Positions 1 to 64,000 of a stretch of 64,000 nt of DNA are shown here, piece by piece; positions within the stretch are counted from its first letter, which is position 1, and each line of letters starts with the position of its first letter. The notes beneath the pieces were generated by a model, which saw only the letters and a program-made list of their open reading frames with translations, was not told where the DNA came from and made no database searches. Source of the DNA: a virus (Duplodnaviria; Heunggongvirae; Uroviricota; Caudoviricetes); IMG/VR virus record IMGVR_UViG_3300042341_001208, one strand, 5' to 3'. Both the position numbers and the translations under genes were made by a program.

Positions 1-105
1 CCTGGGCCAAAACCCAAACCTCAGGCTTTCTACGAGGTTTTCAGAGAAGGTGACAGAGACTCCCCCTCTGAAGAGCCGGCCAAGATTGTATTCAACAACG
101 ATTTA

Positions 106-636
106 ATGACTTCATCTCAGACGTTCACAATTTTACTCAACGATAAAGAGTCTTGGAATGAGCTCTTTAAGCTGCTCTATTTTGCCCAGTTTGAAGGAAA
201 AATATCAGGACCTACTTGGAGGGGATTAAAACACATTATGGAACTCTTCTCTTCGGATTTGGAGTCTTTTTACAAGACCGGAAATCTGGGAATAGTTGGA
301 GTGAAAAAGGATTGCAACCCTTATGGAGGACACTACGAGTCCTCAGTTGATTTTCTGAAGAACCTTCCTTATGGCATCTTTGATGATCTGAAGGCTGGAT
401 TTGTCAAGAAGATGAAAGAAGATCCTGCGGAGATTCAGTATGCAATTTCTCAGTGTCAACTTCCGAAAGGAACAGCAGAGACCGTATTTGGCACAGCTAG
501 ACTCTACCCAGAAAATGAGGTGCTGAACTTCTACAATCTGATGAAGCAAGAAGGTTATGTTCCACCGGCCGGATTTGACGAAGAAACTGGGGAAATTTCA
601 GATATACACAAATCTCTAGGGGACATCGGTCTGTAG
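106..636 (+). CDS. hypothetical protein; C-terminus ends SLGDIGL (shared D-L-x-x-V/I-G-L motif); TAG stop
   Basis: 176-aa ORF with ATG start; first gene of a paralog-rich block; no recognisable catalytic motifs. Confidence 0.45.
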   Translation: MTSSQTFTILLNDKESWNELFKLLYFAQFEGKISGPTWRGLKHIMELFSSDLESFYKTGNLGIVGVKKDCNPYGGHYESSVDFLKNLPYGIFDDLKAGFVKKMKEDPAEIQYAISQCQLPKGTAETVFGTARLYPENEVLNFYNLMKQEGYVPPAGFDEETGEISDIHKSLGDIGL

Positions 637-647
637 CATATAAGGAC

Positions 648-1226
648 ATGAAGCACATAAAACTATTTGAAGACTACTCAGACGAAGATTTAGCAGGACT
701 AATGTCCGATCTAGATGGGGTTGGTCTTATGAATAAAGTAATTGTTAGCTTCGGGGAAAAAATTCCAATTCCTCAAGAGGTGACCCATCCATCTTGGTGG
801 GCAGAGCCTTGGGGGAAATTTGCCATCGTGGAGATTTACACTCCAGAGAAAGGTCCAAAGGCAGAACAACTGGCTTTCGAAAAAATTAAAAAGGGAGACT
901 TCACTCAAGATTTATCGAAATTAGATACTGATGCTTACAAGAACAGAATTTCCAACATTCTGAAGTTTTTTAGTTCGGAGAGAATTCAGAAGGAAGCTCA
1001 AGAATCTCGGGACGTGGTGGAATTCAAAACTCGAATTCACGAAAAGTCGGGACAGATCCTATTTAACGAATGGGAAGGTATAGTCGAGAAATATCTCGAA
1101 GGAAAATCTGAAGATTATGCGAAAGAATTTTTCAACACGCTTTGGAAATCCACCCCCAAATCAGCCAAGCAAGAGATTGCCGGATCCACAGCAATAAAAG
1201 TTTTGCAAACCGAAGTAAATAAATGA
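648..1226 (+). CDS. hypothetical protein, member of MKHIKLFEDYSDE / DLxxVGL paralog family
   Basis: N-terminus MKHIKLFEDYSDEDLAGLMSDLDGVGL is nearly identical to the next gene's; internal GDFTQ motif shared with 1223..1795. Confidence 0.55.
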   Translation: MKHIKLFEDYSDEDLAGLMSDLDGVGLMNKVIVSFGEKIPIPQEVTHPSWWAEPWGKFAIVEIYTPEKGPKAEQLAFEKIKKGDFTQDLSKLDTDAYKNRISNILKFFSSERIQKEAQESRDVVEFKTRIHEKSGQILFNEWEGIVEKYLEGKSEDYAKEFFNTLWKSTPKSAKQEIAGSTAIKVLQTEVNK

Positions 1227-1795
1227 AGCACATAAAACTATTTGAAGACTACTCAGACGAAGAAATCAAGTCCCTCATGGGGGACCTTGCCGAGGTTGGT
1301 CTGGGAAAGAAATGGAGGGTTGTTGGATCAATATCCACAGTTACCCCAGAAGTCAACTACTATAGAAACTGGGAAGAACAAGTCCATGAGGTTTTCATTG
1401 TGGAAGTTGCTGCAGATTCAGAGAAGACGGCATATTTAGAGGCCTTTGAAAAACTTAAATCTGGAGACTTCACTCAGAAACTTTCAGATGAAATGGAAAA
1501 ATGGAATAACGTTCTGAATAAAATTCCAGAGGTGGGAAAAATTCTTTCCAAAGACAACATCATCAAAGCTGCTAATGGAAAGGCAAATCAGCAGCCAATG
1601 GAGAGGAAGGACATTACAGGAAATCCAATCTATGACGGAAAAATTAGATGGGTCATGACTGTTGATCTTGTGGGTCCGACTGAAGAGGCAATTCTAAATA
1701 AGATAAAGTCCATGACAGGAGGTGTTGTTAGCCCAGAGATGGAGGAATTTGTTAACGAAAATGTGGGTTGGAACTTAAGAGCAGAAGAAATATGA
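1223..1795 (+). CDS. hypothetical protein, tandem paralog of 648..1226
   Basis: N-terminus MKHIKLFEDYSDEEIKSLMGDLAEVGL; shares AFEKxKxGDFTQ motif with upstream gene; ATGA start/stop overlap. Confidence 0.55.
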   Translation: MKHIKLFEDYSDEEIKSLMGDLAEVGLGKKWRVVGSISTVTPEVNYYRNWEEQVHEVFIVEVAADSEKTAYLEAFEKLKSGDFTQKLSDEMEKWNNVLNKIPEVGKILSKDNIIKAANGKANQQPMERKDITGNPIYDGKIRWVMTVDLVGPTEEAILNKIKSMTGGVVSPEMEEFVNENVGWNLRAEEI

Positions 1796-1863
1796 GACGC
1801 TTAAAGTCATATAAAATATTCGAGGCTAATAAGCCTACAAGTCTATAACAATCGAAATTTATT

Positions 1864-1873
1864 TACCGTATCT
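1864..1873 (+). promoter_or_regulatory. degenerate copy (TACCGTATCT) of GACCGTATAT promoter-like motif
   Basis: 15 nt upstream of ATG 1888. Confidence 0.25.
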
Positions 1874-1887
1874 TTCTATAACATAAT

Positions 1888-2547
1888 ATGGAAGATCAAG
1901 AATTGTGGGATCTCATGGGAGACCTTGAAGACGTTGGGCTTGGAGATAGTATCACCAAGGCTTATTCGATTACGGGATTTTATGAAGATGGGGAAGAGCA
2001 TCTCGACAACGACATTTTGACTGCTAATATCTTGAATGCTTTTATTGAAGTCAATGAATCAGATGGGGCTGATTTATTTCTTGACAAACTAGACGAGCCA
2101 AAATCTCCTCATATGGACCCTTTAGTTTCCTCCTGGTTTGGTGACAACTACCTTATAATCAAAGGAAACTTCACCAGGGTTAGATCAGTCGAAGAAAGGC
2201 TAAGAAAAGAGTTTGTAATCGAAAAAGAGGTTGAGCTTAAAGACTATAAAAAATTAGAGCTTAGTGGAAGTTCCGGATCTTACGGTGCGACTGGAATTTC
2301 AGGAACTCCTGGAATTTCAGGAACGACTGGATATGCTGGAACTACCACGGTTGTATATTCTTCCCCAGGATTGAGCGGGTCTTGGTCCACCTCAGGAGTA
2401 ACGGTTTCTGTCTCAACTCCAAAGATGATCCAAACTTCTGTCAAGATCGAAATGCCGATCAGGGAGCTAAAAGATCCACCAGAAGATGAGGTTGAGACCT
2501 ACGGACATCCTCTTTGGGAAAAGATTAAAGGTAAACTAGGATTCTAA
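1888..2547 (+). CDS. hypothetical protein with DLMGDLEDVGL motif and a Gly/Ser/Thr-rich low-complexity segment
   Basis: 219-aa ORF; N-terminal LWDLMGDLEDVGLG matches family motif; GSSGSYGATGISGTPGISGTTGYAGTT repeat. Confidence 0.5.
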   Translation: MEDQELWDLMGDLEDVGLGDSITKAYSITGFYEDGEEHLDNDILTANILNAFIEVNESDGADLFLDKLDEPKSPHMDPLVSSWFGDNYLIIKGNFTRVRSVEERLRKEFVIEKEVELKDYKKLELSGSSGSYGATGISGTPGISGTTGYAGTTTVVYSSPGLSGSWSTSGVTVSVSTPKMIQTSVKIEMPIRELKDPPEDEVETYGHPLWEKIKGKLGF

Positions 2548-2556
2548 ACCGTATAT
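2547..2556 (+). promoter_or_regulatory. GACCGTATAT-family promoter-like motif (AACCGTATAT)
   Basis: 4-10 nt upstream of HD gene start (ATG 2561/2567). Confidence 0.4.
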
Positions 2557-2560
2557 TCTA

Positions 2561-3088
2561 ATGAATATGACAACTCAAGAATTTATAAAATTTTGCAAAC
2601 ATCAACACGATGTAGAATGCAACCAAAAGTATGGAAAGATCCATCCTTATTCCTTTCACCTTGATCTAGTAGCTACCCAAGCTAAAAAGTTCGAAGAACT
2701 CCTAGGTGATTTTGATCTAGACCTAGATAAAACAATTATGGCATCATGCTACGGTCACGATCTGATCGAAGATGCCAGAGTTACCTACAACGATATCAAA
2801 GAAATGGTGGGAGAGAAGATCGCAGATATTATCTACTGTTGCACCGAAGAGAAAGGTAAAAACAGAGATCAAAGACACAGTGAGAAGTATTTTGCCGAAC
2901 TGAAAGAAAACGAACTTGCAATCTTCGTTAAACTTTGCGACATCACTGCCAATGTTAAATATTCTCTTTTAACAGACTCTGGAATGTTTAAAAAATACAG
3001 AAAAGAATTTCCTAAAGTTAAAGAACATCTTTACGTAGAGAAATTCAAACCCCTGTTTGACCACCTAGAATCAATCCTTTCAATCTAA
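2561..3088 (+). CDS. HD-domain phosphohydrolase (175 aa)
   Basis: His...HD...D pattern: SFHLDLV, CYGHDLIEDARV, CDITAN; small HD hydrolase fold; promoter motif immediately upstream. Confidence 0.6.
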   Translation: MNMTTQEFIKFCKHQHDVECNQKYGKIHPYSFHLDLVATQAKKFEELLGDFDLDLDKTIMASCYGHDLIEDARVTYNDIKEMVGEKIADIIYCCTEEKGKNRDQRHSEKYFAELKENELAIFVKLCDITANVKYSLLTDSGMFKKYRKEFPKVKEHLYVEKFKPLFDHLESILSI

Positions 3089-3092
3089 TCAT

Positions 3093-3464
3093 ATGAACCA
3101 AGAATTTTTATGGCTATTTATTCTGTTGATCCACTTCTTAGGAGACTTTGGACTTCAGACTCACGATCAAGCAACTAATAAATCCTCTAGTGACAAATGG
3201 CTATTTTACCACGTTGGAGTTTACTCTATCATCTGGTTCCTTGCAACCTGGATTTGGTTCGGAGCTGCAGATAAAGCATTTGCTTTTGCCATCACAACTT
3301 TCGTCTTTCACTTTCTAACAGACTTTGCAACCTCTAGGATAGGTAAGCCTTTCTGGGAGAACAAGGACTTTCACAATGGATTTGTAGTGGTTGGATTCGA
3401 TCAAATTCTACACTACATTCAGCTTTATTTAACTTTTTCCCTTATTTCATCTCAAATGATCTAA
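3093..3464 (+). CDS. small integral membrane protein
   Basis: 123 aa, 3-4 hydrophobic helices (LWLFILLIHFLGDFGL, VGVYSIIWFLATWIWFGA, FAFAITTFVFHFL). Confidence 0.45.
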   Translation: MNQEFLWLFILLIHFLGDFGLQTHDQATNKSSSDKWLFYHVGVYSIIWFLATWIWFGAADKAFAFAITTFVFHFLTDFATSRIGKPFWENKDFHNGFVVVGFDQILHYIQLYLTFSLISSQMI

Positions 3465-3468
3465 CTCT

Positions 3469-3478
3469 GACCGTATAT
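3469..3478 (+). promoter_or_regulatory. GACCGTATAT promoter-like motif
   Basis: ctGACCGTATATtcaataaaataacaat, 28 nt upstream of ATG 3507. Confidence 0.5.
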
Positions 3479-3506
3479 TCAATAAAATAACAATTAAAAA
3501 AATCAA

Positions 3507-4064
3507 ATGGAAACTAAAAAAATCATCAAGTATGCAGTAATGGGCATCATCGGACTTTTTGTATTTGGTATCTTTACCAGCATCATTTCAACCTCAAACC
3601 AAGAGGTGGATTTGAGAAACAGATTCAAACAAAAGATGGACGAGAGAACAGCATTCTACGACAAAATGTGGAAAACTATTTCCCAGAAATCTCAAGTTGC
3701 TCTTCGAAATGACAGCTCATTTGCAAACAACGTGAATGCAATCATGGCAGGAAGAAAGGACGCACAAGGGCTATTTATGAAATGGGTTCAGGAATCAAAT
3801 CCGAATGCGAACTATGAAACCGTATCCTCTTTGTATGCCGATCTAAGCCGAACTATTGAAGGCCAGAGAGATGGATTCTTCATGGAAGAAAAAATGATCC
3901 AGTCGATAGTGCTAGAACATGATAACATCATGGGTAAATTTCCTTCAGGGGTTATTCTTTCAACCTTCATGGGCAGAACTAAGCTAGTCTACAAACCTAT
4001 AACTTCAGATGTTACCGACGAGGTCATCAAGACAGGTAAAGACAACAACACGAAAGTGTTCTAA
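3507..4064 (+). CDS. hypothetical protein with N-terminal transmembrane anchor
   Basis: 185 aa; N-terminal hydrophobic segment AVMGIIGLFVFGIFTSIIS; GACCGTATAT motif 28 nt upstream. Confidence 0.5.
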   Translation: METKKIIKYAVMGIIGLFVFGIFTSIISTSNQEVDLRNRFKQKMDERTAFYDKMWKTISQKSQVALRNDSSFANNVNAIMAGRKDAQGLFMKWVQESNPNANYETVSSLYADLSRTIEGQRDGFFMEEKMIQSIVLEHDNIMGKFPSGVILSTFMGRTKLVYKPITSDVTDEVIKTGKDNNTKVF

Positions 4065-4089
4065 TTCAAGCAAAATTAAAAAAACAGAT

Positions 4090-4917
4090 ATGAAAAAACT
4101 ATTAGTCGTTTTAATGGCACTATTCACAGTCTTAACAGCAAGTGCCAAGTGTGATTTTTCTAAAGTTAAAGTTCAACAATGGAATCAAGGAGTCTATTAT
4201 AAATGGTACACTTCAGGATGGGAAGTAGATTCTTGTAAATCGATGACCTTTCTTCTATTTGATTACCAAACCCAAAAAACCGATACACTATTTAGCTTCA
4301 GGGGTATTGTTGAAATTGCCTTTAATGCACCAGGTTCTTATAAACTTTACATTAAGCTATCTGACAGATGCAATAAATGTGATACCGCGATTTATCGAAT
4401 TGTAGAAATTCAAAGATGGTACCCTAAAGCAATGTATACTGATAAGTTTATTACCTGTGATAGCTTAGTCGGCGAAATGGGAATTATATCTAACATTAAA
4501 GACACCTGCTACAGCTATTATTACACCATATATAGTGGAAATGAGTTAGACGAATTGACTAAGAATGATTGGGGAGCTATGAAAGATCGAGATTTGATCG
4601 ATTATTATTCTTTTTCACTTGATGACATTCGATATTCTTCTTCCAATTCTAGAAGGATTAATTATAAATTCCCCAACGAAGGAAGATTTTTGATGGTAAC
4701 CCAGTACTATAATAAATGTAATAACCAAGATACTTTCTTTCTAAGAAGATATAATATTGACTGCAGTACAACAGGGATTACATCCATCACTAAACAGGAA
4801 CCTAAACTAATAGGTATGTTTGATGTCTTGGGAAGACCGGTTACGTACGTTCGAGAAAATGAACTTGTAATCTACCTCTACAGTGACGGTACATACAAAA
4901 AAATAATTAGGAACTAA
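4090..4917 (+). CDS. secreted Cys-rich hypothetical protein (signal peptide)
   Basis: Start moved to in-frame ATG 4090 (MKKLLVVLMALFTVLTASA signal peptide), so it no longer overlaps 3507..4064; multiple Cys; followed by a strong terminator. Confidence 0.5.
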   Translation: MKKLLVVLMALFTVLTASAKCDFSKVKVQQWNQGVYYKWYTSGWEVDSCKSMTFLLFDYQTQKTDTLFSFRGIVEIAFNAPGSYKLYIKLSDRCNKCDTAIYRIVEIQRWYPKAMYTDKFITCDSLVGEMGIISNIKDTCYSYYYTIYSGNELDELTKNDWGAMKDRDLIDYYSFSLDDIRYSSSNSRRINYKFPNEGRFLMVTQYYNKCNNQDTFFLRRYNIDCSTTGITSITKQEPKLIGMFDVLGRPVTYVRENELVIYLYSDGTYKKIIRN

Positions 4918-4934
4918 ATTTAAATTTAAACTTT

Positions 4935-4964
4935 AAAGGTCGCTAAATTTTAGCGACCTTTTTT
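4935..4964 (+). terminator. rho-independent terminator hairpin
   Basis: Perfect inverted repeat GGTCGCTAAA/TTTAGCGACC (4938-4958) followed by TTTTTT; A-run upstream allows bidirectional function. Confidence 0.75.
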
Positions 4965-4980
4965 GTGTTTATTATTTACT

Positions 4981-4990
4981 GACCGTATAT
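4981..4990 (+). promoter_or_regulatory. GACCGTATAT promoter-like motif
   Basis: ctGACCGTATATttactaaataataaa, 23 nt upstream of ATG 5014, just after terminator 4935-4964. Confidence 0.5.
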
Positions 4991-5013
4991 TTACTAAATA
5001 ATAAATCAAAAAT

Positions 5014-6222
5014 ATGTTAATCTGGCTTTGTCTACTAATTCCTCTCATTGGAGCAATCGTTCTTCTTAAATGGTACAAACACACCCTAGTCTGGTGGGAA
5101 GTTCTAGTCCCTCTAGTTTCCTGCTTCTTCTTTATCCTAATCTTCAAATTCACAGTTGAAAAGATTCAAACCAGCGACACCGAGTATAAAGGTGCTCTCA
5201 TAGTTGAAGCTAGATACTACGAGTACTGGGAAACTTATGTTAGAAAAACCTGTTATAGAACTCATAAAGTAGGGAAGACAACTATTACAACTTCCTATGA
5301 TTGTTCTTATTGCGATCACAATCCGGAACACTGGACGATGATAAATTCTTTGGGACAAGAATTCTCTATTACCAAGGAACACTACGAAAAATTAAGAAAG
5401 CTCTGGAATTCTACCCCTCAATTTTTAGAATTGAACCGTAGTATAAACCACAGCTTCTTTGGATGCGGTAAGGATGGAGATGCATACGTAATCAAATGGA
5501 ATTTAAATCCTTTGACCTCCAGATCTACCACGGAATCAAACACCTACGACAATAGGGTTCAAGCTGCACATTCTGCTTTTGATTTCTTAGAAGTATCTGA
5601 GGAAGATGTAAAAAGATATAAACTATTCGAATATCCAGAAATTAAAGGTTACACCCAAGAGAATGTATTAGGTCTAGATTCTATGCCCTATATTCCAAAA
5701 AGTAAAATTGACACTTTCAAAATTTTAGCTCATTATTTGAATGGAAAGCTAGGTCCAGAAAAACACGCCAGAATTTATTTCCTCTTCTTTGAGGCTAAAG
5801 ATCAGCTAACAGCATCCATGCAAGAGGCTTACTGGGACGGAGGTAATGATAACGAATTGGTTATCTGCATAGGAATAGATCCGAAGACTCAGAACCTAAA
5901 CTGGGTAAAACCCTTCTCCTGGACTCCTAATCGACAAGTGATACCGGAAATCCGAGAGGAGATTATGGAAGTAGGTAAATTTGATCCGGTAGCAATTTCT
6001 AACCGAGTGGAGGGTGTGGTTAGATCCAAATACAAAAGAAAAGACTTTAGAGAATTCTCTTATCTGACAGTAGATCCTCCAGCTTGGTCTATCTGGGTTA
6101 CCGCAATTCTTACCGCAATTATTACCTTCTTATTATCCAGATGGGCGGCAATCAACGATATAGGTAACGATGGAGATATGTCAGGAGACTTTTTTAGCAG
6201 AAAGAGAACTTACAGATGGTAA
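5014..6222 (+). CDS. membrane protein, function unknown
   Basis: 402 aa; N-terminal (LIWLCLLIPLIGAIVLL, VPLVSCFFFILIF) and C-terminal (IWVTAILTAIITFLL) TM helices; promoter motif 23 nt upstream. Confidence 0.5.
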   Translation: MLIWLCLLIPLIGAIVLLKWYKHTLVWWEVLVPLVSCFFFILIFKFTVEKIQTSDTEYKGALIVEARYYEYWETYVRKTCYRTHKVGKTTITTSYDCSYCDHNPEHWTMINSLGQEFSITKEHYEKLRKLWNSTPQFLELNRSINHSFFGCGKDGDAYVIKWNLNPLTSRSTTESNTYDNRVQAAHSAFDFLEVSEEDVKRYKLFEYPEIKGYTQENVLGLDSMPYIPKSKIDTFKILAHYLNGKLGPEKHARIYFLFFEAKDQLTASMQEAYWDGGNDNELVICIGIDPKTQNLNWVKPFSWTPNRQVIPEIREEIMEVGKFDPVAISNRVEGVVRSKYKRKDFREFSYLTVDPPAWSIWVTAILTAIITFLLSRWAAINDIGNDGDMSGDFFSRKRTYRW

Positions 6223-6239
6223 TTAGACTATAATAAGAA

Positions 6240-6830
6240 ATGGCAACAATAAAAGATAAGTGGCACTGGAAATTACAAAGATGGGTTAAACACGATTTAC
6301 CCTATCTGCATCTAGAATTTGCAAGGGGAATTAAAAACCTATGGAGATGGTTTCCTGTCATTTGGAAAGACAGAGATTGGGACGATCACTACATCTTTGA
6401 AATCCTGAAGACCAAGTTGAAGAACCAAGCAGAGTACATCGGAACTAGAAACATTCACACTAGAGCAAAGAGAGATTCTGAGATAATGCTTCTTTGTGCT
6501 AGATTGACGGAAAAGGTTCAGGAAGAATTTTATTCAATGGAATACATGGACTACCACGAGTCAAGATACAATTGGATCGACTCTGAAGATTTTCCAGATT
6601 CCAAACAATTAGAAATAGAGGAAATTTCTGAGAACTATGACGAGTATCTTGCAAAACACAAATTGGCAGTAAAAAGAGTTATCTCTGATCCTAAGCATCA
6701 AATTTTCAAATTGACAGAGGATGACTATAAACAAAGACTAGCGATGAACGTCTCCCATTATAATCACAAAAGAGCAAGAAAAATTCTTTTCGAATTAATG
6801 GAAAGAAATATTGAGGGCTGGTGGGATTGA
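6240..6830 (+). CDS. hypothetical protein
   Basis: 196-aa ORF, Trp-rich N-terminus, no recognisable motif. Confidence 0.45.
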   Translation: MATIKDKWHWKLQRWVKHDLPYLHLEFARGIKNLWRWFPVIWKDRDWDDHYIFEILKTKLKNQAEYIGTRNIHTRAKRDSEIMLLCARLTEKVQEEFYSMEYMDYHESRYNWIDSEDFPDSKQLEIEEISENYDEYLAKHKLAVKRVISDPKHQIFKLTEDDYKQRLAMNVSHYNHKRARKILFELMERNIEGWWD

Positions 6831-7250
6831 GCAGATTTCGTACCCTATATATGATATATAAATTGAATAATATTTACATATCAAGCCAAGAAAAAAACAT
6901 CTACTCATTATATTTAAAAAACAACCTGCACAATTACTAAAAAATTTTATATTGGGATTCTTTCTACATCTATTTTGGATGATGGATATTTAGGATCTGG
7001 AGTAAAATTAACCAGATCTGTTAAGAAATATGGAAAATACAATCACATTAAAGAAATTCTAGAATACTTGAGTGATAGAGAGTCTTTATTATAATAAAAG
7101 AATTATTAGTAAACGAAGATCTAATAAATGATCCATTTTGTATGAATTTAATAGTAGGAGGAAATTTTTCGGGGCTCAATTATCGTAAAGAACACACCGA
7201 AAAAACTAAAAATAAAATTTCTTCTAAATAAAGGGAAAATAGAAAAAATT

Positions 7251-10200
7251 ATGGCTCAAAAGTATTTGAGCAAAGCTTTGGCTTTCGCTTTAACCTTGTT
7301 TGCAACACAAGGAAATCTTCATGCAGCATGCGGGAATCTCACACCGAGTTTCAGTAATGCATCCAACAAAACCTGTGGTATACCTCAGGTAATTACACTT
7401 ACCAATACTTCCACTGGAAACAGTCGAAATGTAGCCACCTACAAGTGGTATGTGGGTACCACACTGCTGAGCACACAAGTTGGCAAATCCACCCAAAAAT
7501 ACACCATCAACACTGCAGGTAGCTATACCTTCAAGTTGGTGGCGATAGATACGGGTAAGGTGGGCTGTAAAGACAGCACAAGCACTACCATTACCATTTC
7601 GGCATCTGTTCCGAGAATTTTGGATGGCAATAGAGTAAATACCTATTCTCCCATTTGGGAAAATTGTATAAGTTCATTGGGGGTTCCTGACACCTTTGGT
7701 ATAAATATCAAACCTCAGGATTCATTGCGAAATTACACCATAGTTTGGGGGGATGGCACCGGTAATTCTACTGGCACTTTACTGCTTAGCAGCCAATCCC
7801 TCTACCATAAGTATAATTCACTAGGACAATTTACTTTATTAATCATCGGAACAAAGGGAAGTTGCACTGATACCCTTCGAGGTGTGGTGTCGAATGAAAG
7901 AAATCCTGTGGCTGGAATTGTGGGTCCACCAACAGGAACCAATGCAGGTTGTGTGCCCATTCGCATGCGTTTTATCAATAACTCTTCCTTAAGCTCACCT
8001 AGCACCACTTTTACCTGGGATTTTGGCAATGGCGAAACCATAGTAAGGGGATTCAATACCCACAAAGACACTTTATTTTATACCTATAAGCGCTTTTTGT
8101 GTAATGGCATCGTGAAACTTACTCAAACCAATAATTGTGGTTCGAGTTTTGCCACCTGGAACCCAATCATGGCTTCCTCTAAGGATACTGCCATTATTGC
8201 GCCGACCAATCCGACCAACTGCGATCTTGCTGTACCTTTTACGTTTAACAATACCTCTCAAAATCGTTTTTGTAGCACGCCAAACAATAAGAAATACCTC
8301 TGGGTTTGGGGCGACGGAACCAATTCTGGTTGGAGTACTTCTTCTGCTTCGCAGTCTAAAACCTACAGCAAGCGCGGTGTGTACCAGGTCTTGCTGATTG
8401 ATTCAAATGGCTGCGGTAAAGATACTGCAAGGTATACCTTGCGTATCGATAGCATGCCTACCATTTCTGCAGGCCCAGCGTCGGCTGCAGGATGCTCACC
8501 TTTGGTGGTAAACTTCAGAGACAACAGCATAAATGCAACTTCTAGAAATTGGGATTTTGGATATGCAACACCAACAAGCAGTGCGCAAAACCCAACCCAT
8601 ACCTATCAAACAGGTGGTACATATAGAGCAGTGCTGACAGTAGCCAACAATTGTGGATCATTAAAAGATACTGTCCTTATTACTGTCAAACAAAAAGTAA
8701 AGGCAAACTTCAATACACCGCTTACTGGCTGTGCTCCATTAACACAGAAATGGACCAATACATCTGTCAAAGGATTGGCAGGAACCCCTACATATTTCTG
8801 GGATTTTGGGGACGGAACAACTTCTACCCAGGTGAATCCTCCAGATAAAACTTACTCTACGTTAGGGACATATACCATTACACTCATTGCTACAGACTCA
8901 TGCGGTAAGGATACCATTAAAAAGACGTTTACCGTCCGTGGTAAGCCCTCTGCTACAATTACTTTGTTATCTTCAAGCCGGTGTGTGGGCAGCACTTTAG
9001 ATATTCGCTTTGTAACCTCACCCGTAAATACAGCTTCAGTTATCTGGGGTGATGGAACCAATGGCAGCAGTTATTTCGGATTGGGTGGTTCAGTTGACCG
9101 CACGGTTTCCAGAAAATACGACAGTCTGCGCACCTACAGATTTGGGGTAGTTATGGTGGATCCAAGCGGTTGCCGAGACACCAATTACCTAAACATTGCA
9201 ATGGATCCAAGGCCTACGATGAACTATACCTACACCACAACCAATGGTTGTGGTCCTTTGGATGTTACATTTACCAATACCAGTGCGCACAATGGAGGGG
9301 GTAACATCAACCAAATGAAGTTCTTATGGAACTTTAGTAATGGTATATTGGCTTACAGCAAAGATACTGCAGCTAGGTTCTTGCCGTTTAAAACAAGAGA
9401 CTCTATTTATCCCGTTAAATTAATTGGAACAAACGCCTTTGGCTGCAGAGATTCCATTACCAAAACGGTTCGAGTTTATCCAAAACCATTGAGTAAATTT
9501 AGTATTAGTGAAAAGGATGGTTGTGCACCTTTGGATATTACTACTACGAACAATTCTACTCCATATGACACGGGTTCTATAAACATAATGAAGTTTATAT
9601 GGGACTTTGGCAACGGCAGGAAAGCGTTTGGTAAAGATACTGCTGCTCGATTCTTAGCCAGTAAAACAAAAGATACTGTGTATACTGTTAGTCTGATATC
9701 TATTTCTGAACATGGTTGCCGAGATACCAGTTCAACCACAGTGCGTATTTATCCAAAACCTAAAGCCTTATTTACCAGAAGTAAAACTGAAGGTTGCAAA
9801 CCACTCGGGGTTACCTATGTCAACCAAAGTGTACCCTACGATACCGGCAATATATCAATAATGAGTTTTGCTTGGGATTTAGGAAATAGAATTACCTCAT
9901 TCGCTACAGAACCTGTGGGTATCTATAATGATGCGATAAACAAAGATACTACTTATAAGGTACGTTTGATTGCCACTAGTGAGCACGGATGCAAGGATAC
10001 TGCAAATTCCACTGTACTGTTACATCCGAATCCGGTGATTAAATTTGATATGAGCCGCACCAATGGCTGCGGTCCATTGCCTGTGAGCTTCTCGAACAAG
10101 AGCATCAACGGCGATGCATTTACTTGGGAGTTTGGCGTATATGGAACTGATACCGCAAAGAGTCCTAGTAAGGTATTCTATGGCCGCGATATTTTTGACT

Positions 10201-12344
10201 CAGTAGTAGTGGTGAAGCTTAGCGCGATGAGCAAATTTGGCTGCTTGAGTGATACGCTAAAAGACGAAGTGACGGTTTTTGGATTACCTATTGCCAACTA
10301 TCTAGTTTCAACAGATACCTTCTGTTTCCCTGACCTGACGCAGTTTTTGAACCAAAGTTTGGCTTCCTACAACTACACTTGGGATTTGGGCGATGGCACT
10401 GTAACAGGAACTACAAACCCCAAACATTTCTTCAAGAAAAGCTCAAGTCCATTTAGTGATACTACCTATTTCATCAAACTTGTTGCTACAAGCCCTTACG
10501 GATGTAAGGACACCGCAAACGGCAGTATGACCGTATTGCCTTACCCTATTCCAAAATTCAGTGTTGACAATCCTGCGGGTTGTGCGTCACACACAGTGAA
10601 GTTCAACAACCAGTCGGTAAACGTGTTGAATTACCTGTGGGTATTTGGAGATGGATATACATCAACCGATGTGAACCCTACCCATACCTTTATAAATACC
10701 GGTGCGAATGATACGGCGTATCAGGTTGTTCTTTATACCTACTCTTTGGATTGTGTAGACTCTACTAGTATTTGGATACCAGTTTACAAGCCCTCGTATT
10801 CATTCTTCAGAACGGACCGGGTAAATCCATGTGATGCTGGATATTTTAAATTCCAGAGCTTTGGCGAAAATGCGCCAATTGTGAAGTACAATTTTGGTGA
10901 TGGTAGCACATCAACTTTTCCCAACCTAACGCATTTATTCCCAACCTCACCTTACACCGATACAAGCTTCATCGTTACACTATACACCACAAGCAATCGC
11001 GGTTGCACAGACAGCTTTAAACGCACAGTTACGCTCCCACAGCGACTTTCTATCGGAATGAAAGACACCAGTTATGCGCTATGTGCTCCGACGGTAATTC
11101 AGTTTACAAACTACACAAGGGGTGCACGCACATATATTTGGGACTTTGGAGATAATGGAGGAAGTTCTCAGAAGAACCCAATTTATGAATACCAAAAACC
11201 GGGCTTATACGCATATAAGTTGTTTGCCTTTGACGCAAATGGGTGTATTGACAGTCAGGTTTCAAACGGCACTGTTCGTGTGGATGTGAGTCCTAAAGCG
11301 GATTTTGACTTTAGTCCTGGTAAAGGCCGCATGCCAAATGACAACCGTATTTTCTTTACTGACAAGAGCCGCAGTGTGATACCACTGACCTATTTCTGGG
11401 ATTTCTCGGATCCAGCGGGTATACCTGCAACGAGTACGATTCAAAATGCAACCCACGATTTTAGCGACTCTGGAGACTATAAAATCTGTTTGACGGTAGA
11501 TAATGGGGGTTGTAAGAATATATTTTGCAATTTTGTACGCATCGATCCGGCATTTCCAACCCCAGATTTCTCGGTGGGTGGGGATTCGGGTTGCCCACCT
11601 CTTACCGTGCAGTTTACCAACCTTTCTGTGAACTCTGACCGCTATATATGGTTCTTTGGTGACGGTGAAAGAAGCGAGGACAAAGACCCAGTCCATACCT
11701 ATAAGTACAGCGGATATTACGACGTGATTTTGATCGCAAAAGGTCCAGGGGGTGAGGGTAAAACGGAGAAGAAGCAGTTCATAAAAGTATTGAATGCACC
11801 ATTCACGTATTTCAATCTCACGCCCTCTATATTGTACCTTCCTGATGCCAAATTCACAACTCGAAACCTGACTACTGGAGCTGTAGGATATCAGTGGAAT
11901 GTGTACAACAGCAGCACTAGAAATCGAGTTGGGAATAGCCTTTTGGTGAATCCCTATTTCCAAGTAAACGATACGGGGCATTATGATGTGGAATTGATTT
12001 CAGTAAGCAGTCAGGTCTGTTATGATACCCTATTGTTGCCCAAGCCCATCTACGTGAATCCACGTGGCATATTGCATGTACCGGATGCCTTCACACCTAC
12101 CAATGATGAACGCAACGATGTGTTTAAACCAAGCGCGATAAACGTGCAAAAGGATTTCTATCTCTTCCAGATCTATAACAGATGGGGTGAAATCGTATTC
12201 GAAACCAAAGACCCCGATGAGGGTTGGGACGGCCGTAAAAAGGGCAAAATATGCCAAAGTGGAGTCTATGTATATAAAATCAATGCAAGACTCTTCAGCG
12301 GGGATGATATTTCAGCGGATGGTGTGGTTCACTTGATTCGATAG
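7251..12344 (+). CDS. giant secreted PKD-repeat protein with T9SS (gliding-motility-type) C-terminal sorting domain
   Basis: Signal peptide MAQKYLSKALAFALTLFATQGNLHAAC; at least 12 PKD-like repeats (GC.PL.V.F.N.S...W.FGDGT...NP.H.Y...G.Y.V.L.A...GC.DT); C-terminus LHVPDAFTPTNDERNDVFKP...YNRWGEIVFET...GWDG...GVYVY matches CHU_C/T9SS type-B CTD; TAG stop. Confidence 0.8.
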   Translation: MAQKYLSKALAFALTLFATQGNLHAACGNLTPSFSNASNKTCGIPQVITLTNTSTGNSRNVATYKWYVGTTLLSTQVGKSTQKYTINTAGSYTFKLVAIDTGKVGCKDSTSTTITISASVPRILDGNRVNTYSPIWENCISSLGVPDTFGINIKPQDSLRNYTIVWGDGTGNSTGTLLLSSQSLYHKYNSLGQFTLLIIGTKGSCTDTLRGVVSNERNPVAGIVGPPTGTNAGCVPIRMRFINNSSLSSPSTTFTWDFGNGETIVRGFNTHKDTLFYTYKRFLCNGIVKLTQTNNCGSSFATWNPIMASSKDTAIIAPTNPTNCDLAVPFTFNNTSQNRFCSTPNNKKYLWVWGDGTNSGWSTSSASQSKTYSKRGVYQVLLIDSNGCGKDTARYTLRIDSMPTISAGPASAAGCSPLVVNFRDNSINATSRNWDFGYATPTSSAQNPTHTYQTGGTYRAVLTVANNCGSLKDTVLITVKQKVKANFNTPLTGCAPLTQKWTNTSVKGLAGTPTYFWDFGDGTTSTQVNPPDKTYSTLGTYTITLIATDSCGKDTIKKTFTVRGKPSATITLLSSSRCVGSTLDIRFVTSPVNTASVIWGDGTNGSSYFGLGGSVDRTVSRKYDSLRTYRFGVVMVDPSGCRDTNYLNIAMDPRPTMNYTYTTTNGCGPLDVTFTNTSAHNGGGNINQMKFLWNFSNGILAYSKDTAARFLPFKTRDSIYPVKLIGTNAFGCRDSITKTVRVYPKPLSKFSISEKDGCAPLDITTTNNSTPYDTGSINIMKFIWDFGNGRKAFGKDTAARFLASKTKDTVYTVSLISISEHGCRDTSSTTVRIYPKPKALFTRSKTEGCKPLGVTYVNQSVPYDTGNISIMSFAWDLGNRITSFATEPVGIYNDAINKDTTYKVRLIATSEHGCKDTANSTVLLHPNPVIKFDMSRTNGCGPLPVSFSNKSINGDAFTWEFGVYGTDTAKSPSKVFYGRDIFDSVVVVKLSAMSKFGCLSDTLKDEVTVFGLPIANYLVSTDTFCFPDLTQFLNQSLASYNYTWDLGDGTVTGTTNPKHFFKKSSSPFSDTTYFIKLVATSPYGCKDTANGSMTVLPYPIPKFSVDNPAGCASHTVKFNNQSVNVLNYLWVFGDGYTSTDVNPTHTFINTGANDTAYQVVLYTYSLDCVDSTSIWIPVYKPSYSFFRTDRVNPCDAGYFKFQSFGENAPIVKYNFGDGSTSTFPNLTHLFPTSPYTDTSFIVTLYTTSNRGCTDSFKRTVTLPQRLSIGMKDTSYALCAPTVIQFTNYTRGARTYIWDFGDNGGSSQKNPIYEYQKPGLYAYKLFAFDANGCIDSQVSNGTVRVDVSPKADFDFSPGKGRMPNDNRIFFTDKSRSVIPLTYFWDFSDPAGIPATSTIQNATHDFSDSGDYKICLTVDNGGCKNIFCNFVRIDPAFPTPDFSVGGDSGCPPLTVQFTNLSVNSDRYIWFFGDGERSEDKDPVHTYKYSGYYDVILIAKGPGGEGKTEKKQFIKVLNAPFTYFNLTPSILYLPDAKFTTRNLTTGAVGYQWNVYNSSTRNRVGNSLLVNPYFQVNDTGHYDVELISVSSQVCYDTLLLPKPIYVNPRGILHVPDAFTPTNDERNDVFKPSAINVQKDFYLFQIYNRWGEIVFETKDPDEGWDGRKKGKICQSGVYVYKINARLFSGDDISADGVVHLIR

Positions 12345-12393
12345 ACTATCTGTGTAACAAGATGGCATAATGAAAATTGTAATAATAAAAATT

Positions 12394-12403
12394 GACCGTA
12401 TAT
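12394..12403 (+). promoter_or_regulatory. GACCGTATAT promoter-like motif
   Basis: 7 nt upstream of ATG 12411. Confidence 0.45.
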
Positions 12404-12410
12404 TTATAAA

Positions 12411-12761
12411 ATGGCAATAAAATACAAAGAGTTTAAAAAGAAATTACAAAACGAACCCCTAACCGAAGAGGAATTAACCATTATTCAGGAGACAGAAGAT
12501 TATATTGACTCTGAAATTCTAAACCAATTTCCGAAGAGCAATTACGGAGAGGTTCTAATTGATTTGACTTATCCGTCTTTTACCTACTCTCATCAAAGAG
12601 GTTCTTTGATGGACTCAAATTCATATAGAAGATCCTTGATGAGATCCGAATTAGAAAAAAGATACAAATCAGCCGGATGGAAGATAGAGGTTAAATTCGA
12701 CGATGGACTGGATGGACCTAATATGTCCGGTCCAGATTATTGGATATTAAAAGGAAAGTAG
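12411..12761 (+). CDS. hypothetical protein
   Basis: 116-aa ORF; promoter motif 7 nt upstream. Confidence 0.45.
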   Translation: MAIKYKEFKKKLQNEPLTEEELTIIQETEDYIDSEILNQFPKSNYGEVLIDLTYPSFTYSHQRGSLMDSNSYRRSLMRSELEKRYKSAGWKIEVKFDDGLDGPNMSGPDYWILKGK

Positions 12762-12771
12762 GACCGTATAT
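12762..12771 (+). promoter_or_regulatory. GACCGTATAT promoter-like motif
   Basis: gGACCGTATATttataaaaataacaatATG, 16 nt upstream of prs start 12788. Confidence 0.5.
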
Positions 12772-12787
12772 TTATAAAAATAACAAT

Positions 12788-13690
12788 ATGTTACAATTAA
12801 ATTTAGCAGACTCAGATAAGTCACAGATCAAATTTAAACCATCTGCATTTCCAGACGGCCAGCAATCAATCACTTTAGCTCTGTCCACAATCTCAGATCT
12901 AGAAATATCTTGCACAATCAAGTCCAGATTAAATTCTTTCAGGGATTTAGAACTCATAGTCTGCGCAGCAGCTGCATTGAGAGAAGCTGGAATGGAAAGA
13001 ATTCACCTTTATATTCCATACTGTCTAGGCGGAAGATCTGACATCAAATTTGAAGAAGGTGGCTTAAACTACATCAAGAGTGTAATTGCACCTATCATCA
13101 ATTTACAAAAATTTACTTCTGTTACCGTCATGGATGCTCACTCGATAGCTCTAGAAAATTGCATTGATAATTTGAAAAAGCTAGACAATTCTTATCTTGC
13201 AAAATGGGCAATCAAGGATCTATCTTCAGAAGGAGGAGATTTCAAATTGGTCTCTCCTGATGCTGGAGCACTAAAGAAAATATTCTCAACAGCTAAATCT
13301 ATCGGATATAAAGGAGAAATAATAGTTGCTGAAAAAGTTAGAGATTTATCTACCGGAAAAATTATTCACACCAAGGTACCTATAAACGTTTATGATGCAG
13401 ATAAAGATTTTATCATTATAGATGATATCTGTGACGGTGGGAGAACATTCATAGAAATCGCCAAGGCTATAGAAGAAATGAGATCTTTAAGTTCAGTGGT
13501 TCATCCAGATAAGCACGGAAAAAATTACCTTATCGTAACTCACGGCATCTTCAGCGCAGGATTTGAAGAACTTAGTAAATATTTTGATAGAATTTATACC
13601 ACCAATTCTATCTCCGAAATAAACGAGTCTGAAAATTACAAAGGTGCTGAATTTGATAAACAATTTGTTAAACAACTAAACGTATTCTAA
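12788..13690 (+). CDS. prs: ribose-phosphate pyrophosphokinase (PRPP synthetase)
   Basis: Start set to ATG 12788 just after the promoter motif; motifs VTVMDAHS, KLVSPDAGALKK, IIIDDICDGGRTF (PRTase-type PRPP loop), LIVTHGIFS. Confidence 0.75.
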   Translation: MLQLNLADSDKSQIKFKPSAFPDGQQSITLALSTISDLEISCTIKSRLNSFRDLELIVCAAAALREAGMERIHLYIPYCLGGRSDIKFEEGGLNYIKSVIAPIINLQKFTSVTVMDAHSIALENCIDNLKKLDNSYLAKWAIKDLSSEGGDFKLVSPDAGALKKIFSTAKSIGYKGEIIVAEKVRDLSTGKIIHTKVPINVYDADKDFIIIDDICDGGRTFIEIAKAIEEMRSLSSVVHPDKHGKNYLIVTHGIFSAGFEELSKYFDRIYTTNSISEINESENYKGAEFDKQFVKQLNVF

Positions 13691-13691
13691 A

Positions 13692-14165
13692 ATGAAAGAA
13701 ACACTAGAATTGAGAATGTATGGATTAGTTCCATATAACTTAAGCCCCATCCAGCAAGGGATCCAATTTGGACACGCAGTTGTTGAGTATGGGTTAACCC
13801 ATTTCGGAGAAAAAAATTACCGGGATTGGGCTAACAATCATAAGACCTTTATCATTCTCAATGGAGGGACTACTAATAATTCCATAGATAAAGAAACAGG
13901 AAATCCAAAAGGAACTTTAAATCAGCATGCGGTAAACCTTAGAGATATGGGGATTCCTTTTTGCACCTTTTATGAGCCTGACTTAGGGGATCAATTAACA
14001 GCAGTAGTTTTTCTAGTAGACGAACATGTCTTCAACAGAGAAAAATATCCGGATCCAAGAGATCCATTTAATCAGGATTGGGCTTGGTCTGAGCATCTTA
14101 GCACAGAAGAACTTTCTAGAGTTTTGCAAATGAGAGACTTTTTAAAACAATTTAGATTAGCATAA
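13692..14165 (+). CDS. PTH2-like (peptidyl-tRNA hydrolase 2 family) protein, divergent
   Basis: LRMYGLVPYNLSPIQQGIQFGHAV and FYEPDLGDQLTAVVFL parallel the KMILVVRNDL...AAQCSHA and DAG..T.l.igP segments of PTH2; paralog of the TAG-containing ORF at 25811. Confidence 0.4.
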   Translation: MKETLELRMYGLVPYNLSPIQQGIQFGHAVVEYGLTHFGEKNYRDWANNHKTFIILNGGTTNNSIDKETGNPKGTLNQHAVNLRDMGIPFCTFYEPDLGDQLTAVVFLVDEHVFNREKYPDPRDPFNQDWAWSEHLSTEELSRVLQMRDFLKQFRLA

Positions 14166-14686
14166 TGGAATCATACTCAGAAATAGAAGGAGATTTAATC
14201 TCATTAGCAAAGCAAGGTAAATTTGAAGTTATCACCCATGGATGTAATTGCAGATCCCAAATGGGAGCAGGGATTGCACCACAAATGGCAAAAGCATTTG
14301 GATGCGATAAATTCGAAATGGAAACTTGGGGTCCAACTATCGAAAAATTAGGCTGCATAGATTATGAAACTGTAGTTCTAGGAGAAAATGCAATCTGGAG
14401 TCTTCTGGATGCTAAAAATAACCGAAACGAACCTGAATTGGCCGTTGTTAATTCTTACACCCAAAACTACTACGGAAAGAATCACTCAGATGGGGTTTCC
14501 AAACCTTTAGACTACGAGGCTTTAACCCTTTGCATGAGGAAGATCAATTCTACCTTTAGAGGCAAACACATAGGAATGCCAAAAATAGGAGCAGGATTAG
14601 CTGGAGGAGATTGGAACAGAATAAAAAAAATCATACAGACCGAATTAAAAGACTGTAAAGTAACTATAGTAATATACAACAAATAA
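14165..14686 (+). CDS. macrodomain protein, TARG1/OARD1/DarG-like (Macro_2 type)
   Basis: GDLISLAKQGKFEVITHGCNCRSQMGAGIAPQMAKAFG matches the GDLF...SLAHCIS.D..MGAGIA..F...FG signature of TARG1-type ADP-ribose hydrolases. Confidence 0.6.
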   Translation: MESYSEIEGDLISLAKQGKFEVITHGCNCRSQMGAGIAPQMAKAFGCDKFEMETWGPTIEKLGCIDYETVVLGENAIWSLLDAKNNRNEPELAVVNSYTQNYYGKNHSDGVSKPLDYEALTLCMRKINSTFRGKHIGMPKIGAGLAGGDWNRIKKIIQTELKDCKVTIVIYNK

Positions 14687-14706
14687 ATTAAATAAAATAA
14701 AATATC

Positions 14707-15066
14707 ATGGACAATCAAATTGATGAAATGACCGGAACCTTGGAAGAAATGAAAGGTGCATTCGTAGGCTCTTTAGTGCGTAACAACAAAAAGATCCGCG
14801 AAGACAGAGCAATCGCAATCGCAGAAGCTGCTCAAATGCTCTACAAAAGAAAAGTTGAGGACACAGAATTAGCTATTAAACAGCTAAAAAGAGAAAGAGA
14901 ATCTATGTTAGACCTTAGTCCAACAACAGCAGATTCTTTGGTAATGGCTTCAGATTTTGACGCAGAAGCTTTCATCCAAAAGGATGTAGAGATCGGTCTC
15001 AAAATTAGAAATTTAGAGATCACTCTAGAAATTGCAAGAACTCGTTACAACCACTTATTTGAATAA
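14707..15066 (+). CDS. coiled-coil hypothetical protein
   Basis: 119 aa, heptad-like charged/hydrophobic pattern. Confidence 0.4.
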   Translation: MDNQIDEMTGTLEEMKGAFVGSLVRNNKKIREDRAIAIAEAAQMLYKRKVEDTELAIKQLKRERESMLDLSPTTADSLVMASDFDAEAFIQKDVEIGLKIRNLEITLEIARTRYNHLFE

Positions 15067-15071
15067 TCCGT

Positions 15072-15953
15072 ATGGGAAATTCAAGTTATTCTACCTATAA
15101 TAGATCCATCAGATCCGAATCTTTTGGCTATCATAGCAAATCAAGAAACGAGATCTTTACCCAAAGTAAAGAGGGTAAAGCTCACGAGCAAATGAGACCT
15201 AAAGGAATCGTCTACAGAGAATGTAGAGATTCCGAGGCTCACCCGAATGCTACCCCGATTCAGCTTTATTTGGACGTTACCGGAAGCATGGGACATATTC
15301 CCCACGAAATGATTAAAGACGGTTTACCAACTTTAATGGGGAATCTAATTCAAAGAGGTGTAGAGGATGCTTCCCTTATGTTTGGAGCTATCGGTGACCA
15401 CGAATGTGACAAATCACCTCTCCAAGTTGGACAGTTTGAATCTGGTGACGAAGAATTGGACATGTGGCTTACCAGAACCTGGCTCGAAGGCGGAGGTGGT
15501 GGAAACGGCGGAGAAAGCTATCCATTAGCTTGGTATTTCGCAGGAAATCACGTTGCAACAGATGCTTGGGAGAAGAGAAACCAAAAAGGATTCGTATTCA
15601 CTATCGGTGATGAGCCTTTCCTTAATTCTCTACCAATGTCTGCAGTAAAGGAAATCATGGGGGATTCAGCATCAGGCCAATCTACTTGGGATGCTACAGT
15701 TCTTCTAGAACAAGCTCAAAAGACAAATCACGTTTTCCATATCTTCTTAGAACATGGTTACAGAAAAGTTGATTCGGCTTGGAAAGAATTAATGGGAGAT
15801 CACCTTATAGTTGCAAAAGACTATAAAGATATCCCGAAAATTATCTCAGAAACAATTTTAACTATTCAAGGGGAAAGAAAACCTTCTGAGAATGCGACCG
15901 TATATTCTAGTAATACTACAGATGAAAAAGACTCTGTAGATATTATCCTATAA
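15072..15953 (+). CDS. von Willebrand factor A (vWA) domain protein
   Basis: MIDAS-like LYLDVTGSMG (DxSxS) then Rossmann-like layout; Gly-rich loop EGGGGGNGGE. Confidence 0.55.
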   Translation: MGNSSYSTYNRSIRSESFGYHSKSRNEIFTQSKEGKAHEQMRPKGIVYRECRDSEAHPNATPIQLYLDVTGSMGHIPHEMIKDGLPTLMGNLIQRGVEDASLMFGAIGDHECDKSPLQVGQFESGDEELDMWLTRTWLEGGGGGNGGESYPLAWYFAGNHVATDAWEKRNQKGFVFTIGDEPFLNSLPMSAVKEIMGDSASGQSTWDATVLLEQAQKTNHVFHIFLEHGYRKVDSAWKELMGDHLIVAKDYKDIPKIISETILTIQGERKPSENATVYSSNTTDEKDSVDIIL

Positions 15954-17011
15954 TGAATACGAGCAAAATAGTAATTGGACTAAACTACGGAGACGAAGGA
16001 AAGGGGTTAACCACCTCTTTCCTCTGTTCCCAATCTAAAAATCCCATCGTTGTTAGATTCAACGGGGGTCACCAAGCAGGTCACACAGTATCCTTCAAAG
16101 GAAAAAGACATGTGTTTTCTAGCTTTGGATCAGGAACACTTCAAAAAGTTCCAACGTACTGGAGCAAATATTGCACATTCTCTCCGACAGCATTTCTAAA
16201 TGAATTAAAATTTCTACTGGATAAATCTTTAAAATTCCCAGGATTTTATCTTGATCCTTTATGTCCAATCACAACACCTTACGATTTATACAGCAACCGA
16301 AAAGATTCCCAGAATGTGAGTCATGGAACAGTCGGGGTAGGATTTGGATCAACTCTTAAAAGACACGAAAACTTTTATAAGCTTTATGCACAGGATATGT
16401 TCTATCCAGAAGTCTTCAAAGCAAAATTAGAAAACATTGCTAAGTATTACGGAATGGAGGATCTCGAAATCGATAACTTTTTAGAAGACGTAACAATTGT
16501 AACTACTATAGTTCAATTGACAAATGAAAAAGTTCTTTTAAATTATTCAGATGCTATATTTGAAGGGGCTCAAGGGGTTCTTTTAGATATGGATTTTGGA
16601 TTTTTTCCAAACGTTACCAGATCTAATACAACATCTAAAAATGCACTGGAAATTTCTCCTCTGCATTCAAACGAAATCTACTACATCACAAGATCTTATT
16701 TAACTAGACACGGAGCTGGATTTCTTCCAGGAGAAAAAGAACTTCCCCTAATTAATAATGAATTGGAGACAAACGTCTCTCATGAATACCAAGGAAATTT
16801 TAGAACAGCAGATTTAGATTTGGATCTTCTAAACTATTCTTTAAAATGTGACTCTCATTTTTCTGAGGGTCAAACCAAAAATCTAGTAATTACCTGCATG
16901 GATCAATATCCAATAGATGTAGAAAAATTGCTAGAAAAATTAGAAATTAAATTCAATAAAGTGTTCGTCTCTTACGGGGATTCACTTGATAAAATACAAC
17001 AATTAAAATGA
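15953..17011 (+). CDS. short adenylosuccinate synthetase homologue (PurA family; PurZ candidate)
   Basis: GDEGKG P-loop (IGLNYGDEGKGL), GGHQAGHTV, EGAQGVLLDMDFGFFPNVTRSNTT, TRHGAGFLPGE; 352 aa, shorter than bacterial PurA (about 430 aa), like archaeal PurA and phage PurZ. Confidence 0.7.
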   Translation: MNTSKIVIGLNYGDEGKGLTTSFLCSQSKNPIVVRFNGGHQAGHTVSFKGKRHVFSSFGSGTLQKVPTYWSKYCTFSPTAFLNELKFLLDKSLKFPGFYLDPLCPITTPYDLYSNRKDSQNVSHGTVGVGFGSTLKRHENFYKLYAQDMFYPEVFKAKLENIAKYYGMEDLEIDNFLEDVTIVTTIVQLTNEKVLLNYSDAIFEGAQGVLLDMDFGFFPNVTRSNTTSKNALEISPLHSNEIYYITRSYLTRHGAGFLPGEKELPLINNELETNVSHEYQGNFRTADLDLDLLNYSLKCDSHFSEGQTKNLVITCMDQYPIDVEKLLEKLEIKFNKVFVSYGDSLDKIQQLK

Positions 17012-17481
17012 AAATAACAGAAAAATATGTCTTCTTTTGGAACGGGATTTATTCTCAGTGGCACAAAGCAAAAATGACAATCGACGGTGTTGAGTATAGC
17101 TCTTGTGAGCAATATATGATGCATCAAAAAGCTATCGTCTTCAGCGACTTTTATATTGCATCTCAGATACTTCTGACAGAGAATCCGAAAGAGCAAAAAG
17201 CACTCGGAAGACAAATTCAAGGGTTTGATAAAAACATTTGGGATTCGGTTTGCTTGAGCATAGTCTATAAAGGAAATCTAGCTAAATTTTCTCAAAATGA
17301 GGATCTAAAATCAGATCTTCTTTCCACCGAGAATAGAATCCTGGTAGAAGCTTCACCCTTGGATCAAATTTGGGGAATTGGAATGGCAGAGGATCATCCA
17401 AATATAGAATCTCCAGAACACTGGAGGGGACTGAACTTGCTTGGATGGGCGTTAAACTTAGTAAAAAAAGAATTAAATTAA
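17008..17481 (+). CDS. NADAR (YbiA/DUF1768) domain protein
   Basis: FFWNGIYSQW...IDGVEYSSCEQYMMHQKA...KALGRQIQ...IWD...KFSQNEDLKSDLLSTENRILVEASPLDQIWGIGM matches NADAR family conserved blocks. Confidence 0.65.
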   Translation: MKITEKYVFFWNGIYSQWHKAKMTIDGVEYSSCEQYMMHQKAIVFSDFYIASQILLTENPKEQKALGRQIQGFDKNIWDSVCLSIVYKGNLAKFSQNEDLKSDLLSTENRILVEASPLDQIWGIGMAEDHPNIESPEHWRGLNLLGWALNLVKKELN

Positions 17482-17721
17482 ATGAAAAGTACAGAATTTG
17501 CATATTGGTTACAAGGGTTCTTCGAACTTAGCGAAACTAACACCTTGTCGGAAAGACAGGTCGAAACTATTAAAAATCATTTGAAGCTGGTTTTCTATCA
17601 TGAGATAGATCCTTCCTATTCTACAGATCCTGTAGTACAGGAAACCATGCAAAAAATTCACGACGGAGAACCTCAAAAGAGAACTCCGAGAAATTCTAAC
17701 CCAAGAACTATAAAATGTTAA
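17482..17721 (+). CDS. hypothetical small protein (tandem paralog A)
   Basis: AYWLQGFFEL...RQVETIKNHLKLVFYHE parallels next gene. Confidence 0.4.
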   Translation: MKSTEFAYWLQGFFELSETNTLSERQVETIKNHLKLVFYHEIDPSYSTDPVVQETMQKIHDGEPQKRTPRNSNPRTIKC

Positions 17722-17984
17722 CCATGGAAGAAACAAGAAATTTTGTTATCTGGCTTGATGGATTTCTAGAAGCTTGCGGGCCAACTCCAACTAAGGAGCA
17801 GGTCGAAAAAATAAAATCCAGGCTGAATGGAATTTTTGAGCATGTTGCAGAAATCCCAGCTAAGGAGAACGAAAAACCGTCTCTAGAGGAATTAGGACAA
17901 GAACATGGATTTAATGTATATCCCGGATTTCCTGGATCAGGATTTCCTTTTAGAGATGAAGGTGGTGGTTTATTAAGATGCTAA
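17715..17984 (+). CDS. hypothetical small protein (tandem paralog B)
   Basis: FVIWLDGFLEAC...KEQVEKIKSRLNGIFEHV parallels the previous gene; Gly/Pro-rich tail. Confidence 0.4.
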   Translation: MLTMEETRNFVIWLDGFLEACGPTPTKEQVEKIKSRLNGIFEHVAEIPAKENEKPSLEELGQEHGFNVYPGFPGSGFPFRDEGGGLLRC

Positions 17985-18329
17985 ATGAGTAGAGTAATTT
18001 ATATAGCTTCTCCTTATTCTAATCCCGACCCTGATGTTACCGAGGAGAACTTTAAAAAAGTCTCGAGGCTTGCGGCTAAGCTTTGCTCAGAGGGTCAGGT
18101 TGCAATTTCCCCTATTACTTATGGTCACACGCTGGTTGGATTTAAACCAATGCCAATTGACTGGCCATTCTGGGAGAATTTTTGTCTTTCCATTCTCCAG
18201 GCTTGTGACGAAATCATAGTTTATAAAATGGAAGGTTGGGATAGATCGAGAGGTGTTGCAGAAGAGGTCGAATTTGCCAGAAGAAAAGGAATCCAGATCA
18301 CGTATATGGAATATGATCCTTCTATCTAA
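17985..18329 (+). CDS. nucleoside 2-deoxyribosyltransferase-like (DUF4406-type) protein
   Basis: VIYIASPYS...GQVAISP...DEIIVYKMEGWDRSRGVAEEVEFARRKG pattern of the Ndt/DNPH1-like flavodoxin-fold family. Confidence 0.45.
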   Translation: MSRVIYIASPYSNPDPDVTEENFKKVSRLAAKLCSEGQVAISPITYGHTLVGFKPMPIDWPFWENFCLSILQACDEIIVYKMEGWDRSRGVAEEVEFARRKGIQITYMEYDPSI

Positions 18330-18337
18330 CCGTATAT
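18328..18337 (+). promoter_or_regulatory. GACCGTATAT-family motif (AACCGTATAT)
   Basis: 17 nt upstream of ATG 18355. Confidence 0.45.
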
Positions 18338-18354
18338 TTAAATAAAATACCTTT

Positions 18355-18798
18355 ATGGAATTAAGAGAATATTTCGAAACAAATCCGGACTCTATCCCTT
18401 ATCTAGAAAGACTAGAAAGTGAATGGGAACAGTATGGAAAGATAATCATCGGATGTGATTATGACGACACAATTTCCCCATGGAAGATGGAGAATTTTAA
18501 TCCAGAAAGGGTTCTAGAAGTTCTAAAGGTTGCTAGAGAAACCGGAGCTTACATCGTAATCTTTACTTCTTGTGACAAAGCAAGATATCCAGAAATCGAA
18601 GACTATTGTAAAAGCATTGGCCTCACAATCGACTCGATCAATAAAAATCCAATCGACTTACCTTACGGTAAAAAAGGTAAAATCTATGCCAACATTTTCC
18701 TGGATGACAGAGGTGGAATGAATGAATCCCTAAACATTCTAGAAATGGCAACGTATAGAATTAGAGGAAAAAGAAGAGTTTTAGGAATCAACGTATAA
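18355..18798 (+). CDS. HAD-superfamily phosphatase-like protein
   Basis: Motif I IIIGCDYDDTI (DxDxT), motif III-like NIFLDDRGG; promoter motif upstream. Confidence 0.45.
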   Translation: MELREYFETNPDSIPYLERLESEWEQYGKIIIGCDYDDTISPWKMENFNPERVLEVLKVARETGAYIVIFTSCDKARYPEIEDYCKSIGLTIDSINKNPIDLPYGKKGKIYANIFLDDRGGMNESLNILEMATYRIRGKRRVLGINV

Positions 18799-18806
18799 TT
18801 AAGAAA

Positions 18807-18971
18807 ATGAAAATGAACCCAAAAGAAAAAGAATTGGAAAATATCCAATCCCAACAAAACCCTTCAAAAGAGGTTAATCCAACCGAGTCTGTAATAATAA
18901 AACAGATCGAGGATGATTTTGAATATCAAGAATATTATTCAGAAAATTCTCCTAATTTCGACGTAGATTAA
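18807..18971 (+). CDS. possible small acidic ORF (54 aa), not in supplied track
   Basis: ATG..TAA ORF MKMNPKEKELENIQSQQNPSKEV... fills the gap before the NAMPT promoter; coding status uncertain. Confidence 0.25.
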   Translation: MKMNPKEKELENIQSQQNPSKEVNPTESVIIKQIEDDFEYQEYYSENSPNFDVD

Positions 18972-18978
18972 TCAGGAG

Positions 18979-18988
18979 GACCGTATAT
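18979..18988 (+). promoter_or_regulatory. GACCGTATAT promoter-like motif
   Basis: gGACCGTATATtcaataaaataataaat, 20 nt upstream of nadV ATG 19009. Confidence 0.5.
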
Positions 18989-19008
18989 TCAATAAAATAA
19001 TAAATATT

Positions 19009-20538
19009 ATGTTTAAATGTAATTCACTATTCTACACAGACGGCTACAAAATTGGCCACAAAAGAATGCTAGCACCAGGAACAACTCGTTTATACGGAAC
19101 CTGGATTCCACGAAGTATTAAACACGCTCCAAAAGGAGTTAAAAAAATCGTATCGTTTGGCCAGCAACTAGCTGTTAAATGGTTACACGATGAATTCGAA
19201 GAAAATTTCTTCAAGCTTCCTTTAGAAGAAGCAATGGAATTCGGAAATGATATGGCAATGTATCTCGGCCTCGAGTATGATGCTTCTCATTTCGAAGCTC
19301 TCCACAAATTAGGTTACTTGCCTATCAAAGTTAAATCTTTACCAGAAGGTATCGAAACTCTTCCAAATGTTCCACACATGACCTTCATTAATACCGTGGA
19401 TGGATTTGCTTGGTTAACCCTTTATTTGGAAACCATCATCTCTTCATTAGCTTGGAAGCCTTCAACATCAGCTACAATCGCTTTACAGTACAAAAGAAAC
19501 CTGATCGAATGGGTAAGAAAAACAGACCCTAAAAACATCTGGTTAGTTCCTTTCCTAGCTCACGACTTCTCGGCTAGAGGTTTGTCTCCTTGGGACATGT
19601 TAGCAAGCGGTTTAGGACACGCTACATCATTCAGAGGTTCAGACACAATAGTTTGTATCCCAGCAGCTCGATACTTCTACAACGAGCCTAAAAACGAGGT
19701 CTGCATCAATTCTGTAAACGCTTCAGAACACTCAGTATCTACCACCAAAATTTTCACAGTCGGCGAACAACAAATGATAGCAGACTGGTTAAGAGAATTC
19801 GACAAAGGTATCCTTTCAATCGTTTCAGACACATTCGATTTATGGACACTAATCACCAAATATTTACCTGCCAACAAAGAGGCTATCATGGCCAGAGACG
19901 GTAAATTGGTTATCAGACCTGACTCAGGAGACCCAGTAGATATTATTTGCGGATTAGAAAATAAAGTTCTTGAGGAAGGAGTGGGATATAAAGAAGAATA
20001 CAAAGAAAGCCCAGAATACAAAGGAGTTATCGAATTACTTTGGGACATCTTCGGAGGTACAATCAACGAAGAAGGTTACAAAGTACTTGATCCTCACATC
20101 GGAGCAATCTACGGGGACTCTATTACCTTGGACAGACAAATCCAAATCTACGAAAGATTAGCAGCTAAAGGATTTGCAACTACCAATATCGTTTTAGGTA
20201 TCGGTTCTTACACCTACCAAATGAACACCAGAGACACCTTAGGCTTCGCAGCTAAAGGAGCATGGTTCGAAGTAGAAGAAAACGGTACTAAAGTAGGCTA
20301 CGACATCTACAAAGATCCTATCACAGACGATGGAACTAAGAAATCCTTAAAAGGACTTATTAGAGTCGATGAAGTTTCAGTAACTTCCGAGGAAACTGGA
20401 ATTACTTATACTAAGTATGAAGTAAAAACCCAATGTACCCCAGAACAAGAAGAAGGAGGCATCTTACAAACCATCTACGAAAATGGTAAATTCTACAATC
20501 AAACTACATTAACTGAAGTTAGATCAAAATTAAACTAA
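19009..20538 (+). CDS. nadV: nicotinamide phosphoribosyltransferase (NAMPT/NadV)
   Basis: LFYTDGYKIGH (TDSYK motif), LPIKVKSLPEGIETLPNVP, HDFSARGLS, FRGSDTI, VSDTFDLW, IRPDSGDPVD, GAIYGDSITLD all parallel NAMPT blocks. Confidence 0.85.
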   Translation: MFKCNSLFYTDGYKIGHKRMLAPGTTRLYGTWIPRSIKHAPKGVKKIVSFGQQLAVKWLHDEFEENFFKLPLEEAMEFGNDMAMYLGLEYDASHFEALHKLGYLPIKVKSLPEGIETLPNVPHMTFINTVDGFAWLTLYLETIISSLAWKPSTSATIALQYKRNLIEWVRKTDPKNIWLVPFLAHDFSARGLSPWDMLASGLGHATSFRGSDTIVCIPAARYFYNEPKNEVCINSVNASEHSVSTTKIFTVGEQQMIADWLREFDKGILSIVSDTFDLWTLITKYLPANKEAIMARDGKLVIRPDSGDPVDIICGLENKVLEEGVGYKEEYKESPEYKGVIELLWDIFGGTINEEGYKVLDPHIGAIYGDSITLDRQIQIYERLAAKGFATTNIVLGIGSYTYQMNTRDTLGFAAKGAWFEVEENGTKVGYDIYKDPITDDGTKKSLKGLIRVDEVSVTSEETGITYTKYEVKTQCTPEQEEGGILQTIYENGKFYNQTTLTEVRSKLN

Positions 20539-20550
20539 AAAAATCGGTAT

Positions 20551-20580
20551 CACCGGGGGGTTTCCCCGGTGACCGTATAT
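20551..20580 (+). promoter_or_regulatory. GC-rich stem-loop (CACCGGGG-ggttt-CCCCGGTG) fused to GACCGTATAT motif
   Basis: Perfect 8-bp hairpin 20551-20571 whose last base is the first base of the motif (20571-20580); 33 nt upstream of ATG 20614; no U tract, so not a canonical terminator. Confidence 0.45.
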
Positions 20581-20613
20581 CACCAAGAACAATTAATCAA
20601 TAAAAAATAAAAA

Positions 20614-22536
20614 ATGACAATCCAATTAGCTTTAAGCTACGCATGGGTATTAATCCCGCTCCTAGCAATTGTGTTTTACAAATTCACATTGCGAGTATTC
20701 TTCGGTATGATCATCATCCCGGAAGACAAAATCGGTCTAGTTACAAAGAAATTCGTTCTCTTTGGTTCTAATAGATCTCTACCAGACGGTAAAATTATCG
20801 CACTTAATGGAGAAGCAGGTTTCCAAGCAGATCCATTAGCTCCTGGTTTGTATTGGTTCTACTGGGTATGGCAGTATTCTGTCGATGAAGCTTCATTAAC
20901 CGTTATCCCACAAGGAAAAATTGGTCTATTATCAGCTAAAGACGGTAATCCACTTCCAACCGGTTCGATTTTAGCCCGTCACGTAGAATGTGATAATTAT
21001 CAGGATACCAGATCTTTCTTAACACAAGGTGGACAAAGAGGTAAACAGGTAGGTTATCTTAACAACGGTGTATATCGTATTAACACTTTCTTATTTGACA
21101 TCTCAGTTACTGAAATCACTTATATCGAAGATGGAATGGTAGGTGTAGTAACAGCTTTAGATGGTATTCCACTAGGTCCAGGTAGCATTGCAGGTAACCA
21201 AATCGAAGGTCACAACAACTTCCAGGACTTTGATAAATTCTTAGGAGCCGGCGGTCAAAGGGGTTTACAGACTCAAGTTATCCAGGCAGGTTCTTACTCA
21301 CTTAACCCTTGGGCAGTAGAGATTGAGAAAAAAGAAATGACTCAAATTCCTATCGGTCACGTTGGGGTAGTAATCTCATTCGTTGGAGAAGAAGGAGTAG
21401 ACACAAGTGGAGAGACCTTCAAACATGGTAATATCGTTAAGAAGGGTCAAAGAGGGGTATGGGCAACACCATTAGATCCAGGTAAATACGCAATCAACCC
21501 TTACACTCAAAAAATCGAGATCGTACCAACCACTAACTTGGTTCTTAACTGGGCAAATGCTCGTAACGAATCTCACAATCTGGACAAGAACTTAAGTACA
21601 ATTACAGTTCGTTCCAAAGACGGTTTTCCATTCAATATCGATGTATCTCAGATCATCCACATACCAGCAAATGAAGCACCCAAGGTAATCGCAAGATTTG
21701 GATCAATGGCTAACCTAGTATCTCAGGTTCTAGAACCAACGATCGGTAACTACTTCCGTAACTCTGCACAAGACTCAGATGTTATTGCTTTCTTGGCAAC
21801 TCGTCAGCAACGTCAAAATGCGGCCAAAGACAATATTTCTAAAGTATTGGATGAATACAACGTTCATGCAGTAGATACACTAATTGGGGATATCGTTCCC
21901 CCTGAATCTCTAATGAAAACCCTAACCGATCGTAAGATTGCACAGGAAGAAGAGATAACATTCGAAACTCAACGTAAAGCCCAAGACCAACGTAAGACTT
22001 TACAGTCAGCTAAAGCTCTAGCAGATATGCAAGGAGAGATGGTAAAAGCACAACAGTCAGTTGAAATTGCACAACGTGAAGCAGAAGCAGCAGTTAAGAA
22101 ATCTGAAGGATCTGCTAAAGCGTTAGAATTAACCGCTGGTGGTAACGCTAAAGCTCTAGAATTAAAAGCTAATGCAGAAGCTAAAGCTAAGAAAGTAATG
22201 GCAGAAGCAGAAGCCCAACAAATCAAATTGACCGGTGAAGCTCAAGCTTTATCTATCGAGGCAATTGGTAAATCAACAGCCGAGTCTTACAGATTACAAG
22301 TAGAAGCAATGGGAGGCGACAACTTTGCTAACTTCAAAATCACTGAAGCAATCGGAGAAAACAAAATCAAAATTATCCCTGAATTCCTAATCGTAGGAGG
22401 TAACGGAGAAGCTAACCCAATGTCAGGACTATTAGGCCTTGAATTACTTAAAAAGTTCCAAGGTAAAGACCAAGACAATTCGGTTAAAACGATCGAGGTT
22501 AAATCAGAGGTTAAAGAAGAACCTAAAAAGAAATAA
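20614..22536 (+). CDS. SPFH/band-7 (flotillin-like) membrane protein with C-terminal coiled coil
   Basis: N-terminal TM (LSYAWVLIPLLAIVFY); SPFH-like core (IHIPANEAPKVIARFGSMANLV...IGDIVPPESLMKTLTDRKIAQEE) then Ala/Glu/Lys-rich coiled coil. Confidence 0.6.
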   Translation: MTIQLALSYAWVLIPLLAIVFYKFTLRVFFGMIIIPEDKIGLVTKKFVLFGSNRSLPDGKIIALNGEAGFQADPLAPGLYWFYWVWQYSVDEASLTVIPQGKIGLLSAKDGNPLPTGSILARHVECDNYQDTRSFLTQGGQRGKQVGYLNNGVYRINTFLFDISVTEITYIEDGMVGVVTALDGIPLGPGSIAGNQIEGHNNFQDFDKFLGAGGQRGLQTQVIQAGSYSLNPWAVEIEKKEMTQIPIGHVGVVISFVGEEGVDTSGETFKHGNIVKKGQRGVWATPLDPGKYAINPYTQKIEIVPTTNLVLNWANARNESHNLDKNLSTITVRSKDGFPFNIDVSQIIHIPANEAPKVIARFGSMANLVSQVLEPTIGNYFRNSAQDSDVIAFLATRQQRQNAAKDNISKVLDEYNVHAVDTLIGDIVPPESLMKTLTDRKIAQEEEITFETQRKAQDQRKTLQSAKALADMQGEMVKAQQSVEIAQREAEAAVKKSEGSAKALELTAGGNAKALELKANAEAKAKKVMAEAEAQQIKLTGEAQALSIEAIGKSTAESYRLQVEAMGGDNFANFKITEAIGENKIKIIPEFLIVGGNGEANPMSGLLGLELLKKFQGKDQDNSVKTIEVKSEVKEEPKKK

Positions 22537-22552
22537 CCAAAGCTAACTAATA

Positions 22553-22583
22553 AAAATCCCAGTAGCAATGCTGGGATTTTTTG
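22553..22583 (+). terminator. rho-independent terminator
   Basis: AAATCCCAG-(tagcaatg)-CTGGGATTT hairpin followed by TTTTT, 17 nt after SPFH stop. Confidence 0.7.
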
Positions 22584-22640
22584 TTGTGAAACATAGGAGG
22601 TAAGACAATCTATAATACTTAAACATTATAAATAAACATT

Positions 22641-23120
22641 ATGGCAAAAGTAATCAAACCAACAGACTCAGATCAAGAAGTAGAATTTTATCCGGCAGTA
22701 TTTTTAGCAGGATCCATCGAAATGGGAAAAGCTGAAGACTGGCAAAAAACAGTTGAGAAAGAATTAGAAAAATTAGACGTTACAATTTTTAATCCTAGAA
22801 GAGATGACTGGGATAGCTCATGGACTCAAGAGCAATCTAATCCACAATTTAATCATCAGGTTAATTGGGAGTTGAACAAATTGGAAAGATGTGATGCCAT
22901 CTTCATGTACTTCTCTCCAGAAACACAATCTCCAATATCTCTACTAGAACTAGGAAGATATTCCACATACGGAAAAATGATTGTTTGTTGTCCTAAAGGA
23001 TTCTGGAGAAAAGGAAACGTAGATATCCTTTGCACCAGAGAAAATATTCCAGTATTTGAGGATCTACAATCTGCTATCGGGGCTTTGAAAACTAGAATCA
23101 ACCAACAAATAATAGATTAA
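22641..23120 (+). CDS. nucleoside 2-deoxyribosyltransferase-like (Nuc_deoxyri_tr2/DNPH1-like) protein
   Basis: AVFLAGSIEMG...W...IFNP...YFSPETQSPISLLELGRYSTYGKMIVCCPKGFWRKGNVDILC matches the family layout. Confidence 0.5.
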   Translation: MAKVIKPTDSDQEVEFYPAVFLAGSIEMGKAEDWQKTVEKELEKLDVTIFNPRRDDWDSSWTQEQSNPQFNHQVNWELNKLERCDAIFMYFSPETQSPISLLELGRYSTYGKMIVCCPKGFWRKGNVDILCTRENIPVFEDLQSAIGALKTRINQQIID

Positions 23121-23161
23121 TAGAATTAAATAATCCTCCTTTGTAAGATCTATTCATTATC

Positions 23162-23171
23162 GACCGTATAT
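23162..23171 (+). promoter_or_regulatory. GACCGTATAT promoter-like motif
   Basis: cGACCGTATATttaataaacaag, 18 nt upstream of ATG 23190. Confidence 0.5.
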
Positions 23172-23189
23172 TTAATAAACAAGAAATAA

Positions 23190-23639
23190 ATGGCAGTAAT
23201 CGGAATTAATTACGAGGGGGGAAATTACCACGACGAGGAAGACAATTTAGTTGAAGATGAGATTATTTACGAATTTGTTTATCTTCACACCTCGGAAAAA
23301 GAAATGATTTTTAACAGTGGAAATTTTCCCAAGGACTGGTATGATGCTAAGAAAGCTTTCATAACTTTACAGGAAGAAAATCCAAATGACCCTAATTATT
23401 TTCATTTATCTGGATCCTCTACATGCGATCATTTTATCATGGATGGTGCAAAATTTGACTCGGCTTACCTGCACGTGGAGGGAGAAACCCCCGTTCTAAA
23501 ATACTGTATTCCGTATGAGCATCCACCTTCAATCGAGACGATGGTCGAAAACAGATCAATTTATGAAGGAGGTTGGGAATTCTTTGTTCCAGAAGGAACT
23601 AAACCAACCTGGGAAGAATTAAAAGAATCATTTAAATAA
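23190..23639 (+). CDS. hypothetical protein
   Basis: 149-aa ORF, promoter motif 18 nt upstream. Confidence 0.45.
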   Translation: MAVIGINYEGGNYHDEEDNLVEDEIIYEFVYLHTSEKEMIFNSGNFPKDWYDAKKAFITLQEENPNDPNYFHLSGSSTCDHFIMDGAKFDSAYLHVEGETPVLKYCIPYEHPPSIETMVENRSIYEGGWEFFVPEGTKPTWEELKESFK

Positions 23640-23648
23640 AAAATCAGC

Positions 23649-24380
23649 ATGTTTAAATTTTATGAAGTTGGAGGAAAAATAAGAGACGAAATTTTAGAAT
23701 TATCTTCTAAAGATGTTGATTATGTAGCAGTTCCGAAAGAAGAATTACTAGATACAGTTGAGAAGGCAGAAGATATGTTCAGCATGTTAGAATCTTTTCT
23801 AAGAGTAGAAAAATTTGAGATCTTCTTGGTAACCCCAGACTGTTTTACAATTAGAGCAAAATTCCCAGCAGGACACAAATACTCAGGGGTTGCAGACTTT
23901 GTAATGGCCAGAAAGGAAATTGGTTATATTCCAGGAACTAGAACCCCAATTGTTAAGCCGGGAACCCTATTTGACGATCTTCAGAGAAGAGATTTTACCC
24001 TAAACGCTTTAGCAAAAGACGAGGACGGAACCATAATCGATTTCTTTGGAGGAATAGAGGATCTAAAGAAAAACCGTTTAAAAACTCCACTAGACTGCAA
24101 AATAACTTTTGATGACGATCCGCTTAGAATTCTTAGGGCCATCAGATTTTGTATAACTAAAGGGTTTTGGATTGGACCCTATATGGACGGGGTAATTCAG
24201 GATTACGACTACGAAGGAAAAATGGGGGTAGTTTCTATGGAGAGAATAAGAGAAGAATTGTTCAAATGTTTCAAACACGATACATTAAAAACCCTCAAAA
24301 CACTTCACGAATACCCAGCCCTAAGAAACTACATTTTTGAAAAAAATACACTTTGGTTAAAACCCACAATGGAGCAATAA
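23649..24380 (+). CDS. tRNA nucleotidyltransferase (CCA-adding enzyme/poly(A) polymerase family) head-neck domain
   Basis: YEVGGKIRDEIL..SKDVDYV (GGxVRD..D.D) and RRDFTLNALAKDEDGTIIDFFGGIEDL...DDPLRILRAIRF are class-II CCA-enzyme signatures; only 243 aa (minimal form). Confidence 0.7.
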   Translation: MFKFYEVGGKIRDEILELSSKDVDYVAVPKEELLDTVEKAEDMFSMLESFLRVEKFEIFLVTPDCFTIRAKFPAGHKYSGVADFVMARKEIGYIPGTRTPIVKPGTLFDDLQRRDFTLNALAKDEDGTIIDFFGGIEDLKKNRLKTPLDCKITFDDDPLRILRAIRFCITKGFWIGPYMDGVIQDYDYEGKMGVVSMERIREELFKCFKHDTLKTLKTLHEYPALRNYIFEKNTLWLKPTMEQ

Positions 24381-24385
24381 AATAT

Positions 24386-25072
24386 ATGATTTACGTATCA
24401 ATAGACATCGAAACTACAGGACTAAATCCTGAAACTTGCCAAATCCTTTCTATAGGAGCAGTTATAGAGGACACTCAAAAACAATTGGCTTTCGAGGAAA
24501 TTCCGAAATTCCATTGCGCAATACTGAAAAATGAAAGGGATATAATCTCCGGTGAGATTTATGCTTTGAATATGAATAGGGATTTGATAGAAAGCATCAC
24601 CTACTATTCTACAGCTAAAGATCAAGATGAAAAGAATGATCTAGTTCATTTTACAGGAATGCAGTTTGTTAGAGAAGAAGATATTGCAGAACATTTTTTC
24701 CAATTCCTTTATCGGAACGGATTCAAGCCAAACGAGTCTGATCTACCCCTGAATAAAAAAATTAAAATAATAAATGGAATATCTTATCCTGTTTTGGATT
24801 CTTCTGTAAAGCCAATCACCATAAATGTAGCTGGGAAAAATTTCTCTGGATTTGATAGAAAATTTCTAGATTTACTTCCTAGATGGAAGCAACTAATCAG
24901 AACAAGAAGTAGAGTTATAGATCCAGGTGTATTGTTTGTAGACTGGGAAAATGATGACGCAGTTCCTTCTTTAGATTCCTGCAAAAAAAGAGCACTAATA
25001 GAAGGAGTGGTTACCCATAATGCTTTAGAGGATGCTTGGGATGTTATTCAAGTCTTAAGAACAAAATACTAA
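24386..25072 (+). CDS. DEDDh 3'-5' exonuclease (DnaQ/RNase T-like)
   Basis: Exo I SIDIETTGL, Exo II-like NFSGFDRKFL, Exo III THNALEDAWD; start placed at in-frame ATG 24386 (track gives 24353, overlapping upstream gene). Confidence 0.6.
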   Translation: MIYVSIDIETTGLNPETCQILSIGAVIEDTQKQLAFEEIPKFHCAILKNERDIISGEIYALNMNRDLIESITYYSTAKDQDEKNDLVHFTGMQFVREEDIAEHFFQFLYRNGFKPNESDLPLNKKIKIINGISYPVLDSSVKPITINVAGKNFSGFDRKFLDLLPRWKQLIRTRSRVIDPGVLFVDWENDDAVPSLDSCKKRALIEGVVTHNALEDAWDVIQVLRTKY

Positions 25073-25656
25073 TGAAAATAATCTATTTAGACATAGACGG
25101 AGTTCTTAATTGTGAAAAAGCATACCGAGATGGATTTTGCAAATATCAAGAATGGCCAGATACCAAAAGGGAGGATGGTAAAAATTACCACCAGACTTTT
25201 TATCCCCCGGCTAAGGACCTTCTAAATAAGCTTATTCTAGAAACAGGTGCTAAGGTTGTTGTCTCTTCTACCTGGAGACATTCGGGTTTAGAATTTATTA
25301 AAAACGTTTGGACTCAAGAGAAAATGGAAGGAGAAATCATAGGGATAACCCCTTCCTTTAGAGGAGACATTGAAGGGTATACAATTCCTAGAGGATGTGA
25401 GATTGAATATCACCTTGAAAAAGAATTAGGATTTCATCACATCAATTGGGACAAAGACACTCAGCAAGAATATATTGACAAATCTAACGTCGATAATTAC
25501 ATTATCATAGACGACGATTCAGATATGTTGTACACGCAAAGAAATCATTTTGTTCATGTCTTACCTTCTCCTAGGAACAAAGAGGGATTTAACGAAAAAT
25601 ATTTTGAAGAAGCACTAAAAAAATTATCAAAAACAGTTATAGATTTGAACTACTGA
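25072..25656 (+). CDS. HAD-superfamily hydrolase (nucleotidase/polynucleotide phosphatase-like)
   Basis: Start at in-frame ATG 25072 (MKIIYLDIDGVLN = DxDGV motif I) overlapping previous stop; track start 25036 adds 12 unlikely residues. Confidence 0.5.
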   Translation: MKIIYLDIDGVLNCEKAYRDGFCKYQEWPDTKREDGKNYHQTFYPPAKDLLNKLILETGAKVVVSSTWRHSGLEFIKNVWTQEKMEGEIIGITPSFRGDIEGYTIPRGCEIEYHLEKELGFHHINWDKDTQQEYIDKSNVDNYIIIDDDSDMLYTQRNHFVHVLPSPRNKEGFNEKYFEEALKKLSKTVIDLNY

Positions 25657-25664
25657 CCGTATAT
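25655..25664 (+). promoter_or_regulatory. GACCGTATAT promoter-like motif driving the tRNA-like gene
   Basis: ctGACCGTATATttaaatgtaac, overlaps TGA stop of upstream gene; 21 nt upstream of tRNA-like 5' end. Confidence 0.5.
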
Positions 25665-25685
25665 TTAAATGTAACAAAAACAAAT

Positions 25686-25769
25686 GCTCTGAGAAATTAA
25701 TTTGACATTGGTAGTCAAGCCAGCTTCTAAACCTGGTTTTTAGGGGTTCGATACCTCTTCAGAGCACCA
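25686..25769 (+). tRNA. tRNA-like gene with CUA anticodon (putative amber suppressor), non-canonical 8-9 nt insert between acceptor and D stems, encoded CCA
   Basis: Acceptor GCTCTGA/TCAGAGC + A + CCA; D arm TTGAC-ATTGGTA-GTCAA (GG present); anticodon arm CCAGC-TTCTAAA-CCTGG (one C-C mismatch), anticodon CTA; T arm AGGGG-TTCGATA-CCTCT; GACCGTATAT motif 21 nt upstream. Confidence 0.45.
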
Positions 25770-25810
25770 AAGATGAAACTTTTAAAACAAAAAGATATAT
25801 AATAAACAAT

Positions 25811-26172
25811 ATGAAATAGATTAACAAATTTCAAGAAACAAAACTGGTAACTATTACCAGATCCGATATCCATCCAGGATATCAAATTCCTCAAACTGCT
25901 CACTCTATCGCAGATTTTGCATACGAGCATCCGGAAGCATTTAAAGAATGGAAAGAGACATCAAACTCTGTCATCTGCTTATCCGTACCATCAGAGGAAA
26001 AACTACTCGACCTTTATTCAAAATTATCAGGACAAACTCCGACGACCAAGTTCTTCGAGCCTGACATCAACCAATGGACTTCTATCTGTTTATACGGAAG
26101 CCCCGAGGTTAGGAAAAAACTTTCACATTTACCATTAGCACTTAAAAAAATCGAAGACTATGTTATAGATTA
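25811..26172 (+). CDS. PTH2-like peptidyl-tRNA hydrolase ORF with in-frame TAG at codon 3 (ATG AAA TAG then 117 sense codons)
   Basis: Downstream of TAG (25817-25819) the frame stays open to TAA 26170-26172 with no ATG/GTG/TTG inside; KLVTITRSDIHPGYQIPQTAHS, EAFKEWKETSNSVICLSVPSEEKLLDLYSKL, FFEPDINQWTSICLYGSPEVRKKLSHLPL align block by block to human PTRH2. Confidence 0.5.
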
Positions 26173-26192
26173 ATAACAAGAAAGAACTACTT

Positions 26193-26744
26193 GTGGCCAT
26201 GAAATCTTGTCCACAAACAGAAACCCAATCTGTTCTAGATCACGGATTTTCTGTTAAGAATTACCTATTCGATCTTCTGGATCATTTAGAAAAAGGAACC
26301 CCTTTGAAGTTCGAATGGAAACTTCCAGAATGGATCTACGAGGAGAAAGAATTTATTCTTAAGACCTTACCCTCAAGACAAACTTTAAAGATATACACGG
26401 TGTTTCACGACTGTGGTAAGCCTCAGTGTTTAACCATCGACGAGGAGGGCAAAAGACACTTCCCTAATCACGCAGAGGCTTCGTACAATACTTTCATCAA
26501 TCTCTTTGATGATAATGCAGCAGCGGACTTAATACGCAGAGATATGGACATTCATTTACTTAAGTCCGAAGGTGTATCTGACTTCTGTAAAAATCCCAAT
26601 GCAATAGCATCTTTAATTACTGGACTTGCAGAGATTCACTCTAACGCTGAAATGTTTGGAGGGATCGAGAGCACTAGCTTTAAGATTAAGTGGAAGTGCA
26701 TCTCCAAGAGAGGAAAACAAATTATTCAAACCATAAAAAAATAA
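26193..26744 (+). CDS. possible HD-domain protein
   Basis: VLDHGF, VFHDCGK, FPNHAEAS, D-rich segment in HD-like order; weak. Confidence 0.35.
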   Translation: MAMKSCPQTETQSVLDHGFSVKNYLFDLLDHLEKGTPLKFEWKLPEWIYEEKEFILKTLPSRQTLKIYTVFHDCGKPQCLTIDEEGKRHFPNHAEASYNTFINLFDDNAAADLIRRDMDIHLLKSEGVSDFCKNPNAIASLITGLAEIHSNAEMFGGIESTSFKIKWKCISKRGKQIIQTIKK

Positions 26745-26748
26745 AAAA

Positions 26749-27378
26749 ATGACAACAAAAGAATTTATCAAAATGCTCCAAGATGCAGATCCTACAGGGG
26801 AATCACACATCAGAATGGAAGGAGGGATCCCGATGTACGCAGAAAGAAAACCAGGTTACTGGGATGGACCTTACAGTTACTTCGACGAGGAGGGAAACTG
26901 GGTGTATAGCACAGGGGCATCTAAAGTAGACATCTACTGCGTAGACAGATATGACTATGTGTCTGATATGTTCAGCACTTATAATATTCCTACTTGGGAA
27001 GAAGTCCTTTCTAAGTTTAAATTTAGCCTGGGGTATTCTATTGAATCTCAAAGAAAAGAAAGAGAAGAGGGTAGTCTGAAGGATGCCAAAGAATCTTATG
27101 AACACTCGGTTGAGATGCATCAAAGATTTAGAAAAGAAGGAGAAGAACTGGCATTATCTAGATCGGAAAAGGGATGGACTTGGTTTCAGAATAAGTTGGT
27201 AGACGACACTTCTCTTAGACCAAACATGCACCACTACTATACCTGGATAGCTCTGGACGAGAATGGAAAGGATCAGGGATCTAATCTTCATAACGTCGAA
27301 GCAGTTTATAAGTCAGGTCTATTTGAAAAACACGACAATGGAGTCAAAAAAGGCTATTACCAATGGATAAAAAAATAA
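26749..27378 (+). CDS. hypothetical protein
   Basis: 209-aa ORF, Trp/Tyr-rich, no motif. Confidence 0.45.
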   Translation: MTTKEFIKMLQDADPTGESHIRMEGGIPMYAERKPGYWDGPYSYFDEEGNWVYSTGASKVDIYCVDRYDYVSDMFSTYNIPTWEEVLSKFKFSLGYSIESQRKEREEGSLKDAKESYEHSVEMHQRFRKEGEELALSRSEKGWTWFQNKLVDDTSLRPNMHHYYTWIALDENGKDQGSNLHNVEAVYKSGLFEKHDNGVKKGYYQWIKK

Positions 27379-27405
27379 CAATAAAAAAAATAACAATAAA
27401 AAATC

Positions 27406-27735
27406 ATGAAAACAATCGAACAAAAAAGAGAAGATGCTATAAAGTATCTAAGACAAACTTCAAAACACTTATTTATGGATAAGAAAGAAACCCTAGTAAG
27501 AGTAGTTGAAATCGGACCAGAGGAATTTGAAAGAGTTACCTTGACTAAAGAGGGAAAAGAAGACAAGAGAAAAATTGGACTCGAACATTTCTTTAAGTAC
27601 TATCCAAATGATCCAAAGAACATTTGCAAAGTAAACCTATTTCCAAAGGATCACGGACTAAAATCAGTCAAGATGAAGCTGCTAAAAAAATACCAGCAGA
27701 TGGAAACAATTCCAGATGCTGACCGTATAATTTAA
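27406..27735 (+). CDS. hypothetical protein
   Basis: 109-aa basic ORF. Confidence 0.4.
   Translation: MKTIEQKREDAIKYLRQTSKHLFMDKKETLVRVVEIGPEEFERVTLTKEGKEDKRKIGLEHFFKYYPNDPKNICKVNLFPKDHGLKSVKMKLLKKYQQMETIPDADRII
27721..27730 (+). promoter_or_regulatory. GACCGTATAA variant promoter-like motif
   Basis: 21 nt upstream of DNA methyltransferase ATG 27752. Confidence 0.4.
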
Positions 27736-27751
27736 TAAGAAAAAAAACTTA

Positions 27752-28693
27752 ATGGCAAAAAAATCAGATAGCGTTTACCAAAACGAAATTACCCCAACAG
27801 AAATTCTAACCACAAGATCAGCCATTCCGGCAGACTATCACACGGATGATTTCACAGAAAATTTTCTAGGAGAAATCTTTGATCTAAAGAGTGGAAAGTA
27901 CTACAGTCAGAATGCTAGATCTAGATACTACCCAAAGCAAGAGGACAAGCATCTTTGTCCAGGTCACTGGCAAGGCTACAGATGGGCAATTCAGAATTTG
28001 ACTGAACCTGGAGATTGGGTTTTTGATCCAACTTGCGGAACTGGAACCACTCTAGTTGAGGCTTATAATCACGGTAGAAATTCAGCAGGAGTTGAATTAG
28101 AATTTCCTAAAATCGCTAGGGCAAACATAGATCACCAAAGAGCTAGAACAGATGTATCTGCAAATCTAATGCAAGGTGATGCTAGAGAAACTGCTAAGAA
28201 TTTGGATTCATTGGGAATTAAAAAAGGTCAACTAAGTCTGGTTATTAACGGAACACCATATCCAAAAATCAGTGGTAAATCTTCGGATGCTCCGGAAAGA
28301 AAGAAACTTGTTAAGAAAGTAGAAGGTGAGGAAGAAGCTCCAGAAATGGTTGATAACACTTTTGATTATCAAAATCCTAACAACATCGGTTTAACAAAAG
28401 GAACTGAATATTGGGGATTGGTTAATTCGATGTATACCCAAGCCATTGAGTATTTAAAACCAGGTGGATATTTCGTTATCTTAATTAAGGACATGATTCA
28501 GAACAAGAAGCCATACCTTTTAAGCAGCATGATTGCCAACGAAGTTCTAGAGAACAATCCTGATGTTGAATACCACGGTTTGTATCTTCACAGACACATT
28601 CCAGAAACAATGTTTATGAGAACTTACCCTAAAATGTATCCGGGTGTTCCAGTTCCTTCTTACCAAGCAGGAATAGTTCTAAGAAAAAAATAA
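27752..28693 (+). CDS. DNA methyltransferase (amino-MTase, N6A/N4C type)
   Basis: SAM motif I VFDPTCGTGTTLVEA followed later by motif IV-like LVINGTPYP ((D/N/S)PPY class); promoter variant GACCGTATAA 22 nt upstream. Confidence 0.65.
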   Translation: MAKKSDSVYQNEITPTEILTTRSAIPADYHTDDFTENFLGEIFDLKSGKYYSQNARSRYYPKQEDKHLCPGHWQGYRWAIQNLTEPGDWVFDPTCGTGTTLVEAYNHGRNSAGVELEFPKIARANIDHQRARTDVSANLMQGDARETAKNLDSLGIKKGQLSLVINGTPYPKISGKSSDAPERKKLVKKVEGEEEAPEMVDNTFDYQNPNNIGLTKGTEYWGLVNSMYTQAIEYLKPGGYFVILIKDMIQNKKPYLLSSMIANEVLENNPDVEYHGLYLHRHIPETMFMRTYPKMYPGVPVPSYQAGIVLRKK

Positions 28694-28712
28694 TTTAAAA
28701 CTAAAACTATGA

Positions 28713-28743
28713 AGCTCTAGATTTTCGGATCTAGAGTTTTTTT
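28713..28743 (+). terminator. rho-independent terminator
   Basis: CTCTAGAT-(tttcgg)-ATCTAGAG hairpin followed by TTTTTTT, 20 nt after methyltransferase stop. Confidence 0.7.
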
Positions 28744-28779
28744 GTGAAATATAAATTCGGATTTAATCTATAACGGGTA

Positions 28780-29739
28780 GTGAAAATTACCGAGCACATT
28801 AAGAAAGGAAAAGAGAATAAAAAGACCCTGTTCTCTTTTGAAATACTTCCCCCTGTAAAAGGACAAGATATAAATTCAATCTACAATGCAATAGATGGAC
28901 TTTTGGAATTTAACCCATCATTTATAGATGTTACTTATCATAGGGAAGAATATGCTTTCAGAAAGAATCCCGATGGATCTCTAGTTAAATATTCAACCAA
29001 GAAGAGACCAGGAACAGTTGCTATCTGCTCGGCAATCCAAAACAAATACAATATAGATTCTGTTCCACATTTGATCTGTGGGGGATTTACTAAAGAGGAA
29101 ACTGAAAATGCCCTTATAGATTTAAATTTTTTAGGAATTGATAATATTCTAGCTCTCCGTGGGGATTCTATTAAAGGGGAATCTTCTTACTTGGCAAATC
29201 CAGAAGGAAATAAAAATTCAGTCGAGCTAATGTCTCAGATAAGGGATCTCAATGGAGGAAAATATCTCCTCGATGGATTTGAAGGGGACAAGTCCGATTT
29301 CTGCTACGGCGGAGCTTGCTACCCGGAAAAATATTCAGAATCTCCAAATATGGAATTTGATATAGAATGGATGAAGAAAAAAGTGGAATTAGGGTCAGAA
29401 TACTTCGTTACTCAGATGTTCTTCGATAATAAAGTCTACTGGAAATTTGTTCAAAAGTGCAGAGAGAATGGAATAGACGTTCCAATTATCCCAGGAATAA
29501 AACCAATCACAGCACAGAGTCAAATTTGGGGTTTACCCAAGATCTTTGGAATTCATCTTCCTTACGAGTTATCAAATGATCTAAGAAAAACCGGAACTAA
29601 TTCCGAAGCTGCTGAGATTGGAATCAAATGGGCTGTTGAGCAGTGCAAAGATCTAATTAGAGGGGGAGCTCCAGTTCTTCATTTCTACACGATGTCAAAA
29701 TCCAAATCAACTGCAGCTATCTGCAAGAAGATTTTCTAA
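28780..29739 (+). CDS. metF: 5,10-methylenetetrahydrofolate reductase (MetF/MTHFR family)
   Basis: LFSFEILPP (FEFFPP), FIDVTYH (VSVTYG), VPHLICG, ILALRGD, CYPEKY, VTQMFFDNKVYWKFVQKCRENGIDVPIIPGIKP, VLHFYTM all parallel E. coli MetF; apparent GTG start. Confidence 0.65.
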   Translation: MKITEHIKKGKENKKTLFSFEILPPVKGQDINSIYNAIDGLLEFNPSFIDVTYHREEYAFRKNPDGSLVKYSTKKRPGTVAICSAIQNKYNIDSVPHLICGGFTKEETENALIDLNFLGIDNILALRGDSIKGESSYLANPEGNKNSVELMSQIRDLNGGKYLLDGFEGDKSDFCYGGACYPEKYSESPNMEFDIEWMKKKVELGSEYFVTQMFFDNKVYWKFVQKCRENGIDVPIIPGIKPITAQSQIWGLPKIFGIHLPYELSNDLRKTGTNSEAAEIGIKWAVEQCKDLIRGGAPVLHFYTMSKSKSTAAICKKIF

Positions 29740-29777
29740 TTCGTTGGATATATAGGGGATAAAAATTACTCCCTTAA

Positions 29778-30890
29778 ATGGCTAAAACGTTATTACCCTT
29801 TGCTCTCTATGAAGAGCTTGAAAAGATAGAATCTTTAAATCCAGATGAAATGAGAAATTTCTTGTCTTCTCTTCAGAAGTATTGTGAATCTACAGGAAAA
29901 GATTTTACTAAAGTTTGTACTGACATTGGACTTGAAGCTCCTTCCTGGGCAGGAAAATTGACCCACAAACAGAATGTATTACTAAACTCCCTTATCTCAA
30001 GGGATTATTACAGTGAAGAAGATGAAGGAACCTCTTGGTCAATAAATCCCGAAACCGAAAGACTTGATGTAATTGGGAAATTTAAAATATCATCTTACAA
30101 TAAAGAGAAATGGGGGGAATTAATAGAAATGGGGATAAAAATTGGTAAGGTAAAAGGTTATTTCGACGTTTCCGATTGTGGCATTGATTCATCAGAGGGA
30201 TTCCCTACTGAAGTAACTGGGGATTTTAATATCAGTGGTAATAAATTAACCAATCTAGTTGGATGTCCCGTAAAAGTAGGGGGTAAATACAAATGTGATA
30301 GAAATAAATTAACCTCTTTAGAAGGAGCACCAGAACTATCAGACAATTTTGATTGCAGCGACAATAGTGGTCTAAGAAACTTAAAAGGAGGACCTAAGGA
30401 AGTAACCTCTATTTATTATGCTAATAGATGTAATCTGGATTCTCTAGAAGGGTTTCCTAGTATAATAAGTCCTTCTATATCCATTTATGTAGACAGTAAT
30501 AATCTTTATACACTAGAGGGTATTCCTCTAAGCCCTGCAATTTCTCCTTATAGAATCAGATGCAACAAGAACCCATTAAAAAGTTCAGTTTTAACAAATG
30601 CTTACAAAGAAGCAGCTAGAACTGGAAGCTGGGCAGTTGGATATCTAAGTATGTTTACCGATCCTGAATTCATCAAAACCGGAAAAGCTCCAAAGGATCC
30701 AATTAGAGAAAAATTATCTCCTGCGAATTTAAAGAAAGAAATTGAAACCAACGGGGAAGCTTTTGTAGTTGGTCTTAAATCAATCTGGAAGGATTTCAGG
30801 GTTCAAAAAATTCTAAAAGGAATTGAAATCCCAGAGGACACCAAAGCAGACGCAGAATTGCTAGCAGATTTAGATGACGTTGGACTTTAA
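29778..30890 (+). CDS. repeat protein (about 22-aa N.LTSLEG.P units), C-terminus ELLADLDDVGL
   Basis: Tandem units GDFNISGNKLTNLVGCPVKVGG / KYKCDRNKLTSLEGAPELSDN / CSDNSGLRNLKGGPKEV / RCNLDSLEGFP; terminal DLxxVGL family motif. Confidence 0.5.
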   Translation: MAKTLLPFALYEELEKIESLNPDEMRNFLSSLQKYCESTGKDFTKVCTDIGLEAPSWAGKLTHKQNVLLNSLISRDYYSEEDEGTSWSINPETERLDVIGKFKISSYNKEKWGELIEMGIKIGKVKGYFDVSDCGIDSSEGFPTEVTGDFNISGNKLTNLVGCPVKVGGKYKCDRNKLTSLEGAPELSDNFDCSDNSGLRNLKGGPKEVTSIYYANRCNLDSLEGFPSIISPSISIYVDSNNLYTLEGIPLSPAISPYRIRCNKNPLKSSVLTNAYKEAARTGSWAVGYLSMFTDPEFIKTGKAPKDPIREKLSPANLKKEIETNGEAFVVGLKSIWKDFRVQKILKGIEIPEDTKADAELLADLDDVGL

Positions 30891-30897
30891 TTAATAA

Positions 30898-31428
30898 ATG
30901 AAGTATCTAGAACTATTCGAAGCATTTAATCCCTCCGGGGATAAATTGGGATTTGGAAAACAAATTCAATCCCATATACAACAATTAGTTGGGAAGAATT
31001 TCGGAACCCCTTATGTGGTTACTTCAGCAGAGGTAACAAGAGCTGAAAGTGAAGGGTTTGCAGATCAAAGCGGACAAGGGGATTTAGTTCTAACTTTCAA
31101 AAAAGAATCTCCGGATGAGCTGGACGAACTTATTTCTGATTTAACCTCTGTAGGATTATCAGAAGAAAGGAAGATAGAATTTGGGTGGGACGTTATTGCT
31201 ACGATGGAAACAGAATCTTCTCCAGACGGAGACCCTCTTTGGGATTTAACCTATAACATCTATACAGACTCCCCCGTAGTTTTTCTACAGTTCCCTGAAA
31301 TATTCAGGGGTGAAGTAAAACACCTCTACGACATGTCTTATGGAGTTGGCAGCGTAATCAAAGGGTTAATAGAGAAAACAATAAATCGTTTAGTATACGA
31401 ATCTAAAATGGGTAATAAGAACAAGTAA
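30898..31428 (+). CDS. hypothetical protein of MKxLELFE / DLxxVGL family
   Basis: N-terminus MKYLELFEAFNPSG; internal ELDELISDLTSVGLSEE. Confidence 0.5.
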   Translation: MKYLELFEAFNPSGDKLGFGKQIQSHIQQLVGKNFGTPYVVTSAEVTRAESEGFADQSGQGDLVLTFKKESPDELDELISDLTSVGLSEERKIEFGWDVIATMETESSPDGDPLWDLTYNIYTDSPVVFLQFPEIFRGEVKHLYDMSYGVGSVIKGLIEKTINRLVYESKMGNKNK

Positions 31429-31433
31429 TACCT

Positions 31434-31769
31434 ATGAATCAAACAGTAAACCTACTTAAGACCGGATCCGAATATATTTTAGCTCTTCCGAGAGGGAAAA
31501 GACTAGAAAAAGGAGATTTTGCAATAGGGGTGTCCAACTCTTATTCAAAGGTTTCTTCTGTTAAAGAAGGGGATTATTTTGATGCTAGAATTTACTATCT
31601 TGAAGATGGTAGCTGTCTAGTAAACCCAATTAAAATTGTGGGATTTGAATCCGATATAGATCCAGAGGTTCTAACAAAAATAAAGGAACTTAAAGAAGTT
31701 CCTTTGTATATCGAGATCGTAGAAAACCAGATCGTTCGTGAATCTGGTAAGATTAAAGTTATTTATTAA
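31434..31769 (+). CDS. hypothetical protein
   Basis: 111-aa ORF; last + gene before strand switch. Confidence 0.4.
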   Translation: MNQTVNLLKTGSEYILALPRGKRLEKGDFAIGVSNSYSKVSSVKEGDYFDARIYYLEDGSCLVNPIKIVGFESDIDPEVLTKIKELKEVPLYIEIVENQIVRESGKIKVIY

Positions 31770-32728
31770 ACAAAGTTTCCTTTGCTGTCCATCGGAACGT
31801 GAATGTATTTACCAAATGGAGGTACGTTGAAATTCTTTCCTTTTTCGCAAATAAACCAGAAAACTCTCTTTACGTAATTGTTAATTCCATAGGAGGATTT
31901 ATCAGGATATTCGGCAAATGAATCTGTCAAGTAAATTACTACAGATGGATTAATTTTCTGCTTCTGAATCCAAGCAAACGGTGGAATAAATCCTTTAGCA
32001 TTACCTCCAGTAGAAGCAATCTTTCCAAAGTCTGGTTTACCACCTTTTTTAACAATATCAATAGAATCTATATCGTCTGAACAGTAGATGATATAGGTTG
32101 TGTCTATATCCATCTTTGTGGAAAGATAAAGAACTTCAGAGATAAAGGTTTTGATTTGTTCCTTAGAAATAGATCCCGAGGTATCTACAGGAAGAACTAA
32201 AGTTCTAAGAGTATCTTTACCTGCTCTCTTTCTTCCGTATAAAATATCACCAGATCCTAAAAATCTTCTATTTGGTAGTGTTTCTTCCCATTTATTCAAG
32301 GCACTATCCATGAACTTTTTAAGTTCTTTTTTCCAGTCAATCTTTGGCTTGGTTGTTCTTAAATCTATCAATAGTCTTCTTCCTTTTTCAGAAAGAGATG
32401 CTCCTGCAGAAGACATAGCTGCTCTTGTTGCATTTTCCCACATCGCGGAAACTTTTGATTTGCTTCCGCCCGATCCCATAGCTTGCTTAGAGGTATAGGA
32501 CTTGGTAGATGTTTTGGGTCCCTGTGATGGATTTCTCTCGTAACCTGGACCTGTTTTTGCATTTGGATCTAATTTAGGGGTTTCCACGTCTTCAGGAGCT
32601 TTTTCTAATTCCTGTGGTGAACTTGTTCCTTCTTTTTTATCCCCAGCTTGAGGTTTCTGTTGCCCTGGTTCTACAGTGTCAACATCTACTATAACGAATT
32701 CTCCTTTTTTAACTTGCATTTTATTCAA
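31766..32728 (-). CDS. vWA-domain protein
   Basis: MIDAS LVLPVDTSGSIS (DxSGS) in C-terminal half; N-terminal region basic/Ser-Pro-rich disordered. Confidence 0.6.
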   Translation of the reverse strand: MNKMQVKKGEFVIVDVDTVEPGQQKPQAGDKKEGTSSPQELEKAPEDVETPKLDPNAKTGPGYERNPSQGPKTSTKSYTSKQAMGSGGSKSKVSAMWENATRAAMSSAGASLSEKGRRLLIDLRTTKPKIDWKKELKKFMDSALNKWEETLPNRRFLGSGDILYGRKRAGKDTLRTLVLPVDTSGSISKEQIKTFISEVLYLSTKMDIDTTYIIYCSDDIDSIDIVKKGGKPDFGKIASTGGNAKGFIPPFAWIQKQKINPSVVIYLTDSFAEYPDKSSYGINNYVKRVFWFICEKGKNFNVPPFGKYIHVPMDSKGNFV

Positions 32729-33746
32729 CTATTATATCTCCGTTAGGAAGAACACTTTTTACTACCCCTATTTTACCTGCGTTGGGACCTACCGTAATTC
32801 TAACTCTTTTACCAACTATGCTCTGCTCTCCTTCTCCTGGTTTGTCTCCTTCTCCTGGTTTGTCTCCCGGTTTTCCCTTCCCCTCTTCTTCACCTGGCAT
32901 ATCCCCTGGTTTATCTCCTGGCATATCCCCTGGTTTATCTCCTGGCATATCCCCCGGTTTATCTCCTGGTTTATCTCCTCCTTCTCCCATTTCTTTTTCT
33001 TCTTCTGCCTGATCGTCTCTAACGTCCTGAACTACAGAATTTTCTGAATCCGGTTCTGATAAATCTTCATCAGAATCAATAACGTGGGTTCCAGATTCCT
33101 CGGATTCACCAGAATCCTCAGTTGCTTTTTTCTGCTGTTCTCTGTCTTCTTTTAGAAGATCGTAAATATCTTCAGCTCTCATACCGACATATTTCTCTTC
33201 GAACAATCCCATTCTGCTTCCATCTGGTTGTTTTGGCCACTCGAATTGTCCAGGAACTACTTCTTCATTTAAGATTGGATTGATTGCGTAATCTGCTGCA
33301 TAGTTCCAAAGTAAAGGATTTCTATTTCCTCTTCTGGTCATGTGATCACCTACACAATGTAGAATCTCGTGGCATAAAACAAATCTGATAGCTGCGTCCG
33401 ATTGGCTTAAAACGAAATCCGGATGATATTGAATGTTTAGACCGTTAGTACACATAGTTGTGTATCTTGGATCAGAACTTCCGTAGATGTTTAATTTTGC
33501 TAGTAGCTGAGCGAAGAATCCTTTCTTAGAATTGATCCATAAAAGATTTCTATTTACTTTTACTCTTGCTTGATTTTCTTTATCAGCATCTCCCTCAAAA
33601 AGTTCGTAACTGTTTTTCTCGACCACATATTGGCCAAATTTTTCAATTACTTTAATTCCTTTAGTAGAATTTCTGTTTGATTCTAGGGTAACATGAAACT
33701 TAGCAAACGAGTCTATGATATCGGTATGTATTTTCTTAAATTCCAT
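32721..33746 (-). CDS. DUF2201-type putative metallopeptidase-like protein with acidic, Pro-rich GD(K/M)P repeats
   Basis: VLCHEILHCVGDHMTRRGNRNPLLWNYAADYAINPIL matches putative-metallopeptidase domain usually partnered with vWA and MoxR ATPases; C-terminal (GDKPGDMP)n repeats. Confidence 0.55.
   Translation of the reverse strand: MEFKKIHTDIIDSFAKFHVTLESNRNSTKGIKVIEKFGQYVVEKNSYELFEGDADKENQARVKVNRNLLWINSKKGFFAQLLAKLNIYGSSDPRYTTMCTNGLNIQYHPDFVLSQSDAAIRFVLCHEILHCVGDHMTRRGNRNPLLWNYAADYAINPILNEEVVPGQFEWPKQPDGSRMGLFEEKYVGMRAEDIYDLLKEDREQQKKATEDSGESEESGTHVIDSDEDLSEPDSENSVVQDVRDDQAEEEKEMGEGGDKPGDKPGDMPGDKPGDMPGDKPGDMPGEEEGKGKPGDKPGEGDKPGEGEQSIVGKRVRITVGPNAGKIGVVKSVLPNGDIIVE
32831..32976 (-). repeat. 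in-frame tandem DNA repeats (18-nt x2, then 24-nt x3 plus partial) encoding GD(K/M)P peptide repeats
   Basis: cttctcctggtttgtctc x2 at 32831-32866; cctggcatatcccctggtttatct x3 at 32893-32964. Confidence 0.8.
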
Positions 33747-33756
33747 TAGCTAGAAA

Positions 33757-35310
33757 TTATACTAAACCTTTATCTTTCATTCCACCTTTTACCATCATTG
33801 CTGCTTCAATTCTAAGCTTTCCTTCCGGTGTATCTTTAATTTTTAGTGTTTCTTCGTTTACTCCAAATTCAGGATATTTTTCTTTGATTCTAGCATAAAC
33901 CCATGATAGGATTTCAAGATTGCTTAAACCTTGGTAGTATTTCATGATATTGAATAGATCCTGATCTGTTGCTTTTCCTCCTGACATTTCTTCAGCTTTT
34001 CTTAAAGCCATTTCAAATACTCCATAAGCTACTGAAGAGAAATCTGCTCCTTTTGAAAGTGGTTTAGCTTTTTCTGGATTCTTAACAATATCTTCCAAAT
34101 CTCTATCTGAAATTCTTCTAATAACATCAAGATAAGCTTTTAATTTACCTGCCGCTGATGGACCGATAGCATCTGAGTAGATGTTGTAGATCGTATCTGT
34201 TGGTAGGTCTCTCCAATTTGTAGCTCCCTCGTCTTCCATTTCATCCTTAAGAGATGCTGCTGCATCTGTCCAAGATCTAGGGGTTGGGAATTTAAGAGTT
34301 GCTTTTTCTGTATCTAAGTAGTGGAATAATTCTGGATTTCTTTCTACGAATCCAACAATTTCTGGTTCGAAATCCCCTGGTTTTGATTTAGCCCATTTAG
34401 ACCAAGATTCAACGTCAGGAACAAAGTTAACGATATTGAATCTGTCTGCCATAGCAAAGTCAAATTCTGCAACTTCTCCAGATCCGCTAACGTCTTCTGG
34501 TCTGTTACCAGCTGCTACGATAACCCATTTATCAGGTAATTGATAAGTTCCAACTCTACCCATTTGAACGAACTGCATGATAGCATTCAAAATATATTTG
34601 TTTGCTCTGTTCATCTCGTCCATGAATATAAATCCACCTTTACCTTCTGGTCCATTGTCCGTAGGTAAAACGATAGGAGGATTTGATCTTGTTATTCCTT
34701 TACCTGCAGAAATTAATCTTCCTTCTTCTCCATATTTAGGTTCTTCAATATCAACAACTTTAGGTATTCCTAAAAAGTCTTCCGGTGACATAAATTGCAA
34801 GTCTAAGTTAAGCATAGGAACTCCGGCTGCTTGAGCTGCTTGACCAACGATTTGGGTTTTTCCTATACCTGGAGCTCCGTAGATGAAGATAGGTTTTGCT
34901 CTACCTCCTCTTTGTTTAGATCTGTAAAGTTTACCTAACATGCTCTTAAGTTCAGTAGCGTCCACGTTTCTAACTGTTTGATCTTCTCCTGTATATTCCA
35001 GAGGAACTTGAGCTTCATCTAGGTCAGATATTAAAGACTCATTGACAGGATTCATCTTTGCAAATTCTGTTCCTTTATATAGATTATTAATCTGAGAAAC
35101 TATATTTCCGTTTGCTGGGTCAAAATAAGTAACTGAAGGTGTTCCTTTTTTTGGACCTGCAGGAATCATTTTGATAATACCATCTTTGATAGCCTTTGCG
35201 ATTCTAGCTATCCATCCACCGGCTTTAGAGAGAAAATCTCCAAATCTTGATTCGTTTGTTGTGCTTCTGTTGTTTACATAATCATCGAAGCTAAATACTC
35301 TTTTTCCCAT
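33757..35310 (-). CDS. AAA+ ATPase, MoxR/AAA_5-like
   Basis: Walker A IYGAPGIGKTQIV, Walker B FIFMDEMNRA, sensor region VIVAAGNRPEDVSG; adjacent to vWA + DUF2201 partners. Confidence 0.7.
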   Translation of the reverse strand: MGKRVFSFDDYVNNRSTTNESRFGDFLSKAGGWIARIAKAIKDGIIKMIPAGPKKGTPSVTYFDPANGNIVSQINNLYKGTEFAKMNPVNESLISDLDEAQVPLEYTGEDQTVRNVDATELKSMLGKLYRSKQRGGRAKPIFIYGAPGIGKTQIVGQAAQAAGVPMLNLDLQFMSPEDFLGIPKVVDIEEPKYGEEGRLISAGKGITRSNPPIVLPTDNGPEGKGGFIFMDEMNRANKYILNAIMQFVQMGRVGTYQLPDKWVIVAAGNRPEDVSGSGEVAEFDFAMADRFNIVNFVPDVESWSKWAKSKPGDFEPEIVGFVERNPELFHYLDTEKATLKFPTPRSWTDAAASLKDEMEDEGATNWRDLPTDTIYNIYSDAIGPSAAGKLKAYLDVIRRISDRDLEDIVKNPEKAKPLSKGADFSSVAYGVFEMALRKAEEMSGGKATDQDLFNIMKYYQGLSNLEILSWVYARIKEKYPEFGVNEETLKIKDTPEGKLRIEAAMMVKGGMKDKGLV

Positions 35311-35372
35311 TTTGGTTTTATTGATTTTTTAATTTTTAATTTGGGATATATATCAACAAACAAAAACGAATT

Positions 35373-35765
35373 ATGAAAAACATTAAATTTTTTGAGGACT
35401 TTAATTCCGAAGTTCCATCCCAAGAAATCCACGAAGGACACGGAGAAATGCAGAACTACATGTTCTTTCAAAATCTTCACACGCTTAAAAATGCAATTGA
35501 AGAATTGATTGAATTAGATCCTGTTAAAGTCGATGGTATTCTTGCAGACGGTCACGGATGGGCTTTAGATCACATTGCTACATCAGTAGATGACGTTGAG
35601 GAGGTTTATCACTTCTTATCTAACTCTATTGAAATGGGACATGAAGGGGAAGAACACGGGGAAGACCACGAAGAAGGTCACGAAGAAATGGGGATGGAAA
35701 TCCAAGTTTCACCAGACGAGGTAGAAGTTGAAACTGAAGACGAAGACGAAGAAGACGAAGACTAA
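35373..35765 (+). CDS. acidic His/Glu-rich small protein (MKNIKFFEDF family N-terminus)
   Basis: N-terminus MKNIKFFEDFNSE; C-terminal HEGEEHGEDHEEGHEE and EDEDEEDED tracts. Confidence 0.45.
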   Translation: MKNIKFFEDFNSEVPSQEIHEGHGEMQNYMFFQNLHTLKNAIEELIELDPVKVDGILADGHGWALDHIATSVDDVEEVYHFLSNSIEMGHEGEEHGEDHEEGHEEMGMEIQVSPDEVEVETEDEDEEDED

Positions 35766-35771
35766 TTAAAA

Positions 35772-36656
35772 ATGCCAGATCAGCCAAGCATACTAGGGGA
35801 TGGAAACATCCAAGTTAAATATGGTCCTGAGATGGAAAATATTTACCCCTTTCTTACCACATTATCTGGTGAGAAAAGGGTTCTCTTTATTACCACTAGC
35901 AATCGTGGTGAATACATTTCAAGCAAGGGAGAAAAACCAAAATCGACTAGACTCGCAGAGCACTTAGCAGATCTTCTAAAAGAAAAAGGAGTAGAGGTAG
36001 TAACAATGGATGCTGCCAAACTTAAAATCTACAATTGTCTTGGATGTGTTAGTGAGCTGAAGGGGAATATGTGTGGATCTCCTAAATCTAAATTAAAGGA
36101 TCCTGAAAAAAATCCCCATGGTCATTTGAAATGCTGGGCCTCTCTGGATCATAAAGACGACGAATTATGGAAAATAGCAAATGAATTGTATAACTCTGAT
36201 GCTGTTATATTCTTTGCTTCCAACAGATGGGGAAATCCAAATGCAATTTATCAAAAATTAATCGAAAGACTTGACTGGATAGAAAGCTCTTATACAACAT
36301 ATAATGGCCAAAATACAGTTAAAAATAAAAAAGCAGGAATGGTTCTGCTAGGCCAAAATTGGAGAGTTCAAGAATCTTTAGAGGTTCAGTATCACGTTTT
36401 GAATTTCTTCGGATTTGAAACACCCGAAGAACTATTTATGGGATGGCAATTCACTAGAGATACAGACGACGAAGAACAAAGATCGTACCAGGAATCTTCA
36501 AGTTCTTTTGAACAATCTTGGGGGATGGAAATTCCAAACAAAGAAGAAACCATTAAAAAAGAAGGTGGTTTGGTTAAAGAATCCACCGAGAGTAAATTTA
36601 CTAACGTCAAGGTTTCAGACTTTAGCAGTTTTATATCTAAATTAAACTGGAAATAA
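35772..36656 (+). CDS. possible flavodoxin-fold NAD(P)H-dependent reductase-like protein
   Basis: KRVLFITTSNRGEYISS then Cys-containing segment resembles FMN-reductase/iron-sulfur flavoprotein N-termini; weak. Confidence 0.3.
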   Translation: MPDQPSILGDGNIQVKYGPEMENIYPFLTTLSGEKRVLFITTSNRGEYISSKGEKPKSTRLAEHLADLLKEKGVEVVTMDAAKLKIYNCLGCVSELKGNMCGSPKSKLKDPEKNPHGHLKCWASLDHKDDELWKIANELYNSDAVIFFASNRWGNPNAIYQKLIERLDWIESSYTTYNGQNTVKNKKAGMVLLGQNWRVQESLEVQYHVLNFFGFETPEELFMGWQFTRDTDDEEQRSYQESSSSFEQSWGMEIPNKEETIKKEGGLVKESTESKFTNVKVSDFSSFISKLNWK

Positions 36657-36857
36657 ATGATCAGAAAAGATACTCATATCTTTAAGGTCAAAGTCGACGG
36701 AAGTGAGGATCCTCACATCATCAAAGACATTTATATTACTGAACCTGGGCATATTCTAGTTTCAGTTTACAACGAAAAAAAGAAGGTGTGTACTAATTAC
36801 ACCGTGTCTAAAATTCAGGAAGTTCTTCCTGACAAAATCAAAATTATTAAGAATTAA
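36657..36857 (+). CDS. small hypothetical ORF (66 aa)
   Basis: ATGA overlap with upstream stop; no motif. Confidence 0.3.
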   Translation: MIRKDTHIFKVKVDGSEDPHIIKDIYITEPGHILVSVYNEKKKVCTNYTVSKIQEVLPDKIKIIKN

Positions 36858-37612
36858 AGATCTGGTAAACCACCAATCTTTTTAGCTCTATTCTTATAGA
36901 GAGTGTAGATTTCTTGTTTCTTGTTAGCAGGAACAATTCCTTTAGCTATTCTATCATTTAAGAATTTGATGATCATTTCTTGAAAAGGTCTTTTTCTAGT
37001 TTTTGCCTCTGCATAGATTCCATGTAGATTAGCATCAACCTCATCTTTTAGTTTATAGTACTTATAATAGTTTTCTGGATTTGATTGGATTTTAATCCTC
37101 TGAGCATAATTTCTCTTCATTGCCTTAGCAGGAATAGTATTCCATCCTCTCTGGGTTAAATGCTCTATCTCATGTCTGATTAAATTTCTCAACTCTGGTG
37201 CAAGTTCTACATAACATTGAGGTTCAGTAGCAGGATTTACAGTAAGTTCAATATAGAGAATTGCTGGGTCCTCGTCTGCATTACCGTCCAGAATAAAAGA
37301 TTCGGTGTATGTAGGAGCTTCGTCCCTTACGATAACCAATTTAACAAAGACGTCAAGATTTGTACCCGGATCTAAATAGTTTCCAACGTCCAAGAATTGC
37401 ATGTCGTCTATTAGAGTTTCAAAACTTGGAACATCGTCTTTTTCGGTGTACCTAATTTTTACTCCTTCATATTCACCATTTGGTGTATTACTATCTTTTA
37501 TGAGTTTCATAGCATCGGCTGAAATTTGACCAACTAATCTGTCATACTTTCCTTCGAAAAGAAAACCCTCAGATTCGGAAATAAAATCAGCAAAAGACTT
37601 AGTGAAACTCAT
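36854..37612 (-). CDS. hypothetical protein
   Basis: 252-aa minus-strand ORF, first of a 3-gene minus block. Confidence 0.45.
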   Translation of the reverse strand: MSFTKSFADFISESEGFLFEGKYDRLVGQISADAMKLIKDSNTPNGEYEGVKIRYTEKDDVPSFETLIDDMQFLDVGNYLDPGTNLDVFVKLVIVRDEAPTYTESFILDGNADEDPAILYIELTVNPATEPQCYVELAPELRNLIRHEIEHLTQRGWNTIPAKAMKRNYAQRIKIQSNPENYYKYYKLKDEVDANLHGIYAEAKTRKRPFQEMIIKFLNDRIAKGIVPANKKQEIYTLYKNRAKKIGGLPDL

Positions 37613-37973
37613 CCAATTTTTTAATTTTAAAAATTAAAGATTCCATGGCTCCCGGATATTTTCCGTTGTCGCTAGATCTCTCTGGATATTCGGTTAAATA
37701 AGGATCTTCTAATTTCACTTTCTTACCTTTATGATTAGAAACGGTTTTATCCTCGTAGTAAAGAAGATCTAAATCCATTAGGGATCCAAGCATTTTATCA
37801 ACTTCAAAATCTTCTTCTTCTAAACCGGTTAGATTTATAAACATTTCTATGGCATATTTCGGATCTATCCAACCCATCCCAGAAGTAACTATATCAATGA
37901 TATTATCTGTAGCGGATTTAGGATCCATAGATTCGTTCAAAAACTCACCATATTCTTTAATATTGATTCCCAT
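37599..37973 (-). CDS. hypothetical protein
   Basis: Start set to internal Met (MGINIKEYGEF) at 37973 so it abuts rather than overlaps the upstream gene. Confidence 0.4.
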   Translation of the reverse strand: MGINIKEYGEFLNESMDPKSATDNIIDIVTSGMGWIDPKYAIEMFINLTGLEEEDFEVDKMLGSLMDLDLLYYEDKTVSNHKGKKVKLEDPYLTEYPERSSDNGKYPGAMESLIFKIKKLDEFH

Positions 37974-37975
37974 TT

Positions 37976-38722
37976 TTATAAAAGTTTTTTTGCTTCTTCG
38001 AAATCTTCTGCAGTTAAATTCCATCCAGCTATTTTTTCTTTGATGAATTTCTTAGCTTCTGGATATGTTGCGTCAGTGTTATCTTTTAAATATGCTAACA
38101 ATTTTTCTCTAATCGCCGGATGAATTCCTTCAGATTCTAAAATTTCTTCCGGAAACTCAAATTCTAAGCTTTCGGTTGTCAATTTAATTTCTGATAAAAT
38201 CTTTTTCAATTCCTCCTGGACTTTTATTTTATCTCTTCTAGATGCTCCTCCTTGACCGATGAAAACATTAAATTCTTCGATCATATCATCGGTTAATTCC
38301 TCATCCAGTTCAACTAATGGTTTTTCTGAATTTTCCCAATCGTCTGTTCCAAATCCTATTTCCATCACCGGAACGTCGTTAGCAGCAGCTTCTATTCCCA
38401 TTGAATCTGGATCTTGGTATTCTTGAGCATCTTCGTCCCAAATCTTGTAATTTTCCTCGAACTCCGGAGAGGTTGAATCAAAATAGAAAATGTAGTTTTT
38501 ACCTGTTTTTTGATCTTTTAATGTTGCAAACTCAAGAAAATCTGTAGATGTTAATTTTAAGTTGTGCTTGGAGGGATTGATTCCTCTAAGATCCTCAACT
38601 TCTCTATAATCATCTTCTCTGTACCCGGGAGGGAGGTTTCCGGATGGAGAGGTAGTTACACCAAATAAGTCTGCCTCGTTATTTTTTAGATGAAATTCAT
38701 CGAAAGATAAAATTTTTGCCAT
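37976..38722 (-). CDS. acidic hypothetical protein
   Basis: 248-aa ORF, Asp/Glu-rich (DDWENSEKPLVELDEELTDDMIEEF). Confidence 0.45.
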   Translation of the reverse strand: MAKILSFDEFHLKNNEADLFGVTTSPSGNLPPGYREDDYREVEDLRGINPSKHNLKLTSTDFLEFATLKDQKTGKNYIFYFDSTSPEFEENYKIWDEDAQEYQDPDSMGIEAAANDVPVMEIGFGTDDWENSEKPLVELDEELTDDMIEEFNVFIGQGGASRRDKIKVQEELKKILSEIKLTTESLEFEFPEEILESEGIHPAIREKLLAYLKDNTDATYPEAKKFIKEKIAGWNLTAEDFEEAKKLL

Positions 38723-38894
38723 TGATTTAAATTAATTTGTTTATATATCCCAGTCACATCAAAATCTTTTGTTTGAAATATTTCAATTATTTTTTAATTT
38801 TAAGAAACTTTTCTATAAAAACCATCTAAAAGAATTACTTATATTCCCTGGAGAAGTATCTATTATTATCTAGGAGCCGCCGTTAAGGTCTCAA

Positions 38895-38924
38895 CAAAAA
38901 ACCCAAACTCGAAAGTCTGGGTTT
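38895..38924 (-). terminator. probable rho-independent terminator for minus-strand gene 38943..39548
   Basis: AACCCAAAC-(tcgaaa)-GTCTGGGTT hairpin (8 of 9 bp) with T-run on minus strand (A-run 38895-38899 on plus). Confidence 0.45.
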
Positions 38925-38942
38925 ACATAAGGTCTATTCTTC

Positions 38943-39548
38943 TTATTTTAAACTTAGAAGGTATTTAGTTTGATCTATCAGACTCAAAATTTCCTGAATT
39001 ATATTAAAGATTTCCGGATCTTTATTTTCATCGAATGCAGAGATACATTCTTCTCTGTAACAAACATCTAAATGAGCTATGAATCTAGGAAGTCCGTCTG
39101 GGGATTCTGGAGAATCGTAGTTATCTAATTTTAATGTTCTTTCCGAATCATTAAAAACGGGTCTACCATATTTTCCCATGATTGATTCTATCAAAGTATC
39201 TGAGATTTCAATAAACTCTTCAAAGAAATTATCTAAAGCTTTGTGCTCGGAATATGAATTGGTCTGCCAATGCAAAAGTTTTGCTTGAGTCATATTTTGA
39301 AGAACCCTACTTGCAACCTGGCTTGTTTTAGAGCTAGGGGTTTGGGTCTTATCTGGAGCTGCACTAGGAGTTTTGGGAATACTAATAGGTTTTAGAGGGA
39401 TAATTTCCGCATCAGTCTCTACCTCCGGACCTTTGGGTTGTTCTGGGTTATATTTTCTTTTACCTGCAGGTTCTATAATTTCACCAAAGGCACTTAGATT
39501 TAATACGTTGTCCGCCATATATTTTTTTTCTTTTTTGTTATATATCAA
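38943..39548 (-). CDS. hypothetical protein
   Basis: 201-aa minus ORF; alternative start at Met11 (39518); Pro/Thr/Ser-rich middle. Confidence 0.45.
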   Translation of the reverse strand: MIYNKKEKKYMADNVLNLSAFGEIIEPAGKRKYNPEQPKGPEVETDAEIIPLKPISIPKTPSAAPDKTQTPSSKTSQVASRVLQNMTQAKLLHWQTNSYSEHKALDNFFEEFIEISDTLIESIMGKYGRPVFNDSERTLKLDNYDSPESPDGLPRFIAHLDVCYREECISAFDENKDPEIFNIIQEILSLIDQTKYLLSLK

Positions 39549-39572
39549 GTACGACCGAAATTTTTTTAAAAA

Positions 39573-39582
39573 TGCCGTATAT
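39573..39582 (+). promoter_or_regulatory. TGCCGTATAT variant promoter-like motif
   Basis: 9 nt upstream of ATG 39592, at the minus-to-plus strand switch. Confidence 0.4.
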
Positions 39583-39591
39583 TAAATAGAA

Positions 39592-40059
39592 ATGGAACAG
39601 ATGTTTGACGAATGGAGAAGTCTAGGTGATCGTAAGAAAATTGATCCTATGAAACACCTAGCAGAATGGACTTTAGTAAATCCTGACTACAAGATTTACA
39701 TTGGTTGTGACTCAAGTAATATGGGTGACAAGACCACGTATGCTACCGTAATTGTTCTACACAAGGAGAATAAAGGTGGACACGTTATCTACAGCAGAAA
39801 GTCGGAGCCCAGAATTAAATCCAGATATGAGAGATTATGGAAAGAAGTTGAACTCAGTGTTTCTGCTGCTCATCTGTTAGAAATGTGGGGATTCGGAAAA
39901 CCGGACTTCATTGATATTGATTTAAACCCAGATCCTAGATACCAATCTAATACTTTACTAGCTTCTGCAGTTGGTATGGTGGAATCACTTGGAATCAAGG
40001 CTAGATGGAAATCTAAATCACCTTGGGCAATTTCTATTGCTGACTCAATTTGCAGATAG
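39592..40059 (+). CDS. hypothetical protein (possible RNase H-like DUF458 fold)
   Basis: IYIGCDSS...TTYATVIVLH pattern; promoter variant TGCCGTATAT 9 nt upstream; weak. Confidence 0.35.
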   Translation: MEQMFDEWRSLGDRKKIDPMKHLAEWTLVNPDYKIYIGCDSSNMGDKTTYATVIVLHKENKGGHVIYSRKSEPRIKSRYERLWKEVELSVSAAHLLEMWGFGKPDFIDIDLNPDPRYQSNTLLASAVGMVESLGIKARWKSKSPWAISIADSICR

Positions 40060-40091
40060 GGGAATATATAGTTTAAATCCATTAAAAAACT

Positions 40092-40352
40092 ATGGAATTA
40101 AACAAACCAGATCTTGATTTTTCCAATCCGCAAGAAGTCTTTAATACTACAGATAGAATAATCACAAATATAAAATCTCTAGAAAAGGAATTAGAAGCTA
40201 TCCAATCTGCTTGTCCTCATCCAGACTACACGGTTAAAAATTTTAACATCCATGGAAATAATAATTTTTCTGTGAAGAAAGTTTGTGATCTGTGTCAAGC
40301 AGATATTGGATACCCAACCCAAGAGGAAGTAAATTCCTGGATTAGATCCTAA
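40092..40352 (+). CDS. small zinc-ribbon protein
   Basis: CPHPDYT ... CDLCQ four-Cys arrangement. Confidence 0.4.
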   Translation: MELNKPDLDFSNPQEVFNTTDRIITNIKSLEKELEAIQSACPHPDYTVKNFNIHGNNNFSVKKVCDLCQADIGYPTQEEVNSWIRS

Positions 40353-40401
40353 TAAAATGAATCATTATGGATCATCTGATCTATAATAAAGAAATATAAT
40401 T

Positions 40402-42531
40402 ATGACTGAAAACAATATAATTGGAGAGAACTTATTGGGAGATATCTTATACACTCCTCCTAAAATTTCAATGGGACCTATCGATGACGATGATATTGAT
40501 GATGTTCCAAGCTACAAATCTAATCCAACCTCTTCAACCACTCCTGCCCTAGATTCTTTTAGCAGGGATTTAACAGCTCTAGCTGCAAAGGGAGAACTTG
40601 ATCCAATTGTAGGAAGAGATTCTGAGATCGAAAGAGTTTCTCAAATTCTAGGTCGTAGGAAAAAGAACAATCCAGTTCTAATAGGGGAACCCGGGGTTGG
40701 TAAATCAGCAATTGCCGAAGGACTAGCACTTAGAATTTTCCAAAGAAAGGTTTCTAGAAATCTACTAAATAAGAGAGTAGTTAGTTTGGATATGGGTCTA
40801 ATTGTTGCCGGAACTAAATACAGGGGTCAGTTTGAAGAGAGAATGAAGTCCATTATGGATGAGCTAAGAAAAAATCCAGATGTAATTATTTTCATCGATG
40901 AATTGCACACTCTAGTTGGTGCCGGTGGTTCATCAGGATCTTTGGATGCTTCTAACATGGTAAAACCTGCACTAGCAAGAGGGGAATTTCAATGTGTTGG
41001 AGCAACAACTCTAAATGAATATAGACAGTATATCGAGAAAGACGGAGCACTAGAAAGAAGATTTCAAAAAGTTATCATTGAAGCTCCAACTGCAGACGAG
41101 ACAATTATAATTCTAAACAATATCAAGGCTAAGTACGAGGATCATCATAATGTTCAATACACTGACGATGCTATCATCAATTGTGTTAAGTTAACAGAAA
41201 GATACATTACCGACAGAAACTTCCCAGACAAAGCTCTAGATGCTTTAGACGAAGCGGGTAGCAGATCTCAATTAACCCAAGTTAAGGTTCCTGATGCATT
41301 GGTTAATTTAGAGAAGAATCTAGAGAAAACTACAGAGGAGAAAAAGAAGTGTGTTACCAAACAGGACTATGAAGGAGCTGCCAAATATAGAGATCTGGAA
41401 AGAAAGATTAAAGCTGGCATCGAATCGGAAACTAAAGCCTGGGAGCAAAAGCTAAAAGAGAAGAAGAAAATCGTAGACGGTGAAAAAGTTGCTGAAGTAG
41501 TTTCTTTGATGACTGGGATTCCTCTACAAAAGATCAGTCAGGACGAAAACGAAAGACTTGCTAAAATGGCTGAAGCTTTAAGAGATAGAGTTATTGGACA
41601 AAATGAAGCAGTTGAAAAAATATCAAAGGCAATTTTAAGAAATAGAATCGGTTTAAAAGACCCAAATCGTCCAATCGGATCATTTGTTTTTCTAGGACCT
41701 ACCGGAGTTGGTAAAACCCAATTGGCTAAGGAATTGGCTAAAATGGTATTCGGTGATGCCGATGCAATGATTAGAGTTGATATGTCCGAGTACATGGAGA
41801 AATTCAATTCAACCAAATTGATTGGAGCTCCTCCAGGATATGTTGGACACGAAGATGGTGGTCAATTAACAGAGAAAGTTAGAAGAAAGCCATATTCAGT
41901 AGTTCTATTTGACGAGATTGAAAAGGCCCATCCGGATATTTTCAACTCTCTATTACAAATTCTAGACGAGGGTATGATTACCGATGGATTAGGAAGAAAG
42001 ATTAATTTTAAAAATTGTTTAATCATCTTGACTTCTAACGTTGGTCAAAGAAAGGCTGCCGAATTTGGAGGAGGTGTAGGATTCAAATCTTTAGATAAGA
42101 GCAATGTGGAAAAAGAATCAAAGATCACGATCAGAAAAGAATTGGAAAAAACTTTCTCTCCGGAATTTCTAAACAGAATAGATGAAATTATAAACTTTAA
42201 TTCTCTAACTCAAGATGATCTAATTAAGATTATAGACGTTGAAATTAAAAAGATGACTCCGAGATTTGAAGATCTAGGGTTTAAATTAGTCATCTCTAAG
42301 GATCTAAAAGAAAAGATAGCAGAAAGAGGATATGACCCCAAATTTGGAGCAAGACCTCTGAAAAGACTTCTTCAAAAATATATCGAAGACACTATTGCAG
42401 AGCTCTTTATCCAAAAGAAAGTTGAATCAGGTTCTAAGATTACTCTATCCCTAGATTCTTCCAAAGATGCTGAGATCGAACCCCCAGTAAAGGTAAGAAT
42501 CACAAATCCAAAAAAGGGCTCAGAAGAGTAA
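40402..42531 (+). CDS. Clp/Hsp100 family AAA+ ATPase (ClpC-like, two nucleotide-binding domains, UVR-like middle motif, no N-domain)
   Basis: D1: GRDSEIERVSQILGRRKKNNPVLIGEPGVGKSAIAEGLA, IIFIDELHTLVGAG; UVR-like CVTKQDYEGAAKYRDLE; D2: GSFVFLGPTGVGKT, VVLFDEIEKAHPD, GARPLKR sensor. Confidence 0.8.
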   Translation: MTENNIIGENLLGDILYTPPKISMGPIDDDDIDDVPSYKSNPTSSTTPALDSFSRDLTALAAKGELDPIVGRDSEIERVSQILGRRKKNNPVLIGEPGVGKSAIAEGLALRIFQRKVSRNLLNKRVVSLDMGLIVAGTKYRGQFEERMKSIMDELRKNPDVIIFIDELHTLVGAGGSSGSLDASNMVKPALARGEFQCVGATTLNEYRQYIEKDGALERRFQKVIIEAPTADETIIILNNIKAKYEDHHNVQYTDDAIINCVKLTERYITDRNFPDKALDALDEAGSRSQLTQVKVPDALVNLEKNLEKTTEEKKKCVTKQDYEGAAKYRDLERKIKAGIESETKAWEQKLKEKKKIVDGEKVAEVVSLMTGIPLQKISQDENERLAKMAEALRDRVIGQNEAVEKISKAILRNRIGLKDPNRPIGSFVFLGPTGVGKTQLAKELAKMVFGDADAMIRVDMSEYMEKFNSTKLIGAPPGYVGHEDGGQLTEKVRRKPYSVVLFDEIEKAHPDIFNSLLQILDEGMITDGLGRKINFKNCLIILTSNVGQRKAAEFGGGVGFKSLDKSNVEKESKITIRKELEKTFSPEFLNRIDEIINFNSLTQDDLIKIIDVEIKKMTPRFEDLGFKLVISKDLKEKIAERGYDPKFGARPLKRLLQKYIEDTIAELFIQKKVESGSKITLSLDSSKDAEIEPPVKVRITNPKKGSEE

Positions 42532-42541
42532 TATATAGAGC

Positions 42542-42736
42542 ATGATTTTTATAGATTTAAAGAAGGAGAAATCTCTGGATTCAGCTTTAAAGAAGCTAAA
42601 AAATAAATTTTCTGAACGTAAGACAAAAGACGAACTTAACGAGAGAAGAGAATTCACCAAACCATCTGTGAGAAGAAGAAATCAAATAAGAGACGCAAAG
42701 TATAGGCAATCTATCCGTACGTCCGAGATAAATTAA
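42542..42736 (+). CDS. rpsU: ribosomal protein bS21 homologue
   Basis: 64 aa, basic; LDSALKKLKNKFSERKTKDELNERREFTKPSVRRRNQ parallels bS21 (ALRRFKR...RRREFYEKPT..RKR). Confidence 0.55.
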   Translation: MIFIDLKKEKSLDSALKKLKNKFSERKTKDELNERREFTKPSVRRRNQIRDAKYRQSIRTSEIN

Positions 42737-42738
42737 AT

Positions 42739-43605
42739 TTGAAAAATATAATTCTATATGAGGAATTTTCCGACGGATTGAACCGTTTGAGATCGATTTT
42801 CGAATCTCTAGAATCAAATCCTATTGCTAACATAGAGGTTTATAACCGAAATATGGAAGCATCCTATCCGGATAAATTATTCTTTTTAGATATTATAAAT
42901 CCGGATGTTATCGTAGATTTTGGGTGTGCAGACGGAACGATCCTTTCCAAGATGAAGGAGAAAAATCCAGATGTTAAATTGATAGGATACGATCTTAGTA
43001 AAGCTATGCTTGCTAAAGCAAGAGCTAAACTAGGACCAGACGTTTTATTAACCGATTCTTGGAGTGAGGTTCAATCTGAATTGGAATCTTATGATAAACC
43101 AGCTCTTGTATTATCTTCGGTAATTCACGAAGTTTATTCTTATTCTCATCCTAAAGAAGTTAAAAAATTCTGGGAGGATAGAGTATTTGGTGGAGACTTT
43201 AAATGGATAGTAATCAGAGACATGATTCCTTCTGTTGAAATGAGTAGAAAAGAAGCATCCGAATTCCAGGACGATGTTGACAAAGTTAAATCTGCGGCAG
43301 ATCCAAAATACTTAAAGTCTTACGAAGAAAAGTGGGATGATATTGGAAGCAGCTATAAATTCTTAGCTCACTTTTTACTAAAATATAAATTCACAGATAA
43401 CTGGACTAGAGAAGTAGCAGAAAACTATCTTCCTCTTTCTCTTGAAACTCTATACAAGAAAATACCTCCGGGATATGAAATTATTTTTGAAGATAATTTT
43501 GTTCTTCCCTATCTAAAAAAAGAAGTCAAAAAGGACTTCGATGTAGACATTAAGCACACTACACATGCTAAAATGATTATAGAAAATAAAAATTTTGAAA
43601 AATGA
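42739..43605 (+). CDS. class I SAM-dependent methyltransferase (MKNIILYEEF family N-terminus)
   Basis: Motif I VIVDFGCADGTILSKM; acidic motif II-like region. Confidence 0.5.
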   Translation: MKNIILYEEFSDGLNRLRSIFESLESNPIANIEVYNRNMEASYPDKLFFLDIINPDVIVDFGCADGTILSKMKEKNPDVKLIGYDLSKAMLAKARAKLGPDVLLTDSWSEVQSELESYDKPALVLSSVIHEVYSYSHPKEVKKFWEDRVFGGDFKWIVIRDMIPSVEMSRKEASEFQDDVDKVKSAADPKYLKSYEEKWDDIGSSYKFLAHFLLKYKFTDNWTREVAENYLPLSLETLYKKIPPGYEIIFEDNFVLPYLKKEVKKDFDVDIKHTTHAKMIIENKNFEK

Positions 43606-43901
43606 AAAATCTAGCACTCTATGAATCTTTCACCGAATCTTTAAACGAATCAAGAACAAGAAAGAATCTAATGCACGAACTTCTTAACATTCCAGAAGAT
43701 AAAAAAATCTCTGACATTTATAAGAGCGGTAAGAAATTAGCAGAAGAATTGGTTGCAGCAATCAAGAAGAGCAACATAGTTCCAGAAAAAGAGGTTCAGA
43801 AAAAAGCTACCTCGATGCTAGCCTTTGTTGGTAACTGGCCTAATGATCCTAAGAATTCCGTTTTTGATGTTGCTCTGAGACACGTCAAATCTCTCTTTTA
43901 A
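43602..43901 (+). CDS. hypothetical protein (MKNLALYESF N-terminus)
   Basis: 99 aa; N-terminus shares the MKN..LYE.F leader. Confidence 0.4.
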   Translation: MKNLALYESFTESLNESRTRKNLMHELLNIPEDKKISDIYKSGKKLAEELVAAIKKSNIVPEKEVQKKATSMLAFVGNWPNDPKNSVFDVALRHVKSLF

Positions 43902-43936
43902 GAAACTTATCTTTCTTTTCCTGGTATAAATCAAAT

Positions 43937-44692
43937 ATGATCAAAGATTCAGACATAGTTTTTGTTACCCCTTCTTTATCCACTAAATGGATAAATTATC
44001 AACAGAGTATATTAAAATCAAATTTTCCTGAAAGTTCCTTCATTGTCGTCGACGGAAGAGGGGGATGGCCAAAGTCCTGGTTTCTTTGGATAAATGAGGT
44101 TAAGAAAACAAATCAAAAATGGTATATCCATATCGATGAAGATTGCTTCATCGAAAATAAATCTGAAGTAATTAAACTCCTTGAAAAAATGGAAATGGAA
44201 GATATTGGGATTTCTGCTATTTCTGAAGCATATTGTCATTTCAGAGGAAACAATCCAGTAGCTTTCAACTCTTTCTTTTTGGCTGGTAGGGTTGAAGATT
44301 TGCAGCATGTCAATTTAGATATTAAAAATATCGATTTCAAATACGATGGACAAAATTGGAAGAATTCTTTAGGAATTCATTTTAAGAAAGAATATTTGGA
44401 TGATTTCATATATCCTCACGATAAAATCTGGCCTCATGATAATATAGAATCTGAATGCGAACCTTTTTATCTTTTCTGCTGGCTGATGAAGGAGAACAAA
44501 ATAAAAATTCATTATCTTTACCCTTACTTTGATTCCAGATTTAAGTCAACCAATCCAAGGATTGAGAAAGATTCTCCTGACATAGCAATTCACATGTGGT
44601 ACACTAGATTGTGCGACAGTCCTATGGACGTACACGGTCTTCCTAATAATGAAAGATATCGTAGATTGGAAGATTACCTTAATTCTAAATAA
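43937..44692 (+). CDS. hypothetical protein at edge of glycan island
   Basis: 251-aa ORF, Trp/His-rich, no clear motif. Confidence 0.4.
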   Translation: MIKDSDIVFVTPSLSTKWINYQQSILKSNFPESSFIVVDGRGGWPKSWFLWINEVKKTNQKWYIHIDEDCFIENKSEVIKLLEKMEMEDIGISAISEAYCHFRGNNPVAFNSFFLAGRVEDLQHVNLDIKNIDFKYDGQNWKNSLGIHFKKEYLDDFIYPHDKIWPHDNIESECEPFYLFCWLMKENKIKIHYLYPYFDSRFKSTNPRIEKDSPDIAIHMWYTRLCDSPMDVHGLPNNERYRRLEDYLNSK

Positions 44693-44729
44693 ATTCTAAA
44701 TAAATTTGGATCTTTGATACATATTTTAT

Positions 44730-44951
44730 ATGCCAAAGAAAAAAATTAAGGAGGGGGAACTTTCTAGAAGAGAGCAAATGCTCATGAAAGAAAATGCTAT
44801 CATCAAAGGAAAATTAGGATTTGCCCTTGGTGTATTGGAAACTGTTCAAATCTTAACTAGAAACGTAAGTCCTGAAATACTAGAGAAAAATCTGGAGCAT
44901 CTGAGATTGACAATCCCGAGATCTCTAGAGGACCTTAGATCTGGTCTTTAA
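44730..44951 (+). CDS. small hypothetical protein
   Basis: 73-aa ORF with basic N-terminus. Confidence 0.3.
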   Translation: MPKKKIKEGELSRREQMLMKENAIIKGKLGFALGVLETVQILTRNVSPEILEKNLEHLRLTIPRSLEDLRSGL

Positions 44952-45505
44952 TCAACTTTAATCAGTTTAATTGTAGCACCTTTATATCCCTCTGCTTCTT
45001 TAGCAAGAGTTAAATTTTCTTGGCTATCATCAAAGAAAGTCAAATGCTTAAATCCTAAATCAATTAAATCTTTTATTGCTTCCTTTTTTCTATCTGCAAT
45101 GGTTCCTTTATAACCATACTGAGGATCACTTATAGCAATTACAAGTTGTGGATGTATGTCAATCCCATTTTCTAAAAAGAAGTCCCTCACGAGCTTGCTA
45201 GAGCTTCTAGCAGTCACAATAGCAACAGGGATTCCTCTCTTATAGTAGCTTTTGAGCTTGTTAAATATCTCATGGATAAATCTTCCCTGTCTTAGAATTT
45301 CAGGGTTTAGAAAATCCCCAAAATCCAGAACGTGCTTAGATGGTTTAGATTCGAATGTGTTGAATTCCTGAGGGGTTAAGGACTTGATAATTTTCCCGGT
45401 TTTTCTGTCTACAATTTTTATCTTTGCATCAGTTCTGACAATAGTATCATCTAAATCAAAAATAACTAATCTGTTACCGGTATCTATTCCTTTAATTTCT
45501 ATCAC
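44948..45505 (-). CDS. HAD-superfamily phosphatase
   Basis: Motif I LVIFDLDDTIV (DxDxT); later KGIPVAIVTARS and FFDDS motifs. Confidence 0.55.
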   Translation of the reverse strand: MIEIKGIDTGNRLVIFDLDDTIVRTDAKIKIVDRKTGKIIKSLTPQEFNTFESKPSKHVLDFGDFLNPEILRQGRFIHEIFNKLKSYYKRGIPVAIVTARSSSKLVRDFFLENGIDIHPQLVIAISDPQYGYKGTIADRKKEAIKDLIDLGFKHLTFFDDSQENLTLAKEAEGYKGATIKLIKVD

Positions 45506-45533
45506 TCTTTGGGATAATTTCCCTTATATATTT

Positions 45534-46202
45534 TTAAATTTTAACTTTTACGATTCTAGTTTTATCTGAGATCTTCCTTTCTTCTAAGATTTCATATTTT
45601 AGAGTTGTTAATCCATCCGAATTTATTTTTTCCATCGCATTTTTTTGCCCTTCAGGGGAGCTAAATGAGAAATATTTTTTAAGATTCTCGTCATATAAAT
45701 CTTTGACAATATTTCTTTCGTGAGCTAACGATCTATATCTTCCATTTTTCCTAGATGTTGGGATCCCATTTAAAATGCATCTCAACATAACGTCGTCATC
45801 CTCTGCTCCCCACCCCCAGTAATCGTTAGAATATCCATTTGCCTTGATAAAGGAATGCTTATCGAAAATGGTAACCCCTCCGAAATACTTATGGTAAGGG
45901 AGTTTGTATCCAAATTGCTCCGCTTCAGCTGCTAAATGGGTTGGATTCGGGGTATAAGTATAATCCGATGTTATTGGTAACATATCAACGTCATGGAAAC
46001 AATAGTAATCTGCAGAAGGTGATTCAAGTGCTCCGACGTTTAATAATTTTCCTCTGTTGAAAGGTTTATCGTCCTGTTCAACAATTACAATCTCGTAATC
46101 CAAATCCCTTAAGAATTCTGAATTCTCCATATGGGGAACAAATTTTTTTAAATGTTCTTCTCTGTCCCTATATGGAACTATGATAGATAATTTTTTAGAC
46201 AT
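45534..46202 (-). CDS. beta-1,4-galactosyltransferase-like glycosyltransferase (GT7-type)
   Basis: FNRGKLLNVGA, DVDMLP and WGWGAEDDD reproduce the three hallmark B4GALT motifs (FNRAKLLNVGF, DVDLIP, WGWGGEDDD). Confidence 0.7.
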   Translation of the reverse strand: MSKKLSIIVPYRDREEHLKKFVPHMENSEFLRDLDYEIVIVEQDDKPFNRGKLLNVGALESPSADYYCFHDVDMLPITSDYTYTPNPTHLAAEAEQFGYKLPYHKYFGGVTIFDKHSFIKANGYSNDYWGWGAEDDDVMLRCILNGIPTSRKNGRYRSLAHERNIVKDLYDENLKKYFSFSSPEGQKNAMEKINSDGLTTLKYEILEERKISDKTRIVKVKI

Positions 46203-46279
46203 CAGATATTTTAGTTCATACTTTTGTTAAAGTTTCCGAAACATTATTCTTCTTCCCCGGTATAATTTTAAATTATTCT

Positions 46280-47128
46280 ATGATTTATTTTAGAAGCATC
46301 GGCTACATGGGAAGGCTTGGAAATCAGATGTTCCAGCTTGCTTCAACAGTAGGAATAGCAAAAGAAAGAGGATTTGGTGCCGGAATTCCTATTGAGAATT
46401 GCACCAGAAAAATTGGAAGCGGACCAATTGACGTTAAAACCGGATTACAGACGAATGTTAAGTGCGATCTTTTAGATTGTTTCAATATCCCGTCAAAATA
46501 TTTAATTCCGTTCAGTGAGGTAAAACCTCAGTACATTTACTACGAGGGGGATTTTAAATTCAATCCTCAGGTTCTATCTTTGGAACCATATACAGATTTA
46601 TCTGGATACTTTCAAACCGAGGAATATTTTAAAAAATATAGGGAAGAAATTCTAGAAATCTTTACTTTTAAAAAAGAAGATGAAGAAGAAGCAAGAAATT
46701 TTCTATTAGAGAAGGTTCATTCTCTATCATCAAATAAGAATGTAATTTCTATTCACGTAAGAAGGGGGGATTATACGCTATATCCAAACCATCATCCGGT
46801 TTGTTCCGATGACTATTATAAATCTGCAATTGAAAAATTCGATCTAAAAAATTCTGTGTTTCTAGTTTTTTCTGACGATATCGAATGGTGCAAGAAAAAA
46901 TTTGAAGGAGACAGTTTTATATTTTCAGAAACTAACAATCCATATGTGGATCTTGCAATTATGACAATGTGTGACCATCACATTATTGCAAACTCTTCTT
47001 TTAGCTGGTGGGGTGCCTGGTTAAATAGATCTAAGGACAAGAGAGTTATAGCTCCTTCCAGATGGTTTGGTCCTTCTTTACCTAAAGACACGAGTGACAT
47101 ATATTGCGAGGGATGGGAAATAATATGA
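46280..47128 (+). CDS. alpha-1,2-fucosyltransferase-like glycosyltransferase (GT11)
   Basis: GRLGNQMFQLAS N-terminal motif and ANSSFSWWGAWL C-terminal motif of GT11. Confidence 0.7.
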   Translation: MIYFRSIGYMGRLGNQMFQLASTVGIAKERGFGAGIPIENCTRKIGSGPIDVKTGLQTNVKCDLLDCFNIPSKYLIPFSEVKPQYIYYEGDFKFNPQVLSLEPYTDLSGYFQTEEYFKKYREEILEIFTFKKEDEEEARNFLLEKVHSLSSNKNVISIHVRRGDYTLYPNHHPVCSDDYYKSAIEKFDLKNSVFLVFSDDIEWCKKKFEGDSFIFSETNNPYVDLAIMTMCDHHIIANSSFSWWGAWLNRSKDKRVIAPSRWFGPSLPKDTSDIYCEGWEII

Positions 47129-47883
47129 GCAACAACTTCTTTTCCATAACGATAAACACCTTTAATCACGAGAATTGGATAGAGGGATGTCTATACAGCT
47201 GTTTAAACCAGGATTATGATAACTTTGAAGTTATCGTTATAGACGACATTTCAACCGATAAGACTTTTGAGATATGCTCCAGGATACAAAAAGAATTTCC
47301 AGGAAAATTAAGAGCTATAAGAAATGAGAATAAAATATTCTCGCAGGTCCGAAATATTCTAGAGCTCACTCTTCTTTCTAAGGAAAATTCTATAGTGGTT
47401 TCTGTCGATGGGGATGATTGTTTAAAAAACAACCAGGTTCTAAAAAAACTAAATGAGGTCTATAATTCCGGAGAAGTCTGGATGACCTATGGAAGATATG
47501 AAGAATATCCTTATAACGACGTTTCTGGAAGTTATTATGCTTACCCAGATCATATAATACAAGGAAATTTATTTAGGGAATACAGATGGATGGCTTCTCA
47601 TCTAAGAACTTATAGAAGAGAATTGTTTTTGAAAATCAAGGAAGAGGACTTTAAATTACCCGATGGTGAATGGCTTGACGTAACAGGGGATCAGGCATTT
47701 ATGCTTCCAATGTTGGAGATGTCAAAAGAGAGAAGCAGATTTATTCCTGATATTCTTTATGTTTATAACGTAGCTAATCCCACAAGGGACGGAGCAACTA
47801 AAGTTCATAGACAAGAAGAGGTAGCAAGATACATTAGATCAAAAGAAAAATACACCAGATTAGAAACATTAAATGAAAGATAA
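47125..47883 (+). CDS. family 2 glycosyltransferase
   Basis: Start at ATG 47125 overlapping upstream stop; FSITINTFNHENWIEGCLYSCLNQDYDNFEVIVIDDISTD (GT-A, DxD). Confidence 0.6.
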   Translation: MSNNFFSITINTFNHENWIEGCLYSCLNQDYDNFEVIVIDDISTDKTFEICSRIQKEFPGKLRAIRNENKIFSQVRNILELTLLSKENSIVVSVDGDDCLKNNQVLKKLNEVYNSGEVWMTYGRYEEYPYNDVSGSYYAYPDHIIQGNLFREYRWMASHLRTYRRELFLKIKEEDFKLPDGEWLDVTGDQAFMLPMLEMSKERSRFIPDILYVYNVANPTRDGATKVHRQEEVARYIRSKEKYTRLETLNER

Positions 47884-48568
47884 ATTTTTTATGGCTATTC
47901 TTTCTCATAAGGGAAGTAAGCACAGGGATGAACAAAAAAAACATCTCCTAGAAACAAACAACGGTGATATTATATTCTATTATTTTATAGGAGATTTAAA
48001 TCTAGACTCGGAATATAAAGTAGACGAAGAGAACAAAATAGTCTATCTAAAAGTTCCTGATAACTACGAATCTCTTCCCTTAAAAACACAAGCAGCTGTT
48101 TCTTTTGTGAATGAAAATTATTCCGACTCGATTAAAGGAATGATAAAAACAGACGATGATATAGAACTGGATATCGAAAAGATTTATTCTTGCCTTTCTA
48201 TTCACGGAGATAAAGATTATTTTGGAATAGTTACACAGATAACTAACCCTGAAAACGTATCGACCTGGCACATGGGAAAATGTGAATCCGCAGAGATGAA
48301 TAGAACCCCAGTAAGAGTTCCTCTTTGTACCTATTGTGGTGGTGGAGGATATTACTTAAGTAAAGAATCTATCTCTAAAATTTCCCAATCAAAGGAAAAA
48401 TATTCCACCATGGTATTTGAAGACGCAGCTACCGGATACGTTTTAAATTCATTTGGAATCTATCCAACGTTTATTCACATGGGACAGAATGGATTCGATT
48501 GGCCTAATATGGTACCTCCTTCTCCTCCAGAATCTAAGGTTCAAGTCAATCCAATGTTAATAAGATAA
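47873..48568 (+). CDS. putative glycosyltransferase (GT31/fringe-like DDD motif)
   Basis: IKTDDDIELD and downstream Cys/Gly-rich GGGGYYLSKES segment typical of galactosyltransferase-like GT-A enzymes; weak. Confidence 0.4.
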   Translation: MKDKFFMAILSHKGSKHRDEQKKHLLETNNGDIIFYYFIGDLNLDSEYKVDEENKIVYLKVPDNYESLPLKTQAAVSFVNENYSDSIKGMIKTDDDIELDIEKIYSCLSIHGDKDYFGIVTQITNPENVSTWHMGKCESAEMNRTPVRVPLCTYCGGGGYYLSKESISKISQSKEKYSTMVFEDAATGYVLNSFGIYPTFIHMGQNGFDWPNMVPPSPPESKVQVNPMLIR

Positions 48569-48569
48569 G

Positions 48570-49253
48570 ATGATATCAATTTGTATACCTTGTTACGAGA
48601 TGCACGGGAGAGGAAAGGATTTTCTAGACTTTAATTTGGAAAAAATTAAAGAACAGACCTATCAAGACTTTGAAGTTGTAATTTCAGACCACAGCCAAAA
48701 CGAGGAGATTAAATCTGTATGCGAGAAATATTCATCATTGGGTATGGATGTTAAATATTTTAAAAACGAAAATAATAGGGGGAATTCCTCTAGTAATATT
48801 AATAATGCAATTTCTAATTCTACTGGTGAAATAATTAAAATTATTTTCCAGGACGATTTTCTATATCACATTAATTCTCTAAAAGAAATAAGAGATTCTT
48901 TTTCTTCTAATGATATAGACTGGCTGGTAACAGCTTCTTGTCACACTACAGATGGAATTAACTTCGAGAGATTTTATTATCCAAGATATACAGAAGACAT
49001 TATGACGGGGAATAATTTAATAAGCTCTCCGAGTGTTTTAAGTTTTAAAAATACCGGAGATGTTTGGTTTGACTCAAATTTAATCTGGCTAATGGACTGC
49101 GATATGTACAAAAGACTCTATATGAGATATGGGGATCCTTTCTATTTAAATCGAATTAATGTTGTTAACAGAACTTGGGAAGGTCAGTATAATAATCACA
49201 TCCCTTGGGAAAGAAAAAAATGGGAAATAGAATACGGGAGACATAAATACTAA
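48570..49253 (+). CDS. family 2 glycosyltransferase
   Basis: ISICIPCYEMHGRG...EQTYQDFEVVISDHSQ ... FQDDFL (DxD-like). Confidence 0.55.
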   Translation: MISICIPCYEMHGRGKDFLDFNLEKIKEQTYQDFEVVISDHSQNEEIKSVCEKYSSLGMDVKYFKNENNRGNSSSNINNAISNSTGEIIKIIFQDDFLYHINSLKEIRDSFSSNDIDWLVTASCHTTDGINFERFYYPRYTEDIMTGNNLISSPSVLSFKNTGDVWFDSNLIWLMDCDMYKRLYMRYGDPFYLNRINVVNRTWEGQYNNHIPWERKKWEIEYGRHKY

Positions 49254-49269
49254 TAATATATAAAATAAA

Positions 49270-49833
49270 ATGAATAATTTAGAACAAATTTACCTTAATA
49301 AATGCGCTACTGCATTAGACATCAACGAGCATTTACCTACTTTAAGGAGATACACAGAAGAATGCGACGTTGTTATCGAAATGGGGGTTAGAAGCATAGT
49401 TTCAACCTGGGCTTTTTTACTAGGGCAGCCAAAAAAATTAATCTCTGTGGACATCGTTCATCCTAAAACTTATATCAATCATGACCCGTCTGGATGCAAT
49501 TTAGATTTGGTTTATGAAATTGCAGAAGAGAGAGAAATTGAATTTGAATTTATAGAGTCAGATACCTTAAAAATGGATCCCATTGAATGTGATTTTTTAT
49601 TCATCGATACCCTTCATGATTACGATCAACTAAAGGAAGAATTAAGAATCCATTCGCCTTCTGTTAAAAAATACATAGGCCTTCACGATACAGAAACTTT
49701 TGCAATCAAAGGAGAAACCCCAGGAAAAGAAGGAATCTGGAGAGCAGTGGAGGAATTCCTATCTGAAGGAGAATGGAGAATTGGAGAAAGGTTTACAAAC
49801 AATAACGGACTTACTATTCTATCTAGGATTTAA
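49270..49833 (+). CDS. putative class I methyltransferase-fold protein (sugar O-methyltransferase/CmcI-like)
   Basis: VIEMGVRSIVSTW and FLFIDTLHDYDQL blocks resemble TylF/CmcI-type methyltransferases; weak. Confidence 0.35.
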   Translation: MNNLEQIYLNKCATALDINEHLPTLRRYTEECDVVIEMGVRSIVSTWAFLLGQPKKLISVDIVHPKTYINHDPSGCNLDLVYEIAEEREIEFEFIESDTLKMDPIECDFLFIDTLHDYDQLKEELRIHSPSVKKYIGLHDTETFAIKGETPGKEGIWRAVEEFLSEGEWRIGERFTNNNGLTILSRI

Positions 49834-49855
49834 TGAACAACCCCCGAAATAAGAT

Positions 49856-50521
49856 ATGCTTAAACTAGAAAACGTAACTCTCATAGCTTTAACAAGCGTT
49901 AGAATCCCTCAGACAATAAAAGCTCTGGAATATAGTTGCAGGGGAATCCAATTTGGAGATGTTAAATTAGCTTCCGATATAAAACCAGAAAATTTACCTG
50001 CTTTCATAAAACATGAGTATACCGAAAGAAGTTCAAATATTGATGAGTGGAATTATAATATAATTTATAATCTATCCAAACATATAGAAACAGATTATGC
50101 AATTCTCATTCACGATGATGGTTTTATAGTAAATCCGGAATCTTGGAGGAATGAATTTTTAGAATATGATTACATAGGAGCTCCTTGGGCTTTACCTTCA
50201 GATGATTATTCGTACCGTGATATAAATGGAGAAATCGTTCGCCAGGGAAATAGTGTTTCTCTAAGAAGTAAAAAATTAATAGATATTCCAAATAAATTAA
50301 ATCTGGAATGGAAGTCTTTCTATGGATTTACAAATGAAGACGGATTTATATGTGCGCATTATAGGCATAGGTATATAGAAGAAGGATGTAAATTTGCAGA
50401 CATTGATGTTGCCAAATACTTCTCACACGAAACAATGATACCAGAAATAGAAGGAATAAAACCATTTGCATTTCATAGACACTTTGGTACCAATTCGATT
50501 TACCCTAATTATGGAAGATAA
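49856..50521 (+). CDS. hypothetical protein (glycan-locus associated)
   Basis: 221-aa ORF; HDDGFIVNPESW segment; no firm motif. Confidence 0.4.
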   Translation: MLKLENVTLIALTSVRIPQTIKALEYSCRGIQFGDVKLASDIKPENLPAFIKHEYTERSSNIDEWNYNIIYNLSKHIETDYAILIHDDGFIVNPESWRNEFLEYDYIGAPWALPSDDYSYRDINGEIVRQGNSVSLRSKKLIDIPNKLNLEWKSFYGFTNEDGFICAHYRHRYIEEGCKFADIDVAKYFSHETMIPEIEGIKPFAFHRHFGTNSIYPNYGR

Positions 50522-51200
50522 AGAATTGGTGATATCCGCTTATGATAAACCAATCGATTGGTTGTCGTTAATTGATGATAATGTTAAAAAAACAATTTAT
50601 CGAAAGGGAAATGCACTCCCATTGTCTAGTGGTGAAATTTTAATTGAACCAAATATTGGCAGATGCGTACATAGTTTTTTCAATCATATTAAAAATAATT
50701 ATTACAATTTATCCGATTATACATTTTTTGCTCAGGATTACCCATTTGATCATTGGGAAGATTTAATCTATGTTGTTAATGGTAATATTGAAACCTTTAT
50801 AAATCGTTCAGCATTGAATATTGGTGGGTATTATGGATATCACTTTAATACTATTAAGGTTCCCTCAGAAAGAGGGGGGGTAATGCACACGATGCATCCG
50901 TCACAGCATCACGGGAAAGGTAATGTAATCTCCTGTTATAGCAACGGGATGCCTCATGACCACAATCCAAATATCAACGTTGATGTGTACTGGGATTTAT
51001 TATTTGATGAACCCAGGCCAAATATGTATGAATTCATACCAGGGGGTCATTTCGGAATATCCAAAGAACATGTTCATTTAAGATCCCTTGATTTTTATAT
51101 AAAAGTGACTTCTTTATTGGAAGAAAACGAAACAGCCCCGTGGTTAATTGAAAGACTTGAATGCTACATATTTAATTCAAAATACAAGACAAAATTATGA
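50511..51200 (+). CDS. hypothetical protein
   Basis: Start set to ATG 50511 (MEDKEL...) rather than track 50466; His-rich (MHTMHPSQHHGKG). Confidence 0.4.
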   Translation: MEDKELVISAYDKPIDWLSLIDDNVKKTIYRKGNALPLSSGEILIEPNIGRCVHSFFNHIKNNYYNLSDYTFFAQDYPFDHWEDLIYVVNGNIETFINRSALNIGGYYGYHFNTIKVPSERGGVMHTMHPSQHHGKGNVISCYSNGMPHDHNPNINVDVYWDLLFDEPRPNMYEFIPGGHFGISKEHVHLRSLDFYIKVTSLLEENETAPWLIERLECYIFNSKYKTKL

Positions 51201-52057
51201 GTAAAGTACAAATAATTTCTATTTTTGATAAACATGAAGATTTTATTAAATTACAATATGAGAGTATTGTAAATCACGTTGAAGGAGATTATGAATACAT
51301 TATTTTTAATAATGCTTCTGATGAATTGCAAGCAATTCAAAATAAAAAAATGTGTGAAGAATTAGATATCAAATGTATTAGAATTCAAGTTAACTACAAC
51401 TTAGACCCATCAAATATTGCTGGGGCTGCTCTTAACGAAGCTTTTAGTTATTTTTCAGAAGAATCAGTTTTTAAAATTGATTCTGATATGTTTTTTATTT
51501 CAAATATTAACCTGACTGAACTTTTTGAATCTTCAGACCTGATATACATACCAAATTATGTTCTGGGCTTGGAAATCATGTGGAGTGGTGTTTTTGGGAT
51601 AAATATGAAAAAAATTGATATCTCATTAAATTTTAAGCCAAGCGTTATACCACAAACAGACACGTTTGACCAGTCATCATTATTGACAAAAAATAACAAA
51701 TATATTAAAAAAATATTTAAACTATATTCTATTCAAAATATAACGGATAATGTTGTTATTTCTTCTTTAAATAATGATTGTGGAATCTATATAAAGGACA
51801 ATGAAATAATATTCAACGAAAAGCCAGAATATTATTCAGATAAAGAAACCTTGGTAAATTTAAATGATAAAATTTTGGGGATTTTAAATATTATGAAATT
51901 ATATGAATTTCCAGTACCATACAATGTAGATATGATTGAAATTAACGGGGTTAATTTCATGTTTCATTTTAAATCCTCTAATTGGTGTCCCTGGTATACA
52001 GACCAATATGTTACACTAAAAAAAGACTCCTTAATAAAATACTTAAAAAATAATTAA
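51197..52057 (+). CDS. hypothetical protein
   Basis: 286-aa Asn/Ile-rich ORF with ATGA overlap. Confidence 0.4.
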   Translation: MSKVQIISIFDKHEDFIKLQYESIVNHVEGDYEYIIFNNASDELQAIQNKKMCEELDIKCIRIQVNYNLDPSNIAGAALNEAFSYFSEESVFKIDSDMFFISNINLTELFESSDLIYIPNYVLGLEIMWSGVFGINMKKIDISLNFKPSVIPQTDTFDQSSLLTKNNKYIKKIFKLYSIQNITDNVVISSLNNDCGIYIKDNEIIFNEKPEYYSDKETLVNLNDKILGILNIMKLYEFPVPYNVDMIEINGVNFMFHFKSSNWCPWYTDQYVTLKKDSLIKYLKNN

Positions 52058-52873
52058 ATGAAGAAAAAAATAGCATTGGTGACAATGGCAAAAGATGAAG
52101 ACTTGTATATTCAAGAGTGGATCGATTATCATTTGAAATTAGGATTTGATAGTATATTCATCTATCAAAACAATTGGAGATTTAATAGTGAAGACTTGGA
52201 TGAAAGAGTTCATCTTTTAGAGTGGGATATAGATTCCCCAGGTGATATGGATAACACCCCATGGTTATCAAATAGAATTGCTATGGCTTACACTCATTTT
52301 GGAAAAACATATCACGATCAATTTGAATGGGCTGCTTTTATTGATGTCGACGGGTTTCTGGTATTGAAGCAAACGAACGATGTCAAAGAGTTTATTGCTA
52401 AATTTGACAACGTTCCCCAAAGACAAGTTGTAATCAATCTAGCACAATTTGGTGATAATGGTCATACCGAGTTTGATCCGAACAACGCAAGTGTATTGGA
52501 AAGATTTACTAAAAGATGGGGTAAACCTTATACTCACACCTACTATCATGTTGGACCAATATGCAAATTACACGAAAACTTTGATAAGCATGGGGTTCAT
52601 ATGGTACACGATGAAGAATGGATTGATGTAGATGGTGTAGTAGGCATAGGTACTTCAACTATTTTGAATTGCTCAAGAAAGGTATCATACGATACAGCAC
52701 AACTAAACCACTATTATACAAAGACTCTACCAGAATGGCTTAATAAATGTAATAGAACTCGTCCAGAGGGTGATCAGTATAGGAGTACGATTGAAGGTTT
52801 TTTTGAACACAACCACAACGATGTAGAAGACTTTCATGCTTTAAACTTTTTTAGAAATCAACAAACTTTGTAG
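52058..52873 (+). CDS. GT92 (DUF23)-like glycosyltransferase
   Basis: LVTMAKDEDLYIQEWIDYHLKLGFDSIFIYQNNW matches GT92 motif (EWIEYH..lGvdhfyiYdn); later DVDGF. Confidence 0.5.
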   Translation: MKKKIALVTMAKDEDLYIQEWIDYHLKLGFDSIFIYQNNWRFNSEDLDERVHLLEWDIDSPGDMDNTPWLSNRIAMAYTHFGKTYHDQFEWAAFIDVDGFLVLKQTNDVKEFIAKFDNVPQRQVVINLAQFGDNGHTEFDPNNASVLERFTKRWGKPYTHTYYHVGPICKLHENFDKHGVHMVHDEEWIDVDGVVGIGTSTILNCSRKVSYDTAQLNHYYTKTLPEWLNKCNRTRPEGDQYRSTIEGFFEHNHNDVEDFHALNFFRNQQTL

Positions 52874-52876
52874 ATT

Positions 52877-53617
52877 ATGGATATTATAAATACAAATTTG
52901 AATGTGCAAAAGATTAGTGATCCGTATGATATATGGATTATTGATAATTTTTTAAAAGAACATACTTTGAAAGGTATTAAAGATGCATGGCCATCTTATG
53001 AAAATGATGCTTGGTATGTTGGACACCCTGAAATAGACGGTAAAAAGAATATATTAGAACAGGGTATGCTAGGAATTAGTAAAGTAGGGGAAATGCCTGA
53101 ATTCATTAGCAATGTTATGAGTTATATCCACACAAAAGAGTTTACAGAAAGGATATCTAACCTTTTAAATTTACAAAACCTATTTCCAGATGAGCATATG
53201 AGATGGTCAGGTATGAGAACAATGCTTCCAAATTCATTCCAATTGATTCATAGTGATGCTAGAAAATCACCTAATTCAGGAATGCGTAAAGAGGTAACTT
53301 GTTTATTGTATCTGAATGAGAACTATAATAAAGAAAATGATGGCGGTTGTTTAGAAGTCTGGTCCGATGATATGTCAACTTGTATGCATGAAATTGAACC
53401 TATCTCAAATAGGTTTGTTGCTTTTTTAAACAGCGATACTTCCTACCATGGTGTACCAACTGTAAAATCAGAAAGAAAGTTAATTACATTCTCTATTTTA
53501 GCAAATGATAGTTCTACCGATCGATATAAAGCTCTATTCGTTGCAAGACCTACCGATTCTGTTGAAGTTGGAATCGAAGGTGTTAAAAGGTCACAAATAA
53601 AAGATATTAAAAAATAA
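52877..53617 (+). CDS. 2OG-Fe(II) oxygenase, prolyl 4-hydroxylase-like
   Basis: HSDA (HxD), RKEVTCLLYLNENYNKENDGGCLEVW (R..T.L.YLN...GGE..F) and YHGVPTVKSERK (distal His + basic 2OG ligand). Confidence 0.55.
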   Translation: MDIINTNLNVQKISDPYDIWIIDNFLKEHTLKGIKDAWPSYENDAWYVGHPEIDGKKNILEQGMLGISKVGEMPEFISNVMSYIHTKEFTERISNLLNLQNLFPDEHMRWSGMRTMLPNSFQLIHSDARKSPNSGMRKEVTCLLYLNENYNKENDGGCLEVWSDDMSTCMHEIEPISNRFVAFLNSDTSYHGVPTVKSERKLITFSILANDSSTDRYKALFVARPTDSVEVGIEGVKRSQIKDIKK

Positions 53618-53621
53618 AAAT

Positions 53622-54767
53622 ATGGAAGTAAAAAATTATCCTATATTCAAGGTTCATGTCGATGTAGATGGAGCTTTAGAAAATTTAAAAACGGTATTAA
53701 CTAGTGGTTTTTTGAATGAAGGTGAGTGCGTAACACAATTTACCGATTTTTTAAATAATTATCTAAACCATAAAAATGTAGTTTTATTAAATAGCTGTAC
53801 ATCAGCACTTACGTTAGCATTAAAATTGGCTGGGGTTTCTCCTAATGATGAAGTTATTACGACGTCGATGACGTGTGTTGCTACTGTCACCCCAATATCT
53901 AATTTAGCAGCAAAAGTAGTTTGGTGTGATATTGATTACAAAACAGGAAACATAGACCCGTTGAAGATAGAGTCATTAATCACCAAAAAAACCAAAGCTA
54001 TTCTGTGTGTGAATTGGGCTGGTATTCCGTGTGATTTGGAAATGCTACAAGCAATCTGCAAAAAACATGGCATCAAACTTATACAAGATGCAGCACATTC
54101 CTTTGGCGCAAAGTATAATGGAGAGTCCATATGCCACTATGCAGACTATACTTGTTTTAGTTTTCAAGCTATTAAGCATATAACTACCGGGGATGGAGGA
54201 GCTTTGATCTGCAAATCTGAACAGGATTTTGAAAGGGCTAAAAAATTAAAATGGTTTGGTATTGATAGAGATGCTACTAAAAATGAAAAGGGTGAGTGGA
54301 AAGGTCAGAGATGGGAAGTAAATATATTGGAAGCTGGATATAAGTTTCATATGAATAACGTATCGGCTGCTATTGGATTGTCCCAAATTCCCCATATTGA
54401 TAACATAATACAATCTCACATCGATAATGCAAATATTTATGATAATTTATTTAAAGACAATCCACACATAAAACCTTTAAAAATTAATAAAAATACACAA
54501 CCGACATATTGGGTATACACTGTAATACTGGATGAAAGTATTAATCGTAATGATGTTTTAGAAAAAATGAACAAACAAGGCATAGCTGCAGGGTTAGTAC
54601 ATATTCCATGTGATGGATATCAGTGTTTTGAAGATAGTAAAACAGACCTACCACATACAAAGTATTTTTACGAGCATCAGCTATCTCTTCCGTGTGGGTG
54701 GTGGTTAAATTCAGAAGATATTAATTTCATAACCAATACACTAATTAAAATTCTACACAATGAATAA
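53622..54767 (+). CDS. DegT/DnrJ/EryC1/StrS-family sugar aminotransferase (PLP-dependent)
   Basis: Conserved Lys motif CFSFQAIKHITTGDGGAL (SF..K....GEGG) and fold-type I layout. Confidence 0.75.
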   Translation: MEVKNYPIFKVHVDVDGALENLKTVLTSGFLNEGECVTQFTDFLNNYLNHKNVVLLNSCTSALTLALKLAGVSPNDEVITTSMTCVATVTPISNLAAKVVWCDIDYKTGNIDPLKIESLITKKTKAILCVNWAGIPCDLEMLQAICKKHGIKLIQDAAHSFGAKYNGESICHYADYTCFSFQAIKHITTGDGGALICKSEQDFERAKKLKWFGIDRDATKNEKGEWKGQRWEVNILEAGYKFHMNNVSAAIGLSQIPHIDNIIQSHIDNANIYDNLFKDNPHIKPLKINKNTQPTYWVYTVILDESINRNDVLEKMNKQGIAAGLVHIPCDGYQCFEDSKTDLPHTKYFYEHQLSLPCGWWLNSEDINFITNTLIKILHNE

Positions 54768-55629
54768 CATTCACAGTACTTCATTCATAGATCCATATAT
54801 TCAGCTCGGAAAATTTAATCACGTTGGGAAAAATGTACAAATCAAGTACCTTGACGAAAATAACAAGCCATCCGTTGTAATCGGAGATAATAACATTATC
54901 AACGATAATACAAGAATCTTAATAGGGGAAAATCCACTGAGTATAGGAGATTGGAATGTTTTTCATAACGACATGCTAGTTATGGTTGGTAAAAAGATTG
55001 ACATTGGTCATAATTGTTGGTTCGGTCAAAATACAATTTTAGATGGATCCGGAGGACTTTCTATAGCTAACGGGGTTAGAGTTGGAATGTATTCTCAAAT
55101 ATGGACACACGTTGCTAGCGGTGAATTAATAGAGGGATGCTTATTGTTTGGAGACAGTAAGACAAACATCGAAGACGATGTTTGGTTAGTTGGAAGCTGT
55201 ACAGTTTCTCCAGGGGTTTGTTTAAGAAAAAAATCAGTTTTTTTAATAGGATCCATAGTAACAAAGGACTCGGAAATCGAAAAGGTATACTCAGGAACAC
55301 CAGCCACTATTAATGATAAAATAAAAGCTTGGAAAGAGATCTATCCTGTTGATAAATTAAAAATGCTACTTGAATGGAGTGAGATTTTTTGTATCGGTAA
55401 AAAATACGAAATTGACAATCAAATCGAATCGGGATACTTTACCGTCAAATCTACCGAAGATAAAGAGATGTTAATTTTTTTTATCAATGGGGGATTTTCG
55501 ATACCAAACGAATATGTTGTCAGTTTATTTAATGTATTGGACAAGACACTTACCAAAAAAAATAGTCTCTTAGAAAGAACATTTTATAAATCTATTTATA
55601 ATAATAAAGCTAGATTTCGTATCATATAA
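54760..55629 (+). CDS. hexapeptide-repeat (left-handed beta-helix) sugar N-acetyltransferase
   Basis: Repeated [LIV]G..... hexads: IDIGHNCWFGQNTILDGSGGLSIANGVRVGMYSQIWTH. Confidence 0.6.
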   Translation: MNNIHSTSFIDPYIQLGKFNHVGKNVQIKYLDENNKPSVVIGDNNIINDNTRILIGENPLSIGDWNVFHNDMLVMVGKKIDIGHNCWFGQNTILDGSGGLSIANGVRVGMYSQIWTHVASGELIEGCLLFGDSKTNIEDDVWLVGSCTVSPGVCLRKKSVFLIGSIVTKDSEIEKVYSGTPATINDKIKAWKEIYPVDKLKMLLEWSEIFCIGKKYEIDNQIESGYFTVKSTEDKEMLIFFINGGFSIPNEYVVSLFNVLDKTLTKKNSLLERTFYKSIYNNKARFRII

Positions 55630-55641
55630 AAATAAAAAATC

Positions 55642-56601
55642 ATGAAAAATAAAAAAATACTCCTAATAGGAGGAAGCGGAGCTCTTGGAAAAACTCTAAT
55701 AGGGCTCTATCAAAACGTGAATCAAATCAAAGTATTGAGTAGGGACGAACACAAACAAGTCAATTTAATATCTTCAGATTGGGTAAACAAAGAAAACGTT
55801 AGTTTTATGATCGGAGACGTTAAGGATAAAGATTGTATCCTAAACGCTATAGAAGATTATAGACCAGATATAATCATAAACGCAGCTGCGTTGAAGCACG
55901 TTCCTGTGTGTGAAATAAACCCATACGAATCGGTTAACGTGAATATAATTGGGCATCAAAACTTGTTAGAGGCTGTGAGACGTAGTAAGCATACTATAGA
56001 GACTTTGATTTATGTATCATCTGATAAAGCGTGTAAACCGGTAAACATCTACGGAATGTGTAAAGCAATCTCTGAAAGATTGTATATTGAATTTGCAAAA
56101 AAACAAACGGATATAAAAGTTTGCTTAGTTCGATATGGAAACGTTTTGGAATCTACAGGTTCTGTTATTCCATACTTTAAGCAGCTATTAAAAGATGGAG
56201 TAACAGAACTACCCATCACAGATTTACGTATGACAAGATTTTTATTAACACTGGAATCAGCAGCTAAGCTAATAGAATGGGCATACTACAGTCCCATATC
56301 ACACGGTAAGATAGCAATACCTAAAGTACAATCATTTAAGATAATAGATATCGCAAATGCTTTAATATCAGAATATCATCCAAATTCAGACATTAAATTG
56401 AAAGTTGTAGGAATACGAAAAGGTGAAAAATTACACGAGGAAATGATATCTTCCGAAGAGTGGTTGCGTACTGAAGATCACGAAAACTATCTTATTACAG
56501 ATGAAATAATTAGAGAAGAGGGGATTTCTTATAATTCCTATGACAGTGTGATGCACGAAGAGAAAGTTCATGATTTCTTAAAGCTTTGCGGTGTGATCTA
56601 A
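55642..56601 (+). CDS. UDP-HexNAc 4,6-dehydratase-like SDR (PseB/FlaA1/CapD-type)
   Basis: Rossmann ILLIGGSGALGKTL; YVSSDKACKPVNIYGMCKAISE reproduces S.DKA..P.N.YG.TK catalytic block (YxxxK). Confidence 0.65.
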   Translation: MKNKKILLIGGSGALGKTLIGLYQNVNQIKVLSRDEHKQVNLISSDWVNKENVSFMIGDVKDKDCILNAIEDYRPDIIINAAALKHVPVCEINPYESVNVNIIGHQNLLEAVRRSKHTIETLIYVSSDKACKPVNIYGMCKAISERLYIEFAKKQTDIKVCLVRYGNVLESTGSVIPYFKQLLKDGVTELPITDLRMTRFLLTLESAAKLIEWAYYSPISHGKIAIPKVQSFKIIDIANALISEYHPNSDIKLKVVGIRKGEKLHEEMISSEEWLRTEDHENYLITDEIIREEGISYNSYDSVMHEEKVHDFLKLCGVI

Positions 56602-56673
56602 TAATATAATGGGAGTAACAGAAATATACAACGGACAAAGATCAAGTAATTTACTAAGGAAAAATAGGATCTT

Positions 56674-57585
56674 ATGATAACAACAAATTTAACAGGTAAC
56701 TTAGGAAATCACATGTGGCAATATGCTGTATGTAGAGCCATATCCGAAAAACTTGGATATGAATGGGGGATAAATCCTTCTCCCTCGCATGACTATCACA
56801 ATGGGATGAACCAAATGTATTTTATGGATGTGGATTTTGGGAAATTTCCAGAAGGTGAATTTGTAGACTTTCATGAAAAATGGACAACATATAGACACAT
56901 AGATGATGTCAATATCACTTTTTTAGATCCTAGAGTTTATCAGATTCCAGATGGGACTCGAATGATAGGAGATAATGGAGCATTGGGAGGAATTTATCAA
57001 TGTGAAGATTATTTGATAGAAAGGAAGGAAGAGATATTAAAATGGTTCAGCATCAGGAACGAATACAAGAATAAGTTTGATTTGGAGATGGAAAAAATGG
57101 GAATTGTTCTTGATGAAAATACCTGTGTTATAAATTTCAGAGGTGGAGAATATAGGGGCCTTAGTAATGTAATTCTAAGAAGAGAATATTGGAGGGACTC
57201 TATAAATCATATGCTTTCTCTAAATCCTCAAATGAAATTCGTAATTGTCACAGACGATCCGGGATGCGCTTCCTCGTTTATGCCATTTGACATTCCGACT
57301 GTACACGGAGAGATTGGATTAGATTTTTATACAGTTAATCAATCAAAATGGGTAATTTTATCCAACTCTACTTTTGGATGGTGGGCAGGATGGTTAAACA
57401 CCAGGGCAGAAAAAATCATAGCTCCAAAATATTGGGCAAGACACAATGTTAGTGATGGGTACTGGGCAACTGGGGAATCTTATACCAGAGGATTCACATA
57501 TCTTGATAGAGAAGGATCTCTATCTGACTACGAAACTTGTAAAAAAGAAGCTTTAGATTACTATAAATTAAAAAATATTATATGA
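56674..57585 (+). CDS. alpha-1,2-fucosyltransferase-like glycosyltransferase (GT11), second copy
   Basis: GNLGNHMWQYAVC and SNSTFGWWAGWL GT11 motifs. Confidence 0.65.
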   Translation: MITTNLTGNLGNHMWQYAVCRAISEKLGYEWGINPSPSHDYHNGMNQMYFMDVDFGKFPEGEFVDFHEKWTTYRHIDDVNITFLDPRVYQIPDGTRMIGDNGALGGIYQCEDYLIERKEEILKWFSIRNEYKNKFDLEMEKMGIVLDENTCVINFRGGEYRGLSNVILRREYWRDSINHMLSLNPQMKFVIVTDDPGCASSFMPFDIPTVHGEIGLDFYTVNQSKWVILSNSTFGWWAGWLNTRAEKIIAPKYWARHNVSDGYWATGESYTRGFTYLDREGSLSDYETCKKEALDYYKLKNII

Positions 57586-58445
57586 GAATTTTTGACGGAT
57601 TTTGTTTCTTTAACGAGCTTGACATACTAGAAATTAGATTAAATACCCTGGATCCCCATGTTGATTATTTTATAATAGTAGAATCCTCCGTAACACACAC
57701 TGGAAATCCTAAACCCTATTATTTTGAAGAAAATAAAGAAAGATTCAAAAAATTTCTACCAAAAATCATACATTTGAAAATAGAAGATACCCCTAATAAT
57801 TTCACTGATCTGGGAGAAGATTTATTAGGTTCTGATTTTGATTCTCTAGAAGTTAATAGGATAAGTGGATTTATAAAAAATCAAAGTTGTTTTAATATAA
57901 ACCACGAGATTCATTATGGGAGGGATTTTTACCAAAAAGAATGTGTCAGAAGAGGATTTGAGTTCTGCGAAGACGATGATATTATAATTTTTTCAGATTG
58001 CGACGAAATTCCAAATCCTGAAATTCTAAAATCTTTAAAGACCTTTTATAACCCAGATTTGTTCTATGATTTTTTACAGACTACTTATTATTATTATTTA
58101 AATGTTCTCAAGGAAAAAAACTGGAGAGGATCTTCTATGGGGTCTTTTAAAAGATTAAAGGAATTTTCTCTTAATCAATTAAGGGCTCAGAAAAATCAAG
58201 AAATTGAAAATGGAGGATGGCATTTTAGTTTTATGGGAGGTCCAGAAAAAGTAAGAACTAAGATAACATCCTATTCCGCTCAGGAAATGCTAAATGCAAA
58301 TGTATTACAATCTATAGAGAACAATATAAATAATAATATAGATCCTTTCTTTCGAAGTACTCTTTCGACAGTGTGGATAGATTCATCATACCCTTCATAT
58401 ATTACCGAAAATCTACCTAAATTTAATCACATGATAAAAAAATAA
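57582..58445 (+). CDS. GT17-like glycosyltransferase (MGAT3 family fold)
   Basis: FDGFCFFNELDILEIRLNTLDPHVDYFIIVESSVTHTGNPKP matches the GT17 N-terminal signature (D.F.F..ELD.LE.RL..L...VD.FvivES..T..G.PK). Confidence 0.6.
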   Translation: MRIFDGFCFFNELDILEIRLNTLDPHVDYFIIVESSVTHTGNPKPYYFEENKERFKKFLPKIIHLKIEDTPNNFTDLGEDLLGSDFDSLEVNRISGFIKNQSCFNINHEIHYGRDFYQKECVRRGFEFCEDDDIIIFSDCDEIPNPEILKSLKTFYNPDLFYDFLQTTYYYYLNVLKEKNWRGSSMGSFKRLKEFSLNQLRAQKNQEIENGGWHFSFMGGPEKVRTKITSYSAQEMLNANVLQSIENNINNNIDPFFRSTLSTVWIDSSYPSYITENLPKFNHMIKK

Positions 58446-58504
58446 TAATTTCCTGAAATTATTCCTGAAATTTTATCTAAGATAATCTATACAAATTCAA
58501 AAAA

Positions 58505-59791
58505 ATGATAAACCAAGAAAGTATTAAAAGTCTGGTGGGAAATCACGTTTCCCCCTACATATACAACTCCAAAGAGTTCAAGCCCGGAAAAACCCCCATC
58601 TATTATTCAGGTCCATATTGGGACAATAGAGAAGCAGAAGCAGCTATAGACTCTTTGCTTAATGGAAGATGGATAACAGCAGGGGAAAAAGTCTTTTTGT
58701 TTGAAAGAAAGTTCAGCAAAAGATTTAATGTACAGCATTCTCACATGGTAAATTCAGGCAGTTCTGCAAATCTTGTTATGATAACTGCTTTGAAGACTAG
58801 ATTTGGCTGGGAAGACGATGACGAAATTATAGTTTCCCCAGTTGGATTTCCAACAACCATTTCTGTTTTGCACCAGAATAGATTAAAACCTGTATTTGTT
58901 GATATCGAATGGGAAACCTTAAATTTTGATGTCAGCAGAATCGAGGAAAAAATCACTCCAAAAACAAAGGGAATTTTCGTTTCTCCTGTTCTGGGTAATC
59001 CTCCAGACATGGATGAAATTCTAAGAATTGCAGAGAAACATAATCTTAAAATTATAGGCGACAATTGTGATTCTTTAGGAAGTAAGTGGGATGGAAAATA
59101 CCTAAATGAATACTATGTTGCTTTCTCAAATTCTTTCTACCCGGCACACCATATTTCTACTGGAGAAGGTGGAATGATCTGCACAAATGACGAGGAAATT
59201 AAAAAGCTTCTTGTTAGTATTTCATGGTGGGGCAGAGACTGCTATTGTGTTGGATCTGCTAATCTACTTTCTTGTGGGACTTGTGGAAAGAGATTTGACA
59301 ACTGGTTAGAATCTTATGACGGAATTGTGGATCACAAATATGTCTTTTCTAATATGGGATACAATCTAAAGCCTTTAGATCTTCAAGGTGCTATAGGACA
59401 AGTTCAACTTGAGAAGATAGACGAAATAGAAGAAAACAGGAAAAAATCTAAGAGCCGAATAGAAGAAATTTTCATCTCCAATATTAAGGGGATAAAACCG
59501 GTTCAAACTCATGCAAAATCAGATGTTTGTTGGTTCGGTACCCCGTTTATTTGCGAAGAAGAAGGACTAAAACACAGACTTGTTGATTACTTAGAAGCCA
59601 ATAAAATTCAAACCAGAAATTATTTTGCTGGTAATATTTTACTTCATCCTGGTTACAAATTCCTAGATGATTTTAATAACTACCCAGAGGCAAATAAAGT
59701 TCTTGATAAGGTTTTCTTCATAGGAGCAGCTCCCCACTATACAGAGGTAGTTTTCGATTACATTGAAGAGGTTGTTAAAAATTTTAAATGA
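58505..59791 (+). CDS. PMP/PLP-dependent sugar 3-dehydratase (DdhC/AscC/ColD-like) with Cys cluster
   Basis: DegT fold but active-site motif FYPAHHISTGEGG has His in place of Lys as in E1/ColD dehydratases; CYCVGSANLLSCGTCG Cys cluster as in [2Fe-2S] E1. Confidence 0.6.
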   Translation: MINQESIKSLVGNHVSPYIYNSKEFKPGKTPIYYSGPYWDNREAEAAIDSLLNGRWITAGEKVFLFERKFSKRFNVQHSHMVNSGSSANLVMITALKTRFGWEDDDEIIVSPVGFPTTISVLHQNRLKPVFVDIEWETLNFDVSRIEEKITPKTKGIFVSPVLGNPPDMDEILRIAEKHNLKIIGDNCDSLGSKWDGKYLNEYYVAFSNSFYPAHHISTGEGGMICTNDEEIKKLLVSISWWGRDCYCVGSANLLSCGTCGKRFDNWLESYDGIVDHKYVFSNMGYNLKPLDLQGAIGQVQLEKIDEIEENRKKSKSRIEEIFISNIKGIKPVQTHAKSDVCWFGTPFICEEEGLKHRLVDYLEANKIQTRNYFAGNILLHPGYKFLDDFNNYPEANKVLDKVFFIGAAPHYTEVVFDYIEEVVKNFK

Positions 59792-60486
59792 GAGTAGTTA
59801 TTCTAGGCGATGGTCTATTGGGAAGCTATCTAAGAGATAAAACCCAATGGGATTTTATAAGCAGGAAAAAAGACGGAATCGATTTTTCTAATCTAGATTC
59901 ATATTCTTCTAAATTGGAAGAATATGATGTTGTTGTTAATTGTATTGCAAATACCGACACTTATTCAGAAGATAGGAATTTGCATTGGGAAATCAACTAC
60001 GAAGGCGTTGCAAATTTAATTGATTTTTGCAACTCTTCAAATAAAAAAATAATTCATATCTCTACAGATTATATCTATACCTTTTCAAAAGATAACGCTT
60101 CAGAAAATGACGTTCCTGTCCATTCCAGAAATTGGTATGGATACACTAAATTACTTGGAGAGGGGTACGTTTTATTGAGATCTAAAAATTATCTAGTCAT
60201 AAGGACTACACAGAAAAAAACCCCATTTACTTATCCAAAGGCATACATAAATCAAGTAGGAAATTTTGACTATGTTGATAAGATAGGAGATTTGATAATA
60301 AGACTGATAGAATCTGGTGCTACTGGAATTTATAATGTGGGGACAGATAAAAAGTCTATGTACGATCTAGCTCTACAGACAAACGATAAAGTAGTTGCAA
60401 CTATGGATTTATTTGATCCAACGACACCAATTAATCTAACCATGGATTTATCGAAAATGAATAAATTCCTAGATGATGGTATATAA
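59788..60486 (+). CDS. short NAD(P)-dependent sugar reductase/epimerase-like protein (RmlD-like)
   Basis: N-terminal Rossmann MRVVILGDGLLGSYL; 232 aa, shorter than RmlD. Confidence 0.4.
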   Translation: MRVVILGDGLLGSYLRDKTQWDFISRKKDGIDFSNLDSYSSKLEEYDVVVNCIANTDTYSEDRNLHWEINYEGVANLIDFCNSSNKKIIHISTDYIYTFSKDNASENDVPVHSRNWYGYTKLLGEGYVLLRSKNYLVIRTTQKKTPFTYPKAYINQVGNFDYVDKIGDLIIRLIESGATGIYNVGTDKKSMYDLALQTNDKVVATMDLFDPTTPINLTMDLSKMNKFLDDGI

Positions 60487-60489
60487 TAA

Positions 60490-60574
60490 GGAGAGGTGGC
60501 AGAGCGGTCTAATGCGGCAGTCTTGAAAACTGTTGAAGGTCACACTTCCGGGGGTTCGAATCCCTCCCTCTCCG
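60490..60574 (+). tRNA. tRNA-Ser (anticodon UGA)
   Basis: Acceptor GGAGAGG/CCTCTCC, anticodon arm GCAGT-CTTGAAA-ACTGT (anticodon TGA), long variable arm GAAGGTCACACTTCC, T loop TTCGAAT; 85 nt without CCA; starts 4 nt after upstream stop. Confidence 0.85.
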
Positions 60575-60590
60575 CTCTTTAAAAACTAAT

Positions 60591-60620
60591 ATAGGATCCG
60601 TAACTGGATCCTATTTCTGT
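60591..60620 (+). terminator. stem-loop after tRNA-Ser (possible terminator/processing signal)
   Basis: Perfect 9-bp inverted repeat ATAGGATCC-(gtaact)-GGATCCTAT then TTCTGTG (weak U tract). Confidence 0.35.
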
Positions 60621-60846
60621 GTAATCTGATACCTTATAAATTCAAATTGAACTAAGCAGCAAAGAGATTATCAATCCATAGCAAGATATTAGAGGATTGA
60701 TCCTTTTCTTTGCATTTTATTTTCGAGTGATATATAAATCAAATTAAGAAATTTAAAATAAATGAAGGAAAAGTTTTTAATTTTTTAAGAATCGAAAATC
60801 GATATATAAGGAAGATATATAGTAAAAATATAAAAATAAAATCAAC

Positions 60847-62955
60847 ATGAGAAAAGTATACGACTTCTCCACATTCAACTTCATTTACGAAGCAGAAGCT
60901 GCAGCAGCTCCAAAAGCAGAAGCAGCTCCGGCAGCAGCAGGAGCACCAGCTGCAACAGAGGCTAGTAAACTTTATGACAAGACGTTAGGTCTTATCATAA
61001 CCACAGCTTTAAATTCTTACAGTTCAGAATTATCATTTCCTAGTAAACCTTATGATCAGAATATAGATGCTGACATTGCATCTGTAAAAGCTGTAGGAGC
61101 GACAGAAAAACCAGCAGCTCTGGTAAAGATCATGGAAAAAGTTAAAGCTGCTTCAGCAGATAACACTTTAGAAGGAGCAAAAGAAGCAGTAGATGCTTGG
61201 GTTGCTGCAGGAACAAAAGCAACTGAAGCTCTTAGCAAAATGATTGATCAGTATAAAGACAAGCCAGAAGAGCTTAAACACATTAACGATTTTGTTAATG
61301 CCCGCCTTGATGCTTACTTGAAAGGGATTCAAGATTCATCTAAGGCTAATACTCTTAAGGGAGCTTTAACTAAACTAGCAAATGAATCTAATTCCTATGA
61401 AGGATCTGATTTTATTTTCGAAGGAATTCTAGAAGGAAAAAAAGGAATGATCGGGGATATCTCTAAACAGATAACTCTAGTTAATGCTAAGCTTGCATCC
61501 CTTTTACAAACTCCAGGAATGGAAGCTGATGTTAAGAGACTTCAAAGCGAAGTAACTAAAATCTCAGCAGATATGGGAGCTCTTTTAGCGAAGAAGAATA
61601 GCGAAATTAGTAAAGACGATATCAAAAAAGCGGCGGCAAGACTTGCAGAAATACCAACTGAAGCAGATCAAGCAGCAGAAAAAATGCTTAAGCAAGATAC
61701 TACTAATAAAGAAGCAGCAGCAATCCTAGTTCAAGCATTAGGTTTAGTTGATGAAGCTAAAGATAAAGAAGTTGTTTATCTCGGTAAAAAAGAAGAAGCT
61801 TTACAAAAAGAAAAAGCAGCATCCTTCGTCAAATACGATAAAGATAAAGCTGGTGAAGCTAATCCTAAAGTTATGGAATTCCAAAAGCTTGTAATGGACA
61901 AATTTAAGGACGTTAAAGGAATTTCAGGTCTTTCTCAATTCAAAAATATGGGAACGTCTGGTAAATTTGGTCCAGCTACTGCATCAATGGTAAAAATTCT
62001 AAAAGATGGTTACGGACTTAAAGATTCAGATTCTTCTGATATTACAGGTGAACTTTTTGCAGAGCTAAAGAAAAATGAAGAAATCAAAGAATCTAGAATA
62101 CTTACTTTTGAAGGATTTGCAGGAATTAACGAAGGATTTAACGTTGAAGCAGCAACTAAATCTGCTTCTAAAAATACTTCAGGTGGAGGAAGTAAAAGTG
62201 GGGGAAGTAAAAGCGGAGGAAAATTTCTATACAAGAAAGGAGACACTGGTAACGTTGTTGTTGCGATCAATAGAATAGTAGGTCAAAAAGAAGACGAAAA
62301 GAAATACACAGATGATACTGTAGCAAGAGTTAAGGAATTCCAAAAACTTAATAGATTCAACGTGGACGGGATTGTAGGGGAAGATACTTTAATAGGACTT
62401 TACGACACTAGAGGTGAGTCAAAAAAACAAACTAAATTAAATGATGCAAAAGCTGTAAGAGGACCATGGTCTTATAAGATATTAGCGGATCTTCTAAAAG
62501 AAGTTTATACAGAAACTAAAGGTAAAGCTAAAGAAGAAGGAACCTTGACAGATGAAGATATATTAGGGGAAACTTCAGGACTATCTTCCTTTATTAATAC
62601 TATACTTCCAGCAGCTAAGTATGCAGCATTTCTAGGAATTGCAGGAATACCGGCAGCTGTATTAGGAACTTCCATAGACGCTCTTAAAGATAGAAGAAAC
62701 GGAGTTAAAGGAGTAGTAGACGCTCTTGATGGGTTTGTAAAAGAATCTGATCTTGCTTATGTTTTAACTATTGTTAAAGCTCTATCTGGTAAGAAAATGA
62801 AGGATGGAACTTCTGCAATTGAAAGATTTAAGAAGTTATATAAAATGGACGAAGGAGAAGATCTAAGAGAAGACGTTGAAAGCGTAGGAACCAAAACTAT
62901 GTCAGTTAAAGGAGATCTTATTAAAGAGGAAATTCTTAAATTGTTAGGAAAATAA
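60847..62955 (+). CDS. large protein with two peptidoglycan-binding (PG_binding_1-like) repeats and Ala-rich N-terminus
   Basis: ANPKVMEFQKLVMDKF...GKFGPATASMVKILKDGYGL and TDDTVARVKEFQKLNRFNVDGIVGEDTLIGLY match the PG-binding helical repeat; low-complexity AEAAAAPKAEAAPAAAGAPAA and GGGSKSGGSKSGG. Confidence 0.6.
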   Translation: MRKVYDFSTFNFIYEAEAAAAPKAEAAPAAAGAPAATEASKLYDKTLGLIITTALNSYSSELSFPSKPYDQNIDADIASVKAVGATEKPAALVKIMEKVKAASADNTLEGAKEAVDAWVAAGTKATEALSKMIDQYKDKPEELKHINDFVNARLDAYLKGIQDSSKANTLKGALTKLANESNSYEGSDFIFEGILEGKKGMIGDISKQITLVNAKLASLLQTPGMEADVKRLQSEVTKISADMGALLAKKNSEISKDDIKKAAARLAEIPTEADQAAEKMLKQDTTNKEAAAILVQALGLVDEAKDKEVVYLGKKEEALQKEKAASFVKYDKDKAGEANPKVMEFQKLVMDKFKDVKGISGLSQFKNMGTSGKFGPATASMVKILKDGYGLKDSDSSDITGELFAELKKNEEIKESRILTFEGFAGINEGFNVEAATKSASKNTSGGGSKSGGSKSGGKFLYKKGDTGNVVVAINRIVGQKEDEKKYTDDTVARVKEFQKLNRFNVDGIVGEDTLIGLYDTRGESKKQTKLNDAKAVRGPWSYKILADLLKEVYTETKGKAKEEGTLTDEDILGETSGLSSFINTILPAAKYAAFLGIAGIPAAVLGTSIDALKDRRNGVKGVVDALDGFVKESDLAYVLTIVKALSGKKMKDGTSAIERFKKLYKMDEGEDLREDVESVGTKTMSVKGDLIKEEILKLLGK

Positions 62956-62962
62956 AACCTCG

Positions 62963-63496
62963 ATGGGAAGACTTCTAAACATACAAGATTTTAAATCTTT
63001 CCATTTAATGGAAACAGAAAAGAGTCCCCTGAGTGGGACTTTTTCTGTTAACGAAGACGTAGTTCCAAGTCCGGTTAAAAAAGGTAAGGAAGAATCCTAC
63101 AGAAGCATAGCATATAAGCTTTCTGAAATTTTTGGCCTATATGGATTTTTCTTCGCTCAAAAACCTGGATTCATGAAGCCAGACCAATGGAAAAAATACA
63201 CTTCAGATATAGTAAAAATTACGGATCCAACTGAAAAGTGGAAAAAAATAATAGACACAGTATCTGAATTTCAAAATAAAGTTTCCTCTCCTGAGATCCT
63301 CCCTTCAAAAGGAGAATTTGGACATCTAGGACAATATAGTTACGAACAGGAAACATCTCAGCTTCCTACAGCAGCTAAATTGTTAAAGAATGCACATGAT
63401 GCGATTTTCAAAACTTTCAATCCAGAAGAGCAGAAAAAATCAATAACAATTTTAAATAGTATCATATCAGGTACTAAAGCATTAAGTCTCGAATAA
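62963..63496 (+). CDS. hypothetical protein
   Basis: 177-aa ORF. Confidence 0.45.
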   Translation: MGRLLNIQDFKSFHLMETEKSPLSGTFSVNEDVVPSPVKKGKEESYRSIAYKLSEIFGLYGFFFAQKPGFMKPDQWKKYTSDIVKITDPTEKWKKIIDTVSEFQNKVSSPEILPSKGEFGHLGQYSYEQETSQLPTAAKLLKNAHDAIFKTFNPEEQKKSITILNSIISGTKALSLE

Positions 63497-63500
63497 AAAA

Positions 63501-64000
63501 ATGGGGAAAAACGTATATCATATAACAGAGAAAGATCAGTATATGCCACCATCTTCTATGGATTTAATAACCATAGCAGACGCAATAGGGACAAGGCTGA
63601 TGAATGTTTACAATGAAATTGAAAATATCAAAGTTGCATATCCACAGGATTCTTCTAAATATACATCTTTTATAGATTCTTCCATCTTACCTCTTAATGA
63701 CAAGATAAAGTCCATTATTCAAACAGAAATACCAAAACTAGAAACTGTATCTGTTTCTAAATACAGAGGAGACACTTCTGCATATAAAGATCTTGGATAT
63801 TTGGTTAATACCGTAAAAGATAAAGCAACTCTAGATCTTCTTTTAAAATTAAAGGAATTTGAGAAAGAAGTATCTGAGATTGAAAAAAAATCCGAAGGGA
63901 TTAAAGCTTCTGTTAATTCAGCATATCAGGCATCCGATGCTACTAAATCTTACGAAGATGCAGTAAAAGCTATTATAGATAAGGTTAGAGCTGGCATCGA
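63501..64000 (+). CDS. hypothetical protein, 3'-truncated by window end
   Basis: ATG 63501 opens a frame that runs through the end of the window (MGKNVYHITEKDQYMPPSS...). Confidence 0.4.
   Translation, partial: MGKNVYHITEKDQYMPPSSMDLITIADAIGTRLMNVYNEIENIKVAYPQDSSKYTSFIDSSILPLNDKIKSIIQTEIPKLETVSVSKYRGDTSAYKDLGYLVNTVKDKATLDLLLKLKEFEKEVSEIEKKSEGIKASVNSAYQASDATKSYEDAVKAIIDKVRAGI

Follow-up and report, generated by a model that had tools for sequence, protein, structure and literature searches.

Blocks of sugar genes similar to the one considered here are already known from large phages. Jumbo-phage clusters of comparable type have been described (PMC1079782; PMC7824862), and annotated islands with GT17, GT11 and GT2 glycosyltransferases are found in cultured Synechococcus myoviruses. 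In the genomes LR756502 and LR745206, both Mahaphage with Bacteroidetes as the predicted host (PMC7162821; PMC9723777), a ClpC-like gene lies immediately upstream of a glycosyltransferase cluster. The same arrangement is found in the window, the 64-kb stretch of DNA that was analysed, which derives from an uncultivated huge phage that is kin of these >630-kb 'Mahaphage' megaphages. PHROG families were matched in its flanks, and its ClpC-like protein is 62% identical to the versions in both genomes; its host is probably a member of the Bacteroidota.

Between the end of the ClpC-like gene and a tRNA-Ser gene lies a co-directional glycan-biosynthesis island of approximately 18 kb (Table 1). Its products include at least eight soluble glycosyltransferases (GT7, two GT11, two GT2, GT31, GT92-like and GT17), up to four further transferase candidates (GT2c, the DUF5672 and DUF3431 proteins and a 251-aa protein), a protein with the fold of a sugar O-methyltransferase, and the enzymes of two incomplete nucleotide-sugar branches. 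A dense island carried by a phage, as proposed in the initial annotation, is confirmed, and almost all of the family assignments were upheld by Pfam. The GT31, DUF5672, DUF3431 and 2OG-Fe(II) oxygenase genes were absent from the earlier list. At least 16 independent contigs from metagenomes carry the same island with identical proteins. At the right border, the tRNA-Ser(UGA) (60490..60575, ARAGORN) is followed by a bidirectional hairpin (60591..60614). In the left flank, a methyltransferase gene is located between ClpC and the GT7 pair. This gene probably belongs to the island; the interval from ClpC to GT7 in relative L085 contains further sugar genes (GT9, C-methyltransferase, epimerase and GT2). 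The 251-aa protein, for which no match was found in Pfam or NCBIfam, is possibly a GT-A-like transferase; relatives also carry homologues within their islands (71% identity in L084, 56% in L008 and 50% in LR756502).

Table 1. Features of the glycan-biosynthesis island and its borders, in window coordinates
Coordinates	Strand	Feature	Evidence
42739..43605	+	Class I SAM-dependent methyltransferase	Methyltransf_12 3.5e-8, Methyltransf_25 1e-6 (Pfam)
43937..44692	+	Conserved 251-aa protein	Stretch WYIHIDEDCF
44948..45505	-	HAD-superfamily phosphatase-like, conserved GT7 partner	HAD motif I FDLDDT
45534..46202	-	GT7 beta-1,4-galactosyltransferase-like	Glyco_transf_7N 7.5e-18, Glyco_transf_7C 1.8e-23 (Pfam)
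46280..47128	+	GT11a, alpha-1,2-fucosyltransferase-like	Glyco_transf_11 4.6e-35 (Pfam); canonical HVRRGDY
47104..47883	+	GT2a	Glycos_transf_2 4.2e-18 (Pfam)
47873..48568	+	GT31 (Galactosyl_T) beta-1,3-glycosyltransferase-like	PF01762 2.6e-15, 57 bits (cut-off 23)
48570..49253	+	GT2b	Glycos_transf_2 7.7e-16 (Pfam)
49270..49833	+	Cation-dependent class I O-methyltransferase fold	AlphaFold pLDDT 95
49856..50521	+	DUF5672 protein	DUF5672 2.1e-11 (Pfam)
50466..51200	+	DUF3431 protein	DUF3431 3.6e-9 (Pfam)
51197..52057	+	GT2c, weakly GT2-like	Glycos_transf_2 19.4 bits (below cut-off 23.3); GC 0.254
52058..52873	+	GT92-like GT-A glycosyltransferase	GT92 23.4 bits (cut-off 23.0; Pfam)
52877..53617	+	2OG-Fe(II) oxygenase, prolyl-hydroxylase-like superfamily	2OG-FeII_Oxy_3 2.8e-14 (Pfam)
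53622..54767	+	PseC-like PLP sugar 4-aminotransferase	DegT 5.5e-97 (Pfam)
54760..55629	+	Left-handed beta-helix (hexapeptide) acyltransferase	Hexapep 2.8e-6 (Pfam)
55642..56601	+	PseB/FlaA1-like UDP-GlcNAc 4,6-dehydratase	Polysacc_synt_2 1.2e-79 (Pfam)
56674..57585	+	GT11b, divergent GT11	Glyco_transf_11 8.5e-8, 32 bits (cut-off 23.9; Pfam)
57582..58445	+	GT17 (GnT-III family) glycosyltransferase-like	Glyco_transf_17 9.9e-29, 101 bits (cut-off 26; Pfam)
58505..59791	+	RfbH/E1-type PMP-dependent NDP-4-keto-6-deoxyhexose 3-dehydratase	RfbH 6.9e-109 (NCBIfam)
59788..60486	+	Short RmlD-like SDR	RmlD_sub_bind 3.2e-21 (Pfam)
60490..60614	+	tRNA-Ser(UGA), then terminator-like hairpin	Right border of island

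The GT7 protein is a minimal catalytic domain of 222 aa that lacks a membrane anchor. The three B4GALT motifs attributed to it are exact on the minus strand (FNRGKLLNVG starting at 46061, DVDMLP at 45992 and WGWGAEDDD at 45818) and are conserved in 12 viral relatives. Residues 4-212 match the solved human and bovine B4GALT1 structures (E = 3e-40), with B4GALT7 also matched (E = 4e-28); identity with human B4GALT1 is 36% over 213 aa, and the closest bacterial homologues are equally near. The description of these families as overwhelmingly eukaryotic, and unusual in a phage, was overstated. The GT7 protein is matched by 1530 metagenome proteins (E ≤ 1e-5); there are GT7-like genes at 31 IMG/VR viral loci, and minimal enzymes of this type at 44 bacterial genome loci, including an isolate of Rhodoplanes and SAR11, in which the gene is flanked by the his operon and a TRAP transporter. 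As GT7-like genes occur widely in bacterial chromosomes and on viral contigs from metagenomes, they are not restricted to eukaryotes, and comparable phage islands are known. The unusualness is borne out in part, in that a tblastn search of 50,697 GenBank phage records failed to identify any GT7 match, and B4GALT1 is as close as any bacterial homologue. Adjoining GT7 is a HAD-like gene, which scores below the cut-offs (HAD_2, 20.7 bits, Pfam; TIGR01681, 26 bits, NCBIfam) and is found next to GT7 in L007, L008 and L084-L086, with 64-67% identity. It is the only HAD-like protein in the interval, where two had been reported; a second, at 25036, is of the RNA-repair type and far outside the island.

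Both of the proposed GT11 enzymes were confirmed. GT11a is transcribed divergently from GT7, while GT11b shows the GT11 motifs of both termini (N and C) but no HxRRGDY. GT11b is the first gene of a conserved right arm (73% identity in L007, 52% in LR756502 and 29% in cyanophage RB11-B). The GT17 signature also stands, with homologues at 17 IMG/VR loci (43% identity in LR756502, 32% in cultured cyanophages). Two of the three proposed GT2 transferases are supported by Pfam: GT2a, 80% identical in L007 and called as 256 aa on the identical contigs, and GT2b, with 41% identity in LR756502. The third, GT2c, is sub-threshold. The GT31 match covers profile positions 19-190 of 195, with DDD at residues 94-96, and the gene occupies the same position in L084 and L085. 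The GT92 assignment is borderline in Pfam, where Glyco_tranf_2_4 (2.5e-9) scores better than the GT92 profile. In its favour, homologues carry PF01697, the protein's profile matches the GT92 enzyme GalS1 (E = 0.0033), and poplar GalS1 is the best PDB match to the AlphaFold model (pLDDT 92.5, E = 1.3e-8). The DUF5672 protein is the most conserved in the island (85% identity in L084, 83% in L007 and 73% in LR756502); profile comparisons gave no match, and its homologue in cyanophage RB11-B carries the depositor's note 'glyco_tranf_GTA_type domain'. The DUF3431 gene is the first of a window-specific central cassette; it probably starts at 50511, being called as 229 aa on the identical contigs. 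Its homologue in L092 is 60% identical and lies next to GT17 and DUF5672.

The methyltransferase fold suggested in the initial annotation was upheld by the AlphaFold model, for which the top Foldseek match is the M. hassiacum sugar O-methyltransferase MeT1 (E = 2.7e-9, TM 0.68). No significant Pfam match was found for this protein (best E = 0.038), some homologues of which carry PF04989 or PF13578; judging by the model, it is probably a sugar O-methyltransferase. A nucleotide-sugar pathway had also been proposed, and two branches are indeed present, both of them partial. In one, the PseC-like protein scores 284 bits against TIGR03588, below the equivalog cut-off of 423, and keeps the Schiff-base lysine in SFQAIKHITTGDGG, while the PseB-like protein scores 262 bits against TIGR03589 (cut-off 408). 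The hexapeptide protein, sub-threshold for both the WcaF and the NeuD/PglB/VioB families of NCBIfam, is probably an amino-sugar N-acetyltransferase. In the other, the RfbH-type protein scores 364 bits (cut-off 423), with Pfam DegT also matched, and has histidine in place of the Schiff-base lysine in SFYPAHHISTGEGG; its Cys188-X57-Cys246-X-Cys248-X8-Cys257 spacing resembles the iron-sulfur motif of E1. It is 82% identical in L007, 67% in LR756502 and 58% in cyanophage RB11-B. The short SDR, matched by TIGR01214 in its N-terminal half only (1.8e-20), is probably a 4-ketoreductase finishing the deoxysugar, and in LR756502 it likewise immediately follows RfbH (51% identity).

Comparison between relatives reveals conserved arms and a variable centre. 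The gene order ClpC, GT7, GT11 is kept, on viral contigs of 373, 390, 430 and 434 kb as well as in curated complete megaphage genomes, while the downstream cassette is swapped. Of the island genes, only GT7 and GT11a are present in every relative examined, GT11a adjoining GT7 in all huge-phage relatives (45-56% identity). Among relatives, core island proteins are 56-85% identical, which indicates purifying selection. In L008, genes for Gmd and an epimerase constitute a supply of GDP-fucose, and L011 has a histo-blood-group-type GT6 with a DVD motif (3.3e-23), best matched by B. ovatus BoGT6a (E = 2e-35). Characterised prokaryotic GT6 enzymes (BoGT6a, PaGT6), like human GTA/GTB, require Fuc-alpha1,2-Gal acceptors (PMC3516806).

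The suggestion that the glycan is made independently of host enzymes is not supported. All island proteins are predicted to be free of membrane helices, and the 64-kb window yielded no priming phosphoglycosyltransferase, flippase, polymerase or ligase, although these could lie elsewhere in the genome; hence the island depends on the host. The window also encodes no nucleotidylyltransferase, no GDP-fucose or UDP-galactose supply and, for the dideoxyhexose branch, neither a 4,6-dehydratase nor an E3 reductase. As all the enzymes are predicted to be soluble and the primer, flippase, polymerase and ligase are missing, a host lipid-linked acceptor is proposed. Our preferred explanation, held tentatively and at somewhat less than an even chance, is that a fucosylated galactoside is assembled in the cytoplasm on such a precursor and re-coats the infected cell. 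The PseB-like dehydratase, PseC-like aminotransferase and hexapeptide acetyltransferase would convert host UDP-GlcNAc to a UDP-2,4-diacetamido-2,4,6-trideoxyhexose, and the E1-type dehydratase and short reductase would convert a host-made NDP-4-keto-6-deoxyhexose to a 3,6-dideoxyhexose. The clade-conserved GT7 (beta-1,4-Gal type) and GT11a (alpha-1,2-Fuc type) would form a Fuc-alpha1,2-Gal-beta1,4-R unit, to which the remaining transferases may add lineage-specific outer sugars, with the methyltransferase also acting. The acceptor, the weakest step, would be an undecaprenyl-phosphate-linked surface-glycan precursor of the host (O-antigen, capsule or Bacteroidota O-glycan) at the cytoplasmic face; the finished oligosaccharide would be exported by host machinery and, over a long infection cycle, could mask receptors against competing phages.

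The two functions suggested in the initial annotation, virion decoration and host-surface conversion, are still the leading hypotheses. A host-surface target is favoured by the neighbouring host-takeover genes (NAD salvage, chaperone, MoxR/VWA) and by a secreted protein encoded in the same window, in which eight PKD domains are combined with a Sec signal peptide and a sorting domain for type IX secretion; this implies that the phage puts other products on the host surface. Receptor blocking by temperate phages takes one or two enzymes, and a set of eight to twelve transferases seems too large for that purpose; their number fits one defined complex oligosaccharide. Soluble enzymes lacking export machinery, with no lipid-carrier primer, flippase or ligase in the window, would equally suit glycosylation of capsid, decoration or fibre proteins in the cytoplasm, giving a glycan-coated huge virion. 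A core 56-85% conserved across probably different hosts, with variable outer cassettes, would better fit such a phage-owned acceptor than a variable one of the host. Mycobacteriophages glycosylate virions using two to four transferases, and giant viruses glycosylate structural proteins with their own sugar clusters, including bacillosamine-type pathways. The mycobacteriophage precedent is that of Freeman 2023, as cited in PMC12619734. However, no recognisable structural genes were found beside the island in the 64-kb window, though such genes could be located in other parts of the genome, and no protein-directed transferase family (N-/O-oligosaccharyltransferase, GT41-like) was identified. Virion glycosylation is the main alternative, somewhat less probable than re-coating.

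The remaining explanations are far less probable. The DegT enzymes, 2OG-Fe(II) oxygenase, methyltransferases and HAD phosphatase are typical of natural-product sugar tailoring, and Iyer et al. suggest such a product for a second cyanophage cluster type (PMC7824862). Nevertheless, a soluble or secreted small glycoconjugate, whether a secondary-metabolite-like glycoside or a free oligosaccharide, is improbable given the absence of aglycone-forming enzymes (PKS, NRPS, halogenase) and of an exporter, the glycan acceptors used by characterised GT7, GT11, GT17, GT31 and GT92 members, and the long chain implied by eight transferases. The GC content of the island (0.32-0.34; 0.254 in GT2c) is below the 0.375 of the upstream window, and bacterial homologues exist for individual genes, as expected of a mis-assigned bacterial O-antigen or capsule contig or a recently captured passenger without a role in infection. 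This is very improbable, because the ClpC, GT7, GT11 order recurs in large viral contigs and complete megaphage genomes under apparent purifying selection, the flanks contain PHROG families together with a tRNA and accessory genes typical of phages, and no bacterial housekeeping genes, and the priming, flippase and polymerase genes of a bacterial locus are missing. Least probable of all is glycosylation of hydroxymethylated phage bases to evade restriction. DNA modification is a classic role of phage transferases, diverse DNA glycans have recently been reported (Pyle 2024, cited in PMC12619734), and the window encodes a PurZ/PurA-like gene and MTHFR, implying manipulation of nucleotide or folate metabolism. 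Against this, the scanned ORFs of the window yielded neither a dCMP/dUMP hydroxymethylase nor an enzyme that modifies bases, and the island families are glycan-elongating enzymes. Known DNA glycans comprise one to three sugars rather than eight or more, and are not known to include trideoxy-diamino or dideoxy sugars.

Within the re-coating model, the fucosyl-galactoside core is favoured by the retention of GT7 and GT11a, the GDP-fucose genes of L008 and the GT6 of L011. The proposed Fuc-alpha1,2-Gal-beta1,4-R unit would resemble the H antigen, provided that GT7 and GT11a act as is usual for their families, in both of which acceptors vary: B4GALT7 acts on xylose, and some bacterial GT11 enzymes take other acceptors or donors. 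A surface-directed role has likewise been advanced, as a hypothesis, for the homologous clusters of jumbo phages (PMC1079782; PMC7824862).

The 19 open reading frames (ORFs) between positions 44948 and 60486 are tightly packed, with two on the minus strand and 17 on the plus strand, the latter separated by gaps of -56 to +77 nt. The initial annotation had read this interval as a glycan-biosynthesis island with enough machinery to build a complex glycan; as an observation this is confirmed with minor corrections, while the interpretation is supported only in part. Gene-by-gene comparison with relatives reveals a three-part anatomy. The left arm comprises the HAD-like and GT7 genes on one strand, then GT11a, GT2a, GT31, GT2b, an O-methyltransferase (in this window) and DUF5672; the central cassette carries DUF3431, GT2c, GT92-like, a 2OG oxygenase and a PseC/acetyltransferase/PseB trio; and the right arm consists of GT11b, GT17, an RfbH-like dehydratase and an RmlD-like reductase. 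The true extent of the island is probably from the stop codon of the ClpC-like gene (42531) to the tRNA-Ser and hairpin. Its GC content is 0.32-0.34 (0.254 in GT2c), against 0.375 upstream. A promoter and terminator scan found sites no more numerous than in shuffled sequence, the hairpin after the tRNA alone being noteworthy. At least 16 metagenome contigs, the longest on record being 126.8 kb, carry identical copies of the island proteins, and megablast of the island against GenBank phages gave no DNA-level match.

Features of the window and of related IMG/VR viral loci (handles beginning with L); positions are in the window unless a locus is named
Feature	Position	Strand	Evidence
1697-aa protein	7251..12344	+	
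NAD block	12740..20538	+	NADAR 4.7e-50; NAMPT 1.9e-157
Adenylosuccinate-synthetase-like	15953..17011	+	PHROG annotated PurZ 1.3e-55; Pfam Adenylsucc_synt 2.3e-41
SPFH/Band-7 membrane protein	20614..22536	+	
Putative RNA-repair trio	23649..25656	+	
Methylenetetrahydrofolate reductase	28780..29739	+	1.2e-65
MoxR-like/DUF2201_N/DUF2201	31766..35310	-	phrog_1297 (MoxR-like)
ClpC-like	40402..42531		
251-aa protein	43937..44692	+	
HAD-like	44948..45505	-	
GT7	45534..46202	-	Pfam, both halves, 7.5e-18 and 1.8e-23
GT11a	46280	+	Pfam 4.6e-35
GT2a	47104	+	Pfam
GT31/Galactosyl_T	47873	+	Pfam 2.6e-15
GT2b	48570	+	Pfam
DUF5672	49856	+	Pfam
Central cassette	50466..56601		
DUF3431	50466	+	Pfam
GT2c	51197	+	GT2 score sub-threshold
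GT92-like	52058	+	Glyco_tranf_2_4 plus borderline GT92
2OG-Fe(II) oxygenase	52877	+	Pfam
DegT (PseC-like)	53622	+	Pfam
Hexapeptide transferase	54760	+	Pfam
Polysacc_synt_2 (PseB-like)	55642	+	Pfam
GT11b	56674	+	Pfam 8.5e-8
GT17	57582	+	Pfam 9.9e-29
Second DegT (RfbH-like)	58505	+	Pfam
RmlD-like SDR	59788	+	Pfam
tRNA-Ser and hairpin	60490..60614		
702-aa protein	60847..62955	+	PG_binding_1 2.9e-8
L008, nucleotide-sugar cassette	424..5706	-	Gmd 2e-116; Glf 5.5e-74
L011, second GT7C protein	905..1720		weak
L011, GT6	1713..2432	-	DVD motif
L076, GT7-like	5974..6753		
L084, bS21	12651..12857		
L085, bS21	11778..11975		
L092, GT17/DUF5672/DUF3431 module	3001..5213		
L106-L108, DUF5672 and GT92-like	2316..3765		

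No Pfam family of a primer, flippase or ABC transporter, polymerase or ligase was found in any island ORF, and no membrane helix is predicted in any island protein. The island is not, therefore, a self-sufficient O-antigen or capsule locus of either the Wzx/Wzy- or the ABC-dependent kind, and its pathway depends on the host for precursors and, beyond that, on export by the host or on an acceptor in the cytoplasm.

The PHROG families matched in the window include a virion structural protein, tRNA nucleotidyltransferase, NAMPT, a PurZ/PurA-like synthetase and a MoxR-type ATPase; a tRNA-Ser is present, and no bacterial housekeeping genes were found in the window. Origin from a giant virus or a bacterial contig was rejected, since PHROG families are matched, a tRNA is present, the genes are compact and overlap, and curated megaphages show synteny with the window. 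The ClpC-like gene is 62% identical to genes of LR756502.1 (642 kb, from a French freshwater lake) and LR745206.1 (635 kb); in LR756502, as in the window, a homologous cluster of glycosyltransferases follows immediately downstream of that gene, and LR745206 likewise has a glycosyltransferase cluster downstream of ClpC. Both genomes belong to the Mahaphage clade, for which Bacteroidetes hosts are predicted (PMC7162821; PMC9723777). A Bacteroidota host would fit the 1697-aa protein, in which a Sec-type signal peptide (MAQKYLSKALAFALTLFATQGNLHA) is combined with eight PKD domains and, at the C-terminus, a CHU_C type IX secretion sorting domain, and which is a candidate for display on the surface of such a host.

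Several other genes of the window were also characterised. The NAD block, comprising a phosphoribosyltransferase-like protein, a weak Macro domain, NADAR and NAMPT, resembles jumbo-phage NAD+ salvage sets and possibly acts as counter-defence, while the adenylosuccinate-synthetase-like gene, through its match to PurZ of the 2-aminoadenine pathway, hints at a possible Z-base genome. The putative RNA-repair trio consists of a tRNA nucleotidyltransferase, an RNase T-like exonuclease and a HAD_SAK_2 domain protein. What looks like a conserved three-gene module is formed by a MoxR-like AAA ATPase, a DUF2201_N metallopeptidase-like protein with a KOW motif and a VWA-like DUF2201 protein. The window further encodes its own methylenetetrahydrofolate reductase and an SPFH/Band-7 protein with a hydrophobic segment at its N-terminus. 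Just past the tRNA, a 702-aa protein with a peptidoglycan-binding domain (PG_binding_1), one weakly hydrophobic segment and no PHROG match may be involved in lysis or associated with the cell wall.

The three B4GALT motifs previously noted in the GT7 gene are present exactly, and both Pfam halves exceed their cut-offs (Glyco_transf_7N, 64.9 bits against 27; Glyco_transf_7C, 82.4 against 23). The motifs FNRxxLLNxG, DVD (metal and UDP binding) and WGWGxEDDD align to those of B4GALT1 and, a few divergent cases aside, are largely kept across 12 viral relatives. Solved GT7 enzymes are matched at E 3e-40 (B4GALT1) and 4e-28 (B4GALT7). The likeness to B4GALT1 extends over the entire catalytic domain (phage residues 4-212; 36% identity over 213 aa), the phage protein having FNRxKLLNVG, DVD, WGWGxEDDD and the Tyr of the YFGG stretch, which in the bovine enzyme (Y289) selects Gal over GalNAc as donor. 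By contrast, the C-terminal metal-binding loop is not alike, and the phage enzyme, a soluble protein of 222 aa with no hydrophobic segment, lacks the cytoplasmic tail, membrane anchor and stem. Type II membrane topology and a stem are typical of eukaryotic GT7 enzymes, although catalysis does not need them. By profile, motif and full-domain tests, the protein is a member of the GT7/beta-1,4-galactosyltransferase family, whose reaction, inverting beta-1,4 transfer of Gal or GalNAc from a UDP-sugar, is putative for the phage enzyme.

The 1530 GT7 matches from metagenomes make up a large family whose members are 222-223 aa long and in some cases lie on contigs of 390-400 kb. A neighbour-joining tree combining human B4GALT1 with GT7 sequences from viruses and bacteria recovers the viral clade as monophyletic but is star-like at its base. 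Because B4GALT1 is not positioned by this distance tree, both capture of GT7 from a eukaryote and its derivation from bacteria were rejected as established. Human B4GALT1 scores 133-155 bits against the phage proteins and 60-127 bits against bacterial chromosomal homologues, a difference that may reflect evolutionary rate alone. The description of these families as overwhelmingly eukaryotic has to be tempered for GT7, as GT7-like genes are found in real bacterial chromosomes. One such gene of approximately 259 aa occurs in many Pelagibacteraceae single-cell genomes (SAR11 loci, L068-L083); at the one locus examined, L076, this chromosomal bacterial GT7 lies between a histidine operon and a TRAP transporter.

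Among the other transferases, GT11 was rightly identified twice, each copy passing the Pfam gathering score (GT11a, 121.7 bits, and GT11b, 32.2 bits; cut-off 23.9). The GDP-fucose-binding motif I, HxRRGDY, is present in GT11a as HVRRGDY and has no match in GT11b, whose donor may therefore differ. Pfam likewise bore out the GT17 assignment (100.9 bits over two stretches, against a cut-off of 26), the automated JGI name being MGAT3-type. The GT31 protein, which had previously been overlooked, scores 57.2 bits for Galactosyl_T (cut-off 23) and has DDD at residues 94-96. Two of the three proposed GT2-type transferases, GT2a and GT2b, were upheld, while GT2c falls below threshold. Where two HAD phosphatases had been reported, the interval holds a single, weak HAD-like protein.

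Searches of PDB sequences returned no match for GT17, GT31, GT11a, the HAD-like protein, the O-methyltransferase profile or, searched singly, the GT92-like sequence; hence fold prediction was applied to two of the proteins. The GT92 assignment is borderline by Pfam (Glyco_transf_92, 23.4 bits, cut-off 23.0; Glyco_tranf_2_4 scores higher at 38 bits), but most homologues, at 38-53% identity, carry PF01697, and the closest fold is that of poplar GalS1 (8d3t), which as the only solved GT92 served as the reference. The predicted model (pLDDT 92.5) has GalS1 as its top Foldseek match (E 1.3e-8), the next-best family, SpsA (GT2), being about 250-fold weaker. The homologue profile also matches 8d3t around DVD, the DxD motif (E 0.0033), and D96 and D98 are invariant. 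The methyltransferase-fold protein noted initially, a 187-aa protein without annotation, was corroborated by a model (pLDDT 95) with a cation-dependent O-methyltransferase fold, nearest to the mycobacterial sugar O-methyltransferase MeT1. For DUF5672, neither comparing its profile with that of GT92 nor searching the PDB with it gave a match, and its sole label as a transferase is a depositor's note in cyanophage RB11-B.

Two incomplete nucleotide-sugar branches accompany these enzymes. The PseB-like and PseC-like proteins score below equivalog level (262 bits against 408 and 284 bits against 423, respectively), and none of PseG, PseI or PseF (hydrolase, synthase and CMP-transferase) is found in the island. 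Given these scores and absences, the PseB-like, PseC-like and hexapeptide proteins are predicted to form some stereoisomer of a UDP-2,4-diacetamido-2,4,6-trideoxyhexose rather than pseudaminic acid; of that path, the first three steps alone are plausible, ending at the diacetamido-trideoxyhexose. A complete pseudaminic acid pathway was rejected because the later steps are missing, and a complete dideoxyhexose pathway because the earlier ones are. The RfbH-like DegT protein has His at the Schiff-base Lys position (SFYPAHHISTGEGG) and a cysteine spacing, C188-X57-C246-X-C248-X8-C257, close to the E1 iron-sulfur motif. Replacement of the PLP lysine by His and an iron-sulfur Cys motif are the hallmarks of E1 (RfbH). 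On these two features the second DegT looks like a 3-dehydratase, which would form a 3,6-dideoxyhexose with the short reductase; its NCBIfam RfbH score, 364 bits, is below the cut-off of 423. Neither the island nor the rest of the window, as far as it was scanned, yielded a cytidylyltransferase, 4,6-dehydratase or E3 reductase for CDP-3,6-dideoxyhexose, such that the enzyme's substrate and its E3 partner are not encoded there.

Relatives of the island lie on viral contigs of 373, 390, 430 and 434 kb. In the close relatives L084 and L085, two FkbM methyltransferases and unknown genes occupy the place of the central cassette. The right arm is common to LR756502 and, at 29-58% identity, cultured Synechococcus myoviruses, while more distant huge-phage relatives keep ClpC, GT7 and GT11a alone. 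The cassette of L008 (IMGVR_UViG_3300042558_004148, 373 kb) encodes the GDP-mannose 4,6-dehydratase Gmd, an epimerase/reductase and the UDP-galactopyranose mutase Glf, and thus a phage-encoded supply of GDP-fucose and galactofuranose. Downstream in L011 (IMGVR_UViG_3300034116_002156, 430 kb) are a HAD-nucleotidyltransferase fusion and a GT6, of the histo-blood-group A/B family, which among solved structures is closest to Bacteroides ovatus BoGT6a (E 2e-35; human ABO transferases, 1.5e-17). The counts of the pattern-based tool used to scan IMG/VR are lower bounds, as it returned 0 GT31 loci though L007, L084 and L085 carry the gene.

Further variation is observed around these genes. A gene for ribosomal protein bS21 lies between ClpC and the GT7 pair in L084 and L085, and the ClpC-GT7 interval of L085 and L086 also holds a 744-aa GT9 (heptosyltransferase family), a sugar C-methyltransferase, an epimerase and a GT2. 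The L092 module is on an otherwise unrelated viral contig, and DUF5672 adjoins a GT92-like gene in L106-L108. The occurrence of small island modules on unrelated contigs suggests cassette shuffling among aquatic phages.

The product of the island would be a fucosylated, galactose-containing hetero-oligosaccharide assembled in the cytoplasm, with a clade-conserved core that is probably Fuc-alpha1,2-Gal-beta1,4-R. This core is backed by the GT6 of L011, since those prokaryotic GT6 enzymes that have been characterised (BoGT6a, PaGT6) share with human GTA/GTB a requirement for a Fuc-alpha1,2-Gal acceptor (PMC3516806), and further by the phage-encoded Gmd of L008. The acceptor is the uncertain step. 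A host lipid-linked surface-glycan precursor, through which the infected cell would be re-coated, is tentatively favoured, because the island sits amid host-takeover genes, because the phage also encodes a cell-surface-targeted protein and because the literature reads homologous clusters in this way (PMC1079782, PMC7824862). Glycosylation of the virion is possible, and nearly as good an explanation: it requires soluble enzymes without export genes, conserved core genes would suit a conserved phage acceptor, and eight to twelve transferases seem too many for receptor masking. In virion glycosylation of the mycobacteriophage type, the transferase genes lie inside the structural operon and the glycans are attached to capsid or tail subunits; no structural operon adjoins the island within the 64 kb covered here.

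The remaining readings carry less weight. It is improbable that this huge-phage clade uses minimal, soluble 'Golgi-type' GT7, GT11, GT31, GT17 and GT92 enzymes (with GT6 in relatives) to build in the cytoplasm, and place on its own virion proteins, a histo-blood-group-like epitope (H type 2, or A-/B-like with GT6), as a counterpart of the autonomous glycosylation of giant viruses; if true, the horizontal transfers of these families that have been proposed between prokaryotes and early animals could plausibly have drawn on, or passed through, the phage gene pool. A small-molecule product is more doubtful still, and a non-functional or bacterial passenger would be a very surprising identity for the island. 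Least probable is glycosylation of DNA. In phage systems of that kind a base hydroxymethylase or hypermodification enzyme accompanies the transferase; none is present among the scanned ORFs of the 64-kb window, itself part of a larger genome.

That large lytic phages carry LPS-like sugar clusters has been recognised for two decades, the products and targets of these clusters being putative. P-SSM2 has 24 'LPS' genes (Sullivan 2005, PMC1079782), 13 transferases are reported in S-SCSM2R (PMC12801897), and the jumbo-phage clusters of Iyer et al. 2021 span at least eight transferase families, the large ones being mainly from cyanophages (PMC7824862). The co-occurrence of these families in a phage was initially considered unusual; this holds for GT7, for which tblastn found no match in 50,697 GenBank phage records, but not for such clusters, which are known in jumbo phages. 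Among open-access full texts, no paper was found pairing a jumbo-, mega- or huge-phage term with galactosyl- or fucosyltransferase, nor any account of GT7, GT17 or GT92 islands in phages. What is new is the megaphage-related lineage, extending such clusters beyond cyanophages to probable Bacteroidota-infecting phages; the fixed address at ClpC, with conserved arms and a swappable centre; and the family complement, including GT7. The conserved GT7/GT11a pair makes an H-antigen-like fucosyl-galactoside testable, reinforced in relatives by GT6 and GDP-fucose synthesis. The soluble GT7 itself, as a member of a large undescribed viral and bacterial family, is attractive for enzymology, for glyco-engineering and for the origin of animal Golgi transferase families. 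If the glycan is on the host, it would represent a receptor-masking strategy of lytic phages; if on virions, coat glycans of their own making would be a trait that huge phages share with giant viruses.

Jumbo-phage 'LPS' clusters, as delimited in PMC1079782 (Sullivan 2005) and PMC7824862 (Iyer 2021), combine NDP-sugar enzymes with paralogous transferases of several families and are polymorphic between relatives, and the island has all of these properties. Like the clusters of cyanophages P-SSM2, S-SCSM1, S-SCSM2R, S-B43, S-B05, S-H68, RB11-B and RN05-S, it is a tight group of 15-25 genes in a large lytic phage, in which NDP-sugar enzymes are mixed with many paralogous soluble transferases, tRNA genes adjoin, and content varies among close relatives (PMC1079782, PMC7824862, PMC12801897). 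Cyanophage homologues are found for GT17 (32% identity), GT11 (29-38%), GT2 (33%), DUF5672/GT-A-like (41%) and the RfbH-type enzyme (58%). However, those phages are T4-like, whereas the window derives from a Mahaphage relative with a probable Bacteroidota host; the island alone has GT7, GT31, GT92-like and DUF3431, while the cyanophage clusters have fuller NDP-sugar pathways (cytidylyltransferase, RmlC, several SDRs), GT25 and an O-FucT-like gene. LR756502 has in common DUF5672 (73%), RfbH (67%), RmlD-like (51%), GT11b (52%), GT17 (43%), GT2b (41%) and the 251-aa protein (50%), but lacks GT7 by tblastn and any detectable GT31, and its cluster is rearranged in gene order and longer, at approximately 23 kb. 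That record is without annotation, and no account of its cluster was found in papers citing it.

The minimal, DXD-type GT6 enzymes of P-SSM2 and Parachlamydia, and the bacterial enzymes of blood-group-mimicking O-antigens, are likewise minimal soluble versions of vertebrate Golgi families (PMC3516806). Such a GT6 lies beside the GT7/GT11 pair in L011, while the window itself has none; an H-, A- or B-like epitope is a putative product. In giant viruses, as for the Mimivirus fibril and chlorovirus capsid glycans, cytoplasmic virus-encoded transferases act with the virus's own amino- and deoxy-sugar branches, including trios of UDP-GlcNAc 4,6-dehydratase, aminotransferase and acetyltransferase, and no membrane export machinery. 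These systems, and that of mycobacteriophages reportedly described by Freeman in 2023, are shown to decorate virions, whereas the acceptor of the island's glycan is putative and its host is a bacterium, in which lipid-linked pathways are available. As in the giant-virus clusters, it dispenses with export machinery and joins virus-encoded transferases to a 4,6-dehydratase/aminotransferase/acetyltransferase trio.
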